Assembly: GCF_964204645.1 (NCBI RefSeq) | Contig: NC_134028.1 | Coordinates: forward strand, 18,359,653 to 18,423,652 | Origin: Tubulanus polymorphus | Lineage: Eukaryota; Animalia; Nemertea | Reading direction: 5' to 3' | DNA: 64,000 bases | Shown here: in pieces, positions 1 to 64,000 of the stretch | Numbering within the stretch: position 1 is the first letter of the stretch | Layout of the letters: every line of letters starts with the position of its first letter | The notes under the pieces: generated by a model | The model's input: only the letters and a program-made list of their open reading frames with translations | Databases searched by the model: none | Told to the model about the DNA's origin: nothing | Program-made: the position numbers and the translations under genes

Positions 1-866
1 GAAAATTTTTCGAGGATACCACAATATTTAGCGAAACTACAGCAGATTAACTTACGGTAGCATATGATAACATTCTTTAAATATAAGGTGAATATAATGT
101 CTAATTTCTCATAGTCACACTCTTTTCCTCCCTTTGTGAATTATACATTTAAACGAATGAAAGAGCCCATCTTCGTATCAGTCCAAATGGTTTACACGCC
201 AAATGATGCCAAATTGTATAAAATTTCAATCAGAAAATTCATCAGTTTTGGTCAAACTACGTCCGTGTTATGGATTTTCAAAGAAAAATATAATCACCTT
301 CTCTCAACATAATCAGTAGCCTACTCAATCAATGTTTTCTGGATCCTTTCAACTTGAAAATTCAATTCTATAATTAAGATGTAAATAACATTACATAGGC
401 CTACATTTTTTCTAATTTCAGATTTTATGAAAAATCGTCATAATTAACCTCTAAATTGTTTCTTTTTTTCCAGACTATAGACTATATTTAAGTAACGATC
501 GGTGGATATAGAATGTTAGGCGCAAAGCTCAATACAAATTGGTAGGTGACCTGTAAATCAGATTTTTTTTAAATTTCATTTAGGGAGCATCTCAAAATTT
601 TAATAGTTCTGTTGATTAGAATAACTGTCTAATTGGTTTAAACCCCCCCCCACCGCCCCCCCCTTTGTTAGACCCATGCCATGTTAGACCCAAAATCAAT
701 AGTTGGAACTATTGATTTTCTAATGAGAGACCACAGACAAAGATGAGACATTCTCACGAGTGTACTTTGGTCACAACTTTTAATTCTCTTTTTATTCTTC
801 ATATTGTTTTTTTTTTAAACTTTTTTTAAATTTTTAATCAAACTCTAATAGACTTTATAAAAATAT

Positions 867-2197
867 CAAATATCTAAAGTGCCAACAGACAGTTAAATCT
901 ACTGCTTGTAATATAAATATATTTGAAACTGCGATTCAATTCAATGTTATCTTTATTGCTCACAATAAATTGATATTTCGACAGTCGTGATGAATCCGCA
1001 GGTGGCCTTATCCCCCTTTTGAGACTCATTCTAATTGAAGTATCTCTCAAATTTTGAGATGCTCCCTTATTTGAGAGAAACATCAACAGAATCTGAGCTC
1101 CGTTTGTCGACTATGAGGGCAACACTTTAAATGTGGCCGAGGGATTGATGTGGGAGTCTGATTTGAAGGATAAGCGGGCGATGAAGTGGCACCAGTACTC
1201 ATTAAATGGCGTATTTTGCTGGCATATAAATCGTCATCTGCTAATGAACTATTGCGATCATCGCCATTACTTAACTTGCCTCATGACATTGAGGGATTAT
1301 ACTCATCTTTCGAATAGTGTGTCTGGTATCAATTTTTGCCTCATCAACCTAGTGAAGAATGAATTGAATTTTCATGATATGAAAGACTACCAAAAATTTG
1401 TGTCACCTGCCTGCGATGAAGTTAAGATCAAAGATGGTCTAGTTTACGTAGCCCAGAAACTGGCGAATTATCCAGATTTTGCGACTTGGGCAACTTGAAC
1501 AATGAACTTGTAACTTTTTCGAATAACTACAAAGAAGATGGAGGTAATAATTGTGAAGCCGTTGCAACACATGCATTCATGATTCATGGGTTGTTTAATG
1601 AAATCCATAGCGTAATCACCAATTATCCATGCGTCAGTTTTGACAGTAATCAGATATGTTGGGTGATACAAAAAGTGCTGCAAGCTGTTGAACTGTCTGG
1701 TTTTCATTTAAAATATTTTGTTCGCGATGGTGCATCACCAAACAGATGTTTTTTTTCCAAACTACACCACGACATTGTACTTGATTTATCAATCAAATAT
1801 ATCTAAAGTACCAACAGACAGTTAAATCTACTGCTTGTAATATAAATATATTTGAAACTGCAATTCAATGCAATGTTATCTTTATTGCACCACAATAAAT
1901 CGATAGTTCGACAGTCGTGATGAATCCGCAGTCAGCCTTAACCCCCTACCCCCTTTCGCGAGTTATTCTAATTGAAGTAACTCTCGAAATTTTGAGATGC
2001 TCCATTATTTGAGAGAGACATCAACAGAATCTAAGCTCCATTTGTCGACTATGCGAGAAACACTTTAAATGTGGCTGAGGGATTGATGTGAGAGTCTGTG
2101 ATTTGAAGGATAAGCGGGCGATGAAATGGCACCAGTACTCATTAAATGGTGTATTTTGCTGGCATATAAATCATCATCTGCCATTGAACTATTGCGA
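867..2197 (+). repeat. About 390-bp diverged direct duplication (867-1257 vs about 1797-2197)
   Basis: Both copies run from aaatatctaaagt(g/a)ccaacagacagttaaatc to gaactattgcga, with scattered substitutions and indels. Confidence 0.85.
1133..1790 (+). pseudogene. P-element/THAP9-like transposase fragments
   Basis: Frameshifted ORFs contain CDEVKIKDGLVY, ATHAFMIHGL and DGASPNRCFF, resembling the P-element catalytic DE.KI and DG...NR motifs. Confidence 0.6.
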
Positions 2198-5094
2198 AGG
2201 ACCAGCATTTTGCACTCCAAAACCTGTATCATTGTGGATGAATCATATATTTCATATCTGAACCACCGCCTGCACCTGATGAGAATGATGAGGAACAATT
2301 GGGAAAATTCTGGATGGCACAATTAAACTAGGAATTCAATGCTTAGAATTATATACAATGACTTGCGTTTGTCAGTGAGAAAGGTTTAAAGCTCTGATAT
2401 TCATCTAAAATCAGAAATATGAAATTTGTCAATTCCAGTGGCTCGAAGAAGATTTCTTGCTATTCCTAGAGAACTGGCGAGGCTATAGTCTGGTGATGAT
2501 TTAACAAAAGCAAAGGAGAGTCGCCTAGCAAAAGTAAGCAAAAACTGGAAGGATTTCAAATCACCAATAATGAGTTATTTATTTGAGATGTATTTAAACT
2601 TAAAGTATAAAAGGCCCATCATCTGTCAGACATGGCAGTATCTCTGAACCCATGGAGCAGTCAAGAGCTCCGCTGTTGAAACTGGAATTTCCCTAATATC
2701 TCTGTCAGTTAACCGGTTTGGACCCTCCTTTTTGTCAGGAATATGTGTAAACATGTAATATAGTCATATCTATGGCTTAAAATTTAGTTTAAGCCCTCCT
2801 TCATGCATAAATTAGCAATTTACTTAGTGCATTCTTCAAATTTTCAAATCTTTGAATGACAAGCTGGGAGGAGTTATTCACCTCACCACAGATAGCACAG
2901 TGACCTGTAGTCATAAACCTATATAAACAAAACAGTTGCAGCTCTCTAGTGCGTAATTTTGGGGGTTAGAAAACTTTTGACCTGAAATTTGTATCAAACT
3001 GAAAATTTATATATCATCTTAACTCCTCATCAGTAACAATGTGTGAAAATTTCATCAAAATCGGACAAAAATTGAATAAATTGAAAATACAGATTTTATG
3101 TTCAACTCCATTATTACTGGAGGAATTCTTATAAAAAAACATCTACAAAATCAGCGAATTCTAATTAAGAAGATTACTATGACCAAAATGATATCAAACG
3201 TATACGAAAAAAGTTTTTTTTATGAGTCACTGTGATATACTGTCGGCCTTTAAACTTAAACATAACTTACATTTACAACATGAACAACTTCAACATATAA
3301 TTTTCTATATTTTAGTTGAGTCATTTGTATGCCTGACTTGAGAATTGGTGCTTAAACCTGAAGTGTAGTTCTTTTTGAGTGGGAAGTTAAGCCAAGATCC
3401 GCTGGAGATTCATTTCAGCAAACAGAGATCTTGTGGAGGCAAACATGAAAACCCGAACTCGCTCGAATTTTGGCGTAACGACAGAAAAATGCTTGTTGCT
3501 GGGTCGAAAGCAACTCTTGCCTTGTGATATGGCAACTGCCAAGTCGACGATTACTCAGTAATGGACGAAATCGATATTCGGAGAAGAAATGATCACTAAG
3601 TATGTTTATTATTTGATTTCAGCCTGTTATAAACTATGTTATGGGAAGCACTCAAATTTTTCGAAGGCTTTTCTTCTTTGTTGTACCTGTTTTTGGTTTC
3701 AATTTCTGTTTCACAAACATGTGTGAATTGACGAATCCTTTCTTTCGAATTTGTATCTAGCAAATCTTGTTTCAGCATATATCTTTTCAATTGATCACTA
3801 CTAAAGGTGCTGATATGGAATTCCACGAGAATAATATTGCCGGTCACTTAGTACAGTATCTTTAAGGATTTTTTAACGTTTCCTTTCAGATTTACTGAAT
3901 TTTATGTGACAAGCAGTGGGTTTATTTTCAAATTTTTAAACCCTCTCATTAACACAGAAAAGTCCACCACGATTACAAATATCAATTAGTCGTTTAGTAT
4001 AGTCAAGAAATGTTGATGCACTCGAAATATCTTCAGTTCTCCAAGAGGTAAAAATTGTTGCATTATTTGCCGCCATAACAGAATTCTCCTTTTTAATTGA
4101 TTTATAGCCTATGTAAAGTTTTTAAGTTGAAATGCAACATATCCAGCTACATAACGAATAATTTGTTCGTTTTTATGGTTGAAGACCATATAGGGATTGT
4201 CGCTAGTAAAAATTCTGCCGTTCACAGAAAACACCCGTAGTATCTCTACTGCCATGGATATAGTCCCATAATGTTGTAATGATATAGAACTGATAATCTG
4301 ATAAAAAGTTGTCTGTCACGCCTCATTTGCCTATATCCATGATCCTAGCTATGACTATTGTTTATCCTGTTTTACTTGTTGGTCCAAAACAAAAATCGTG
4401 ACGAATTATGGAAAGTTTTGAGGCACATGAAGGGCTCACCATATCAGTGAATTGTCTAAATCGGTTTTACTCAGTAATGAAATATTATCCCCATCACTAT
4501 CATCACAGGTGCTTGCGCACTTATACATTCGTAAGTAATCCATAGATACTGCGCAGTTCGTGGTTTACACTGACAGGGAGAGTATTGGTAGGGTGGTCTC
4601 TGCGGTGTTTGTCAGTCGCCAGCCCAGATTTTATTTCTTGAAAGCGCTGCTGGTGAGGGATTTTCTTCATGCAATGAAAATTACCAGTAATGCCAGCCGT
4701 TATCACATATATCTATACAAACTACGCCATTCAAATATGCTGTATTCTTGGGAATACGCTGAGTTAGCATGGGTAGTAGGTTAGTGTGTAGAGACAGCGG
4801 TGCTGCATACACAGCAAGATAATCTGCTGCGTCCCGCCTAAAACACAGGCCGACTCAGATTGACTGACGCGAAAAAATCAAACTGTTTGGGTTAGGGTTA
4901 AGTTAGGCTTAGGTTTAGGTTAAAAAATAAATTCTCGCACACTCGAATTTATTTTTTATTTTTTGCTCACTCGACCCTTCAACCTTTGATATGAAACAAC
5001 TAAACCCCTATTACTCTTAAAATATTCATATATATGAATAAAATATAAATGAATAACTTCTAAAATCAATTTTAATAAAAGATTTAGTATTAAA

Positions 5095-8000
5095 ATGGAA
5101 GCAAATAAGTACTACTGTTCAACATGTAAAATCAATATAGATAAATCCCAAAAAGCAAGACACAATAAAACTAAAACACATTTAGAGAATAAATTGAAAC
5201 TAGAATATAAAGATGATATATTAGAAACTAAATTAGAAGAATTAAAGAATGAAAAAGAAACATACAAATGTGATACATGTAATCAATCATTCAGTGATAA
5301 AAGATATTATAAAGAACATTTAAAATCTAAAAGCCATATTAGAAATATGAATAATGATATTTTAGGTGAAGATTATTTTGATAATGATAACGATAAGAAA
5401 CATAAGACAATTAAAAGAATAAGAAATAAATTAAACAATAAAAGACCATACATGGAAGATGTAAGAAATTATATTAATTCATTAGATAATAAAAAAGATA
5501 TAGAGATAACCGAAGCATTTAAAAGTGATATTGGCCCAGCAGGTATCGAGTTTAAATTTCATAAAGGAAAAACATTAGAAGAAAATAAAAAACATTTAGA
5601 AAATATGAAAAATATTATAAAAATAATAACTGATGTTGAATATCCTAAAATTAGTATATCTTCTAAAGTAAAGTTTACAAAATCTGAAGATAAACCAATA
5701 TATAATATAAATTCTCATTCACAACATATTATATCTAAACAACATATAGATGATAAATTAGATAAATGTTATAATGAAGTAAAAACTAAAATAGAAGAGA
5801 AATATTTTGAAGGATCTGGTTTAATATTTGATGAAATAATATTTATGACTTTACATGTTTATAACACAAAATATAATAAGTTAACTAAATCAAAACCAAT
5901 AGATGAAAATAATGTATCATATTATAAAGAACCAGATATTGAAGCATTGAGTTATATATTAAACTGCCATTTAAAACTAATGCTGTAATAAATGTACAAA
6001 ATTTTGATGATAAATGTTTTCTATGGACAATTATAAGTTGCTTACATCCAACAGAAGATATTACACATAGTTTTAGATTAACTCATTATAAACCATTTGA
6101 AAATAATTATAAGATAGATAAGTATCCTGTTAGAATTAAAAACATCCCAAAAATAGAAAGAGATAATAATATAAAGATAAATGTATTTGATTTAATCAAA
6201 TTACCAAATACAAAAGGTAACAATATAAAACATTATACATTAGACCGTTTATATCTATCAAAAGATTATGATTCAAATGATGTTATAGATATACTATATT
6301 ATGAAAATCATTATATGTGGATTAAAAGAATTGATTTATTTTTTAAATCAGAAAATGATTTTGATAATAGAATATATCTACGTAGAAGATGTTTACATAA
6401 ATTCAGAACTGAAAGTGCATTATTAAATCATAAACAATTATGTGAAAATCATGATTATTGTAAATTAGTTTTACCAAATGAAAAGGATAAAATATTAGAA
6501 TGCAAAAAATATGATTACAAAAATGAAGTACCATTTGTAATATATGGAGATTTTGAATCATTAAATAAAGAACTAACTGATCAAGATAGAAAAGAAATAT
6601 ATTATAAAAGAAAGAAATTAAATTCTAATGAAAGTGATTTTTCAGATGAACCACCAAAAACAAATACAATTAAAAAGATTCATCAATCAGCTGCTGCTTT
6701 CGGGTTATATATAAAATCTGATTATCCAGAACTAATTAAAAGTGAATATTATCATTATAGAAATGAAAACGTTATTAATCATTTTTGTGACTTATTAATT
6801 GAATATGAAATAAGATTTAGTAAATTATTGAATACAAATAAAGAAATAATTATGACAGAAGAAGATAAAGAAGAATTTGTGTTTACAGGTAAATGTTATT
6901 ATTGTGAAAAGATATTTAATTATAAAGATAAAAAAGTCAGAGACCATGATCATTTGAATGGAAAGTTTAGAGGTGCTGCACATGAGAATTGTAACTTACA
7001 AGCTTACAAGAAAATTAATATGATGCTCATTTATTTATCAAACAGCTATGTTATAAAATAGAAGAAATTAATAATGAAATAGAAAGATTAAATTCAAATA
7101 GATCAAAAGATAAAATACCAACTTATAAATTTAAAATGTTAGCTAAAACATCTGAGAATTATATATCATTCCAATTTGGTTGCCTAAGATTTATAGATTT
7201 TTAAATAGTTCATTAGATAACTTATCAAAATCATTAGTTGATGATGAATTAAAAATATTAAAGCAACACTACCCAAATAATGATGATTTCCAATTAATGA
7301 GATATAAAGGCGCAATTCCATATTCTTTCTATAAAAATCATGATGATTTTAACATAACTGAATTATTGAAAGAACAATTCTATGATGAATTAAAAAATGA
7401 ATATGTTAAAGATGAAGTCTATAATAGAACATTGAATATTTGGAATCATTTCAAAATAGAAAATCATGGGCAATTTGTAGATTCATATCTAAAATCAGAT
7501 GTATTATTATTAACCGATATATTCGAAAGGTTTAGAGATGTAAACCAAAAATATTTTAATATTGGTCCTTGTCATTGTTATTCAAGTCCAGGATTAACAT
7601 GGGATTATGGATTAAAATTCACAGATATAAAAATGGATTTGATAACAAATATAGATCAATTATTATTATTTAAAAAATCTATAAGAGGAGGAGTTTCAGG
7701 TGTATTAGGGGATAGATATTTCAATGTAAATGATAACCCTGGATATAAGTTATTATATATAGATGCAAATAATTTGTATGGTTGGACAATGATGGAACCA
7801 CAACCTTATGGAGTATTTGAAATAAGTGAAGTTTCACAACATGAAAATAATGATAAATTTGATTGGAAGAAAAGAATCCTAGATATTGCAGATGATTCAG
7901 ATACTGGTTACTTCTTTGTTGTAGATTTAGAATATCCTGAACATATTAAATTTAAATCTAGAAATCTAGCATACTGTCCAGAACATAAAACTGTAACTCA

Positions 8001-9009
8001 TGAAGAATTATCAAATTACCAAAAAAGAATTAAACCCGAAAATCATATTCATACATAAAAGTTAATGGTAACTCAAGAAGATAAATATAATTATGTAGTA
8101 CATTATAGAATGTTAAAGTTTTATCTAAAACAAGGAATGATCCTAAAAAAAGTACATAGTTATATTTCATTTAGTCAATCTAAGTGGTTAGAAAAATATA
8201 TAGATTTTAACACCAAACAGAGAACTGAAGCTAAAACTGATTTCGAGCAAGATTTCTTCAAGTTAATGAATAATGCATTCTATGGTAAGACTTGTGAAAA
8301 TATTAGAAATAGAAATCATATTGAGTTAGTAAGTAATGGCAAAAGGATAAGGCATTTACAATCATATCCTAAGTTTTTAGGTAACAGAATATTTGATGAA
8401 AATTTAGCCGCAGTTAAAATGAGAAGAACATCAATGAAATTTAATAAACCAATCTATGTTGGAGCATCAGTTTTAGAATTATCAAAATTACTAATGTATG
8501 AATTCTATTATAATGTATTACAACCACTTTTTGGAGAAAAACATATAGAAATCTTATATTTTGATACTGACAGTTACATATTAAAGATAAAAACTAATAA
8601 CATAACAGATGATTTAAAAACATTCAAACATCATTTTGATTTCAGTAATTATCCTAAAAATCATGAATTGTTTAGCAATGATAATAAAAAAGTTCCTGGT
8701 AAATTCAAAGATAAATTAGGTGGTGAAGAAATGATTGAATTCATTGGTATTAGATCTAAAATGTATTCATATAAAACTAAAGAACATGAAGCTAAAAAGT
8801 TAAAAGGAATAACCAAAAGTGTAGTAGAAAAGAATATTCATTTCAAAGATTACATCAATTGTATATTCAATGAAGAAGTTAGAAAACATAAGATGAGATG
8901 TTTAAGATCTGAAGATCATGAAATGTTTATTGAAGAAATTGAAAAGATAAGTCTAAACCCATTTGATGATAAAAGATATATTTTAGATGATGGAATTCAT
9001 ACTTTTTAA
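5095..9009 (+). pseudogene. polB: Protein-primed DNA polymerase B with N-terminal C2H2 fingers and an endonuclease VII-like insert
   Basis: Four ORF pieces. Exo I VIYGDFES; CYYC..KVRDHDHLNGKFRGAAHENCN; YLKSDVLLL; pol motifs YIDANNLYG, KLMNNAFYGK and YFDTDS; KKVPGKFKD. Confidence 0.95.
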
Positions 9010-9038
9010 TCAAATTTTAATAAAAATATGTATTATAA

Positions 9039-9392
9039 ATGGAGAGTAAACAATCGCACAGTGAGAACAACAAATTATTTTTAGATAGAATAAAAGATAC
9101 TTCAAATGTCAAATCAGTAGATTATAAATTTAGGAAGTTAAAAGAATTAATAATCCATAAGAAATATCTAATTACAAATATTGATACAGTTACTAACAAA
9201 TATGGAGATAAATTAGTTATACACTTAGAATATGAAGGATTAAAAGGAAATACATATAAATTCAGAACATATTTACCAGATATATTTCATAGATTATCAA
9301 GTGAAGATCTAGAAGAATTATGTTCTGGAGATTTCTATTTCGTATACAAAGGTAAGAATGAAAAAGGGCGCCATGAAATAGATTTCGAATAA
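9039..9392 (+). CDS. Small viral protein, possibly OB-fold/ssDNA-binding
   Basis: Intact 117 aa with TAAATG start, directly after polB. Beta-rich pattern YLITNI..VTNKYGDKLVIHL..TYLP. Confidence 0.5.
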   Translation: MESKQSHSENNKLFLDRIKDTSNVKSVDYKFRKLKELIIHKKYLITNIDTVTNKYGDKLVIHLEYEGLKGNTYKFRTYLPDIFHRLSSEDLEELCSGDFYFVYKGKNEKGRHEIDFE

Positions 9393-9409
9393 GAAAATAT
9401 GTAAAATAA

Positions 9410-10162
9410 ATGGTAGAATTAAAAGAATACAGAATATTTGTTGATTCTAGAAAACTTACAAATTATAAATCACATAATTTACTAGTTCAATTAGATAGAG
9501 AATTTAAGAATTGTGTTGATTTAAAATTAGTTAATATAAGTTTATGTAATTCTTTTTACAATGTATCGGATAAAAGTCTTGAACATTTATTTATTTCAAT
9601 CAGGAGTAAGAATATATGGAATTATCTATTTTTAAAACCAGGATTATATAATTTAGAATCATTAACGCAAGAAATTAATAAAAAAGCTCGGATCAAATTA
9701 GGTAGTGATGCTGGCTTTAACGTTAGATTTTTGAAAAGTGATAATTCTAATAAAATGAAGATAAGGTTAGCTCATAATGAAAAATATCAATTTTCAGTTA
9801 AAAAACCTGTAGCTAAACTGTTAGGAATTACACCAGATAAACTTAATTCAAATGTTGATACTACACCAAATATAATACCTTACACACATTTCTATATTTA
9901 TTGCAATTTAATTGATCCTACAAAAACATTTGAAGCAACTAAAGATAAAACTTGCAATTCTAGTATACTAAATATTTTACCATTAAAAAATGTTAAACAA
10001 TTTGGAACTGAAATAAATTATAATTTAACAGAATGTGATTTTAAACCTTGCATTCCACATTTCAATAATTTCAAATTAGAAATAAGAAATCATAATGGAT
10101 ATTTAATTGATTTAAATAACTTTCCTGTGATATATGAATTAGTTATAAGATGTAGAGAGTAA
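9410..10162 (+). CDS. Minor capsid (penton-like) protein
   Basis: Intact 250 aa. N-terminal IFVDSR, YIYCNLID and C-terminal LEIRNHNGYLIDLNNFPVIYELVI resemble Polinton/virophage single-jelly-roll pentons. Confidence 0.75.
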   Translation: MVELKEYRIFVDSRKLTNYKSHNLLVQLDREFKNCVDLKLVNISLCNSFYNVSDKSLEHLFISIRSKNIWNYLFLKPGLYNLESLTQEINKKARIKLGSDAGFNVRFLKSDNSNKMKIRLAHNEKYQFSVKKPVAKLLGITPDKLNSNVDTTPNIIPYTHFYIYCNLIDPTKTFEATKDKTCNSSILNILPLKNVKQFGTEINYNLTECDFKPCIPHFNNFKLEIRNHNGYLIDLNNFPVIYELVIRCRE

Positions 10163-10178
10163 TTTTTTCATTATATAA

Positions 10179-10538
10179 ATGAATATAACTGTTGGACCGA
10201 GTATATGTTTTGGGTTTGATTTTAAACATGAGAAAGAAATGAAATTTAACATTAATGATGTAATTACACATATTAAAAATATTGCATTTTCTGATGAAAC
10301 AACATTTGAGTATGAAAAAACAATAGATAAAGAAACTTCAAATGTAGAAAAGATTACTGATTTAATTAGAGAATCTTTAAGATTTTATGAATTAGATGAA
10401 GATTTTATCATAGATGATATTAAAAACATATTAACCAAAATATATGATAATCCTGAAACTAGTAATGAAATAAATGTTGAAATAATTATAAATAAGATAA
10501 CTAAATATTTTGATGATAGTAATTTTTTTGATAAATAA
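10179..10538 (+). CDS. Acidic hypothetical viral protein
   Basis: Intact 119 aa with T6-N7-TAAATG start. Confidence 0.65.
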   Translation: MNITVGPSICFGFDFKHEKEMKFNINDVITHIKNIAFSDETTFEYEKTIDKETSNVEKITDLIRESLRFYELDEDFIIDDIKNILTKIYDNPETSNEINVEIIINKITKYFDDSNFFDK

Positions 10539-10760
10539 ATAAGTGATAATAAGTGGATAATAACTGGATTATATAATGGAGCATTACTATCAGTTGGAAC
10601 TTTTGGTTATTCAATGGTATTAAAAAAAGTATTCAAAATGGGAAGTGTTAATGTTGATAGATTTGATATAAATGATATCTTGAAATTAACATTAGCAGTT
10701 ACTTTATCTAATTTAACTATTGATTATTTGGAAAAACAAAAATATATTCCTCCCATATAA
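10539..10760 (+). pseudogene. Small hydrophobic viral protein with start codon mutated (ATG to ATA); not in ORF track
   Basis: 73 open codons, SDNKWIITGLYNGALLSVGTFGYSMVLKKVF...LEKQKYIPPI. Preceded by T7-N6-TAAATA and fills the intergenic gap. Confidence 0.65.
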
Positions 10761-10784
10761 ATGCGTAATTATTTTACTAAATAA

Positions 10785-11207
10785 ATGGCTTCTGCAATTA
10801 TAACTATTGTAGGATCGGCAATTGTTAACGCTTTAGCATTTACTGGTGGTGGTTATTTATTTAAGCATATTGATAAAAATAGTTCATTAGGAGAACAAAG
10901 AAGACGTAACTTAGCATTAGAAAAATACAATAAAGCAGCAGAAGAATATAGAGAAAAGAGGCAAAACTATATGGATTATATTAACAAGGAATTATATGAT
11001 CAGAAGATTTCACATAGAGATTTTCAATCAGTCGATGATGCAATGAGTTTATATAACGCAGTAACTAATAAAGAAAAATTACATCTATACAAACCTAAAT
11101 TATCAGATTATTATACCCCAAGTAAAGAACAAAAGAAATATGAAATAATATGGATTTTAGGTGGAACTGTGATCGTTATATTTGTAGCATATAGATTTAC
11201 TAATTAG
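10785..11207 (+). CDS. Viral membrane protein (hydrophobic N- and C-termini)
   Basis: 140 aa: MASAIITIVGSAIVNALAFTGGG, a charged helical middle, and IIWILGGTVIVIFVAY. Confidence 0.7.
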   Translation: MASAIITIVGSAIVNALAFTGGGYLFKHIDKNSSLGEQRRRNLALEKYNKAAEEYREKRQNYMDYINKELYDQKISHRDFQSVDDAMSLYNAVTNKEKLHLYKPKLSDYYTPSKEQKKYEIIWILGGTVIVIFVAYRFTN

Positions 11208-11227
11208 TAATTTTTTTTGCTAAATAA

Positions 11228-11653
11228 ATGGATGATAATATTGATATTATTCCTCATGATATAAATAAAACTAAATTAAAAATATATTTAGAAAAACAAA
11301 TATTAGAATTTGAAAATGATTTAAAAGTTAAAAAGAAAAAATATTTAAAATCTAAAATTATATATTATTTGATTATAAGTGGTTCGGTTACAATTAGGTC
11401 TGTAATAACATTTTTAGCAATATTCAGTCCATTAACACCTTTAGCTATATCAATTGGCGTACTAGGATTAAGTTCAAGTGTTTTAACTGGTATAAGTTCA
11501 AAATTAAATATAAAAAGTAATAAAGAAAAAATTAAAACTAATATTAAAGAAATCAATAAATTAAAAAATACACTAGATTATATAATAAGTTTAAATGGCC
11601 ATATAACTGTTGAAGAACAAGATAAATTATTAAAAGAATTAGTTAATTATTAA
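11228..11653 (+). CDS. Viral two-TM membrane protein
   Basis: 141 aa with a central hydrophobic hairpin flanked by Lys-rich helices; T8-N6-TAAATG start. Confidence 0.7.
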   Translation: MDDNIDIIPHDINKTKLKIYLEKQILEFENDLKVKKKKYLKSKIIYYLIISGSVTIRSVITFLAIFSPLTPLAISIGVLGLSSSVLTGISSKLNIKSNKEKIKTNIKEINKLKNTLDYIISLNGHITVEEQDKLLKELVNY

Positions 11654-11669
11654 TTTTTTAATTATATAA

Positions 11670-13058
11670 ATGGCAGATAGTTTTCCAAAAGCTTTCCAAT
11701 ATAATAAATCAATTAAATATAATATTCCTGCAATAGATTTTAATAAAGATATTACATATAGAAATGAAGTTTTAGATTCATTAACTAATTTAGAAATTTA
11801 TGTTACTGAAACTTATAATTTTAATGCAAAGATGGAAAATATATTTCATGTATATTTAAATAATTTTAAAAAATTGAAAGATGAAAAACAATAGTTATTA
11901 AAATCTAATATGAAGTATTGGCAGAACCAATTAAATTTTGCTGTTTATTGCGCTACAACAGGATGTGGAATAAGTTGGAATGATCATTTGAATAATTTTA
12001 AATATAAATTAATTCAAAGTTTATTTAGATTTCATACATACTTTCAAATCAGAATAATATTAAATGAATTAGAGTGTGCTTTACCAGGATCTAGATATTT
12101 TAAAGAATTAGATAATATTATTAATTTATCAAAGTTTTATAAAATTTGCAATGAATTTAATATAGATATAAATAATTCTAATTTTAGAACAAAAATTGGA
12201 ACAATAAGATCACTTCCTTGCCCTGAAAATATTTTACAATATTGTACACTTCCCATACCATCTAATAGCTTTTATAATATCTATAATAATAAATTAGGTT
12301 ATGGTAAAATAGAAACAAAGGATTTAGAAACATTAAATTTCAATAAATTACCGAAATTTTATGATCATTTAAAACAAGAAAACAATAATGCTTGGGTTTA
12401 TTTCATTTTAGAAAATAATGAAGGTTTTACAAAATCAGGTATACAAAGAATAAATCAATCTATTAGAACTTATTTGATATGTATTCTAGGATCACAGGTT
12501 GAAACAAGATCCCCAATAATTGGAAATTTAAATACATCATTTGATACACAGAAACAATTAAAAGTATTATTTGAAGATTCCATTCATAATGATAAAAATA
12601 GATCGATTCCAGAAAACATTGTAAGATATCAAAATTATTTAGATAAATCACATATTAGATTAAATTATTGTATAGGCCCTAATCTATTAATTATTTCTAA
12701 TGATTTAGTATTAAAGATGGGAAATATAATTGGTTATAATAATCTAATTAAAACTGCAACAATAAATAATTCATTTGGATTAAATGATATAAATAAAAAG
12801 ATTATTACTGCTCCAAAATTAATGGAAGGTGAAAAAAATAAAAAACACATTCAATCAACAGAAACTAAAACTAAGAATATTAAATTAAATAATGATTCTA
12901 AAATAAAAGATTACAATACATCAGAAGATATAAAAACTGATAATATTCAACATGATATAATTAAACTAAATGATGATAATAAATCCCATGAAAATACTAA
13001 ATTAGCTATAACTTGTATAGGAATTGTAATCGGAGGAATATTATATTTTAAATTTTAA
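11670..13058 (+). pseudogene. About 460-aa viral protein with C-terminal TM anchor; one premature stop
   Basis: ORFs 11670 and 11910 are in the same frame, split by TAG at 11892-11894. Contains YWQNQLNFAVYCATTGCGISW and ends LAITCIGIVIGGILYFKF. Confidence 0.7.
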
Positions 13059-13074
13059 TTTTTTTATTATGTAA

Positions 13075-14509
13075 ATGGATGTAGAAGGTGGAGAAGATAT
13101 TGGAATGGATAATTTTGATGAACCTGGCATAACTGATGAACAACAACCTAATTTTGATGAAACAAGTTTTAATGACGGTAATGAGCCAGAATATAATAAT
13201 AATTTAAATATGCCTGATTATATTAAAAATGCAGAATCACAATTAAATCCTGAAAATTTAGACCCAGATTTAGTAAAACAAGATTTAGATAATTTAAACA
13301 AAATACCCAAATTAGAACGTATAATTGAAAATTCTAAACTTAACATAAATGATGAAGACGTTGGACCTTTAGCAGATCAATTAAAATTTTTAGATAATGG
13401 TAAATGGTATTATCATTTGAAAGATGATTATTATATTGATATCTCTTATAAAAAACAAAACAAAATATTAACAAAATCAACTTTGAGTAATTTAGATCCA
13501 GATAGAATTAAAAGAATTAGTAATAGTAATGTAATAACTGATGTTATAAAACAAGAATTAACTGGTAATGATATAGACGTATTTAAACAAAGAATTAATG
13601 AATTATTTGAAATAATCAAAAAGAAATCAGAAACAGAAACAACTTCTGAACAGAATATAACTTCCAAAACTAGTAAACTTAAATCAAATAAAGTTCCAAT
13701 TGAAAAACTTTTACCGAATGGATTAATTGATGCAACAGATCAACAATTAGAAGATTCAGATATATTTTCTGATGAAGCAATTAGAGAAATTATTAGTATA
13801 AGAAATGAAGCTGATAAAATTGCACATAATAAAAGTATAAGAGATCAAAAAATTATGTATTTGGAGAAAGAATTAACTAATGCAAATAAAGAAATAGAAC
13901 AACTAAAGTCTGATTTAGATCATCAAGTAATTGATGAAATAGAATATAGGCAAAAAGAATTACGTTTAGAAAAAGAAATTAATAATTTAAAAGATAATTT
14001 AGAAGTACAGAAAGAAGAAATTAAATTATTATTAAAATCATATGATTATAATATTAATAGATTAAAAGTTATTATTTAAAAATTTGTTGATAAAACCAAA
14101 TTCTGAAATATCATTAAAAGATAGAATAAAGTTATTATTTAAATTAGAAGGAATAACAATTCTTTCAATTCTAACAGCTGTAACTATGTTATTTACAACA
14201 ATTGGTTTAGCAATATCAAATTCTTTGAATTCTACTCCTACTCCCAATAAACCGGATAAACCCCCGAATGATAATAATTCTATACAAGATAAAGTTAAGG
14301 ATGGTTTAAAGAAATTAGCAAAATATTTATGGGAACTATCTAAAAAATCTGCTGCAGCATTGCCAGGAGTTATTGCATCAATTGTTGGTTTTATATTGAA
14401 ATCTGCAGGAAACATTATTAACTCTGCTGCTGAACATATTATTTTATTTTTAATTACAGTTGTAAGTGCTATTATTTTTGGGTTAGTAAACATGATAAAA
14501 AATGAATAA
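13075..14509 (+). pseudogene. Coiled-coil plus multi-hydrophobic-helix viral protein; one frameshift
   Basis: Acidic N-terminus and long heptad region, frameshift near 14080, then three hydrophobic or amphipathic segments around a Pro-rich linker. Confidence 0.7.
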
Positions 14510-14529
14510 TTAATTTTTTTGTTAAATAA

Positions 14530-15767
14530 ATGAGTGGGAGTTATATCAATCCTTCTAAGAATCATAGAATATCTAATGCTATTAAAGTAGAAAGATCACA
14601 TCATATAATTACTCATAACCCTTCAAATATTAATCCTGATGAAACTTTATATGTTAGAATTCCTCGATTAACACAAAATACTTTTTATGTTCCAAATAGT
14701 ATTTATTTATCAGCCGATATAAAAGTAATCGGTAATAATAATTATGTTGTTGATAATGTTGGAAGATATTTGATTAAAAAATTAACAATAAAGATTGGCC
14801 CAGAAACAGTTTTCTCATTAAATGATTATAATTTATTTATGCATTATAAAGATTTAAAGAAAATAGAAATAGTATGATATTTCAAGGCATCCAATCAGAA
14901 AACCAAAATAAATTAAGATCAGAAGCGCATAATGCAATATTAACTAATGATATAGATAAATTGATAAAAAGTATATATGGAAGCAAATATAAAATTCCAT
15001 TAGGCTTTGAATTGATAAATAATAATGCACCTTTATATAAATATGCAATTCAAGAAGATATTATATTAGAAATAACATTTGCTCCTGTAAATGAAATTGT
15101 ATTATCTAGCGTTGTTAAAGATATGGGTTATAAATTATCGAATATATGTTTAGAGTATGACACAGTAACTAATGAAAATATTTCAAGTATAATTCAAACT
15201 AAATACAATCAAGGATTTTCATTATTATATGATTATATTGATAAATTTAAAACTGTAACTATTAATGCAAATGATGAAATTATTAATGAGAATATTAACT
15301 TCCCAAGAAGATCTATTAAAGGTATATTAATATTTTTTACAATTGCAACATATACTAATGGTGCAATACAGGTTGATAATTATTATAATCCTGAAATAAC
15401 AAAAGTAGAAATAACTATCGAAGGAATAGCAAATAAAATATTTTGTCAAGGAATGAGAATGATAGATCAATGGCCAGAAATTAGAAAACATTTTATGAAT
15501 GAAAAAGTGAAATCATCTGAAAATTGTAATATTAATCAAATTGATTATTATACCGGTAATATATGCATTATGGTTAGATTTTAGAACAACAGAGGATAAT
15601 TCATTACATGGTTCTGGAAAAAAACTACAGAACACTAAAGATGGAATACAATTATTCATGACAAAGAATTAAGGAATCAAAAATTTTAAATTAAAAATCA
15701 CATTTATATTATATCTGACGCGCAATTAAATATTGTAAATTCTCAATTAAATAGTGTTATGTATTAG
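14530..15767 (+). pseudogene. Putative divergent double-jelly-roll major capsid protein
   Basis: Three frame pieces totalling about 410 aa, beta-strand rich (TLYVRIP, LTIKIG, ILEITF, VEITIEG, YALWLDFR, DAQLNI). Size and position fit a capsid gene. Confidence 0.62.
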
Positions 15768-16253
15768 AATTTTAACTTAAATAAAAATTTATATAATAAA
15801 TGGAAGGAGGTAAAGTTTATAAACATATTCCATACATCGATACACATGAAAATAATGATGGTTTATATTATGTAATACCTTGTAATATAGCTTTGATATT
15901 TGATCCTATTTTCTAAATTTATAAAACTAAACTAATAGAAATCGATAATAATAAAAGTAGTGTTGTTGATAATTCAAGTAATGTAATTGATAATAATAAT
16001 GTAATACCTTCTACATCTAATAATGTAATAGCTTCTACATCTAATAATGCAATACCTGTTTCGAAAGTTCGGTTACTAAGCCGCTCATCTGGTTTGTGTT
16101 TATATATTTACTGTGGATGACATCTTGTTTATGTTTATTCTCCATCTATGTGAAATAAAATCAGTCACTTCCAAGGTTTCGTAGTAACCAGACGTGTTGC
16201 TTCTTTCTCTCGGATCTGTCCCCTCTGGTCGAATCGAACCTTTCACGACATTT

Positions 16254-16271
16254 TGGTGCCGTGACCAGGAT
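16254..16271 (+). other. Primer binding site, tRNA-His-like
   Basis: TGGTGCCGTGACCAGGAT lies 3 nt after the 5' LTR and resembles the canonical His PBS TGGTGCCGTGACTCGGAT. Confidence 0.8.
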
Positions 16272-19200
16272 GGGGTCAGAAGGAAGGCTAACGGCAATCA
16301 GAAGGGCCCAACGGGGCCAAATGACGAAGATTTTCGGAAAAACGGAAGAAAAACTAGCAGAGATTCTACTCGTCGATGAAAGTTCAAGAACTCTGGAAAC
16401 TGTTCAACCGTTCTCCACTTTAATCGACGCGCTGTTCACAAAATTCGAATATTTACGACAATTAGACCAACAATTAATGGATGAAATCGTTGATGAAACC
16501 GAGTTAACTAACACTATAGTTGAATCAGATGATTATCTCACTGAGATACAAATCAAACTCGGTCGATTCAAACTGAACTTGGATAATCTACTAGCGAAGA
16601 TACCAAAACCACAATCGCTAAACGAATCTGTAAGTACCATCAATCGAAGCAGTACTACCTCAACCGGCAGTAAAAAAGTCAATCTACCAAAATTGGCTCT
16701 CCCAAATTTCGATGGTGACATTTTGAAATGGTCTACTTTCTACGATAATTTCATCTCAGCCGTCGATAGCGATCCGCATTTGGACGATATCCAGAAGTTT
16801 CAATATTTGGTCGCACAACTCACTGACGAAGCAGCGCGTACCATAGAAGGTCTGCAAATAACTAGCGCTAACTACAAAGAAGCTCTGACGATCTTAGTAG
16901 AAAGATACGGTCAACCTCACAAGATCGTGAACGCGTACATCAGAGCTTTATTAGATTTGCAGCCACCGCAGGATCACGAGAGTCTACGCGAATTTTACGA
17001 TTCTTTGGAAACATATATTCGAGGATTGCGCGCGCTCGGGAAATCGGAAGATGCGTTCGGTGACATACTCGTTCCGGTAGTCTTCGATAAGCTACCGAGT
17101 CCCGTCAGAACACAAATTTCACGGGAGCACGGAGACCGCGCCTGGACACTTAAAGAACTACGCGACGCGATCCGAAAGGAAATACAAGCTACACAGGCAG
17201 GAGCGAGCTGCGTCAACTTCGATAATGAAAAATTATCCGCTCTTCATATAAGCACTAAAACGAGGAAAAATCCGGCCTCGAAAAACAACAGTTGCGCGTT
17301 CTGCAAGGGTCCACATACGGCGTTCTCATGCGATATAATCGTTAACCCAAAAAAGCGACAAGACATCATAAAGGCAAATCGTAAGTGTTATAACTGTTTT
17401 GGCAATCACATGGTAACAGCTTGCCAATCGAAATATCGTTGTAAGGTTTGCAAAGGCAAACACCACACTGCTATTCATATAGATCGAAATACTGATACGC
17501 ATATTGAATCAAAAAATATTCATGTCAATATAGCTCCAACTTCAAGTCCTGTTCTCTTGAAATCGGCTATTGGTCAAATAAATTATGGTTCGAATTCGAC
17601 CACGGTAAATATCTTGTTTGACGAAGGAGCGCAGTGCTCATTCATCACTAAAAAGTCGGTAAATGAATTAGGTGTCCGATTGGACAAATTTGAAAAGCAA
17701 GATGTAAATATTTCCACCTTTGGTGACAATTCGCCTGGGGCACGTACTCTACGGAGTATAGATTTAAAACTTCGTACGCGTAAAGGCGAAATTGGTTTAC
17801 GTGCATTAGTTGTACCGGAAATATGTCCACCAATTCAGAACAATGTAAAACTTGCTGTGACAAATCACCCGTACCTTCGAAATTTACCATTAGCACCGTA
17901 CGTCAACACCAGCAATTATGAAATTAATCTATTAATCGGTGCTGATTATTACTGGTCGATCGTAGAGAATGAAGTGGTTAGAGGAGCTGGCCCGACAGCT
18001 GTCAGTTCCAAACTCGGGTTCCTTCTATCAGGACCCATCAATTTGAATGCGAATACATCGGTACTCCATACTACCTGTCTTTTGAATACTATACATTCAA
18101 ACGATGAATTCTCAAAATTATCTAACTACTGGGATCTTGAAGTAATTGGCATCAAGGAAACGATTAAATCTGAAACAATGAATTTTGAAACGTATCGAGA
18201 CAATTACCTTAAACGCGATACCAGTGGTAAATATATAGCGAATTTACCTTGGAAAGAAGATTATCCACCGCTCCCTACCAATTTTGATATTTGTACCGCT
18301 AGAACTAGATCTATGGTTAAACGCTTGTCTCCAGAACTGAGGCAGAAATATAATGCGATAATAGCAGAGCAACTTTCACGCGAATTTATTGAGATAGTAG
18401 AAAATGATGACAAGAGCCAGGGCCATTACATACCGCACCACTCGGTTAAAAAGGAATCAATCACAACACCGATTAGAATTGTTTATGATTGTAGTTGTAA
18501 ACAAGGGGATAATCCTAGTTTGAACGACTGTCTGGAAAGCGGTCCTTCATTAATAAATGATCTTGTGCAGATATTAATCCGCTTTCGCACGAATAACGTC
18601 GCATTTACAAGTGATATTGAAAAGGCATTTTTAAATGTAAAACTCGGTGAAAACGATAGAAATTTCACAAAATTTCTATGGCTATCAGATCCTACGGATC
18701 CCGATAGTCCCTTCAAGGTCTATCGTTTCAAATCAGTACTTTTCGGGTCCACTAGCTCACCATTCATCTTAAATTCTGTAGTGAAAACGCATCTACAGTC
18801 CGAAAATACAGAAATCTCAATCGATATGCAATCAAACATATACGTCGATAACGTTCTCAGTGGCTCTCATAACGCTAAAAAAGCAATTGAATATTTTGAA
18901 GAAGCCACGAATACTATGAGCAGGGGTGGATTTATTTTGAGATCATGGGCTACAAACGACCCAGAACTAAGATCGTTGATAAAACAACAGGCAATGGGTG
19001 AGAATGATGAAATCGTCAATGTCGTAGGGTTACAATGGGATACGATTAGTGATACTCTTCAGTTTTCAAAGGCCATAAAAGACCCAGCTATGTGCACTCA
19101 GTCTGTGGTATCTAAGCGGGAAGTTGTGAGCGTAACAGCGTCACTATTTCACCCCCTTGGTCTCCTCTCGCCTGTGCATATTCAAGCTAAAATGTTTATC

Positions 19201-21597
19201 CAGAAATTGTGGCAATCTAAACAAACTTGGGATGAACCCTTATCTGATGAATTATCATCACTCTGGTTTGAAATACATCAGCAGTTATACGCCTGTCAAC
19301 ATACAGCTATACAAAGACCATATTTTGGTCAACCGACTAGTGAATGTGAACTACACATTTTTGCTGATGCCAGTCCCAATGCTTATGGGGCTGTAGCTTA
19401 TCTGAAAACTGACAAATCGACTTCAATCATTATGGCAAAATCACGGGTTAAACCATTAAAAGAGGTTACTATCCCTAGACTTGAATTATTGGCAGCACTG
19501 ATCGCTGCACGGCTCGCGAAATTTATCCGTGATGCATTCGACAAGTCAAATTTAAGTTTAACAAAATGTGTTCTTTGGTCCGATAGTCAGATCACAATAC
19601 ATTGGATTCGGAGTGAGAAGAAATTACCCACATTCGTCGAAAACAGAGTCCGTGAAATTCGGTCTGTCAAATTTGACATAATCAATTATTGTCCTACAAA
19701 GGACAACCCTGCTGATCTCTTGACTCGGGGCATCAATACCCAAGACTTGGATAATAGTAGATTATGGTGGTTTGGACCAACTTGGCTGCCTAATGGCGAT
19801 TGGCCAATTGATCGATTGAATAATTCAACTGTACTATATTGTTCAGTAAATAATTCTGAATCGCACTCTCAACAGTGTGCAGAATTAGCTAGTACTAATT
19901 CTATCTCAGTTCTATCAACCACCGCAACTCCATCAGAACCGTCTGGAATACAAAACGTAATAGATGTCGAGCAATTCAATTCGCTGCATAAATTACTTCG
20001 AGTCACAGCATGTGTACTACGCTTTATTTCTATTATGAAGAAGACATGTCAACCTAGACATAATCATATTACCGTGCCAGAAATACGTTTGGCTCGTACT
20101 ACGTGGGTTCGCTCTTTGCAAGATGACGAATTTTCAAATGAAATTAAATGTATTCAGAAAGGGGGACGAGGTACCCAATTGACTAAACAATTAAACCTAT
20201 TCACTGATAAAGAGGGTTTAATTAGATGTGGCGGTCGTTTTCAAAACGCGAATCTTAACTACAACGCTAAGTACCCAATATTATTGCCATCGAAGCACCC
20301 ATACACAAAATTAGTAATTAGTGACGCCCATAAAATGGTTCTACACAGTGGGTTACAATCAACTTTGTGTTACATACGTCAATCATATTGGATACCAAGA
20401 ATTAGGCAAATAGTTAGCCCAATTATTAGAAAATGCTCAGTTTGCATTAGACATGATGGTAAATCATATCGTGCGCCAATCACGCCTCCGTTACCTGCCT
20501 GTAGACTAAAAGAAGCTCCACCCTTTACCATCACAGGCGTTGATTTCACTGGCCATTTATATTATCGCACGAAACACTCAAAACAGAACAAGGCATACAT
20601 ATGTCTATTTACATGCGCCGTTTCCAGGGCAATACATCTGGAAATAGTCACTGATCTGACGCCTGCTTCCTTTATGAGAGCATTTCGCAGATTTGCCAGC
20701 AGGAGGTCGTTGCCAAGTCAATTGATCTCTGATAATGGTTCAACATTTTTGTCTGCAGAAAACGATATCAAAGAAATATTCAAATCAACAAAAGTCAGAA
20801 ACTTTCTGTCTAACAAACTTGTTACTTGGACATTTATACCGAAACGCGCGCCATGGTTTGGCGGATTTTATGAAAGATTAGTCGGTATAACAAAAAACAC
20901 TTTGAAAAAAGTAGTTGGTCGAGCGTGTATTACCTTGGACGAATTGTCGACTCTAATTACTGAAATAGAGGCTACAATAAACGATCGTCCTCTAACGTAC
21001 ATGACAAATGATGACGATGAGATCATTCCCTTAACTCCATCACATTTAATTTGTGGGAGAATGATTACTCTGTTACCTCAACCGGTAGTTGAAGAAAACG
21101 AACTAATTGATCCGAATTTTAACTTACCGCCCATCGGTTTCTCCGACGCGAAGAAACGCATGAAATACTTAGACAGTCTTTTCCAAGATTACTGGATACG
21201 GTGGCGAAATGAATATTTGCCAACCTTAAGGGAAAACCACTGTCAGACGCTAAAGCGGGGTGGCATTACGGAAAATCATGTCAAAATAGGCGATATAGTG
21301 ATCGTTCATGATGACTCAAAAAAGAGAATCTTTTGGCAACTCGCTATCATTGAAGGTCTGAACAAGGGCTACGACGGTCTTGTGAGATCCGCGGTAATTC
21401 GTACTAAAAGCGGGATTACGAATAGACCCCTTAAAAAATTATACCCCTTAGAAATCAATTCTGATAGTGGCGAGAAAATGAATGATGAATCATCGCCTCT
21501 AATTAGTAATATTCAACCCCCAATGAAAATAAAACGAAATGCAGCATTGAACGCTAGAAATAAAATAAAAAACTGGTGTGACAAACTGGTCGACTAA
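16270..21597 (+). CDS. gag-pol: BEL/Pao gag-pol polyprotein (gag with triple Cys-His knuckles, protease, RT, RNase H, integrase)
   Basis: LPKLALPNFDG; CAFC..H..C / CYNC..H..C / CKVC..HH; LFDEGAQ; DIEKAF; YVDN; FADAS..AYG; GVDFTG; SDNG; PWFGGFYERLV. No stops. Confidence 0.96.
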   Translation: MGSEGRLTAIRRAQRGQMTKIFGKTEEKLAEILLVDESSRTLETVQPFSTLIDALFTKFEYLRQLDQQLMDEIVDETELTNTIVESDDYLTEIQIKLGRFKLNLDNLLAKIPKPQSLNESVSTINRSSTTSTGSKKVNLPKLALPNFDGDILKWSTFYDNFISAVDSDPHLDDIQKFQYLVAQLTDEAARTIEGLQITSANYKEALTILVERYGQPHKIVNAYIRALLDLQPPQDHESLREFYDSLETYIRGLRALGKSEDAFGDILVPVVFDKLPSPVRTQISREHGDRAWTLKELRDAIRKEIQATQAGASCVNFDNEKLSALHISTKTRKNPASKNNSCAFCKGPHTAFSCDIIVNPKKRQDIIKANRKCYNCFGNHMVTACQSKYRCKVCKGKHHTAIHIDRNTDTHIESKNIHVNIAPTSSPVLLKSAIGQINYGSNSTTVNILFDEGAQCSFITKKSVNELGVRLDKFEKQDVNISTFGDNSPGARTLRSIDLKLRTRKGEIGLRALVVPEICPPIQNNVKLAVTNHPYLRNLPLAPYVNTSNYEINLLIGADYYWSIVENEVVRGAGPTAVSSKLGFLLSGPINLNANTSVLHTTCLLNTIHSNDEFSKLSNYWDLEVIGIKETIKSETMNFETYRDNYLKRDTSGKYIANLPWKEDYPPLPTNFDICTARTRSMVKRLSPELRQKYNAIIAEQLSREFIEIVENDDKSQGHYIPHHSVKKESITTPIRIVYDCSCKQGDNPSLNDCLESGPSLINDLVQILIRFRTNNVAFTSDIEKAFLNVKLGENDRNFTKFLWLSDPTDPDSPFKVYRFKSVLFGSTSSPFILNSVVKTHLQSENTEISIDMQSNIYVDNVLSGSHNAKKAIEYFEEATNTMSRGGFILRSWATNDPELRSLIKQQAMGENDEIVNVVGLQWDTISDTLQFSKAIKDPAMCTQSVVSKREVVSVTASLFHPLGLLSPVHIQAKMFIQKLWQSKQTWDEPLSDELSSLWFEIHQQLYACQHTAIQRPYFGQPTSECELHIFADASPNAYGAVAYLKTDKSTSIIMAKSRVKPLKEVTIPRLELLAALIAARLAKFIRDAFDKSNLSLTKCVLWSDSQITIHWIRSEKKLPTFVENRVREIRSVKFDIINYCPTKDNPADLLTRGINTQDLDNSRLWWFGPTWLPNGDWPIDRLNNSTVLYCSVNNSESHSQQCAELASTNSISVLSTTATPSEPSGIQNVIDVEQFNSLHKLLRVTACVLRFISIMKKTCQPRHNHITVPEIRLARTTWVRSLQDDEFSNEIKCIQKGGRGTQLTKQLNLFTDKEGLIRCGGRFQNANLNYNAKYPILLPSKHPYTKLVISDAHKMVLHSGLQSTLCYIRQSYWIPRIRQIVSPIIRKCSVCIRHDGKSYRAPITPPLPACRLKEAPPFTITGVDFTGHLYYRTKHSKQNKAYICLFTCAVSRAIHLEIVTDLTPASFMRAFRRFASRRSLPSQLISDNGSTFLSAENDIKEIFKSTKVRNFLSNKLVTWTFIPKRAPWFGGFYERLVGITKNTLKKVVGRACITLDELSTLITEIEATINDRPLTYMTNDDDEIIPLTPSHLICGRMITLLPQPVVEENELIDPNFNLPPIGFSDAKKRMKYLDSLFQDYWIRWRNEYLPTLRENHCQTLKRGGITENHVKIGDIVIVHDDSKKRIFWQLAIIEGLNKGYDGLVRSAVIRTKSGITNRPLKKLYPLEINSDSGEKMNDESSPLISNIQPPMKIKRNAALNARNKIKNWCDKLVD

Positions 21598-23324
21598 TGC
21601 ACAGGTTCAGCCTAATCAGAGTATAATTCAAACTTATGTTCATAATGTTTCTTAATATGAGTTAATTTCATTTTTGAAGATTTATAATGTTAAGAACATG
21701 TTCTTCTATGTTTTTCAATTATTAAAATGTGTAAATGACGATCACCATAGTATATATGTAAAATTTAATGTTAATTGAAATGTAAGTTGAATCTTAACAG
21801 TGAAAATCATGTATGTATACATTCAAGCACAAATTGTATTAATGTTGAAATACTATGTAATTTCCTTTCTATTATATACCTGAATATATATCGGAGTAAA
21901 TGTTCTTTTTATTTCTGATATTCACATGTTTTTAATTTCAAGAATACGTCAATCAATATTGTAATCTGTTATCTCATAATAATGCTATACAATATCCTAG
22001 TTATCATGTATACACCTATATTTTAGTTGAGACACAACGCAATGTCATAGTTTAACGTCAAAGCTTAATGTCAATGTTTAATGTCAAAGCAATCTCAGTT
22101 TTGTGTTAAATGAAGATTAAGAGTAATGCAAACTTAATGTATCGAAGATTTAGTGATTCTGATATGAAATTGGAAATTGATTAATTTCTCATTTTTTACG
22201 TAGGCTTATTAACCTCATAGGTATTCCTAATAGCACATAGGCATTATACATCCTATTTTTTCTTCCCGCCGCCGGGAGTGTTTCGAAAGTTCGGTTACTA
22301 AGCCGCTCATCTGGTTTGTGTTTATATATTTACTGTGGATGACATCTTGTTTATGTTTATTCTCCATCTATGTGAAATAAAATCAGTCACTTCCAAGGTT
22401 TCGTAGTAACCAGACGTGTTGCTTCTTTCTCTCGGATCTGTCCCCTCTGGTCGAATCGAACCTTTCACGACAATACCTTCTACATCCAATAATGTAATAC
22501 CTACTACATCTAATAATGCAATACCTTCTACATCTAATAATGTAATACCTTCTACATCTAATAATGAAATAATATTAAATATTAGTGAAAATAGAAATTA
22601 TTGTGATTATTGTAAAGGTGAATCAAACGCTTCATCAAATTGGAATAATCATATGAATACAAATTCACATATTATTAATGTAATAGATCGTGTCGGTATA
22701 AGAGAATTTATAGAACACCCATTTAATTATGTTACAAAGTTTGTTTCAAATAAAAAAGTAGATGGTAAAGATTTATATAAAGATTCATTAGGTGAATTTA
22801 TCTAAGGAACGTAGTAATGATAAATTAGATTTATCTGCTGCTAAAAAAATATTAGGATCAAACATTGTAAATGAAATGTTGGAGTCAAACACTAAGAAAG
22901 ATGACAATGAAAATATAGTTACAGATAAGCATATTGATATTAAAGATTCTATGAAACATAAAGTAAAAAATGATGATAAATTTGATTGGATGAATAAGCA
23001 TAACAATGAAACAACTATTGATGATGCGGTAAAAAGGGTGAAGAATAAGTATAAAAATAATAAAGAATTTGAAGAAGAAAATTCGGTAGAGATTTTGAAA
23101 AAATTGATGGGGTATGATAGTGAAAGTGATTAAAATATTAATTGTATTTAACACAAAAATAATATTGGTTGAAAATTGTATAAAATAATAGTAAATAAAA
23201 AAAGGGTTTTTAAATAAATTGGTTGAAAATTGTATGAATAATATTTATTTTAAAAAGGGGGTTTTAAGTATTAATGTATTTAATACGTATTTAATACGTA
23301 TTAGATGGATAGATATATAAATAG

Positions 23325-23926
23325 TTATTTTATAAATTTATATTCATATGGAAATTGAAGCCTCAGTAATAATTTTGAACCTTTATTATTCTTTAATTTA
23401 TTCATATATTCATCATGTAATTCAGTAGGTATAATTTGATTTTCTTCCAATGATTGTTGCATAGATTTTCTATCTTTATTGTAGAATAAAACTATAAATC
23501 TTATATTCTCCCTAAAGTCTTTAACAATTGAATTATATTTTTGATTTAAAACCCATGTTGTTATCCCAAAATGTCTCTCAGAGAAAGCTAAATAACATAA
23601 CTCACTTTCTAATCATGTTAATTAGCGCAATCATCTACAATGAATAATGTATTTGATCCTTTATAAGTATCAATTGCTATTTTAATACAATTATCTAAAT
23701 TTTCTTTTACTGTTTTAGGATCTAATATAATAAACTTCTTTATTTTAACTATATCTCTATTATATGTTTTATTCACTTCATAAGTAGGGCAGAATAATAT
23801 TATATTATCAAAATGATTCTTATAAATAGTTTCTAACAAATCTAATATGAAATGTGTTTTACCACAGTTTCTTACTCCAGTTATTAACATATTATGCGGT
23901 TCAAATATAAATAAATCTTTATTCAT
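23325..23926 (-). pseudogene. A32/FtsK-type genome packaging ATPase
   Basis: Walker A ITGVRNCGKT and Walker B FIVDDC. After a frameshift near 23615: LAFSERHFGITTWVLNQKY..RENI. Confidence 0.88.
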
Positions 23927-25007
23927 TTATTCTTTTAATTTTACTAGATAAAATCCATTCATTAAATTTATCATCATATCCTTTATATTTCACCAAAGAA
24001 TACTTTTTTCCTTTAAGAGTTTTTGTTTTCAATACTTTTTCTATTTTGTATTCTATTTCATCTGGATTTGGTACAAGTGATAATTCTTGTTCATAGAAAT
24101 AACCTAATATTTCTTCATCTTTTACATCTTCTAGTTCATAAACAAATGGTTTAGTTAATATTATCTTTTTAATCTTGAATATTTCTTCAGTAAAATTTAG
24201 GGTATAACCTTTATAAAAGGTTTTTCTATATTTAGATATTCTGACATGTTGCCTAATTTTAAATTTAGGTTCTCCGAAATCATGTGTAACAAACGCTCCA
24301 TATAAATTATTCCAAACTATTTCCGAATTATCTTCTTTTCTAGCTTGTATAGGTTTCATATTTATAGAACGATGTTTAGAATTATTATAACCTTTCACTA
24401 AATCATCTAACACATCGATATATTTATATGTTTCATTAGCAGTAAAATATTTCCACATTCTAGTTTTCAATGTTTTATTAAATCTTTCTATAATAGATGC
24501 TTTTTTATCTGAATGTGTTGAAAAATAATCTTCCTCGTTATCAGATAATAGTTTTTAAAAATGTTTGTTATAAAATTCCTTACCTTCATCAAATTGTATC
24601 TTATCTGGAATAGCTTCTTTAAATATAGATTTAAAAGCATTTGTAACTTCTATACCAGTTGTATTTTTGATTGGAATTGACCATGCGTATCTACTGAATA
24701 TGTCTATAACATTCAGTATCCAGAAATATCCTTTGTTGTATTCCTCTAAGTTCTTCATGTCAATTAAATCAGCTTGCCATTGTTTATCGATATATGAAAC
24801 CATAACTTTTCTTGTTAAATAAGTTTTATCCATTTTCTAATGGATTTGATATGTTGGTTGATTTTGTAACCATGATTTCAATTCACTATATTTTATATCA
24901 CCATTTTCATTATCAGATTTAATTTTATTCCATAATTCTGAAACGTTAGAATATGATACTTCACTTTCTGGGTAATATAACTCTCTTAAATATTGTTCTT
25001 TTTTCAT
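23919..25007 (-). pseudogene. Retroviral-type (rve) integrase with C-terminal chromodomain
   Basis: QWQADLIDM, VIDIFSRYAW, DEGKEF, YNNSKHRSINMKP, chromo YKIEKVL..LVKYKGYDDKFNEWI. Several disruptions. Confidence 0.93.
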
Positions 25008-25014
25008 CTTATTT

Positions 25015-25420
25015 TAATCCATTAATAATAATTTAGATTTAGTTTCAATGACTTTATGATTTGACTTATTTTCTGGTATGATAGGTTTATTATCATTGGA
25101 ATCATCTTTATCATCAGATTTATACTTATATTTATATGTTACACCAGAGAATATAATAATAATTTTGATTTATATATTACACCGGATGATATAATGACTG
25201 TTACTAATCCAATCGTAATATATAATTTATAATTACTTCCAGCATTAGAAGAATTAGATGGATTATTATTTGAATCAATATCAGATAAAGTCTGTGATTC
25301 ATTTATATCAGTTAATTTCTTTTTCTTAGCTTTTTTTAATTCTGCAGATCTTTTACCTAATTCTCTTGCCCATATAATTTGTTTCTCGGATCTAACCTTT
25401 TTCTTAACGCCATCACTCAT
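25015..25420 (-). pseudogene. Basic N-terminal, single-TM viral protein
   Basis: TAAATG start, Lys-rich head and LYITIGLVTVIISSGVIY. An apparent frameshifted tail ends KSKLLLMD. Confidence 0.6.
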
Positions 25421-26015
25421 TTATTTTAGTTAATTTTTGTTCTGATTCATTTTCTGTTTCGCCGTTTGGTTGTAGTACATCTGTTTCGTTCTTACCTGAT
25501 TTATATTCCATAGGCTTGATGTTCGAAAATGTTATGACGCTAGTAGAAATTAATGTCATAACCGATCCTAATTGAAATGAAGCATAACCAACCCATTTTT
25601 GTAATTCAGTCATAACTAAGTAGTCATTTTTCAAATCACTATATAATTTATTTTCATCATCAATTGATATTAACTGGTTACATAACTTAGAATAACATTT
25701 GACAATACCATCTGAAATAGAATAATTTATTCTAGCTAATCTAGCTTCTTCATAAATCTTAAAATATTTTATTACTTTATCGGGTTTCATAGCATCTAAT
25801 TCTTGAAAAGTTATTATTTTTCCCAAGAAATCCTTAGATTTCCCGCCAGCAATTAATAATTCAAGATGATGCTTACAATTTAAGTAGTATTCATAATCAA
25901 TATTGTTATTAACTTGAATAGAATTAGAAACAACTGTTTTTTTATTATCACTAATACCCAAATCATCTTATGTTTTTTCAATATCAATACTATTCTTACT
26001 CGATTTCTTTGACAT
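25413..26015 (-). pseudogene. Hypothetical viral protein (about 200 aa), in-frame stop at codon 16
   Basis: The TAAATG start at 26015 is in frame with the 25961 ORF, and its end overlaps the next start. Confidence 0.6.
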
Positions 26016-26694
26016 TTATATTAGAGAAATTTAATAAGAAAAATATTATAAGTATTATAAAATGATACTAGATAGTTAAAGTTAAAGAATTCTAGTATTG
26101 ACTACTGATACTAGCTATTTGAATTTAAAGAATTTCTATTTGAATCTATTCAATATATAAAGTATTCTCTTTTTGAAAAGAAAATATTAAAAATATAATA
26201 GAATTCACTAGCTAGTTGAAGTTATTGTTTTTTTTATTATATTTTATTAAGATTAGGATTTAATATCTCACTACTATTGTCTATCTATTAGGAGCAGTAA
26301 TTATAACTGTCCAGATAAGTCATTTCGGATTCTCGATAATAAATCCTAAAACTGAAAATAAATTCAAAGAAACGACTAGTGGAAATACTATTTCATAAAC
26401 ACATATATTTTATTCTACAATCATTATCGATTTCCACATTCCAAGCCGCGCATTTCATGCGCGGTAAGGTATGCGTGGAATGCAGGAATCAATAAAGTAT
26501 AATACAACATCTGTCACTGTGTGTCATTAACAACAGCTTAATGACGCAATTGAAATTCCGGCAAACGTAATGCATTGAAAGCCTATACAGTAAGGCTAAA
26601 CTGCTACAGTATCATGAGTTGAAATATCCATCCATCTTCACTTTCTTGATTCAATGGTCTTCATTTTGTTATCTAAAAGATAAATATCTAGCGT

Positions 26695-27670
26695 AGAACA
26701 AGAGCCCCAAGGGGCACAATGGCCAGCCTGTCAGATTTGCTTTTTATAAATGATGTAATCTGTGGGTTATATTTATCAATATACACTCCCTGCTCAATGT
26801 CATTTACATAGTACAATCGTGTGTTAACACAGACAGCAGGAGCGAATGTAATATAGAAATACTAAGTTATTGTATTATTCAACGCCCCTGGTGGCCATAT
26901 ACAAAAACCAATGAGCTTGAAACTCACCAAGATCATAGACCATGTCATGAGCTACAACTTTCCAATTGATTGTGGTAGCAAAATATGCATAGGTACGAAT
27001 GTAATATAGAAATACTAAGTTATTGTATTGTTCAACGCCCCCTGGTGGCCATAAACAAAAACCAATGAGCTTGAAACTCACCTCAATCATAGAACATGTC
27101 ATGAGCTACAACTTTCCAATTAATTATGGTAGCAAAATATGCTTAAGTATCAAAATGATGTGGCTAAACTTTTTTTCCACCTACGAATGAGTACTGATGA
27201 CCCCAAGATGGCCGCCAATTGCGTCATAATTGCCTGGTCAAAAATACCCTCTCAGATATAAAAGATCCTTTTCCAAAGAATACCCATTACAAATTGCAAT
27301 GAAAAATGGCACACCATTAGAAAGCTACAGGACTCAGAATTCAGGCCAAGATTAACATTTTTGGGAACAAAAAAGGTCACAGGACGGCCATCTTGAGTCC
27401 GATCGACCCAATTTTTCTCATGCCGATGGGCCCTTGGGGGATACAAATATATACGAATGATCAAGGTTATTGATAAAAGTGTCTTCAAAATTTCCCTCGA
27501 AAACTTCAAAAATGTGTAAAAAGTGCTGATTTTGGCGAACAACAATGGCTGCCAGTCGGCCATCTTGAATCTAACAGGGCCAGTTTTTGGCCTGAAGATG
27601 TGTCTAGGGTAGATACACGTATAAACCAAATATCAAGACATTACCTTGAAGCGTCTTCAAAACTTTGGAA
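26695..27670. repeat. Host interspersed repeat (Helentron/DINE-like) with a 153-bp tandem pair; related copy at about 48430-48630
   Basis: Units start at 26843 and 26996. Segment 27510-27665 aligns with 48430-48576 (ggccatcttgaatct..cagggcca), which is followed by a GACG/GGAC microsatellite. Confidence 0.6.
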
Positions 27671-29543
27671 CTCTCACGAACTATCTAGATGGTTATCTCT
27701 CGACTCAATAGCTTCAAGACCCATCTCAAAACAACTTTGTTCCATGCAGCATACCATTAACTCTCGGAAAGCGAATTGGATTTAACATTTTTTTTTGGCA
27801 GAATAAAATTTGATTGAATTTGCAATTTGAGCACATGGCTAATTAGCATATCAAGTTCATACACTCGATTTGGGAAAAGCAATTTTTTGCGAACCTTGCG
27901 CAATTGTCAAGGATGAATTTTCTGTAGAGCAAATAAAAATTCCTCCCAAACACCAAATCAACTAAAGATTTCATAGAAATCGATCTTGAAATACGATTTT
28001 AAATCTTAAAATAAAACCCGGAAGTAAAACAATAGACGATACCGCGGGTTCACGTGAACACCTGATTTCTGTAAACGAAACGTTGGTTGTGACAAAATTG
28101 TTCAGACGGTTATAGGTGGTAATTATTACGGAAACGTAACGACCATGGTCGACTTATTCGATGAAATCAGGCCTATGTGATATCCAAATTTTGACTTTTT
28201 TTATTCTCCAGACCTCCCTGATATAGAAATAAAAAATTTTGGTGGTACGAATAGTGCAATCACAGCGCCGACGGCGACAGAGCCGTGTCAGAGATCGGCG
28301 GAGTGAAAATTGCGGAGGTGGACGAACACGAAGAAGTAGGGTATTGAGCTACTTGAATCGCGAAAACTCCTGGCGCGGCCCCGACGCTTTTCGTTGATTA
28401 AGTAGTACAAATATCAAGCAATGGGTTTTCACCACAATCTACCGCCGGTGTTTACCGGATTTCAATATCACTCCAAAATTCAAAGAAACCTCGAAATATC
28501 GAACCGCAACACTTTCGGTAGATATCCGCAGCTGCCCAACCGGGAAACTTATTTGTTGATAGCATCGATAGGATCCATCATCTTCTCCCGTCAAGGGATT
28601 CGAACCCACTAAGCTAAAGCCGTGCCAGAATCGGGTCGAGCCAATCACAGCGCTTGTAACAAACCACATTAGGCTTCTGTGGAATTTCCCTAGTAAATGG
28701 GCCAATCAGCGAACACGTAGCGAACGCGGAAGTATTGTCGCGTGTTGATACATGACGTCATGCGCAAAAGCGCCAGTAATGAAATCACGATAATTCACGT
28801 GAACAGCTGCTGATATTTTTAGATAAACCAATCACAGGGAAGACACAACTTCCTGATTGGCTGATAAAAATTGAAATTTTCCCGATTTTATTTTCGTGAA
28901 AAATGCAGAAAACATTTTTATGAAAGCCTATTTCAAAATTCTGCTCGCTACGATTCCGAGAATGGATTACGCTTAAATACGTGATTTGTTCGAATATGCC
29001 CTCACTTGGCAAGCAAAAGAGCCTTTTGTGTGGAAACCATGTCATTTAAATTCGCTCCATTTGTATAGTAATAGGCTCAGCCTACGGCTGGCCTAATAAA
29101 ACTAACTTGATGTTGTAGTTGTAAAATATTAATTACAACACTTAAACATGGTCATTTGTGGCGCATCTTACCAGGGTAAGTTTTACATGTTTAACGTTTC
29201 CCGACGCCTTAATAACAACAAAAACAAGTACTTACATTTATAACTGTAAACTCCTAAAATTGTGTTTATAGAGAGAATATCCTATGCGTTCCTATGCTTA
29301 TGTGCTGCGCGCTTATAACTGCCAGTTATTCACTAGCTAAACACTGTCTGAGCAATATATGTTCCTTCGTAATGTAATTGATTAATCCTTTTCAACTGAA
29401 ATAGCACATTCGATCAATATTCAAATGAGGTACACCCCATTCAACTGAACATAAAATGCGGCACAGAAGTTTTTGTAAACAACCTAATACAATTACATAT
29501 AGGCGGTTTGACATAGTTTGAGAGTAACCGGTTTTCTAAGCGT

Positions 29544-30197
29544 TTAAGCTTCAACGTATTTTTCATTATTTGTTGAATTCCATAATTCAACAAATGTCTT
29601 TGCTTTATCCAGTTGATCTAAATATAACTGTAAATCTAGTTTATTAGATTTAATTGTGTTTTCCTTCTTTTCTAAAGGTCTTAAATTTCTCCAGCTCCAG
29701 ATTAGCTTCTTATTATGATCATCACTCATGTCAAATTTAGAAATCGGCAACACATGATCAATATGAAAGTATTCACCATAATTATCTATATTAATTTCAT
29801 CGTCGAATTGATATATTATCCATGATATGAAAAATTCATCTGAACAACCCAATAAATTAGATAGTGTTTCTGAATGCGTTTCTTTGTTGAATAATTGTGT
29901 TAATCTAGATCTTAAACATTGTTTCAATCTAAAATTAAGATCTGTTTGATATTTTCCTCTCATATATTCTGCCATATAATAATTATAATGTTCTATATTA
30001 TCTTCTCGATATTGTTTGGTATATAGTTTAGTACAAGTTTTACAGCAATATTGAAAACCATCTTTGCTAATCTTACGCTTACTAAATTCTGTTAAAGCTA
30101 ATTTATCTAATTCACACTTAGAACACTTCTTGTAGTATATATTTATAACACCAGTGTTATTTGTAATATTAATACTTTGTGGTTGTTCTGGCTCCAT
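29544..30197 (-). CDS. HNH-type endonuclease with N-terminal Cys4 zinc ribbon, of the kind common in large DNA viruses
   Basis: Intact 217 aa: KKCSKC..EF...KDG....CKTC; LLGCS; FHIDHVLPISKFD..WRNLRPL..KEN. TAAATG start. Confidence 0.75.
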   Translation of the reverse strand: MEPEQPQSINITNNTGVINIYYKKCSKCELDKLALTEFSKRKISKDGFQYCCKTCTKLYTKQYREDNIEHYNYYMAEYMRGKYQTDLNFRLKQCLRSRLTQLFNKETHSETLSNLLGCSDEFFISWIIYQFDDEINIDNYGEYFHIDHVLPISKFDMSDDHNKKLIWSWRNLRPLEKKENTIKSNKLDLQLYLDQLDKAKTFVELWNSTNNEKYVEA

Positions 30198-31235
30198 TTA
30201 TTATACATATTTTTTTACTAAATTGGTTAATATTTTAGAACCCTCTTCCATTTCTTCGACCAACGACATCCTTTTTCATTCCTCGTTGCTTTTGATAAGT
30301 CGTTTCAATTCCTTGATATCAAAACGCATGCGCACTAGGCAAAACCGCGCATACAGGCGCACTTTTGCTTAATGCGCATGCGTTAATCATAATTGAAACG
30401 ACTGAACATAAAAATTCACCAATCAGATTTACACAATCCATTATACTAGTTGTTCAGTCGTTTCTTCCAATACACCATTTGATTTCTATATATAAAATCT
30501 ATAATTACAAACATTCTTTCAATTTTCAATTGCCGGTAAATATTTAACTACATCAACAAATGTTAAACTTAATCATTGGAGTCTTAATGTTTTTGAAATT
30601 CTTATATAGTTTCTTCGTCGATCTTTTGGTGATTCTTGTGGTTCTACGCCAGTTTCTATTGGTTCGATATCCATTGCTGTTGATTCCTCAGTCAGAAAGA
30701 GTATCTTGAGTTTCTCCATCGCTTTTTGATGTGTATGACGTTTTATTAATCTAAAAGATATCAGCGGTAACTCTAACTATCTAAAAGATATACCTAAAGG
30801 TTTCATATTTAATAGCCCCAATAACTACAAAAAACAGTACTTACATTTAGATTTAGAATTGTAAACTATAAACTCCTAATTGCGTTTCGAGAGAGAATAT
30901 CCTAAGCGTTTTGTTACAGCGTCTATTCAGTTCCGGTGCGATTTCGAAATGAACACGTCGTCGATAATGCCACGTCATCTAGTTCTTAGTTAGTACACCT
31001 TCTAGAATGTTCTACGCGTTTGCAATATTATGTCTCATATGTCTCGGCGTCATAGTAACAGCTGTGACAGCTGTGAATTTAGATTTATTCAATTATTTTG
31101 TAATACCAGCTGTTACACGAGGAGTCGCGCAATATGATTAAACGTTTCTATTAACTGAGAAAATCAATAATAAAGGCAACGTATCTTTATATAGAAATCA
31201 AATTATGTACAACGCCCGAACATACTTGTAAATAT

Positions 31236-31691
31236 ATTATCTTTATTAAAATAATCTTCACCTATATTTCTAATATGACTTTTAGATTTTAAATGTTCAT
31301 TATAATATCTTTTATCACTGAATGATTGATAACATGTATCACATTTGTATGTTTCGTTTTCATTCTTTAATTCTTCTAATTTAGTTTCTAATATATCATC
31401 TTTATATTCTAGTTTCAATTTATTCTCTAAATGTGTTTTAGTTTTATTGTGTCTTGATTTTTGGGATTTATCTATATTGATATTACATGTTGGACAGTAG
31501 TACTTATTTGCTTCCATTTTAATACTAAATTTTTTATTAAAATTGATTTTAGAAGTTATTCATTTATATTTTATTCATATATATGAATATTTTAAGAGTA
31601 ATAGGGGTTTAGTTGTTTCATATCAAAGGTTGAAGGGGCGAGTGAGTAAAAAATAAAAAATAAATTCGAGTGTGCGAGAATTTATTTTTTA
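31236..31691 (-). repeat. Inverted copy of 4921-5389 (polB upstream region plus about 90 codons)
   Basis: ORF 31517 (MEANKYYC...) matches ORF 5095 with about 6 aa changes in the first 84 aa and a 15-bp indel. The upstream non-coding sequence also matches. Confidence 0.95.
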
Positions 31692-31747
31692 TTTCTTACT
31701 CACTCGACCCTTCGACCTTTGGTATGAAACAACTAAACCCCTATTAC
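31598..31747. repeat. 150-bp fold-back palindrome
   Basis: 70-bp arms with 4 mismatches around the 10-nt loop GAGTGTGCGA. Confidence 0.92.
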
Positions 31748-31959
31748 AATAGTACATGTATCAATATTGACATAATCAACATGTCACATTACTCAATATG
31801 TTTTTGTAGTAATTAAATCAATAATTAATTTGTGTCTCTCAAACACGTCACTATGTGTTAGTTTGGGAGTCTTGATGTCTACAACTTGTCTGACACCTAG
31901 TTCTCACATCATACTCATGATTCTGTATATAAAGACTACGTAAAGTTATGATAATCATT

Positions 31960-32094
31960 CACATTCCGGGATGCAATAAAGATTGTACACGTTAGGTTTA
32001 ACTGCCTTGTTGTTCCTGATGGATAGAATCCTGTCCCGCTGGTGTAATTGCTAGTTCCTTAGCCAACCTGCGATACAACAACCAGCCGGTTACA
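31960..32094 (-). repeat. LTR-like fragment; related copy at about 50600-50737
   Basis: Both begin TGTAACCGGCTGG on the minus strand and share ggaactagca..cagcgg.acagg..ccatcaggaacaa. Confidence 0.55.
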
Positions 32095-32420
32095 GTTGTC
32101 CACCTCGTAACTGAGCAATTTGCATGAATGGTATTCGCGGACAAATTAACCGTTCGTCTAGAGGATAAAGTTCTAATTCAACAGGTTTTGATGGAAATGT
32201 CATTTTATTATAAACTGAACATGGAGGAATCTGTTCCTTTTTGATGTATCGCTGACATGTTTTACACACCCAATTTGACTCATTAAGTGAATTCTCAACT
32301 GAAGTGCATTGGAAAAATGTATGGTGGGAATGAATTGATGCAATGTCATTTACACTATGCCTATAAAACAGTTGTTCACAGATATGACACACATAGACAG
32401 GTCCTTCGGGTATTCGGCTG
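32095..32420 (-). pseudogene. Helitron/Helentron Rep-helicase N-terminal fragment
   Basis: C..CEQLFY, WVCKTC...K..IP and LDERLICPRIPFMQI..L.GGQ are typical of the region upstream of the Helitron Rep domain. Confidence 0.7.
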
Positions 32421-33029
32421 AGGACAAATAGACAAGCAGGTCAATATCATTAGTGAAAGGAGTCACACACCAACTATAAGAAGAACTCCGTACCACAACA
32501 GCGTGATGCTGTGTGTTGTTACTTTTCTAATCTTTTTTTAAGCCATGGGGCCGGGAGCCGCACACCTGAGTGAAGTCGGGGATTTTTGCATTTCTTTAAA
32601 GCCACTCCAGTCTTCGGAATGTTGGGCACTATCTTTTTCCTGTGGATGTACAACTACCCCTTCTTAACTATACTCACCTTAGTTATGCGGACGCAGGAGG
32701 ACTCTTGTAACGTCGCCTATATTGCCTAAAGCATTTACCTTACCCAATTGTTTACAAAACCGATTTTCATTGCCGGAGATGAGATACATCTCTTTTTTTC
32801 CGTAAAAAGGAGAGGATTCATTCGTAAGAGGGAGGAGACATACGTAACAGAAGAGGATTCATCGGTATAACTTCAGTGATCGGCCAGAAAACATGAACTC
32901 ACCATACATATATTAACATAGATATATATTTTAGATATCACCTTAGTGTCTTTTATGAAGGACTTGTTTCAACAATTAAACAGATACATGTACATTCACA
33001 CTAGGCAAAACGCGTAACGCGTAAAAGGT

Positions 33030-34510
33030 TACAGAAGAAACAGAAAACCCTAATAATCATGCGAATATCAATAGGGTTTTTAGTGAAGAAACAGAAAACC
33101 CTAATAACAATCAGTACAATTACAATAGGGTTTCTGCGAAAGCAGTAGAAATCCTCATAATAATCAACACAATTACAATAGGGTTTCTGCGAAAGCACCA
33201 GAAACCCTAATAGTAGTAAATATAGCTGCAAAGCAGCGACAACGGGTTTCTGCTTTACTGGTTTTAAAGTCGCACTAGGAAGCGCAAAATGATTCCACCA
33301 AAATAATGCACATAAGTTTATAACATGCAACTATTTTGAAGGAGCGCGACACATATCCGGGAAAGTGGTTCCACAAGGGTTACCACGTAAAAAGTACTGA
33401 TGTACCTTAATTGCTTGGCGCTTTCGTAGTTCCGTTGGGAGTTGCATGAACTAATCGTACCCGTTGGCATATGGCACTTACGCGTGTATACCATGTTTTT
33501 GATGTGATCCAGCTTGGAAACTGAATTAAACCACCTGTACTCAATAAATGCTAATTGATTTCAACATGCATTCGTGAAGCATTTTGATAATATCACATCA
33601 TTAAAGATCTCGATTTGTTCTATCAAGATCTGAATCTTATTCTGATGAGTTGACATTAAACAGAGATAAGAATATATCGCTGTTAATTTGATAAAAGATA
33701 TCTGTTTTATTGAAATATTTGAATATATGCAATACATATATGTGTGTACATGTTGTTGAATACATGTAAAGTTGTAGATCGCCAATAAAGCACTATTATC
33801 AATATTATTATAAAATAATTACTGATGGAATCCAAAACAATTAATCCCTTCAGGTCACATATTTTGTATGTAAAATGTCAGAAAACCCGTTATTGCTGCT
33901 TTACAGCTATATTTTACATTTGATTTGGTAGGTCATCTTGCTTAGGAGTCAGTTTGTCAAAGCATCGCAGCAATGCAGTCTTACTTGTTTACGTCTGTTG
34001 CAGCGTGGCCATTATATTGCTCACCTAAATCACTTACACAGCCCAATGTGTTTCAGTTTCTAAACTCCATCGTACTCGGCATTACAGGGACATTGAGGGA
34101 TTGGATTTTTGGCAACTGTGCCCTCAACTTGATTCGAGCAAAATACCTTAACTGACTTCATAGAATTTGATAATGGGTGTTGGATTTTCTAAATTACTGA
34201 ATGCTTTCTATTCTGCTCTGGTTTCAAGATCAATTCAAATTCGATCTTGAATACATAAATATTAGTCCAATAAATTTTCATTTCAGTGAAAGAAATTCTA
34301 CTGAACACAGATTTTGAAATGTATTAGGTGTTTGATGTATTAGTGTATTTTGATTTATCCAGGCGAAATAATTACAGCAAAATCAACTGTCGGTCAAAAA
34401 GGTGAAGTTTTCGTTTATCTTCGGATAAATCTGCGAAAGCAGCAGAAACCCTAATAATAATAATCAGTACAAGTATAATAGGGTTTCTGCGAAAGCAGCA
34501 GAAACCTAAT
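33030..34510. repeat. Array of hairpin repeats and a small inverted-repeat element (Helentron-like ends)
   Basis: AATAGGGTTTCTGC-GAAAGCA-GCAGAAACCCTAAT variants recur at 33030-33250 and 34430-34510. 33217-33250 is inverted at about 33880-33914. Confidence 0.65.
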
Positions 34511-35312
34511 TACAATGACAATTTCCATTTCGTAGCTCCTCAAATCCTCTTCATAAGATCATCCTCACGCTTTTTTTATTCATATCGTGGATTCCCTGAA
34601 TTGTCTGTCTTAGATGTAATCATTTATAAACAGTTTGATTATTCTTTAAAGGCCGAGGAGCAGTATGAAAGCCCAATTAATGTCAAAGATGGCAGTACCC
34701 ATGAAGCCAGTGTTCAAAGTAACCCCATATAATAATATGGTATGATAATATGGTATAAACAAAAAAACAATGTAATGAAGATAACTTGTAGACATTGAAA
34801 CTGTCTATCTCTAGCCCATGCGCCATCTACCGGAAAATACAAAAACAACTTCCTAAGTATATTAGCTATTATATACAACAGTCGTTTCAAATATATTCAA
34901 TGGATCGAAATATATCACTCAAAACTTGATTATTCAAACTAGTTGATATTCAATTCAGACTCAGTCAATTCATTCTTGAAATTGATTCATTCTGTAAAAT
35001 TCAGTTGATCATTTTGTTTTTAGTTTTTGAATGGCGATTGTCTGTTGTTAGTTTTTAAATGGCGATATGGCGATTGATTCAATAAATTATAATTGTTTTC
35101 GTAATGCATTTTTTCATAATTTTTTTTCTTTAAAAGTCGCTGCTGAAAATGATGGTGTAGGATGAAATATCAATAAAAATTGGTTGAAAATTTGTATCTG
35201 ATTAGAAAAATCACTAAAAATAGGCATTTTTGGCTCAGTACAGTAGGTGGGTATATGGCCAGTACCGGTACTAAAAGGGTTATTAATTTGGGAAAAATCT
35301 CTATACTTTCAG

Positions 35313-37201
35313 ATGACAAGAACTTACACAAGAAAAAGGGGCAGCAGAGCATACAAAACTGCCTATACCCAAGAAGACTTGAAAATACCATTGCCTCAGC
35401 TGGTAACATGAACATATTAAAGCTGGTAACATGAGCCTGAGGAAGGAAAACAAAATCTATAAAATTCCACTAGGAACTTTACATAACAAGCTCTCCGGAA
35501 AATTCAATAAAACGCCTGGTCAGCAGCCAGTTCTAAACGAAGCTGAGGAGAACATTTTGGTCAAATATACATGTTAAGTGGAAGAATGGGATTTTCCCTT
35601 CGACGTGCTTGATGTTCGAATGCTAACACAGCGTTACCTGAATGGAATAGGTCGAACTGTAAGGCGTTTTAGTAATAATGTACCCAGTAGTGACTGGGCA
35701 AGATCATTTCTGAAACGGAACCAGGGGCATATTGTATTGAGAACATGCCAAAATATCAAACCATCAAGAGCTGGTGTTTCTGCTGAAGTAGTCAGAAAAT
35801 ACTTCCATAATTTAAAAGCAACCATGATGATCGACAGGAATAACAATAATACTAGCTTTCGCGTCAAAACAATTCCAATAGATTTGTATTGTATATTTAA
35901 ATTTAACTATGACAAAACAAACCTCTCAGATGATCCTGGTGTTAAAAAATGCATATTCAAACGCGGAACGAAGTATCCAGAAAGGGTTAAAAGTAGTACC
36001 AAATCAGTGCAGAGGGTGCTATTCTTCCGCCTTATGTAGTTTATAAGGCAGAGAACCTCTGGAGTACGTGGACAGAAGGAGGGCCCAAAGACTGTCGATA
36101 TAATCGAACAAAAAGTGGCTGGTTTTACAGTGTAAGTTTCACAGGTTGGTTCGAGACATCGTTCGTGTAGCATACCAAGAAATTGAAAGGTACAAAAGCA
36201 ATTATAGGGGATAAGCAGCAGCCATTTTACATATATAAGAAGCCGTGGTTGATATGCTCAAAGAAATGAGGGGTGTGGGACAACTCGTCCAACAGAAGAA
36301 GCAACGAAGAAAGCTAAACATTGAGGCTGTGATAAGAGCAAATCTGTGGCAGATATAACCAAACCATCGGAATCTACGTCAGAGTCAGATACCACGTCTG
36401 ATGATTCCACTTCCTCCTCTGCTGATTCCAATTCCTCTGATGAAGAAAGCGAAGTTTCTAGTGCTGCTTCTTTTTGGATTCTGGCTGCGTTGAAGGATGG
36501 GATGGAATTCACCGCCATACAAGATACTTCGTTGGGAAAGGAATGGGGCAATCCCAGGGTGGTTCATCTGGTAATATCAGTCGCTCTGATGTAAAATTTC
36601 TCCGTCCATATAAAATGACTAGCAATACTTTCATCTGGCCTACTGTTCCAGATATCGATACTGTTGATCATACAAAAATTGTTGGTTTGATTGAGAAACC
36701 TCTAGAATTACGTAGAGGTCACCTTAAATTTGATGTTGACTCCAAGCAGTGGAAGTAGGCTATAACATTTTCTCTAGGTTAAATTGGTACCAGCATCATT
36801 ACGGTACCAGCTTTTACTTACTTTATTTCAAAATTGTTCAATGTGTTTTGTGTTGGTTCATTGACAAATTCATAAATTCTTTGTTGTTGAGTTCTACTGA
36901 ATTTTTCTTTTACTTAAATAAGAGCCGGAGTAATGTTTTTGGTCTGATGATGTAATATTCTACAGAATGAATTGAATGCATGTTAAATTAAAAGGTTCGA
37001 AGATCAACACTGTGTTATTGATTATAACTAGCAATTAACTATATAGTGAAATTAAAGCATATTTTGATTTTTGGCTCCAAAATACATTGTTTTCTGTATA
37101 TTTTAGGGTGTTCAAAGTAACTCCATATTTTTTCTGTATATTTTTAGGGTGTTCAACGTAACCCCACATCAAATGTGCTCAAAGTAACCCCACTTGACGG
37201 A
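35313..37201 (+). mobile_element. Degenerate pogo/Tigger-like (HTH + DDE) DNA transposon
   Basis: HTH-psq-like KIPLGTLHNKL, CENP-B-like FPF..DVR..DWARSFLKR and FNYDKTNLSDDPG. Repeated CAAAGTAACCCCA subterminal motifs end in CACTTGACGG. Confidence 0.75.
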
Positions 37202-38194
37202 ATATGTTAAATATACACAGATTCAGCATGCCTCTGTTCTTCCGTCCGTCCGCCTCTGCTTGTGAACGCGATTCAAGAAGAACTGTAGATCGCAGGACTG
37301 TGATATTACGTAGCATGATAACCCCTAGAGTGAGGATGTGCCCTATTGATTTTGGGGTCCAAGGTCCAAGGTCAAGGTCTCTACAGGTAATTCATGTGAA
37401 ACCTTGTAAACGAGATCCAGGAAGACTTGTTGATAGCAGGACAATGATATTAAGTAGCGTGATTACCCCTCAGGAGTGGATGTGCCTTAGTGATTTTGGA
37501 GTTCTTGGGTCAAATTTCAAGGTAAGTAGAGGTATTTTGTTCAAAACTGGTGCTGCTACACGTCTGGCCTTCCAAGCATTCCGAGCCTATAATTCCCCCT
37601 GCTTTGTGATTGATACATAATCCTAAATTTACAGTGTCTACTGCTAGACCCTAAAATGCATGCAGCAATGGCTGGCATCGTGCCACGAGCGCCGCCTTTT
37701 TGCAGAGCAGGCAGGACTCGAATCCCGCTGGACTCAAATATTATATTTTTTTTCACACAGATTAAATCGTACTCGCCGACAAAATCCTGCTGCAAGATAC
37801 GGTGCTGCAAGATACGGTTACGCACAACGGTTCCTGAACTTCGCTGAAAAAGCTGAAACACTGAAAAGCTGAAATAAAAACGCTGAAATTCGGAATTCCC
37901 GAAAAACGCTGAAATCGTGCTAGGTACCGACAATACTCGTTTTGAAATGTTTTCCGGGCCGGTGTCCGCTGATGAGTCCTGAACCGTGTTTTATACTCTA
38001 GCTTCGGTTACAGAGACATGCCTTAAGGTCGTCGTCATGATCGACTTGATCGATTGCGGATTGCGTGGATTGTAAGATGTGTTTTTTGCCATAGTTTTAT
38101 GTGCATATACCGGTACGATCTAACACAGGGGCTTGTAAACTGGCTTGGATTTTACTTCTGGGTTGTTGATAATCTCGCGAGAATGGCGCTTAAT

Positions 38195-40095
38195 TTAAAC
38201 TGCAAACTCTATTTTTAGATGCAAACAATATTATAAGTGAAGCCCAGGGTGGTTTCAGATCTAAATACTCGACAGTTGATCATATCTACACTCTTAAAAC
38301 CATTCTTGAACTGTACCTTGGCCAGGGGAGAAGACTGTTCTGTGCGTTCGTAGATTTTAAAAAGGCATTTGATTCAATCTGTAGAGTAACTCTTTGGAAG
38401 AAACTAATTAGTAATTGTATTACAGGAAACTTCCTGAACGTTATTAAAAGCATGTACGACTCTGTAAAATCGTGCGTAAAATATAATGGCAATACCTCAC
38501 AATATTTCACTGCCGGCAGAGGTTTGAGACAGGGCGAAAATCTATCACCAATCCTATTTTCACTCTATTTAAATGATATAGAGGCATTTTTCGTGGGTAA
38601 TGGTAATCCAACTCTCTCATTTAAAGAAAAGCTGAATTCGGACTGCGATCATGATCTTGACACCCTGTTAAATCTATTTATTATTTTGTATGCAGATGAC
38701 ACAGTTATCTTAGCTGAGGATGAAAATTCACTGCAGTCGCAGCTGGATACTTTGTATGCATATTGTTTAGAAAACGATTTAACGGTTAATATCGATAAAA
38801 CTAAAGTTTTAATTTTTGCAAGAAGTAAATGTAGGATCAAGATAGATACAAAGTTTATGTTTGGCACAGATGAGATTGAGATCGTTGAGGACTATCTATA
38901 CCTGGGAGTTAAGTTCAATTGGAATGGCAGCTTCGCCAAAGCAAAAAAATATCTATATGACAAGGCAATGAGAGCAATGTTCTCGGTAATACAAAAAGGC
39001 AGACGCTTGAAGCTCCCGATAGATGTTTTGCTGAAACTATTCGATATGTGCGTCGCACCCGTTGCGTTATATGGTTGTGAGATATGGGGCTTTGAAAGCC
39101 TCGATTTATTAGAGAGTCTGCACTGTACGTTTTGCAAAATTATTATGAAAGTGTCAAAATATTCGCACAACCTGCAGGTATTAGCTGAACTTGGGCGGTA
39201 CCCCATGAGAATCGAGGTAAAACGGAGGATGGTAAACTTTTGGCTTAAAACTGTTACCGGCAAAGAATCAAAACTTAATGCAATCCTGTTCCGTATATCC
39301 CTCAATCTGTATGTACGCGAAAAACACAAGTCCCCTTGGTTATTGTATATAAAGAAATATTTGACGACATTGGCTTATCTTACATATGGTTACAACAATA
39401 CACGGAAAATTATAAAACGCTCTCCAAGTACGTGAAACAAGTCCTCCGTGACCAACACGTACAAGAAATGCTTCAAAAAGTGAATGACGATCAGCAGTAT
39501 GTTAATTTCAAACTATATAAGAACGACGTAAGGCTTGAAAAATATATAACTCAACTTGATGGAAGTCTTGTGCATAGCTTATTCGAATTCAGAATTGGTT
39601 CCTATTTATTACCGGTAAATAATCGATCGAACGCTCATATAGACCAAAGTGAAAGACTGTGCCCTGCCTGTAACATCGTAGGAGATGAGCTTCACTTCAT
39701 TTATGACTGCACTTTGCTAAGTGATCTGCGTGATAATTCCATCCATTTAAGTATGTCCAGAAACTTGGAAATATTAAGGAATCCTACCCCACAACTAGCT
39801 AAATTTATCCAGTTAGGTTTAAGCTTATACAAATCCCTCCAGTGAATTGTGTATATACGTGTGATATATCTTGCTGTATATAATTCAATCTCTGTACTTG
39901 CTTTGTTTGTAAATAGTTTTATTACTGGAAGTTTGATTTTAAATTGTGTTAATTCCTATTTTGTTTTGTATATATGTACATAATTCTGTTCATGTTTTGT
40001 AAATTTTCATATTTCATATTTTGTATTCAATCTTGCCTCCACGTACCATTCTTATGGTTGGAGTGAAATAAATGTCTTATCTTATCTTATCTTAT
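38195..40095 (+). mobile_element. 5'-truncated non-LTR retrotransposon, RTE-X-like
   Basis: QGGFR, FVDFKKAFD, GLRQGENLSP, LYADD, C-terminal RLCPAC..GDELHF..C, one frameshift near 39350. AATAAA then a (CTTAT)4 tail. Confidence 0.88.
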
Positions 40096-40123
40096 CGGAC
40101 ATTAGAAACTTTCTACCTTTTGC

Positions 40124-41432
40124 GGGCAAAAGGTAGAAAGTTTCTAATGTCCGATCGACAGTACCGGTAGCGCCGCTACTTAGCAATAATAAGAACTAAT
40201 GTTATTGACGATGTTTTGTTGAGTGGAAAGACGCCGAGTACCAGTATATATCCGATAGGTTCGAATCCCCAATTTCTTCGGGATGATTTGGTTTTAAAAT
40301 AGCGATCGTTTTAATAGATTTGGTGTACCTCATTAAACTTACCCACCGTCAACACACCTGCCGGATGTGAAACAGGGGACGTCCTATTCCAATGACGCTA
40401 AAGATTTTGTGTGAATTTTATGGTACTGTAACGGCGGTATGAATTAAATTCAGCTTAGACTGGTATTTTAAGGCAAACTCTAATGGGCTAACTGCACATC
40501 GTCGAAAGACTTCTCATCCATCGATACTTGATAAAAATGAAATAAAACATCTAGTTCCAATTATCTCATGTAAGCATCACATTTATTTTGAAAATCTCAA
40601 CCATACATCAAAACATTTTAAAGCCTTCTATATCAAATGCAATCTTTTGCTAACATAAACAATAGACAAATGGCCATATCTCTATCATATTAATTACATC
40701 ACGAATGCTAAATATTGCGATATTAATTGAAATCGTTCAACCAACAAATGAATTTAGTTAACATAATATCATCACAAACCATTCATATCCTTGGCAAAGG
40801 ACTTATAGGCTTTTATAATATCCAAACAGGAAAACTTTAGTCTCATTTCTATGCGAGTAGAAATACATTATCATTATAACATCCATATCTTTGGATTATA
40901 TATAACATCCATATCTGTGCATTATATATATATGTTTACAATGTCATATCTCTTAATAATAATCATTCCAATAATTAAATTAATAATACTAATTTATTTA
41001 TAAATTAATAATTGATAATTAAACAATCAACTCTGCTATAATTAAGTTACACATGAGGTAAAAAAATTATGACATAAAAACTCCTGTCAGAGTAATAGAA
41101 GTAACTCTGTCTAATACATGAAATAACACATTTTAAACAATGAACTGAGCTCTGAATCTGATGAAAATATTCAATCTGAGATCTTACGAATGATGTTATT
41201 TAAGCCCTCTACTTCTGAAAACTGAATAGCGCGCTGTGAACTTCAACTTCAAAACAAATTTGTTGAACAGCAGTGTATCGAAAAACTGTACGTACAGTGT
41301 ACCGCGAACTGAACGCGGCGTCTTCTCACTTAGAAAATTATCGACTTGACAGATTAGTTCGATTTTCGACCGCGGCGGCGCTATACGACATTGGACAAAA
41401 GAAACTTTCTACCTTTTGCCCTTTTGCGGCCC
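40124..41432. mobile_element. Small non-coding TIR element
   Basis: GGGCAAAAGGTAGAAAGTTTCT at 40124 is inverted as AGAAACTTTCTACCTTTTGCCC at about 41400-41421. Confidence 0.6.
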
Positions 41433-44400
41433 GCTAGAAGTATACTCCACACATACTGTCCATGCATGTCTCTGTAACCGAAGGTAGAGACAAAAACACG
41501 GTTCAGGACTCGGCAGCGGACACCGGCCCGGAAAATATTTCAAAACGTGTATTGTCGGTACCTAGCACGATTTCAGCGTTTTTCGGGAATTCCCTGAAAT
41601 TTCGGCGTTTTGCAGAAATTCCCTGAAATTTCAGCGTTTTTATTTCAGCGTTTCAGCTTTTTCAGCGAAGTTCAGGAACCGTACGCACAATTCTTTAAAA
41701 GAATAGACTGGTTACCGGTCTCTATATCCTCCATTTTACATTTTCGATGCATGTCAAATAAGGTCAAACATGTAAAGTAGCAAGTTACTTCCTGGTTAAG
41801 ATGGCGTCTCTTCGAATCTGCTTAGCTTCGAGCGATATCAAAATTGCCCTTTACAATGGACGGAAAGACATTAATTGCTAAGTATCAGATAAATCCACTG
41901 ATAATTTACCTGGTACTCGGAATACAAACTAACAAGCATCGAAATCTAATGCGAGGTGAGCTCTGCCGCGACCGTCACTGAATACAGAACATTCTGAAGG
42001 AACAGGGGACATCCTTTCTATATCTACCGTTCGTGAGATGTATTTAGTGAATTGATGTTTTAATACAGTGTTGTAAAATGACTATTTTTAGTTTCTGAAT
42101 AAAGTTTACAATTGCTGAACTCCTTAGTGCTTTGTGAGATCAGATATTTAGATCCACCTCAGCCTACTGATTTCCTGATACAGACAGCAAGTTGGGACCG
42201 TCAAATTAAGAGACTTGGTCAAGACAAGATACTTAGATCACACTGGAAATTCGCAATATCCTCTCTCCTCATGGACCACACAATGTCAATGTTGACTTTG
42301 CTAGAAATCGATTATAGAATTCATCACGACCAATTCTTTTTCACTGAATTCAATATTTATTGTTCACTTCTGGTACAAAATGTTGTTCAGCCCCTGACAA
42401 GAGAATAAGCAATTGACAAGAGAATAAGCACTACATATTTCATGACATAGAACAGTAGTTTTTTTTTCATCGACAAATTGGGACGATCCTGATATCCCTG
42501 ATTTGAATGATAGTGTCTTTAGAATCAAAGACCATGTCTCGACCAGACAGATAATCCAATCACAATTCAAATTGAAGGCTCGCTAGTGCAGTTATTCACA
42601 GAATCCAGCTCTTTTAACCTTATCAGTTTAGCAGATCGTGAGCAGTGGAGAAATAAAGTACACAACATCTTGGCGCAGCGGCGCTTGCTGATGTAACTGA
42701 TGATGATGAGTTTATCAGAATCAAGGAGTTTCACCGCCTGTTATTTGGAATCTCATTTCATGACAGCTAGTGCTGATTCTTTATTCTCTTTGATTACTGC
42801 ATGATGTTATCATACTGAAATTAAAATACATATCACACTTACAATCAAACCTGGATTGACTTTACAATTAATGGTTCAGAATCCATTTTCAAACTTACCT
42901 TGATGCATTGCAATCTATTCTTTTCATGTCGAGCTAATTTGATACGCATTACTTCAATTTCTTAAAACATCCTACGAGTTGTGACTCACAAAATCATCAC
43001 TAAAAGTAAAACGCACACAATAATCTACAAAAGATAATCAATATAGTGATTGTGAAATAGCACTCATTCAATAATGTTCACATTTTTACGAAGTAAGTAG
43101 GTGAAGTTACCTCGTTGATGTCATTATTTTTACTGGATCAACTGATGTCCAATGTCACATTAAGAACAATCAATCAGTCGCCTCGAGTGAACAAACAAGT
43201 AGCCTCTGCTGCATGGTTCAGTATGTCAGTAGTGGTATAGTAGTATTGTATGTATTGTTGTTTCCATCCACCAGTCCAAAATGCTGATTGACGACCGGTA
43301 GGTTTTGACAGCGCTGTCACGCAGCTATCCTGAATTGAATACTGATATTTTCGGTACCACACGCTAAACAAGTGCCTGCAGAAGCGTTACCTGGCAGTTT
43401 TAATGGAATTTCTTTCTTCATTGGTATAAAAAAATGACTTTAAAGAGGTCCATGGAACGTAAATCGAAACACAGTGTAGGCGGCCATGTTATATTGTTCA
43501 CGTGATGAAATACTGAAATCTGATTGGATCCGTAAAATCCGCGGAAAATGGCGGACGGGCAAAACCTGTCCCATATTGAATGGGACAGGCAACCAGTCTA
43601 TTAAAAGAATCGACCGAAAATATTTCATGCGGTAAGTGTCACAAATTATGTATTGATCAAAGTTATAAAATAATCGCATTCTAGATGTAATCTGATTTAT
43701 TTTTGTATTACAAATCTATTGTATGCTCGATGATTGAATCTGAACATGTCGGATGTTTCATTAAACGTCAACTCAATCCATACCACGCACGACCATAAAT
43801 TCATTTCTCGTTCCAGAAAAGAAAGCGAAGAAAAGAAGATTTACCCAGCAGGATCTCCTTAATGAGCAAGTGAAGGCCAAAACAAAGAAAATTGAAATGG
43901 AATTGTCCGTCTTCGAAAAAGAATCAGCATTGCATATTCGCCTGTTAGAATTGAAGATAAAACACTTAGAAAAAGAGGAATAATTGTGTAGAAAATTGTG
44001 AATTTTTTTCTTCATTTTTCAAAAGTTTTATATATTTCATATATTTGTTAATTCTGTTATCAAATAAATTGCCGCAAAAGTTCCATTATTTGAAATAATT
44101 GTTACATGTTCTCTCTTGTATTAGCAGCATTGTGTGGATGATGTTGGGGTGTCGGTCGCTGAGGGAAAAAGTGTGGAAATTATCCCCGTTGTAAAAATGT
44201 TGTATTCAAGTCTATGGAAAAGATCTTTTTTTTAATTCTAAATTTTTGATAAAGTTGAAGTGATAAATAAGCACTAATCCTAAACTCCCTCAATAGTTCA
44301 TGCTTCCGTCGATATGATTCTAAATCCGAAATTCGAATATCTTTTTTAGAATATTGACCAAATATCCATACCACAATCCTTTAAAGTGTCAAGTAAAAAC

Positions 44401-44843
44401 CCCAAATGAAAATAGATAGTACGTTTTACGATTAGATTTAGGAACTTATATGTAGATAGATATTGCATTACTACTTTTATACTATATTTCTTCATAGAAA
44501 TTTCCAAACTGCGATAATGTCACCACAGAGAATTTGAAAAGTTTGTGAAATTAAAATATTTTGTTGAATTTTGCTACGAAGTCAAATTTGGGGGAATTTT
44601 ACCAGGGTTATACTACTTACCAGTTACCAAATTTAGTATCATCAATAACCTCTAACATTTACCTAATTAGTGTCGAAAAACCGAAAACTTGAAATTTCTA
44701 ATACGTGCACATTTTTTTTGATGATTTGAGTCTGCATGTCTGCATTAATTGTATGGCAGATAACTCATGGCATTAGTTATTAAAATTGTCCAATCATCTT
44801 TTCCACACACTCTTTACCAATTAAAAGTAGAACCGAATCTTAT

Positions 44844-46338
44844 TTAAAAATAAGTGTTTGTGACATATGTTTTCATATGTAGCCCTTGTTCATCAGATGC
44901 ATGTGCAACATGGTTTTCATCTACTACTAGTTCACAATTCACTGCATCTTCATCCCTGAAAACCTCTTTATTCATTATTGCGAAATTATGCAATACTGCA
45001 CATGCTGTTATAACGTTGCATGCTTCTGCAGTAGCTAATCTTAATTCACCATGTAAACAGTGAAATCTTCTCTTAAGCCATCCAAATGTTCTCTCTATAG
45101 TTGGCCTGGTTTGTTTATGAGATCTATTAAAGTTATGTTGTTGCAGTCCATTACAATTCAAGTATGGTGTAATGAGGTGTTGTTAAGGCATATCCACTAT
45201 CCCCAAGCAAGTGACCTTTGTAAGGGGTTCCATTCAAGTATCTAAAATGTAAGATTATAATTGATTAAAATACATGGATTTTTTATATTGAAGTTAGAGT
45301 AGACATTTTAGAGTAGACATTTTCTTTTTAGTAACCTATCGAATTTTGTGAAGTTTATGAGGCTTAAATAACCAATCGGGGCTATGCCAACAACGGCTGA
45401 AGCAACATCAAGCACTTTAGTTAAATTCAACTCCTTGTAGTTGTAGGCCTATAATGCTTTTACATTTACCACACGGCTTTTAATTTCTCAATACTTTACC
45501 TGGCAAGCGAAGAGGCTCTGTAGATGAAGCTATCGTGACAACTTCCTGGCCATTGTGCAACGATATTCGTTAGTAATCCTGAAAATGAAATGAATATTCT
45601 TAAAGCATAAGCTAAAAAGTATGAATATCTTACCAATATCCCCCTCCCTCAGCTTGAGCTCAGACCACTATTCCAAAATCTTCTATAGTATATATTTCGA
45701 ATCTTGTCATTTGCAAGTCAATTAAATATCATTTTTTGTACCAATAAATTCGCGGCGTGAAAATGTATATGCTTACCTATCTTACTATAGATATTAAACT
45801 TACCATCGGCATTGCAAACAGCCTGCACATTGATACTATGGTATCCCCTTCTATTATCATAGTCGGCTTCGTTCTCATTTGGTCCCTGTATTCGTATGTG
45901 CGTTCCATCGATGCACCCAATTATACCAGGAAATTGCGATATCAGATAAGTTCGCTTTCGTTTTTGCGATTTCAATATTTGTCGTAGGAAATTTTATAAA
46001 ATCATTCTTCAACGAGCATAGAGCATTTGTCACTTCGCTTATACATCTTGACACCGTCGATTTGCTCACCCCAAAACTATCAGCAATCACTTCTAAGAAG
46101 GATCCACTTGCGTAAAATCGCAATGCTATCAGAAGTTTGTTTCTTTGGTTAAAGGTAGACCACGTTTCGAATCTCTGACAACGAGATAGTGTGATAACAG
46201 ACTGTGAAGTCGCTCAATGCCTGCTAAAATAAGCCTATATCGGTGGTAGCATTCATCATCTGTTAAAATACGGTCTATCCTCGAGGAATATGACTTTTCG
46301 TTAGCTTGTCGCCCAGCCATCAAGTAGAAAGCAGCCAT
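44844..46338 (-). pseudogene. PIF/Harbinger (HARBI1-like) transposase, three exons
   Basis: RFYASGS..SKSTVSR, GCIDGTH, SINVQAVC; exon 2 WPGSCHDS; exon 3 LLGDSGY, IERTFGWLKRRF, ACAVLHN. GT-AG introns at about 45579-45803 and 45242-45499. Confidence 0.88.
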
Positions 46339-46339
46339 T

Positions 46340-46534
46340 TTTAACTCTGAGTTAAGGATTTAACTCTAGTCTGACCCTGGGTTAGAATTTAACTCTTTTT
46401 TCAAATTTTAACCCTAGGATCAAATCAAACCGACAACTATGGAGCGGATTTGACCCTAGGGTTAAAATTTGACAGGGGTTAAGGAATTTGACACTAGGGT
46501 TAAAATTTAACCCACAACTATGGAACCGGGTCCT
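46340..46534. repeat. Harbinger terminal region with subterminal ACCCTAGGGTTAA-type repeats
   Basis: Repeated taaccctagg/gggttaa motifs end in CTATGGAACCGGGTCC. No partner TIR was found. Confidence 0.55.
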
Positions 46535-46539
46535 GGGGA

Positions 46540-47700
46540 TAAATCAATTCTATATTACATAAAAGAAATTTATTCAGATTTTCCTGAAAAGTTCGGACGT
46601 AATGATCAATTCATTACCGACCTCCTCGGTATAGCTAATAATTTCAATTACTTTTTTTTAATAAATATCGGTCCAAAACTAGCTGATAAAATGCCAGATA
46701 CAAACAAAGATTTCAAGAGTTATCTAAACAACAGAGTTTAAGACACAATTTTCCTTGCTCCTGTGACTAAATTAGAAACAGAAAATATTGTTAAACTTTT
46801 TAAATCAAAGAAAAGTTCTGGAGTCAATAATGTTAGTCAGAAAATATCAAAGGAGGTCATCCATCTTATCTCTGATCCCTTAGTATACATCTTTAATCTT
46901 AGTTTGGTATCTGGCGTTTATCCTAGTGCTCTCAAAATTGCTCAGGTTTGTCCAATTATAAAAGATAAAATTTTAAAAAATTTTAGAAAAAATTATGTAT
47001 TCCCGTGTCGTTGAGATTCTTGAATCTCATGATGTAATTTCAGACTCCCAGTTTGGGTTTAGGAAAAAACATTCCACGTCCTATGCCCTAACGAAAATAA
47101 CCGATAGCTTAATTGATAAATTGGATTGTGGAGAGACTATTTTGATACCATAGTTCATGCAATTCTTTTAAGCAAACTCGACTACTATGGCATCAGAGGT
47201 TCAGCTAATATCTGGTTTAAAAATTATCTTTGTAACCGACTTCAGTGTGTAAAATATGGAGATAAAACATCCAATAGAATGAAAATAATATGTGGAGTCC
47301 CACAAGGATCGATTTCGGATCCTCTACTCTTTATATTGTACATTAACGACTGCCCCAATGCGTCAGCCATTTTGCAGACTATAATGTTCGTGGATGATAC
47401 TAATATCTTTGCTTCCCATAAAGAGTACAGAATTTTGGAGAGAACTGTCAATTTTGAACTTGCAAATTTGGATGTCTGGTTTAAGTCAAATAAACTTTCA
47501 TTAAATCTTGACAAAACACATTTCAAAAAAGGACTTCCGAATATATATCGGAGATATACCTTTACAAAAAGTAAGTAACACCAAATTTGTAGGAGTCCAA
47601 ATAGATGATAATTTAAATTGGAAAGCCCATATACAAAACATTGCGAAGAAAGTGGCACAAGGTATTGGTATCATCCGACGCTTATCATATTTTGTCAAAC
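46540..47700 (+). pseudogene. CR1/L2-group LINE reverse transcriptase fragment
   Basis: IANNFNYFF..IGPKLA, QFGFRKKHST, LLSKLDYYGIRG, GVPQGS, MFVDDTN, WFKSNKLSLN. Many disruptions. Confidence 0.85.
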
Positions 47701-50019
47701 TGGAGGACCAACGGTCCTGTGCTCTCGATGTAAAGTTTTTTTTAAATATCAATGAAAACACATTACATTGATCATTCTTACTCTTTTAATTATGCAGATC
47801 TGTTCTTTTTATCCGCCATTTTGCTAGTAACGCCATCTAGCGGTACACCTATCACACCGTTGATTTTCTCGGGGTAGCAGTGGAGAGTCCGGAGTAGTGC
47901 TCCCGCCTACTTGATTCACTAGTGTATTACTTGGTGTACTCCGGGTAACTAATCAAGCACCCTGCTGGCTCACTGAAGAGACAGGGAACCAGTCTAACCG
48001 GTCAATTCAATTCAGTTCACTGAAACGTATAAATGTTCATACAAAGATTTTTTAAATGGCCGCTAATGCAATGAAAGTAAAGGAAAATTAAAAAGAATTA
48101 TAAAAACGTGAAAGTGTTCTATTGTGAAAATTTAATTGTGTCAATAAAGAACGAACTGAATTATGCCGCGCATGAATACCAATTTCAAGGCTGATCACGC
48201 ACGCTGAACCAAGGTTAGCTTGCGCTGCTGAAATAACAAAACCGATAAAATAAATCATAAAAGGACAGCCGATATAGCCAATATACGAAAGGAACCTAGA
48301 TTTTATTCCTGCATTTAATGTATGTACATATCAGAGCCCAAGAAAGTTTCAAACGAAAGTTATCGACTCCCCAAGCCAGTTATCAATCCGCGTTATAGCA
48401 ATATGGGTTTGCAAGCTTGCAAGCCCATGAAAATGTGTAAATAGTGCTGATTTTGATGATCAACAATCGGCCATCTTGAATCTGACAGGGCCAATTTTTG
48501 GGCTGAAGCTGTCTCTTGGGTAGATACATGTGCAACCCAAATATCGAGTCATTACATTGAAGTGTCTTAAAAACTTCCCAGAATAACTGGATTCCGTCTA
48601 CAGACGGAAGGACGAACGGATGGACGACGTACGAAAAGTGAACGCAAAAGCCCGCTAGGACTAAAGTCCTAAGTTGGCTGAAACGATACCGGTACATAGA
48701 CCCTGGATTCAACACGTTATCTTTTGTTGGACCCAAAAAACTTGATATCAGTTCGGTGGTTGCTGGAAGTACAGAATAAGTTTCCTGTATAAAAAGGACT
48801 TATGCCCAAAGAACGGACCACACGTTTTATACAGAATTAACACAATCAAAGATTAAACCAATTTATCAGGTTATTACTATATTTCCAGCATATCCCTACA
48901 AAACGGATGGTAAATCCAAAATTATCTAGAAATAAGATAAACGGATATGGACGGTCCGGCTACTTATCTGCCGGATATTTTTCCGGTTTTAAAAACGGAA
49001 CTCGATGGCAATTTATCTATCAGTGTTTTTTGGTCGTTGGAACCGACTTAAAACTGTGGCTAGTATAAGTTAATTTGTTTACATGTTGAGAACAGGTGAA
49101 GCACGTGCAGCCTTTCACGTGTTAAAACAAAATGGTGGACCTGGTGTGAAAAAAATCGCTCCCAGGAAGGCACCGAGAAGAAATCCCATTGTAAAACATA
49201 GACAGCCATAGTCTCGTCGAGGTCGTGAAAGCAGTGCGCAAGCGGATTTTGTCCAATGCAAAGTAACATTATGTCTGTATAGACATCAGTTGTAAATTAA
49301 TTTTTAGTCGGATTACGGAACTCTTGAATTCTTGTTTAGGCGCAGCAACTGACCAAGAAGTGGAATGCGTACGTGTATATACGTTACATTCTTCTTTCTC
49401 TGGACAGCATGTAGAGTTGTGCAAATCGTTTTTGTTGGATTACCATTTAGTATGTGAATATTTTGTCGGATCATCTGATTGCTGTTTTCATCGAAATATA
49501 GCATATTATAGCATGTTAATACTAAAAAGTATCTTTTTAACCATGCTTTTAGACCACCCGGAACGCCCTAAAATGCATCTCCGGCGATATAAAAAGGCAA
49601 TAATTTTTTTTGGGGGGAGGGGGAATCTTAAGTTATACGTATGATGTAATGTGTTAACATGTTCTCAGGCAAAATAAATTAATGCCACAATTTTAGGCCC
49701 ATAAATCTCATTTAAAGTCTCGCAATGAATCCCTTTTATGGTTAGTGTGCAATTCACACAATTACCAAGTTTGTTCGCTGGTGTTATTTTGAAGTGAAGT
49801 TTGTTATATTTTTTTCAGGGGACATATTTACCGAGAAATTGTTACCTACATTCGATCGCCTGATGATGGCTACTAGTTAATAGCCAAAATGTTGAGTGAA
49901 AAATATTGTCACCCTGATATAAGTCAAACAATTCATAATCGTAGATACCTAGAATTTCATATCGAAATTTTCATGATAGTTTATTTATCTTACCTCATGA
50001 AATACTTAATAATTATCAA

Positions 50020-50590
50020 TATAATAATAACAATAATATAATAATAATATTTATTTCTTATATACCGCGCTCCGTATACATTTCAGCGCGGTTTACAAAT
50101 ATAAAAGGTTCTAAAAACAATTAAGAACAGTCAATTAAAATATTGCCTAAAAAGAAAAGTTTTCAGCTCAGTTTTAAAAGTAACTACATCGCTGCAGGAT
50201 GTTATTCTAAAAGGTAAAGCATTCCATAAGATTGGAGCTGCTGAGGCAAAGGCGCGGTGGCCGTAAAATAGGGTATTAAATGAGACAAAATTCAGTAAAA
50301 TTGTATTAGTGGATCGTAAGGATCTGGTAGGAGTATATAATGTGATTAGATCACAAATGTAACTTAGTGCCAAATCATTCAATACTTTGAAAACCATGAG
50401 CAGAACTTTGAAATCAATGCGTTTAGCGACTGGAAGCCAGTGTAGCTCAGCAAGTATTGGAGTAATCGAATCAACCTTTTTTGATCTTGTGACAAGTCGG
50501 GCAGCGGAGTTTTGGATAAGCTGCAACTTTTTTATTGTACTGACTTGTACCAAGTAACAGACTATTGCAGTAATCAAGTCTAGAAGTTAT
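50020..50590 (-). mobile_element. L2 LINE 3' end
   Basis: LQLIQNSAARLV..ITPILAELHWLPV..RIDFK..RAF..AP.LWN.LP, followed by an (ATT)n-type tail. Confidence 0.85.
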
Positions 50591-50806
50591 AAAACGCATT
50601 CCGTGATTGGATTGTGATACAATGAAGGTTGTACATATAAGGTTCAACCGCTTTATTGTTCCTGATGGATGAAACCCTGTACCGCTGTTGTGAATGCTAG
50701 TTCCCCAGCCAGCCTGCCGAAACCCCAGCCGGTTACAATATACTCACTTAAGTAAGAATATGACATCTTTGGTTAAAATTATTGTTGGGATATTCTCACG
50801 AATCCC

Positions 50807-53161
50807 CGGTTCCTGAACTTCGCTGAAAAAGCTGAAACACTGAAAAGCTGAAATAAAAACGCTGAAATTTCAGGGAATTTCCGAAAAACGCCGAAATTTC
50901 AGGGAATTCCCGAAAAACGCTGAAATCGTGCTAGGTACCGACAATACACGTTTTGAAATTTTTTTCCGGGCCGGTGTCTGCTGACGAGTCCTGAACCGTG
51001 TTTTATGCTCTACCTTCGGTTACAGAGACATGCCTTAAGGTCGTCGTCATGATCGACTTGATCGATTGCGGATTGCGTGGATTGTTAGATGTGTTTTTTG
51101 CCATAGTTTTATGTGCATATACCGGTACGATCTAACAATGAAGTTATCACTTCATTTGAATAAATTCTTAATCACAGTAATATTAATTCACAATATTTTT
51201 CTTATGTTTGGTGATTTCTTGCAATTTATCATTGCCAAGTCTCATACAAGTAGTAGCTGAATGAAAGTACAGTTAGGCTGAACCTGATAACCCAAATTAA
51301 GTGCTAGCATGGAACTAATGATTATTTTGATTCTATTTTCGGTGTCATTGAAATTCGTTAAGAAAGGTTCAACCGTCATAGTATACTGTACTTAGCATTG
51401 CTACAATTGGGTGCCATATTTCTACAATTTCTACAAGGAGGAAGGAATCTTTAAGTGTCTTTGGTTCCCGGGTAGGGTACGGGGTAAAACCTGGTTTACT
51501 TTCTCTTTCGACTTGCCGGAGACTACTATCTGCAATGTATTGCATGCTTTGATGTGTCTGGCCTATAGGAGTCGAACGATATTTTTTTCCCATACACAGG
51601 CTTGGCTTTAGTGTAGATGAAGGCTAGGCACTGCACATTGTGGATTGACTGGAACTCTTAACTCACAAAATTAAACAAGTCAACAAGAAAGATCCAATAA
51701 TTGGACATTTGTCTAACTATATTATTTAACAGCTTGAAATAAAACATAACACATTCTGCAAGCGTACACAAAGGAAATCAGTTCTTACATTATATCAGAA
51801 TCAATAGTTCGCTTAACTCTGGCTAGAATTCTGGTTCCATTGCTTCATATTCTAATGAAATCCACTAGTATACCTTAGAATATCGCTTAGCTTAAGACTA
51901 AAAATTTGGTACCAGGAAACAGGGAAGAAAAGTGGGTGTACTGTACATCCGCAATTGACTTATTTCTCTCAGGTTGAATCAATTGAAATAGCATTCGAAT
52001 AGCCATTTTATTTTTAAAAATTGTGTCGTTCAGCTATCCTGCTGCAAATTTCGCAGTTGAAGTTTACTGGTGCCATCTGATTTCTCAGTATCTCAAAAAA
52101 TTTGCACATTCTAAGCCTGAATCTAAAAATAGAAAAAGGTGCATTTTAGTCGGATATAAAAGAATAGTGGCTAATGCACCCTGGACTATATAGCCTATGG
52201 GGTGGGCCTAGTTTGAAAGCACTGAGGTCCGAGAGAACAGCACTTAGTAAATAAATACTGAAATTAAACTTACAAAACACCCAGTACTTGAGATGATGTA
52301 CTTGACAAGAAGTGTCACCAGCTAAGCAAATCAACTTTGTCTATGACTCCTCCTTTTATAGATTCAGTAGTAGTCTAAAAATAAGAATCGGTACATTTTT
52401 CTAACAGTTGGTATGTCATTTCTTCAAAAAAACTAATTATTATCACGCCACAGCAAATAAATTATTCACAGTTGTTGAATGGTTAGCCCAATTTAGATTA
52501 ATTGGTTGACGCTAATCAGTATGACCCATACGTAGGGGCCTACTGCATGCCATTGGCGTCAATCCATTCCATTCCATTCCACAGCGAATTAAAAAGAAAT
52601 TTAGTTAGATCCCTTTTGTCCAAAAGCTGCATCATTTATATAACTAGCTGTCAAATTTAATTTACCTCCTTCAGAGAATACCATAGTGACATAGTCCGTC
52701 GCCCATCAACGTGTTGACAAAAGAAAAGTTGCTGCATGTTTTATACATGAACGTTCAAATAAGATATTTTGCATCTTGCAGGGAATATTGAGCATAGTGT
52801 TTAAGTTGGCTTGCACGGTTTGTGAATGGGTTTTCCTCATTATGCTGCCTGTATGCATTAAAAATCCGGATTTCAAGCGAATTAATTTGTCCAACAAGTG
52901 GCCCTCTAGAAGTATACTCCACACATACTGTCCATGCATGTCTCTGTAACCGAAGGTAGAGACTAAAACACGGTTCAGGACTCGGCAGCGGACACCGGCC
53001 CGGAAAATATTTCAAAACGTGTATTGTTGGTACCTAGCACGATTTCAGCGTTTTTCGGGAATTCCCTGAAATTTCGGCGTTTTTCGGAAATTCCCTGAAA
53101 TTTCAGCGTTTTTATTTCAGCGTTTCAGTGATTCAGCTTTTTCAGCGAAGTTCAGGAACCG
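50807..53161. mobile_element. Non-autonomous Mutator-like TIR element, copy 2
   Basis: Same TIRs as 37828-41681, with a 10-bp TSD CACGAATCCC (50797-50806, 53162-53171). Confidence 0.87.
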
Positions 53162-54671
53162 CACGAATCCCACACGATTTCTTCTTAGACGGAAAAGCTG
53201 ACTTCTGGGTCCTACAACCTTCACGCGGATTATCTTTTGTTGCTATTCAGGCACTAACATTTTGACCAAACAAAATACTACACATCATTTCCATTCATTT
53301 ATTAAATAAAAAAGATGAATTATACATATGTTATTCATTCTGCATTGTAATAGTTTATAGTTTAACAATTTCTTAAGTGATATGTATCACATTTTGCTTT
53401 AATGATCTCTTTCTTTGGGTGGCCTGTACGGTACGGCAAGGAACTTAAACACAGATTCTTCTGTAGGCGTTGGCACCTTTCGCCCAGGATTTATCTTCTC
53501 GCCATCCTAAAAATATTGAAAATAATATTAACGTGTCCGTTGGGCAATAGTCCCCGCAGGAAATTGCGTTCACTGATATTTGAATTATCATTGATCGGCC
53601 CTATCTGCAGCCAAACAAATGGAAGAATTGAAGTCACTCATTTTCATATGCCAAAATAAAGATTTGTAAAAACTTTTGATGATCATAAAATATGTAAATT
53701 TGGTGTGAGTATGTATAACATGAATAAAACGAGACGTACAGCAACTACGTTAACAAGTTTATTTGATGCACGAACTGTTGCCACTAATATATAAGAAGCC
53801 TCACTGTATGAGTGACTCCATATTTTCTACACGAGCTTAACACGGCTGCCCTCCACGAATCTTCACACTATGTATCGCATAGGAAACAGCAAAAAACGCA
53901 GTCTCAAATGTTTTGTGACTTTCTCAAAATGTATCAAAAATTTAACTAATTTTTAGTTCATAAGTCCTCAAATATTCATAAATGAACAGTTAAAAATTGT
54001 TGAAACATGTCGACTCTGCTGTAAAATCAACCTATTAACAGTCCGGAATTTGGGATAATATTGGGCTTTAGAGAACATAATGCCCCCGAGGTCTTCATGT
54101 AACCGGGTGAACTTGTAGGGGAAACCGTTCCGTACAGTGCTGCCATCCTTTTTCTAAGTAGGTGGCGTTCTGGTTTTTCGCGGCAATTATTCATTGTTTG
54201 TTGTCCTTACCGACAACATCTATGTGTGTTAATAAACTTATATATTGTTTATTCCTGTTGCCGCAGGTAAGATATTGTTTAAATCCATAACTTTATAAGT
54301 ATCTTATATAATACAAATTGTAAATTCCGGGAGTAATCGAATTTATGTGGTGTCAGTTTAGGGTGAGTTAGGTGAAGGTTCTTTGGAAAGTTTCATTTCG
54401 ATCAATATGAAATAATGTTAAATTGTTAATATAAGATATGTTGTATAGGGAATTATTCATTGTTGGTTGTTCTTACCGACAACACCTATGTGTGTTAATA
54501 AACTTATATATTGTTTATTCCTGTTGCCGCAGGTTTGTCGATCGTTGTCTTGGCTATTGTTGGTCTCGGACCGTGAGGAGTCGGCGAAACACAGCTGTAG
54601 AAGTGGATCTCCAGAACCCCGAAATCGATCGGTTGCTGTCATTCGATAGAGGAAATAAGGCCGGTCACATT

Positions 54672-54689
54672 TGGCGCCCAACGTGGGGC
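54672..54689 (+). other. Primer binding site, tRNA-Lys
   Basis: TGGCGCCCAACGTGGGGC is the canonical Lys1,2 PBS and lies 2 nt after the LTR. Confidence 0.92.
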
Positions 54690-55372
54690 CATCTGGAGAA
54701 ATTCGTTGAAGTCTAGAGCAGCGATCAACTGGAAATCGTAAAATCGTCCAGGTGTGTGCTGCGTTCTAGGATGCATCCGTTGTATAATGTAATATTGCTC
54801 GTATTCTGATTGATATTGCGTTGCTGTCATTACGTTTCGGGCAAATATAGTTGAGCTTTCTGTTGAATAAGCTTTATTCCGAGAGCTTTGTGAAATCCGG
54901 TACCGGTATACATGTATGTTTATTTTGTCGCGAAGTGAACTTGTACGTACGTACTTGGAAACGGATCGATCTGTCTCAGTTTTTATGTAATGCATGCATG
55001 CTTTCGTCGTTTTGCGATATTGCGATTGTAAAAGATTGTAGAAGTTTGCTTAATCGACAAAATCTTATTTTTGGTAGTGTGCTCGATCAACTACGACAAC
55101 GACACGCGTCTGAGGTGAGCATGATTGTTGCGCTTAATGCTTGCTTGTTCACGCTTACTTGCTTGTAAATGGTGTTGGCTGGCAAATGTTCGTCTACGCT
55201 AGTAGTGCTTTGATTTATTTTTGTTCAGTTACTTTACGTGAAATTGGAGATTCTCAAAACGTGTAAAAGAAAATAATAACTGTTAAACTATTTTGTTTAT
55301 TTCATTTTTGTTTTGCATGATGTATAATGACTCCCGCAAATAAGCTGGATGTATTTCTAATCAAGGCCCGAG

Positions 55373-57007
55373 ATGGGTATTTGTAATTTTGTTGTATTCG
55401 TTATATTGATTACTTCCGGTATAGGAATTTTTGAGAGAAGTGTTAGTTGTCATATGGCACTGTACGAACGAGTTATATTTATAACGGGGATAGATGTTAG
55501 ACAACACACCCCACAATCTGTAGCTGAATGGTTCAGGTCAGCTAAATTAACCATTCAGGGAGTTCAGGCTTATGGGGATGGTTACTTTATACTTTTTCCC
55601 AGCCCGAGTGCTGCACAACAAGCGGTGTGTATAAGTGACGGTCAAACTGTTTCTGAAATAGAAGGGGAGGTGAAATTGGTTTCAAAAATGGCAGGAAAAG
55701 AGCAAGATAGGTTTTTAGCTTTGTCGTTATTCAAACAATCTGAAGTAGGTGGGGGTGAAACATTTCATCCAAGTATTAAGGAGGAAGGAGTGTGTCAGGG
55801 GGATGATTTTGATGAGGTATTTAGATGTTTTGACGAGCTCAAGCCTCGTCAGCAGGAATTTGTGATGAAAAAGTTGTCGAAACGAAATTCTAAATCATCA
55901 CTAAACCAATTACGCTTCGATTTACCGGCAGCTACGTCGACTCCTAAGCAGTCTAACTTTGATTATAGTATAGGCAGTAAAACAACAGTAGCTGTGCGTA
56001 ATCCGTCGTTAGGAAATTTTTCTGGTGATCCGGTCGGAAATAAAAATGAGTTAACCTTCCAGCAGTGGCAAGCCGAAGTTCGGGCTTTGCAACGCGATCC
56101 CACTTATTCCGAACCCCAGATTTTAATGGCTATGCGGAGATCTCTAAGAGGATCGGCTGTCAGTGTATTGTTTAATGCTGGAGAAGAAGCCAGTATTAAT
56201 ACCGTTTTAGATAAAATGACCTTGGTGTTTGGCGAGGTTCACTCAGTAGAAGAGAGCCTTCAGCTGTTTTATGTGTCACAACAAAGGTCAGACGAATCGG
56301 TGAGCCAATGGTCTTGTCGGTTAGACGATTTGATGTTCAAAATACGTAGGTTACCTGGTGGAGCGAATTGCATTAGTAACGAGACTTTGCGATCCCAATT
56401 CTGGAGGGGACTGAAAGACCCCATGGTCAAGATGGGTACTCGTTACCTTTACCAGGTACAAGCTTCTTATTTCGAAATAGTAACCGAATCGCGAAAGATC
56501 GAAAGAGAGCAGGAGTGCTGCAGGTCGGTGAATGTGGGGAAAAAAACTTCAGCCGCTGCGTCTCAGGTAGCTGTGGATCCAGGTGCCACGAGTAACAAAT
56601 CGTATGGTGCTAAGGTACAGGGTGATCCCACGGCGTCGAGGCCTCCATTAGAGGAAACTGTGAATAAGCTTGCTGCTGAGGTTGCAGCTTTAGGTCGTAG
56701 ATTCAATCAGTTCGCCGAGAATCATCAGTATAGGAACTGGGTTCCACGTCCCGTGGCCCCAGCGGCGCAGCCATTCCGACAAAATTCTTTCAGACCGCGA
56801 CCAGTGAGACCTTTTCAGGGAATATGCCATAATTGTGGTGGCTACGGGCACGTAAGACGAGTGTGCCCTAGCGAGCATAATATGCAAGCCTCCGCTGATA
56901 GCAAAGACGGGGCAGATGCCCAGCCTAAGGGTCGACAATCCATTAATTCAACCACCCCAAAAGTGAAGGCACACATGCCACAGGGCAGTCATGTGATGCC
57001 AAAATGA
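55373..57007 (+). CDS. gag: Gypsy gag (PNMA-like capsid, CCHC knuckle)
   Basis: FSGD..FQQW..RRSLRGSA, Q..DESVSQW..RL, LRSQFWRGL, CHNCGGYGHVRRVC. True start may be 55454. Confidence 0.88.
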   Translation: MGICNFVVFVILITSGIGIFERSVSCHMALYERVIFITGIDVRQHTPQSVAEWFRSAKLTIQGVQAYGDGYFILFPSPSAAQQAVCISDGQTVSEIEGEVKLVSKMAGKEQDRFLALSLFKQSEVGGGETFHPSIKEEGVCQGDDFDEVFRCFDELKPRQQEFVMKKLSKRNSKSSLNQLRFDLPAATSTPKQSNFDYSIGSKTTVAVRNPSLGNFSGDPVGNKNELTFQQWQAEVRALQRDPTYSEPQILMAMRRSLRGSAVSVLFNAGEEASINTVLDKMTLVFGEVHSVEESLQLFYVSQQRSDESVSQWSCRLDDLMFKIRRLPGGANCISNETLRSQFWRGLKDPMVKMGTRYLYQVQASYFEIVTESRKIEREQECCRSVNVGKKTSAAASQVAVDPGATSNKSYGAKVQGDPTASRPPLEETVNKLAAEVAALGRRFNQFAENHQYRNWVPRPVAPAAQPFRQNSFRPRPVRPFQGICHNCGGYGHVRRVCPSEHNMQASADSKDGADAQPKGRQSINSTTPKVKAHMPQGSHVMPK

Positions 57008-60000
57008 ATTCAGGCCCTAATCTCGAGATGTCTTGTCGTGTGGTTGGCCCAGCGAACGTTGTTCAGATTAAGTGTGATCAAGTACCCTGTCAGGCACTAA
57101 TCGACAGTGGTTCTCAGGTCACGACGGTCTCGCGGAAATTTGTAGACGTTTATTTACCTGAACACAGGGTGTATCCGCTTACCGATTTTGTCGAAATTAC
57201 GACAGTTGATGGGTCAAAATTACCTTACGAAGGATATGTCATGGTGACCCTTCAGTGTAACGATTTTGAAATAAAAAGCGCCAATTTTGGTTGTGGAATC
57301 GACAGAATTCCACAACCGTGTCCCGATACTGATCGGTACGAATGTCTTGAATCGGGTGGATGACTTTAGCAAGTTGCCTCATCAATGGACTCTTGCTCAT
57401 AAGTTCAAGCACGATGAACCGCTTGACACGGTTAGGTCAACCAGGCCCGCATTGATCCCTGGTGGGACTGAAACAACCGTCCATGGACTTGTTCGGCGCA
57501 AGGGTTTGTTGCCGAATAGTTTGGTGATGGCGACTTCTTCGAAAAATCAATTGCCGTCAGGCCTTCTAGTTATTCCTTCGGCCCAGGAAATAGGTCAAGC
57601 CTCGACCGATCGGATATCGGTTCGAATTCGTAACACATCCCAGAAAGATGTGACAATTCCAGCAAGGGCCGCGATTTGTTCATTATCGTCTGTCGATTTG
57701 GTAGCTGGACGGAGGCTCGTCGATCTTTCGGACCAGGATGAATTAGTTGTAGATAGTAGTGAGAGTGATATGAATTATAGTGATGGAGCCGACGTAGATA
57801 CCTGCGATAAATCCGATGCTAGGCGTCGTGATCAGGTTGATGTAAATAGTCAGGATGGGGCTTCAGACAATGTAAATAGTCAGGAGAAGGAAATAAATTA
57901 TCAAGAGTTTCTTGGTATGTTTAATCTTGAAAAAGTAATCCCTGAGGCAATGGATAAACTGAAAAATCTGTTGTGGTCTTGGCGATCAATATTCGCTTCG
58001 TCTGATTTGGATATGGGCAGGACCCATTTAGTTCAGCATCATATCAACTTAACTGACGAAACGCCGATTCATCAACGTTATAGACGTACTCCTCCTGCGA
58101 TGGTCGACGAAGTTCGGGAACACATCAAAATGATGCTTGAAGCAGGGGTGGTAAAACCGTCTTCTAGTGCATTTGCTTCTCCCGTGGTTCTTGTTAGAAA
58201 GAAATCCGGCGAGTTACGTTTCTGTATAGACTACCGGGAGATAAACAAGCGTACAATCCCTGATCGGTATTGTTTACCCCGAATCGATGATCAATTAAAT
58301 GCATTAGCCGGATCGCGGTATTTCTCTTCGTTGGATTTGAAAAGCGGCTACTGGCAGGTGGCCATGGCACCCGAACACCGGGGCCGCACAGCCTTTACAG
58401 TGGGCCCAGGCTTCGGCTTCTACGAATGTGAAGTGATGCCGTTTGGTTTAAGGGGGGCCCCTGCTACCTTTCAAATACTCATGGAGAATTGTCTAGGCGA
58501 CCTGAACTTGAAAGAATGTTTAGTTTATATAGACGACATAATTGTCTTCTCTGATTCTATTGACCAACACATTCTCCGCCTTACCGATGTGTTTCAGAAA
58601 TTGGAGGAGGCCGGACTGAAGTTAAAACCTTCGAAGTGTGCCTTCTTCCAACTCAAAATTTTGTATCTTGGCCACATCGTTTCTGAAGCTGGTATCGAGC
58701 CAGATCCCAAGAAAACCGAAGCTATTTTAGGTTGGAAGGCACCGTCAACGGTTAGTGAAGTACGTAGCTTTGTGGGATTCGCTTCGTATTACAGGCGGTT
58801 CATTCAAAACTTCGCAAAAATCGCGAAGCCTCTTAACGACCTATTGAAGGGTATTCAAAAGGGAAAGCTGAGTAAAGCTAACGAAAAGGTAGAATGGGGA
58901 GACTCAGAACAGCAGGCGTTCGACGAGTTAAAGAAAGTTTTATCGGAACCCCCAGTTCTCGCGTATGCAGATTATGAACTCCCGTTTGAACTGCACACCG
59001 ATGCGTCATTAAATGGTCTTGGTGCTGGTTTGTATCAGACGCAGCAGGGGAAACTCAGACCGGTTGCTTATGCCAGTAGGGGATTGAAACCATCTGAGCG
59101 GAATTAGCTAATGCATGACCAAATGGGTCATCCTGGCCGTGAAAAAACTTTGGCACTGGTGCGAAGTCGTTTCTTTTGGCCGAAAATGCACTCGGAGATA
59201 GATCTTTATCTCAAATCTTGCACTCGTTGCGTTACTCATAAAGCTTCGACGCCCAAACAACAGGCCGAATTAGTGCCGATCATAACGTCTGAGCCGTTAG
59301 AGGTAGTTTGCATTGATTACCTCACTTTAGATAAAAGTAAGGGCGGGTACGAAAATGTGTTAGTGATAACTGATCACTTCACAAAATATGCTTTAGCCAT
59401 CCCTACAAGAAATCAATCGGCCAGAACAACCGCTCGTGTTCTCTTTGAACAGTTAATCACAAGGTTTGGTGTACCGAAGCGTATACACTCCGATCAAGGT
59501 GCCAACTTCGAAAGTCAGTTAATCAAAGAGTTATGTAGTATATTCGGCATTGAAAAATCACGCACCACTCCGTACCACCCTCCCGGTAATGGAGCGGTGG
59601 AGCGTTTCAATTCAACGTTGATTCAGCGTTTGGATTTACTAGAACCCGCCAAGAAGATATCGTGGAAAGACCACATTTCGTCGGTTGTATTTCAGTATAA
59701 TTGTACTCCCCACGATACTACAGGATTTCCACCGTATCAATTACTGTTCGGACGGGAGCCTTTATTGCCAGTTGATGAAGTTTATCAGCTAGATAAACCT
59801 CAAAAACAATTTTCTGCCACGCTTCAGGAAGAATTTAATTCCTTGTGGGCTCAGGCTAAAGAAAATTTGGTTACCTCAGCGGGGAAATTTGCCCGATATT
59901 ACAATTCGAAAGTTCGTGGTGTGTCAGTGGCTGTGGGCGATATGGTTTTAGTGAGAAAAGTTGGGGTGAAAGGAAGGAATAAGTAAGGCGACCGGTGGGA

Positions 60001-60760
60001 AGAAAATCCCTATCTTGTGATTGGTCAGCCCAATCCTGAAATACCAGTTTACGTGGTGGAGAGTACTGTAACCAACAAGCGTAAAACCTTGCATAGGAAT
60101 CTATTGTTGGTCTTGTCAGTACCTCTGCGAATGCCCAAGGCGTCTCTTAAAGAGAGAGCAGTTGTGGAAAAACCTATTCCATGCTTGGATCTGGAGGTAT
60201 TCGAAACCGAGTCGGTTGACGAAACTGAGTCGTTAGATGATTTTGTAATCATAGAGAGAAGGGGTCATAATATAGTCGACGAATTAGACGGTGCTGCACC
60301 GGAGAGTGTGATGGTGGAGTCGGATCGCCAATCTGGGGATTTGATTGATAACACCAGAGCTGACAGTGCAGTATCTTCTACCACTCCAATTGTGAGAAAC
60401 GTTTCTAGTCAACCTCCGCTAACTATTGAGCAGTCTGAACCTGTCACGGAATCGTCTGCAAGTCACACTCCAGTAGTGTTTCATTCTGAAACAGAGGATG
60501 AAGTAGAAAGTAGGAATAATTCTGAAAGTGGGGTGGCTGGGGGCAATGATAATGATAATGAAGTCAGGTCTCCTCGACCTCAGCGAGTACGCAAATTGCC
60601 TACTAGATTTGATGATTATGTGGTGGGTCAAACACAGTTAAACCCATCATGGACAAATAAAATTGATATTCTCTTTGCTGCAGGAAAAGATCCTGCCATA
60701 AGTTCTAATGAAGCTATTATGGCGGCTATTTTGAAATTGTGTAACTGTGATGGGACGTGA
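57004..60760 (+). pseudogene. pol: Gypsy pol (protease, RT, truncated RNase H, integrase)
   Basis: ALIDSGSQ; RFCIDYR, LDLKSGYWQ, YIDD; TDAS; H...GH, SDQG, GNGAVERFN. Frameshift near 57285, stop plus deletion near 59105, stop at 59984. Confidence 0.93.
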
Positions 60761-61727
60761 TAAATTGACCAGTGAAACTAAATCGAACGTAGTAAGGTTT
60801 GCGTAGAAATATGTATAAGTCATGTGTCAAATTTTTATTCTCTGGTTAAATAGTATAACTATGGTATGAGTAAGCTTTTAAAAAGTACGATTGGATAGTA
60901 TATAATCCTAAAACAAAATTTAAAAAAAACTTTTAAAATTAATAGCGCATTTTATTCGAAATATATATATTTGATATATCTATCTTTCTATTTTCCTGAT
61001 ATCGAGGACGATATTCTTTCTGCCAGGAGGTAGATGTAACCGGGTGAACTTGTAGGGGAAACCGTTCCGTACAGTGCTGCCATCCTTTTTCTAAGTAGGT
61101 GGCGTTCTGGTTTTTCGCGGCAATTATTCATTGTTTGTTGTCCTTACCGACAACACCTATGTGTGTTAATAAACTTATATATTGTTTATTCCTGTTGCCG
61201 CAGGTAAGATATTGTTTAAATCCATAACTTTATAAGTATCTTATATAATACAAATTGTAAATTCCGGGAGTAATCGAATTTATGTGGTGTCAGTTTAGGG
61301 TGAGTTAGGTGAAGGTTCTTTGGAAAGTTTCATTTCGATCAATATGAAATAATGTTAAATTGTTAATATAAGATATGTTGTATAGGGAATTATTCATTGT
61401 TGGTTGTTCTTACCGACAACACCTATGTGTGTTAATAAACTTATATATTGTTTATTCCTGTTGCCGCAGGTTTGTCGATCGTTGTCTTGGCTATTGTTGG
61501 TCTCGGACCGTGAGGAGTCGGCGAAACACAGCTGTAGAAGTGGATCTCCAGAAACCCGAAATCGATCGGTTGCTGTCATTCGATAGAGGAAATAAGGCCG
61601 GTCACATTCACATTTACAGAAAAGATAACGTAAGTGATTCACGCGCAGCTCGCGATAGGCGCACAATAGAAATCTGAGCCGCGCGTTCTTTGAGTGTCAC
61701 CAATTAAGAGGACCGCTATTGTGAAAA

Positions 61728-61972
61728 TTGACTGCGGGAGGAATATTCCTCCCAATGTCAATCGATGGAAACTTGACCATGGGGTCCGATATTCAAAGAA
61801 TTGACTTTGGGAGGAATATTCCTCCCAAGGTCAAACGAAGAGAATTTGACCTTCAGGTCTGATATTCAAAGTATCGACTTCGGGAGGAATGTTCCTCCGA
61901 ATGTCAAACGAAGGAAACTGGACCTGGTCTGTTATTCGAAATATAGACTTTGGGATGAATGTTCTTCCAAAC
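61728..61972. repeat. Tandem repeat of about 72-74 bp (about 3.5 units), each with an internal palindrome
   Basis: Core TTGACTTTGGGAGGAATATTCCTCCCAAGGTCAA and variants. Confidence 0.8.
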
Positions 61973-62840
61973 GACTAAACGCTAAAACCTGAGCTTTTAG
62001 AATGATAGGTGTATATATTAATTATATTGGTGTAATAATTGTTTTAATAAGTAGTATACTATAGCGACGACACCATACATATTTAGGCAATTTGAGTGAT
62101 AATGTACACGGTATTTGAGGGTCTGCGACGAATGATTTATAGAAAGTTGAATAGCTGTAGTGCAGTTTCTAATAATAAGGCTTATATAGTCTTCACATCG
62201 CAATCAGTTGTTAGAATGCATCTTCCTTTTTCTTTACTTCACTTGATCTTGAGTCTTTGACTAGTTACATTTTTTCTTCATTGATTGACGCTGGGAGGTC
62301 TAGATCAAATTATACTGTTAATCAAATCAATTATTTTTCAACTGCAAATTCACACTTGATATTGATATTAACAATCAATATTACTTATTTCATTATATAG
62401 CGCACTGCTGCAAATTGTAATCAATGTGCTTTGCATGAGTATAAAATTAACACAAGCTGAAAGAATCGAAATTTAAATACGTGGATGATAAAAATCAAGT
62501 TAAAAGGTGTAGGGACGGAGAGATCTGGCGAAAAAAAAAAACAGTAATGGGTGCAAAATGGACCCGTGCCTAATCGCCCGACCAAAAACGACGGACCAGA
62601 CCTGAGTCAAATAAAGCGTGTTGATTTAAACTGGTTCTGGAAGTCAATCACTTCGCTTGGTTTAAGTATGGACTCGTTTTAGATTCCATGGTTTAAGCAT
62701 TGTTTAGTAACGAATGAATGGGTTTGAATTTGAATGTGAAATGAATTTGAACATGAAAATCTGCGCTATTTGGTAAGCCATGCGTAAAATTTAAGTCGGA
62801 CCTGATTCGAACCAATTTAGCCCCGACAAATCGTCTCTAT

Positions 62841-63166
62841 AGCCGCGATCACACGTGTATTTTTTTAGGCCAGGGCCAAATTTGGGCCGGACCAACTGTT
62901 CACACGGGTGCCAATGGGCCCGAGCCTGTTTGGCCCGGGCCAAATTTGGCCCGACCAAAAACGTCGGACCAGGCCCGAGCACCAGACAAATGACTGCGTT
63001 TGAATTGCAACTAGCACCGTAAATGATCCACTTCGCTTTGTTTGAGCATTGTTTAGTATCGAGTGAATGGTTTGCGTGTGAACGCACTCTCTAATTACCA
63101 AATTTGGCCCGAGCCTGATCGGTGCTAATTTGGCCCGGGCCAAATCGTCTCCGTGTGATCGCGGCT
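62841..63166. mobile_element. Harbinger/Tourist-like MITE
   Basis: 15-bp TIR AGCCGCGATCACACG, 3-bp TSD TAT and internal GGCCC/GGGCC repeats. An older related copy lies at about 62515-62840. Confidence 0.75.
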
Positions 63167-64000
63167 TATGTGGGTCATGATTGTTGAGAGAAATCTTTCC
63201 CTTTATGTTTGCAAATTAGCCATTGTCCTAGTTTTAACTTCTGATTTGTACCATGTATAGGGTTTATATATCTGTTTGTACTCTTTCATAGAAATACGAC
63301 AGATATCAAATGGAATCTTTGATTTAAGACACTGTAAACCGGTCCACACTAATATGTCCATCCATCCGACCTACGAGCGATCATCTCATTAATGTGATAA
63401 TTGCTCGTAAATCCGACAGCTAAGTTTTACAACTAGAAATATATTAGATCAGATTCCTAATAATAAAATCATTACTATTAAGAATATGTTATTGATTATG
63501 GATAAATTCAAAAAGAATTGACAAAATATATTGCTTTGAATGGCCTTTAGATATTGGATAGGGCGATTTTGAATTATTTTTGGGGAATTTTATCGAGAAG
63601 CTCAAACTCCCTAAGGCGATAAATTCTTTAAGGCAGATCTTTCCCGATTATGATCCCACCATATGAATCGTTCACGAAACTTTTATGTATAAACACCTCA
63701 CAATTAACGTAATGAATCAGTGACGTCCTGTTGCACAAGCTATATTACACCATGATAAAAAGCCTATTATAGTCGAGGTGGATTTCTCGATGTATAAATG
63801 CAGGGAGGGTTGGGAGCTTTATGTTCAATAACATTAGGTTCCAATGTTTGCTCTATGGATTTCAAAATAAAAGAAAAATCTACGTTTAAACGTGATATCT
63901 GTTTCATTACTCGGGGATATATCGGGGAATCTCTGCAATAACATTGGACGATTTCAAAAATATTACAAAATGAGCAAATTGCGATTCTTAGTGATTTTTG

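Follow-up and report, generated by a model that had tools for sequence, protein, structure and literature searches.

The motif at the gene starts of a Polinton/Maverick integrated in the Tubulanus polymorphus genome, and at those of its intact relatives from other samples, points to transcription machinery that was probably borrowed from a co-infecting pox-like virus yet to be found. The element lies in a 64,000-nucleotide stretch of DNA (the window), and 13 of its 15 genes start at TAAATG, against 23 of 427 (5.4%) other sense-strand ATGs of the element (binomial p 3e-15).

Structure and gene content of the element

The window region is a decayed Polinton/Maverick of about 27 kb with two nested insertions. 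The sequence-only reading had placed the element at 9020..30220, which is too small: it spans 4921-31747, and the pPolB start at +5095 lies outside the earlier limits. Polintons/Mavericks have a 6-bp target-site duplication; the left end of this element is truncated within its terminal palindrome. The features are listed below.

4921..5376, plus strand: left terminal inverted repeat (456 nt, 95% complementary to 31236-31691; truncated within the terminal palindrome)
5095..9009, plus strand: protein-primed B-family DNA polymerase, pPolB (zf-C2H2; Endonuclease_7, E 1e-5; DNA_pol_B_2, E 6e-9), broken into at least four frames
9039..9392, plus strand: 117-aa ORF (TAAATG start, A-run-type core; homologue in L001)
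9410..10162, plus strand: 250-aa ORF (TAAATG start; family present in 13 loci)
10179..10538, plus strand: 119-aa ORF (TAAATG start, T-run core)
10539..10760, plus strand: small conserved gene of 73 codons (family in 16 loci; T-run core upstream; start codon absent in the window copy)
10785..11207, plus strand: conserved 140-aa gene with hydrophobic N-terminus (TAAATG start; 21 loci)
11228..11653, plus strand: 141-aa ORF of two-TM type (TAAATG start, 8-T core; weak SLATT-like matches below cut-off)
11670..13058, plus strand: conserved core gene, about 440 aa in relatives, broken into two frames (TAAATG start)
13075..14509, plus strand: coiled-coil/hydrophobic conserved core gene, about 450-485 aa in relatives, in two frames (broken; TAAATG start)
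14530..15669, plus strand: major capsid protein (MCP) gene (TAAATG start)
15800..23133, plus strand: clade-specific gene of about 410-430 aa (24-nt tandem repeat; TAAATG start; interrupted by the BEL/Pao insertion)
16057..22472, plus strand: nested BEL/Pao LTR retrotransposon (194-nt LTRs 100% identical; intact 1775-aa ORF at 16270-21597)
23325..23926, minus strand: A32-like packaging ATPase, broken (Pox_A32, E 7e-6; TAAATG start within the integrase ORF end)
23919..25007, minus strand: retroviral-type integrase with chromodomain, broken (rve, E 2e-7; Chromo, E 4e-5)
25028..25420, minus strand: small gene, 93 aa open here and about 130 in relatives (TAAATG start; lower end approximate)
25413..26015, minus strand: conserved core gene, about 210 aa in the clade, broken (TAAATG start)
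26696..29095, no strand: inserted high-copy host repeat (missing from other element copies; 146 reads skip 2398 nt; depth 1,900-6,000)
29544..30197, minus strand: 217-aa zinc-ribbon/HNH-like accessory ORF (TAAATG start; L003 homologue HNH, E 0.0055, below cut-off)
31236..31747, minus strand: right terminal inverted repeat (contains a partial copy of the pPolB start; palindrome of about 150 nt at the end)

The core genes broken in the window copy are pPolB, MCP, ATPase, integrase and two others, and the host carries roughly 50-100 further copies of the element, observed as reads. The model of an intact relative (P0001, 72% identical) supports a double-jelly-roll MCP, with Foldseek matches to the iridovirus/PBCV-1 MCP (E 1e-14, TM about 0.6). 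Judged by size and family conservation, the 250-aa ORF is likely the minor capsid protein; it has a weak link via L013 to a penton-sized ORF of L437/L438. The predicted fold of the core protein of about 440 aa (pLDDT 65) matched no known fold, and PDB sequence searches with three unassigned genes gave no match.

Searches with Pfam, NCBIfam and tblastn with five orthopoxvirus transcription proteins gave no match to an RNA polymerase, VLTF or capping enzyme, several small ORFs having no assignment. Neither the window nor the clade loci yielded a pox-derived gene; a pox origin was considered for the deoxynucleoside kinase of L001/L007 and rejected, as no pox link was found. Two Polinton proteases searched by tblastn against the window and 76 related loci gave no match to an Ulp1/adenain protease (E 0.5), a remote homologue being possible. 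This protease is typical of Polintons and stands outside their definition by pPolB and integrase. Single window proteins or an MCP alignment found no relatives in IMG/VR, a GTDB scan for relatives returned one stray contig, and an Atlas search with two element-related proteins gave nothing for one and unnamed viral clusters for the other.

The TAAATG motif at gene starts

The 13 TAAATG starts reported by the sequence-only reading were all recovered (9039, 9410, 10179, 10785, 11228, 11670, 13075, 14530 and 15800 on the plus strand; 23926, 25420, 26015 and 30197 on the minus strand), as were the two exceptions, pPolB with TAAAATG (+5095) and the integrase with TAAGATG (-25007). The T runs and their spacers to TAA also agreed, with lengths of 6/7 at 10179, 8/6 at 11228, 6/7 at 11670, 7/6 at 13075 and 7/6 at 14530. 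For the supposedly mutated start at 10539 the T run held (7/6), but the TAA there is the stop of the 10179 gene and no start codon is present; the homologue of this gene starts with TAAATG in L001, L007 and L008. T at -12 was found in 13/13 TAAATG gene starts and in 19/38 non-start TAAATG sites, and G at +4 in 8/13 and 4/38, respectively.

The motif is common to the clade, which was defined by its capsid in quick MCP trees (SH-aLRT 99). Among 13 relatives of 20-44% GC, 37 of 43 core-gene starts read TAAATG, against 5/130 outside the clade (Fisher p 6e-26), these clade counts being of related loci and not independent samples. When all clade ORFs are taken, 56 of 64 start at the motif. T stands at -12 in 47/50 (94%) and at -13 in 38/50 (76%) of the clade motif starts; among clade starts, +4 is G in 72% and -3 is T in 88%, which runs against the Kozak context. 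Outside the clade, L352 from IMG/VR, an unrelated protease-bearing Polinton with a different gene set, has TAAATG at 7/7 starts, polymerase included.

The element is AT-rich (GC about 21-25%), so a chance origin of the motif might be imagined, but this is refuted, and we give it practically no weight. Besides the enrichment over the element's own ATGs, shuffles gave at most 10 TAAATG core starts against the 37 observed, and an AT-matched outgroup had the motif at 2/32 starts. Clade starts with upstream AT below 80% kept it in 12/13 cases, and it is present at 40-44% GC (L006, L007) and absent in five relatives of 26-30% GC (L017, L021, L024, L030, L034).

A post-transcriptional role, as stop-start coupling, as the AATAAA poly(A) signal of the upstream gene or as an in-frame stop guarding the start, is largely refuted and very improbable. 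The TAA is in frame with ATG by construction, and AATAAA occurs within 24/56 motif starts. However, 32/56 are without AATAAA, and neither TAG nor TGA takes the place of TAA. Of the 16 divergent starts, where no co-directional gene lies upstream, 15 carry the motif, which rules out stop-start coupling and poly(A) signals; all 15 keep T at -12. Among the tandem motif starts just one in 36 adjoins the stop of the upstream gene. The same holds in the window, where plus-strand starts lie 16-29 nt past the upstream stop, and the earlier view that this is not plain coupling stands; at 23926 and 25420 there is an 8-nt overlap with the upstream ORF. A splice-acceptor reading was rejected, no AG being found ahead of the ATG, as were T runs doubling as terminators (15/46 tandem vs 3/15 divergent, p 0.52).

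A-run and T-run cores pattern by gene family (permutation p 0.0005). Since orthologous promoters have a common ancestry, we do not take this pattern to support two temporal classes. Early-type AAAANTGAA motifs were not located at gene starts. Sister Polinton clades bear upstream motifs of their own (TTGAA, 28/64 vs 3.6), and such clade-specific motifs may arise without a helper. Insect-type Polintons have TAAATG at 0/46 starts and are enriched in TCAGT, the Pol II initiator (12 vs 1.7 expected).

Candidate readers of the motif

We lean slightly towards the reading in which the clade motif is a poxvirus-type post-replicative initiator, with a T core at -13/-12, about 8 nt and then TAAATG, and the RNA polymerase reading it belongs to a co-infecting cytoplasmic virus of pox type. 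This virus would supply the polymerase as CroV does for Mavirus. Transcripts would start within the AAA of TAAAT and gain a 5' poly(A) leader by slippage; the leader would put A at -3 of the mRNA, and therefore the anti-Kozak T would be tolerated in the DNA. All genes, polymerase included, would be on only during helper infection, again as Mavirus with CroV, and between infections copies would persist in the host genome through the integrase. The promoter part of the earlier proposal is borne out by enrichment, conservation, GC independence, the divergent starts, the anti-Kozak T, the T core and the searches that found neither Pol II signals nor an RNA polymerase gene; the pox-like helper itself we infer. 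None of the RNA runs examined covers the element: one presumed RNA run gave no contigs and three others yielded scattered pieces, which tells neither for nor against expression.

The element might instead be nuclear and autonomous, with TAAATG a clade-specific core promoter on which host RNA polymerase II acts, possibly aided by a factor that the element encodes, and its pox likeness a convergence. We consider this unlikely, though deserving of some weight. The chromodomain integrase, the many chromosomal copies and the other motifs of the sister clades fit it, and WATAAA resembles a TATA box in 21/56 motif starts. However, if the start codon carried the TATA box, transcripts would begin inside the ORF (established Pol II spacing, -25 to -30; PMC5294985), and divergent ATGs in the clade lie merely 19-72 nt apart. 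The sequence check for Pol II architecture found no excess of TCAGT or of upstream TATA in the clade, unlike in insect-type Polintons. Several conserved genes without assigned function could encode the factor, but the unassigned core genes also occur in relatives without the motif, and the motif recurs in L352 with its different gene set.

The helper might also be a nucleocytovirus other than a poxvirus, or an egovirus-like relative, with a late initiator that reads TAAAT as well; we think this improbable. Three motif-based scans of IMG/VR returned, among the matches listed, chiefly phages and contigs of giant viruses, along with two orthopoxvirus stretches and L352, with no new pox-like virus and no poxvirus of the host, and an excerpt of 10.1101/2024.03.23.586382 places the basal egoviruses in marine sediments. 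TAAATG starts are not confined to poxviruses, since non-pox large-virus contigs selected for the motif have them (L387 9/20, L326 4/11, L248 7/22), but their T core is weak (T at -12 in 40/72, 55%, vs 94% in the clade). Nine GVMAG contigs had TAAATG at 14/99, and reported late motifs differ, with TATATA in ASFV/pacmanvirus and TCTA in CroV.

The window clade is without a known helper; an excerpt of PMC8097293 states that no particles of vertebrate Mavericks have been observed. If the pox-type helper reading is true, the virophage lifestyle would extend from protists to integrated animal elements, and unseen pox-like viruses could be inferred from host genomes by a promoter motif that predicts the helper. 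The literature searched, which did not extend to most subscription papers or to supplements, describes no TAAAT-type promoter for Polintons.

A wider picture is possible but doubtful. Animal Polinton lineages may be tuned to different transcription machineries (host Pol II via TCAGT, or pox), and the clade, a widespread one, and at least one unrelated lineage (L352) would then be poxvirus virophages integrating in animal germ lines. From their promoters one would infer that aquatic invertebrates have pox-like viruses still to be discovered, and copies that are intact would act in animals as an inducible antiviral system like that of Mavirus. The sleeper or antiviral role suggested for the window copy is not supported because its core genes are broken.

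Comparison with known systems

In published work (PMC11980589, PMC5294985) the late consensus of vaccinia reads TAAAT(G) and has a T ten bases upstream; the start layout of the clade fits it to within one base. Vaccinia intermediate/late promoters share with the clade TAAAT overlapping the ATG, G at +4, a T core about ten bases upstream, and the occurrence of both T-run and A-run-then-T cores. The T core of the clade peaks at the ninth base upstream of TAAAT (-12) rather than the tenth (-13), where an orthopoxvirus control stretch with TAAATG at 7/13 ORFs had its peak (7/9). The motif stands at about 87% of clade genes and about half of vaccinia genes, and an early-type class was not seen in the clade.

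TTTTTNT is the early termination signal of vaccinia. It is depleted on the clade coding strand (11/61 T5 runs vs 0.344 expected, p 0.004), and the depletion is missing on the antisense strand and in AT-rich outgroups. As support for the pox-type reading this depletion is ambiguous: in vaccinia the signal works on early mRNAs (PMC6211774), the clade has few homopolymers in general, L352 showed no depletion (2 vs 2.1), insect-type elements showed some (1 vs 5.1), and TTTTTNT was not enriched after convergent clade stops. AATAAA was not enriched after clade stops either (12 vs 10.9 in 44).

With Polintons/Mavericks (adintoviruses; PMC8502044, PMC11161782, PMC11131425) the window element shares pPolB, rve integrase, double-jelly-roll MCP, A32 ATPase, terminal inverted repeats and many decayed chromosomal copies. 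The window group differs in that no separate adenain-type protease was detected and in the pox-type motif at its gene starts; the main texts of PMC8502044 and PMC11131425 do not contain the word promoter. The Polinton-like viruses associated with entomopoxviruses are likewise Polinton-like elements linked to poxviruses in animals, but they occur in occlusion bodies, have the protease, and at least two are without integrase (PMC11296320); the main text of that paper has no mention of promoter, motif or transcription.

Mavirus and the EMALEs of Cafeteria are also integrating pPolB/rve elements, and their types have distinct promoter motifs matched to the late promoter of the helper (PMC8547959). 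Unlike the window clade they have a protist host, an Imitervirales helper, a TCTA motif and a virophage capsid, and experiments have shown their helper dependence (PMC8547959), whereas that of the window clade is predicted. The yeast cytoplasmic linear plasmids pGKL1/2 are pPolB elements with terminal inverted repeats too, and their TAAAN initiator yields 5' poly(A) leaders by slippage (PMC6211774). pGKL2 has its own RNA polymerase and capping enzyme and no capsid (PMC6211774), whereas the window element has a capsid module and an integrase, with no RNA polymerase detected.

Structure, decay and copies of the element

The genes encoding pPolB, the rve-chromodomain integrase, the A32 ATPase and the capsid are broken in the decayed Polinton/Maverick (4921-31747), whose structural features are as follows.

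4921-5376 and 31236-31691: inverted repeats of 456 nt each, bounding the Polinton/Maverick
16057-22472: nested BEL/Pao retrotransposon inside the Polinton
26696-29095: nested host repeat inside the Polinton

Intact capsid relatives are 72% identical; one was predicted to form a double jelly roll (pLDDT 82), and Foldseek of the model retrieved iridovirus and PBCV-1 capsids (E 1e-14). Because most core genes are broken, the sleeper or antiviral role that the sequence-only reading had offered for chromosomal copies is ruled out for this one. Read depth in a DNA run labelled with the same species was about 500-600 on the element versus 6-11 in the lowest flank bins, and this ratio gives, very roughly, 50-100 related copies.

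The BEL/Pao retrotransposon is young and intact with identical LTRs, and it interrupts a Polinton gene at a 24-nt tandem repeat. At 31598-31747 the element terminus is a near-perfect hairpin with 70-bp arms (-68 kcal/mol as DNA); the left end stops inside the terminal hairpin, adjoining degenerate TTAGGG-like repeats at about 4885-4920. The flanks of the element contain LINE, LTR and transposase-like fragments, judged by eye, and the host is probably an invertebrate. In an LTR retrotransposon at 54097-61471 (Gypsy-like by eye), pol is interrupted by in-frame stops and the 300-nt LTR segments are identical.

TAAATG starts in the window and its clade

The claimed presence of TAAATG at 13 of 15 gene starts was confirmed, the remaining two being TAAAATG and TAAGATG, and the T-run lengths and spacers described with it proved correct on re-measurement. 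TAA precedes only 23 of the element's 427 other sense-strand ATGs (p 3e-15), and T at -12 was found at all 13 TAAATG starts versus 19/38 non-start TAAATG sites.

At least 76 metagenome loci were collected by capsid alignment search. Core genes were defined via homology and the start was taken as the first ATG past the upstream stop, a rule that never misses a TAAATG start, since no earlier ATG can lie between the in-frame TAA and that start; at least one start was obtained from 53 loci. A quick capsid tree of 50 sequences, with 25 short pieces left out, placed the window element in a 14-row clade (SH-aLRT 99, and 99 again in a repeat tree). TAAATG stood at 37/43 core starts of this clade versus 5/130 in other loci, all five from loci L029 and L044, and at 2/32 AT-matched non-clade starts. 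It was kept at 40-44% GC (L006 and L007, 3/4 each) and absent from relatives with 26-30% GC. The p values overstate independence because two clade locus pairs are near-duplicate and orthologous genes share ancestry; the pattern persists when taken locus by locus. The TAAATG observation is confirmed in the window and extended to a clade.

L029 (3/3 core starts) and L044 (2/2, without a clear T core) gave few starts each, and were placed outside the main clade with AU p of 0.048 and 0.0006. L352, an IMG/VR Polinton of 9034 nt with a different gene set, carried TAAATG at 7/7 starts including the polymerase, so the signal is not restricted to one capsid lineage. It encodes an intact 1253-aa pPolB and a protease-integrase-chromodomain fusion, of which the N-terminus matches ASFV S273R (E 1e-4) and the integrase is 42-48% identical to that of the clade.

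When every ORF in 16 clade or clade-like loci was counted, TAAATG was found at 56/64 starts: 15/16 divergent and 30/36 tandem-separated, with only one abutting a stop. Divergent ATGs lie 19-72 nt apart. This distribution rules out stop-start coupling and a poly(A) signal of the upstream gene as the source of the motif, and the sequence-only reading was right that this is not simple coupling. The hexamer at motif starts was AATAAA in 24, TATAAA in 21 and TTTAAA in six. Position -3 is T in 88% of clade starts and mainly A (59%) outside the clade; the usual eukaryotic preference there is a purine.

Candidate readers of the promoter

The scanned window and clade ORFs (29, 19, 55 and 20 proteins) gave no match to a subunit of RNA polymerase, to a late factor or to a capping enzyme, and tblastn of five orthopox transcription proteins against 82 sequences revealed no transcription gene. 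Conserved core genes of unassigned function are also present in relatives lacking the motif. Together these results make it likely that an outside polymerase transcribes the clade elements. Transcription through a viral helper of any kind is predicted with fair confidence, and a pox-type helper would be the best explanation, at slightly better than even. Messages would start in the AAA of TAAATG with a poly(A) leader added by slippage, in which case T at -3 would cost nothing. Such slipped leaders are described for vaccinia and the yeast pGKL plasmids (PMC6211774).

A nuclear, clade-specific promoter read by Pol II is possible, and would accord with the upstream motifs that sister clades have of their own. 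A GC-rich sister clade (L016, L018, L019, L023, L036, L038, L040 and related loci) has TTGAA(C) upstream of 28/64 starts versus 3.6 expected; such motifs possibly reflect other helpers or other core promoters. Pol II TATA/Inr architecture had been named as a sign against pox-type promoters. Four insect-type Polintons (L436-L439) have TAAATG at 0/46 starts, TCAGT, the arthropod Pol II initiator, upstream at 12/46 versus 1.7 expected, and a TATA excess; by the same tests, neither excess was seen at clade starts. A GTATA motif was also observed upstream in locus L013, and TAAAA often precedes ATG in L017, L021 and L024.

A deoxynucleoside kinase is encoded by two clade members (L001, 10340-10981, with the TAAATG motif; L007, 2895-3380). 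Such an enzyme would fit a replication site removed from the nucleotide pools of the nucleus.

Comparison with poxvirus and other large-virus signals

TTTTTNT terminates early mRNAs in vaccinia (PMC6211774). On clade coding strands it occurs 10 times versus 37 expected (two versus 9.6 in the window), and T5 runs are followed by NT in 11/61 cases versus 0.344 expected (p 0.004). This conditioned depletion was seen neither on the antisense strand nor in AT-rich outgroups. Several points weigh against it as a pox-type signature: its role in vaccinia is on early mRNAs, homopolymers are scarce across the clade in general, insect-type Polintons show some depletion, L352 shows none, and no placement of TTTTTNT after convergent stops was found. 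Its scarcity is only suggestive of a second signature, weaker than TAAATG.

In the vaccinia late promoter, TAAAT(G) is preceded by a conserved T at a distance of ten bases (PMC11980589; PMC5294985). The clade core is T-rich, with T at -12 in 47/50 and at -13 in 38/50. We scanned IMG/VR three times by motif, with at least 120 matches each. Among the matches listed, an orthopoxvirus stretch has TAAATG at 7/13 ORFs and its T peak at -13 (7/9), so the clade peak at -12 matches the pox late promoter within one base. The best non-pox large-virus contigs among those listed have TAAATG at 9/20 (L387) and 7/22 (L248) starts with a weak T core, and nine GVMAG contigs chosen for the motif have 14/99. Of the viruses sampled, poxviruses thus show the motif most strongly, yet it also occurs outside them. 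TAAATG starts in L387 and L248, a 251-kb IMG/VR contig that encodes a eukaryote-type topoisomerase IB, include divergent pairs.

Polinton-like viruses are present in entomopoxvirus occlusion bodies (PMC11296320, whose main text contains no promoter analysis). Mavirus and the EMALEs provide the precedent for transcription by an outside polymerase, as element types there carry motifs matched to their helpers (PMC8547959; 10.1101/2025.10.09.676808).

Follow-up and report, generated by a model that had tools for sequence, protein, structure and literature searches.

A conserved set of predicted membrane-protein genes accompanies the capsid of a Maverick lineage that lacks a maturation protease

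INTRODUCTION

In the portions of the literature available, Maverick particles have not been observed to date, and no lipid membrane has yet been observed for such elements. A Maverick in the genome of the nemertean Tubulanus polymorphus raises the question of whether some of these particles hold a membrane. An inspection of the DNA by itself (the sequence-only reading) had placed a block of membrane-protein genes between penton and capsid, had seen no adenain-like protease, and had proposed a distinct lineage with a membrane-containing virion. Here, we ask whether the block belongs to the lineage or to one copy and what its proteins might do.

RESULTS

The window, a stretch of 64,000 nucleotides, holds a Maverick at 4921-31691. 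It is bounded by terminal inverted repeats with 456-nt arms, the left arm (4921..5376) being 95% complementary to the right arm (31236..31691), and its ends show no clear target duplication. On the forward strand, a protein-primed PolB (pPolB; PF03175) with zinc fingers, an OTU-like Cys/His motif, and an endonuclease VII domain (PF02945) lies in four pieces at 5095..9009. The reverse strand carries an A32-type packaging ATPase with one internal stop (23325..23926; PF04665) and an RVE integrase with a chromodomain, in three pieces (23919..25013; PF00665 and PF00385). Polymerase and integrase, the inverted repeats (accompanied by a 6-bp target duplication in a complete relative, L108), the double jelly-roll capsid, the penton, and the ATPase place the element among Mavericks/Polintons in the broad sense; the adenain protease and Maverick-clade capsid of canonical groups 1 and 2 were not found. 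The Cys...His motif lies in polymerase frame 5943-7058, where Pfam gave no match for it, and we take it to be of the OTU-like kind. That identification also draws on the available part of PMC8502044. Because the polymerase has this motif, the element is without a maturation protease yet not without every cysteine-protease domain.

The window copy is decayed, with many breaks and two large insertions. One insertion, outside the module, is an LTR retrotransposon (16057..22472, forward strand) with identical 194-nt direct repeats and a 1775-aa open reading frame (ORF), presumably of the BEL/Pao type. The other consists of high-copy host repeats (26697..29094) that are not in other copies: position 26696 is joined directly to 29095 in 151 reads, which lack the 2.4-kb insertion. 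Read depth, from which we judged the copy number of the element, was ~1,700 to 12,000 within 26697..29094 compared to ~300 to 900 in the element arm. Depth was low at 22804-23134, suggesting that other copies differ there.

The gene at 9410..10162 (forward strand) matched its family profile at an E value of 6e-50, a profile that also picked out its counterpart in 8 of the 22 Maverick loci used as controls. We infer from its size, its position, and these matches that it encodes the penton (minor capsid protein). The major capsid protein (14530..15768, forward strand, in three pieces) was assigned to the double jelly-roll, Polinton-3_NV (PLV-like) type from a model of its orthologue in locus L003 and from comparison with the Polinton-3_NV (P3_NV) protein. 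The model (pLDDT of 94) resembled the capsids of PBCV-1 (Z of 27.7), faustovirus (Z of 24.0), and PRD1 (Z of 13.8; rmsd of 4.9 over 314 residues). A sequence search of the PDB with the capsid profile returned nothing significant, and the ESM Atlas matches were unnamed viral capsid clusters. Scores against five control Maverick capsids were at most 7 bits, and one further control gave no score; the best of the eight control capsids, at weak scores of 16.6 and 12.1 bits, were those of the PLV-like loci L100 and L102. PF21738 was found in none of 52 capsid family members compared to 4 of 6 controls, a small control set. By these sequence scores, which involve few controls and no tree, the capsid falls outside the canonical Maverick type. 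Compared by eye, the capsids of P3_NV (Fig. S3 of PMC4028283) and of P0309, the latter 76% identical to that of L003, share motifs along their length and 21 of 37 residues in an ungapped C-terminal block. The family comprises 430 clusters at 50% identity (E value of 1e-30 or better; hosts not given).

For the membrane block, the gene order and coordinates of the sequence-only reading were correct. We scored as TM-like any 19-residue Kyte-Doolittle window of 1.6 or more, a measure of hydropathy rather than the output of a trained predictor. By this measure, the claim of TM-like segments in five consecutive genes plus 25420 held for 10785, 11228, 11670, 13075, and 25420 and failed for 10539. The last of these genes (C9; 10539..10760, forward strand), which has no in-frame ATG in the window, encodes a moderately hydrophobic two-helix protein of ~75 aa; the term “TM-like” fits it poorly because it stays below the threshold (maximum of 1.09), as do 12 of 14 members of its alignment, 2 reaching it. 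Upstream of C9 lies an ORF for an acidic soluble protein of 119 aa (10179..10538, forward strand) with no hydrophobic segment, present in three loci, all closest relatives. Downstream lies C8 (10785..11207, forward strand), a 140-aa protein whose two ends are hydrophobic and flank a charged helix; 12 of 14 aligned members have at least one TM-like segment and 9 have two, as does the window protein. The next gene (11228..11653, forward strand; families C28 and C4) encodes a SLATT-like two-helix membrane protein with two TM-like windows. Its L003 orthologue matched NF033632 (E value of 3.8e-5) and PF18142 (E value of 0.0013), both under the curated cutoff, and a homologue (E value of 1.4e-21) occurs in the protease-bearing Maverick L092, through which alone C4 and C28 are linked. 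C1 (13075..14509, forward strand), whose frame changes near 14070 in the window copy, is a long protein with an acidic N terminus, a coiled coil, a hydrophobic helix, and amphipathic C-terminal helices. The C-terminal frame (14066-14506) has three TM-like windows, and all members of the 18-member alignment have two or more TM-like segments. On the reverse strand, C14 (25139..25420) combines a basic helix with a single TM-like segment after it (segment in 8 of 11 family members; net basic N terminus in 10 of 11). The gene for C3b (25413..25967), a helical and conserved protein, comes after that for the ATPase in most relatives; 9 of 16 relatives have a TM-like segment at the C3b N terminus, which the window copy lacks.

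For C0 (the 11670 family), C1, C8, C9, C3b, and C14, no usable match came from Pfam, PHROGs, or NCBIfam, cluster look-ups gave no informative names, and profile-profile comparisons among the small module families gave nothing significant. The C1 homologue search gave at least 7 matches among 7999 scored; the C1 profile found nothing significant among PDB sequences, and tape-measure matches were weak and came from single members. No module protein matched a PRD1, poxvirus, or fusogen protein by sequence (or by structure, for C0, the one family modeled besides the capsid), small membrane proteins being hard to match, and we saw no signal-peptide-type ectodomain in the module.

The 11670 product C0 (11670..13058, forward strand) is a C-terminally anchored protein: its frame of 462 codons is interrupted by a single stop (11892-11894), and its one TM-like window lies at the extreme C terminus. 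The family (154 homologues, ~440 to 460 aa) combines this anchor with a globular domain of ~370 aa that bears conserved Cys and His residues. The model of homologue P0002 (pLDDT of 83), searched as a whole chain, had no Foldseek match at an E value of 0.001 in viral or PDB libraries, and the best VIA score was a Z of 3.9; the ESM Atlas gave no usable match, and the C0 profile found nothing significant among PDB sequences. On this model the domain is a candidate new fold, the absent match being no proof of novelty. Cys99 (83 of 84 sequences) and His122 (84 of 84; P0002 numbering) are nearly invariant, and Cys94, His106, Cys160, and Glu162 are conserved at 90% or more. These residues, and the absence of C0 from all 13 adenain-bearing control loci, would suit an unrecognized Cys-His protease standing in for adenain. 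We consider that very unlikely: likeness to the adenain profile reached a probability of only 0.09, no protease was among the fold matches, and three Cys and two His residues would equally suit a metal site.

Is the block conserved? The same families lie beside capsid, penton, and ATPase in relatives. The seven families (10539, 10785, 11228, 11670, 13075, 25420, and 25967) accompany these genes in at least four gene orders and with two replicase types, pPolB in some relatives and a helicase-bearing replicase in others. Among 14 loci of at least 8 kb found via 11670, C1 was present in 14, penton and capsid in 13 each, ATPase and C3b in 12 each, and C8, C9, C14, and the SLATT-like gene in 11 each; sets are incomplete because contig ends truncate the rest. 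Since most module loci are short contigs picked by C0, co-occurrence with C0 is inflated. Loci found independently, through the capsid, carried both C0 and C1 in four of five cases, the fifth being 1.9 kb long, and the three long ones, all from one assembly, held the whole set. L108, a complete 15-kb element with 243-nt inverted repeats, also holds the whole set and has no protease. Identity between the window and L003 was 89% for C9, 79% for C8, 77% for 11228, 62 to 70% for C0, and 74% for the C1 C terminus, compared to 72 to 77% for the capsid, so that the set diverges at about the same pace as the capsid. The membrane block is no quirk of the window's decayed copy. Scanning IMG/VR for C0, capsid, and ATPase revealed no relative, and C8 gave one weak match in an unrelated contig; thus, no free particle of the lineage is in evidence.

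The apparent absence of an adenain-like protease was also borne out. Pfam marked just three of six control proteases, a poor test by itself, so we used a custom profile, which recovered nine of nine proteases in a leave-out test (E value of 2e-10 or better) and was positive in 13 of 22 control loci, several of them near-duplicates. It found no protease in the window or in 85 module loci (412 kb). A protease lost here and kept in relatives is therefore not what these loci show, nor did any protein of the block match a known soluble Maverick protein. The breaks and insertions of the window copy, and the stretch at 22804-23134 where other copies differ, might suggest that a protease was deleted and that the hydrophobic genes arose by chance in AT-rich DNA. 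That is extremely unlikely. Other copies are continuous across the 2.4-kb insertion, and the anchors persist in relatives of 20% to 59% GC. They are not chance features, because 102 of 120 of the C0 homologues listed and all 18 C1 members keep them, whereas none of 74 capsid proteins, 16 ATPases, and 7 integrases has such a segment. Module co-occurrence, read junctions, and the protease profile together refute this account.

DISCUSSION

The element appears, by sequence and by eye, to be a Maverick with a PLV-like capsid of the Polinton-3_NV group. The proposal of a distinct lineage stands insofar as capsid scores and PF21738 set it apart from canonical Mavericks, but the lineage is already in print. 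Table S1 of PMC4028283 lists Polinton-3_NV of Nematostella vectensis as positive for capsid and ATPase and negative for protease, with N1_NV, N1A_NV, and N1B_NV also protease negative, and PMC11296320 and PMC10120064 place the Polinton-3_NV/N1A_NV capsids outside the Maverick groups. Polinton-3_NV was thus recognized for its PLV-like capsid and tabulated without a protease, so that both the lineage and the missing protease were known. It shares the capsid family (by eye) and the protease absence with our element; in the published portions at hand it is described as a small clade, with no mention of membrane genes, and is listed without a penton, whereas the present lineage has 430 capsid clusters, a penton, and seven conserved families. 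Our literature searches found no description of the conserved membrane module, although the supplements of two 2026 preprints may list its families as orthogroups. The module is mostly uncharacterized, as first proposed, but not wholly the lineage's own, given that the SLATT-like gene is shared with protease-bearing L092. To call it an uncharacterized entry or membrane module was partly an overstatement: nematode Mavericks already carry a fusogen and offer an earlier case of a Maverick that may be enveloped (10.1101/2023.08.22.554363), though they keep the protease, unlike the lineage described here.

Polinton-like viruses (Aquintoviricetes; PgVV/Gezel-14T and TsV-N1) likewise have capsid, penton, and ATPase without a maturation protease (PMC4642659), whereas the window lineage has pPolB, an RVE integrase, inverted repeats, and target duplication, as Mavericks do. 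In contrast to those viruses, it showed no lipase, and the PLV-like loci L100 and L102 have none of the module families. With canonical Mavericks/adintoviruses of groups 1 and 2 it shares inverted repeats, pPolB with the OTU-like motif, integrase with chromodomain, ATPase, a related penton, and, through L092, the SLATT-like gene; it differs in lacking adenain, in its capsid type, and in showing no PLA2X in Pfam scans. Tectivirus PRD1 offers another likeness: a protein-primed linear genome, a factor beside the ATPase, small membrane proteins, and, in place of a maturation protease, maturation by membrane expansion (PMC4267777, available part; PMC4642659). Module proteins have no phage sequence match beyond weak single ones, however, and the capsid is structurally nearer PBCV-1 and faustovirus.

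Taken together, the conserved set of predicted membrane-anchored proteins and the lack of a capsid-maturation protease suggest that the particles hold a lipid membrane. Going by gene content, we lean modestly toward a virion with a lipid layer built by the module's proteins. The missing protease itself tells little about a membrane, because other PLVs also lack one, its absence being the rule for PLV-type capsid modules (PMC4642659). A particle without lipid is an unlikely alternative; C1, C8, and C9 would then be membrane-lytic proteins of the particle interior that are freed in the endosome, comparable to adenovirus protein VI or to the adintovirus proteins PLA2X, GasderminX, and Cupiennin. 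The accessory proteins with which adintoviruses act on membranes do fall into three classes (PMC8502044), the C1 C-terminal helices are strongly amphipathic (moment of 0.48 to 0.68 in six members), and C9 is of small size and no more than moderate hydrophobicity. C0, C8, and C14, on the other hand, have plain single anchors with basic flanks that fit a bilayer, none of the C0, C1, C8, C9, C3b, and C14 profiles matched any gene, accessory genes included, in the 22 control loci, and six or seven such proteins exceed the needs of an entry peptide. It is rather improbable that the proteins are nonstructural, remodeling host membranes at assembly sites or during nuclear or cell exit, or acting as abortive-infection effectors against other viruses. 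The holin- and SLATT-like genes of polisuviruses have been interpreted as serving egress or defence (10.64898/2026.10.13.758929), and the C0 domain seems large for the room beneath a small capsid. Genes carried for defence, however, are usually distributed patchily, while this set remains alongside capsid, penton, and ATPase whatever the gene order or replicase, and its divergence is roughly as slow as the capsid's. The SLATT-like 11228 product itself probably stands apart, forming a pore that serves exit or defence.

If the virion does contain a membrane, the block would be part of a conserved, protease-free particle-building module whose anchored proteins bring lipid into the particle. Tectiviruses and large DNA viruses suggest roles by analogy: the small hydrophobic proteins 10539 and 10785 may fasten the membrane to the shell; 25967 and 25420, usually encoded after the ATPase, may anchor the packaging motor and DNA at one vertex; the coiled-coil protein 13075 may act in genome delivery across a host membrane; and 11670 may be bound to membrane in the virion or at the assembly site. 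Membrane expansion at packaging would then replace proteolytic maturation. We offer more tentatively, as a possibility that we do not favor, that a large family of integrating animal DNA viruses kept or rebuilt a tectivirus-like particle with an internal membrane, a membrane-anchored packaging vertex, a coiled-coil delivery device, a tail-anchored protein of new fold, and no proteolytic maturation, and that in its AT-rich branch, whose genes would start in a poxvirus-type late promoter, it is switched on by a pox-like helper virus.

A fixed membrane-protein set tied to one capsid type gives the search for particles definite targets, namely, sensitivity to lipid solvents and named proteins. The C0, C1, and C8 profiles serve as markers that canonical Maverick scans miss, and the “small clade” of a sea anemone becomes a broad family whose particle module is defined. 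An internal membrane, if that is its place, would bear on whether eukaryotic double jelly-roll viruses descend from ancestors that retained the tectivirus membrane.

The window element is one decayed copy of a multicopy Maverick

The element is AT-rich (GC content, 21 to 25%) and is bounded by 456-nt inverted repeats (4921-5376 and 31236-31691). It carries a broken pPolB gene, a penton gene (9410), and a broken capsid gene (14530-15768), with the A32 ATPase and RVE integrase genes and genes 25420 and 25967 on the strand opposite that of penton, the membrane-protein block, and capsid. Because the inverted repeats take in the start of the zinc-finger/polymerase frame (5095 and 31517), the right end also carries a short zinc-finger ORF. 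Degenerate telomere-like TTAGG repeats occur at the left junction (4900-4921). An LTR retrotransposon (16057-22472) is inserted in a Maverick 24-nt tandem repeat; its 194-nt LTRs are identical and its 1,775-aa ORF is open, so the insertion is recent. Another insertion (26697-29094) is skipped by 151 reads from other copies. In a DNA run from an organism that carries the stretch, read depth over the left arm was ~130 to 1,180 (mostly 500 to 900) versus 22 to 108 in three flank bins, and reads were mostly 90 to 99% alike; we therefore regard the element as one decayed member of a multicopy family. Both the retroelements and the relatives suggest an animal host. A 217-aa ORF (29544-30197) with a Cys-rich start, common to three other loci, has a motif that we take to be HNH-like. 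Elsewhere in the window lies a second LTR-like element (54097-61471), whose 300-nt repeats are identical and which contains several long ORFs.

Membrane segments of the block

The sequence-only reading had assigned transmembrane-like segments to five consecutive block genes and to gene 25420. Hydropathy exceeded the threshold for four of the block genes and for 25420, whereas 10539 fell below it. The window copy has one internal stop in 11670, one frame change in 13075 (where most reads differ from it), and no ATG for 10539. Anchors are kept across the families; none occur in the capsid, ATPase, or integrase controls, and 2/26 pentons have one. In the 11670 family (C0), a disordered linker joins a globular domain of 360 residues to a C-terminal anchor (model pLDDT, 83), and the N terminus has no hydrophobic signal. 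Its conserved residues are Cys94, Cys99, His106, His122, and Cys160, and three fold searches with the model gave no match; that C0 is a new protease seems very improbable. The 13075 family (C1) runs from an acidic start through a coiled coil, a hydrophobic helix, and a proline-rich spacer to amphipathic helices, and its tape-measure matches are weak and confined to single members. C8 (10785) is hydrophobic at both ends, C9 (10539) has two moderately hydrophobic helices, C14 (25420) combines an anchor with a basic helix, and C3b (25967), which in most arrangements comes after the ATPase, has an anchor in 9/16 cases. The 11228 family is SLATT-like, with matches scoring below the cutoff. The presence of several plain anchors points to a bilayer; a naked virion with lytic proteins is a minor possibility.

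No adenain-like protease accompanies the module

The same reading had found no ORF for an adenain-like protease, the canonical Maverick maturation enzyme, and a profile search agreed. From an integrase scan that returned 24 viral contigs, we used 22, L081 to L102, as control Maverick-type loci and excluded L103 and L104, whose matches were weak and prokaryote-like. A profile built from nine control proteases, which recovered each left-out member at an E value of 2e-10 or better, marked 13/22 control loci and 0/85 module loci (412 kb in six frames, stops as X; best E value, 3.5) and had no match in the 64-kb window. Six module families (C0, C1, C8, C9, C3b, and C14) matched none of the 22 controls; the 11228 family matched control L092, and the fibre-like C10 family matched two controls, L092 and L094 (protease-bearing). 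The polymerase retains an OTU-like Cys/His motif, likewise described in adintovirus PolB (PMC8502044).

The module follows the capsid across relatives

The C0 protein has 154 homologues, and a C0 profile search of metagenomes contributed 80 loci, the best among 130 that were confirmed. Among these C0-found loci, the 14 of at least 8 kb contained C1 (14), penton and capsid (13 each), ATPase and C3b (12 each), and C8, C9, C14, and SLATT-like genes (11 each). Conserved synteny in other copies and species had been proposed as a check, and the block families do recur together with capsid, penton, and ATPase. A scan started from the capsid added five loci, 4/5 with both C0 and C1; the full set was present in three long capsid-found loci, all three from one assembly. 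Between the window and L003, its closest long relative, module proteins are conserved about as well as the capsid, except for the N-terminal part of C1 (34%). It is extremely unlikely that the module is an artefact. Gene order varies (at least four arrangements among relatives), and the replicase partner varies too: some relatives have pPolB and others a helicase-bearing protein. That a fixed set tracks the capsid and not the replicase points to a role in particle building; we consider nonstructural roles unlikely.

Individual loci showed further features. The same particle module accompanies either pPolB or a large SF1-helicase-bearing replicase, with L014 (9970-13404), L027 (9279-12458), and L038 on one side of this division and L011, L046, L051, and L108 on the other. 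L003 encodes a deoxynucleoside kinase (10343-10981; PF01712; E value, 1.7e-31) that the window lacks. A putative fibre gene (C10) adjoins penton in 14 of the best 80 of 130 loci, including L008, L010, L014, L020, and L025; the window has none. L108, 15.1 kb long, is complete: it has both inverted repeats and a 6-bp target duplication. Part of the L106 element is tandemly duplicated. The L106, L108, and L109 contigs are filed under a bacterial MAG but are probably misbinned eukaryote DNA, since retroelement-like ORFs flank two of them.

Capsid and lineage

In its model (pLDDT, 94), the capsid protein forms a double jelly roll whose best match was PBCV-1 (Z, 27.7; root mean square deviation, 3.7; 362 residues), followed by faustovirus (Z, 24.0), Sputnik (19.0), PRD1 (13.8), and adenovirus (11.8). 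Identity was at most 15% among the viral models listed. A distinct lineage had been proposed, and the capsid does stand apart from those of control Mavericks (at most 7 bits). However, both the lineage and its missing protease were already known: in one block compared by eye, 21/37 residues are identical to the capsid of the Nematostella Polinton P3_NV as given in Fig. S3 of PMC4028283, Table S1 of that paper has P3_NV as protease negative, P3_NV and N1A_NV have since been grouped near PgVV instead of in the Maverick capsid clade (PMC11296320; PMC10120064; 10.64898/2026.10.13.758929), and Polinton-like viruses are described as lacking a protease as a rule (PMC4642659; PMC7805220). Polinton-like virus-type ATPases are also reported from animal elements in octocorals, hydrozoans, and bivalves (10.64898/2026.06.19.733378).

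Gene starts

Gene starts read TAAATG in 12/15 cases in the window (5095-31517) and 15/15 in L003, compared with 39/723 other ATGs in the element and 11/76 control ORFs. These starts run against the usual purine at -3; T stands at -12 in 14/15 starts in each of the two elements, and a T-rich stretch lies ~10 bases upstream. This context resembles the poxvirus late promoter as presented in PMC11980589, and PgVV and its helper are described as having a promoter in common. The TAAATG starts may point to a pox-like helper virus. The pattern is limited to AT-rich relatives, and part of it can therefore be put down to base composition. In L051, a different repeated motif, TTTAAAAATAATCT-like, lies upstream of several genes, which suggests branch-specific promoters.

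A particle model

Gene content makes a lipid-containing virion somewhat more likely than not. With PRD1 as a working model, the membrane proteins and the factor beside the ATPase would form a packaging vertex, and maturation would run by membrane expansion, both as described for PRD1 (PMC4267777). All such roles are assigned by analogy, and we found no homologues of module proteins among PRD1 proteins, poxvirus proteins, or fusogens. The available text of 10.64898/2026.10.13.758929 mentions holin- and SLATT-like orthogroups for such viruses, and that of a coral survey (PMC11131425) notes that unknown proteins are frequent but does not mention membranes; we found no description of the module in the literature searched, although the supplement of the former may include some of the families. 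The module is real, conserved, and largely uncharacterised, and it belongs to a lineage that is known but little studied.
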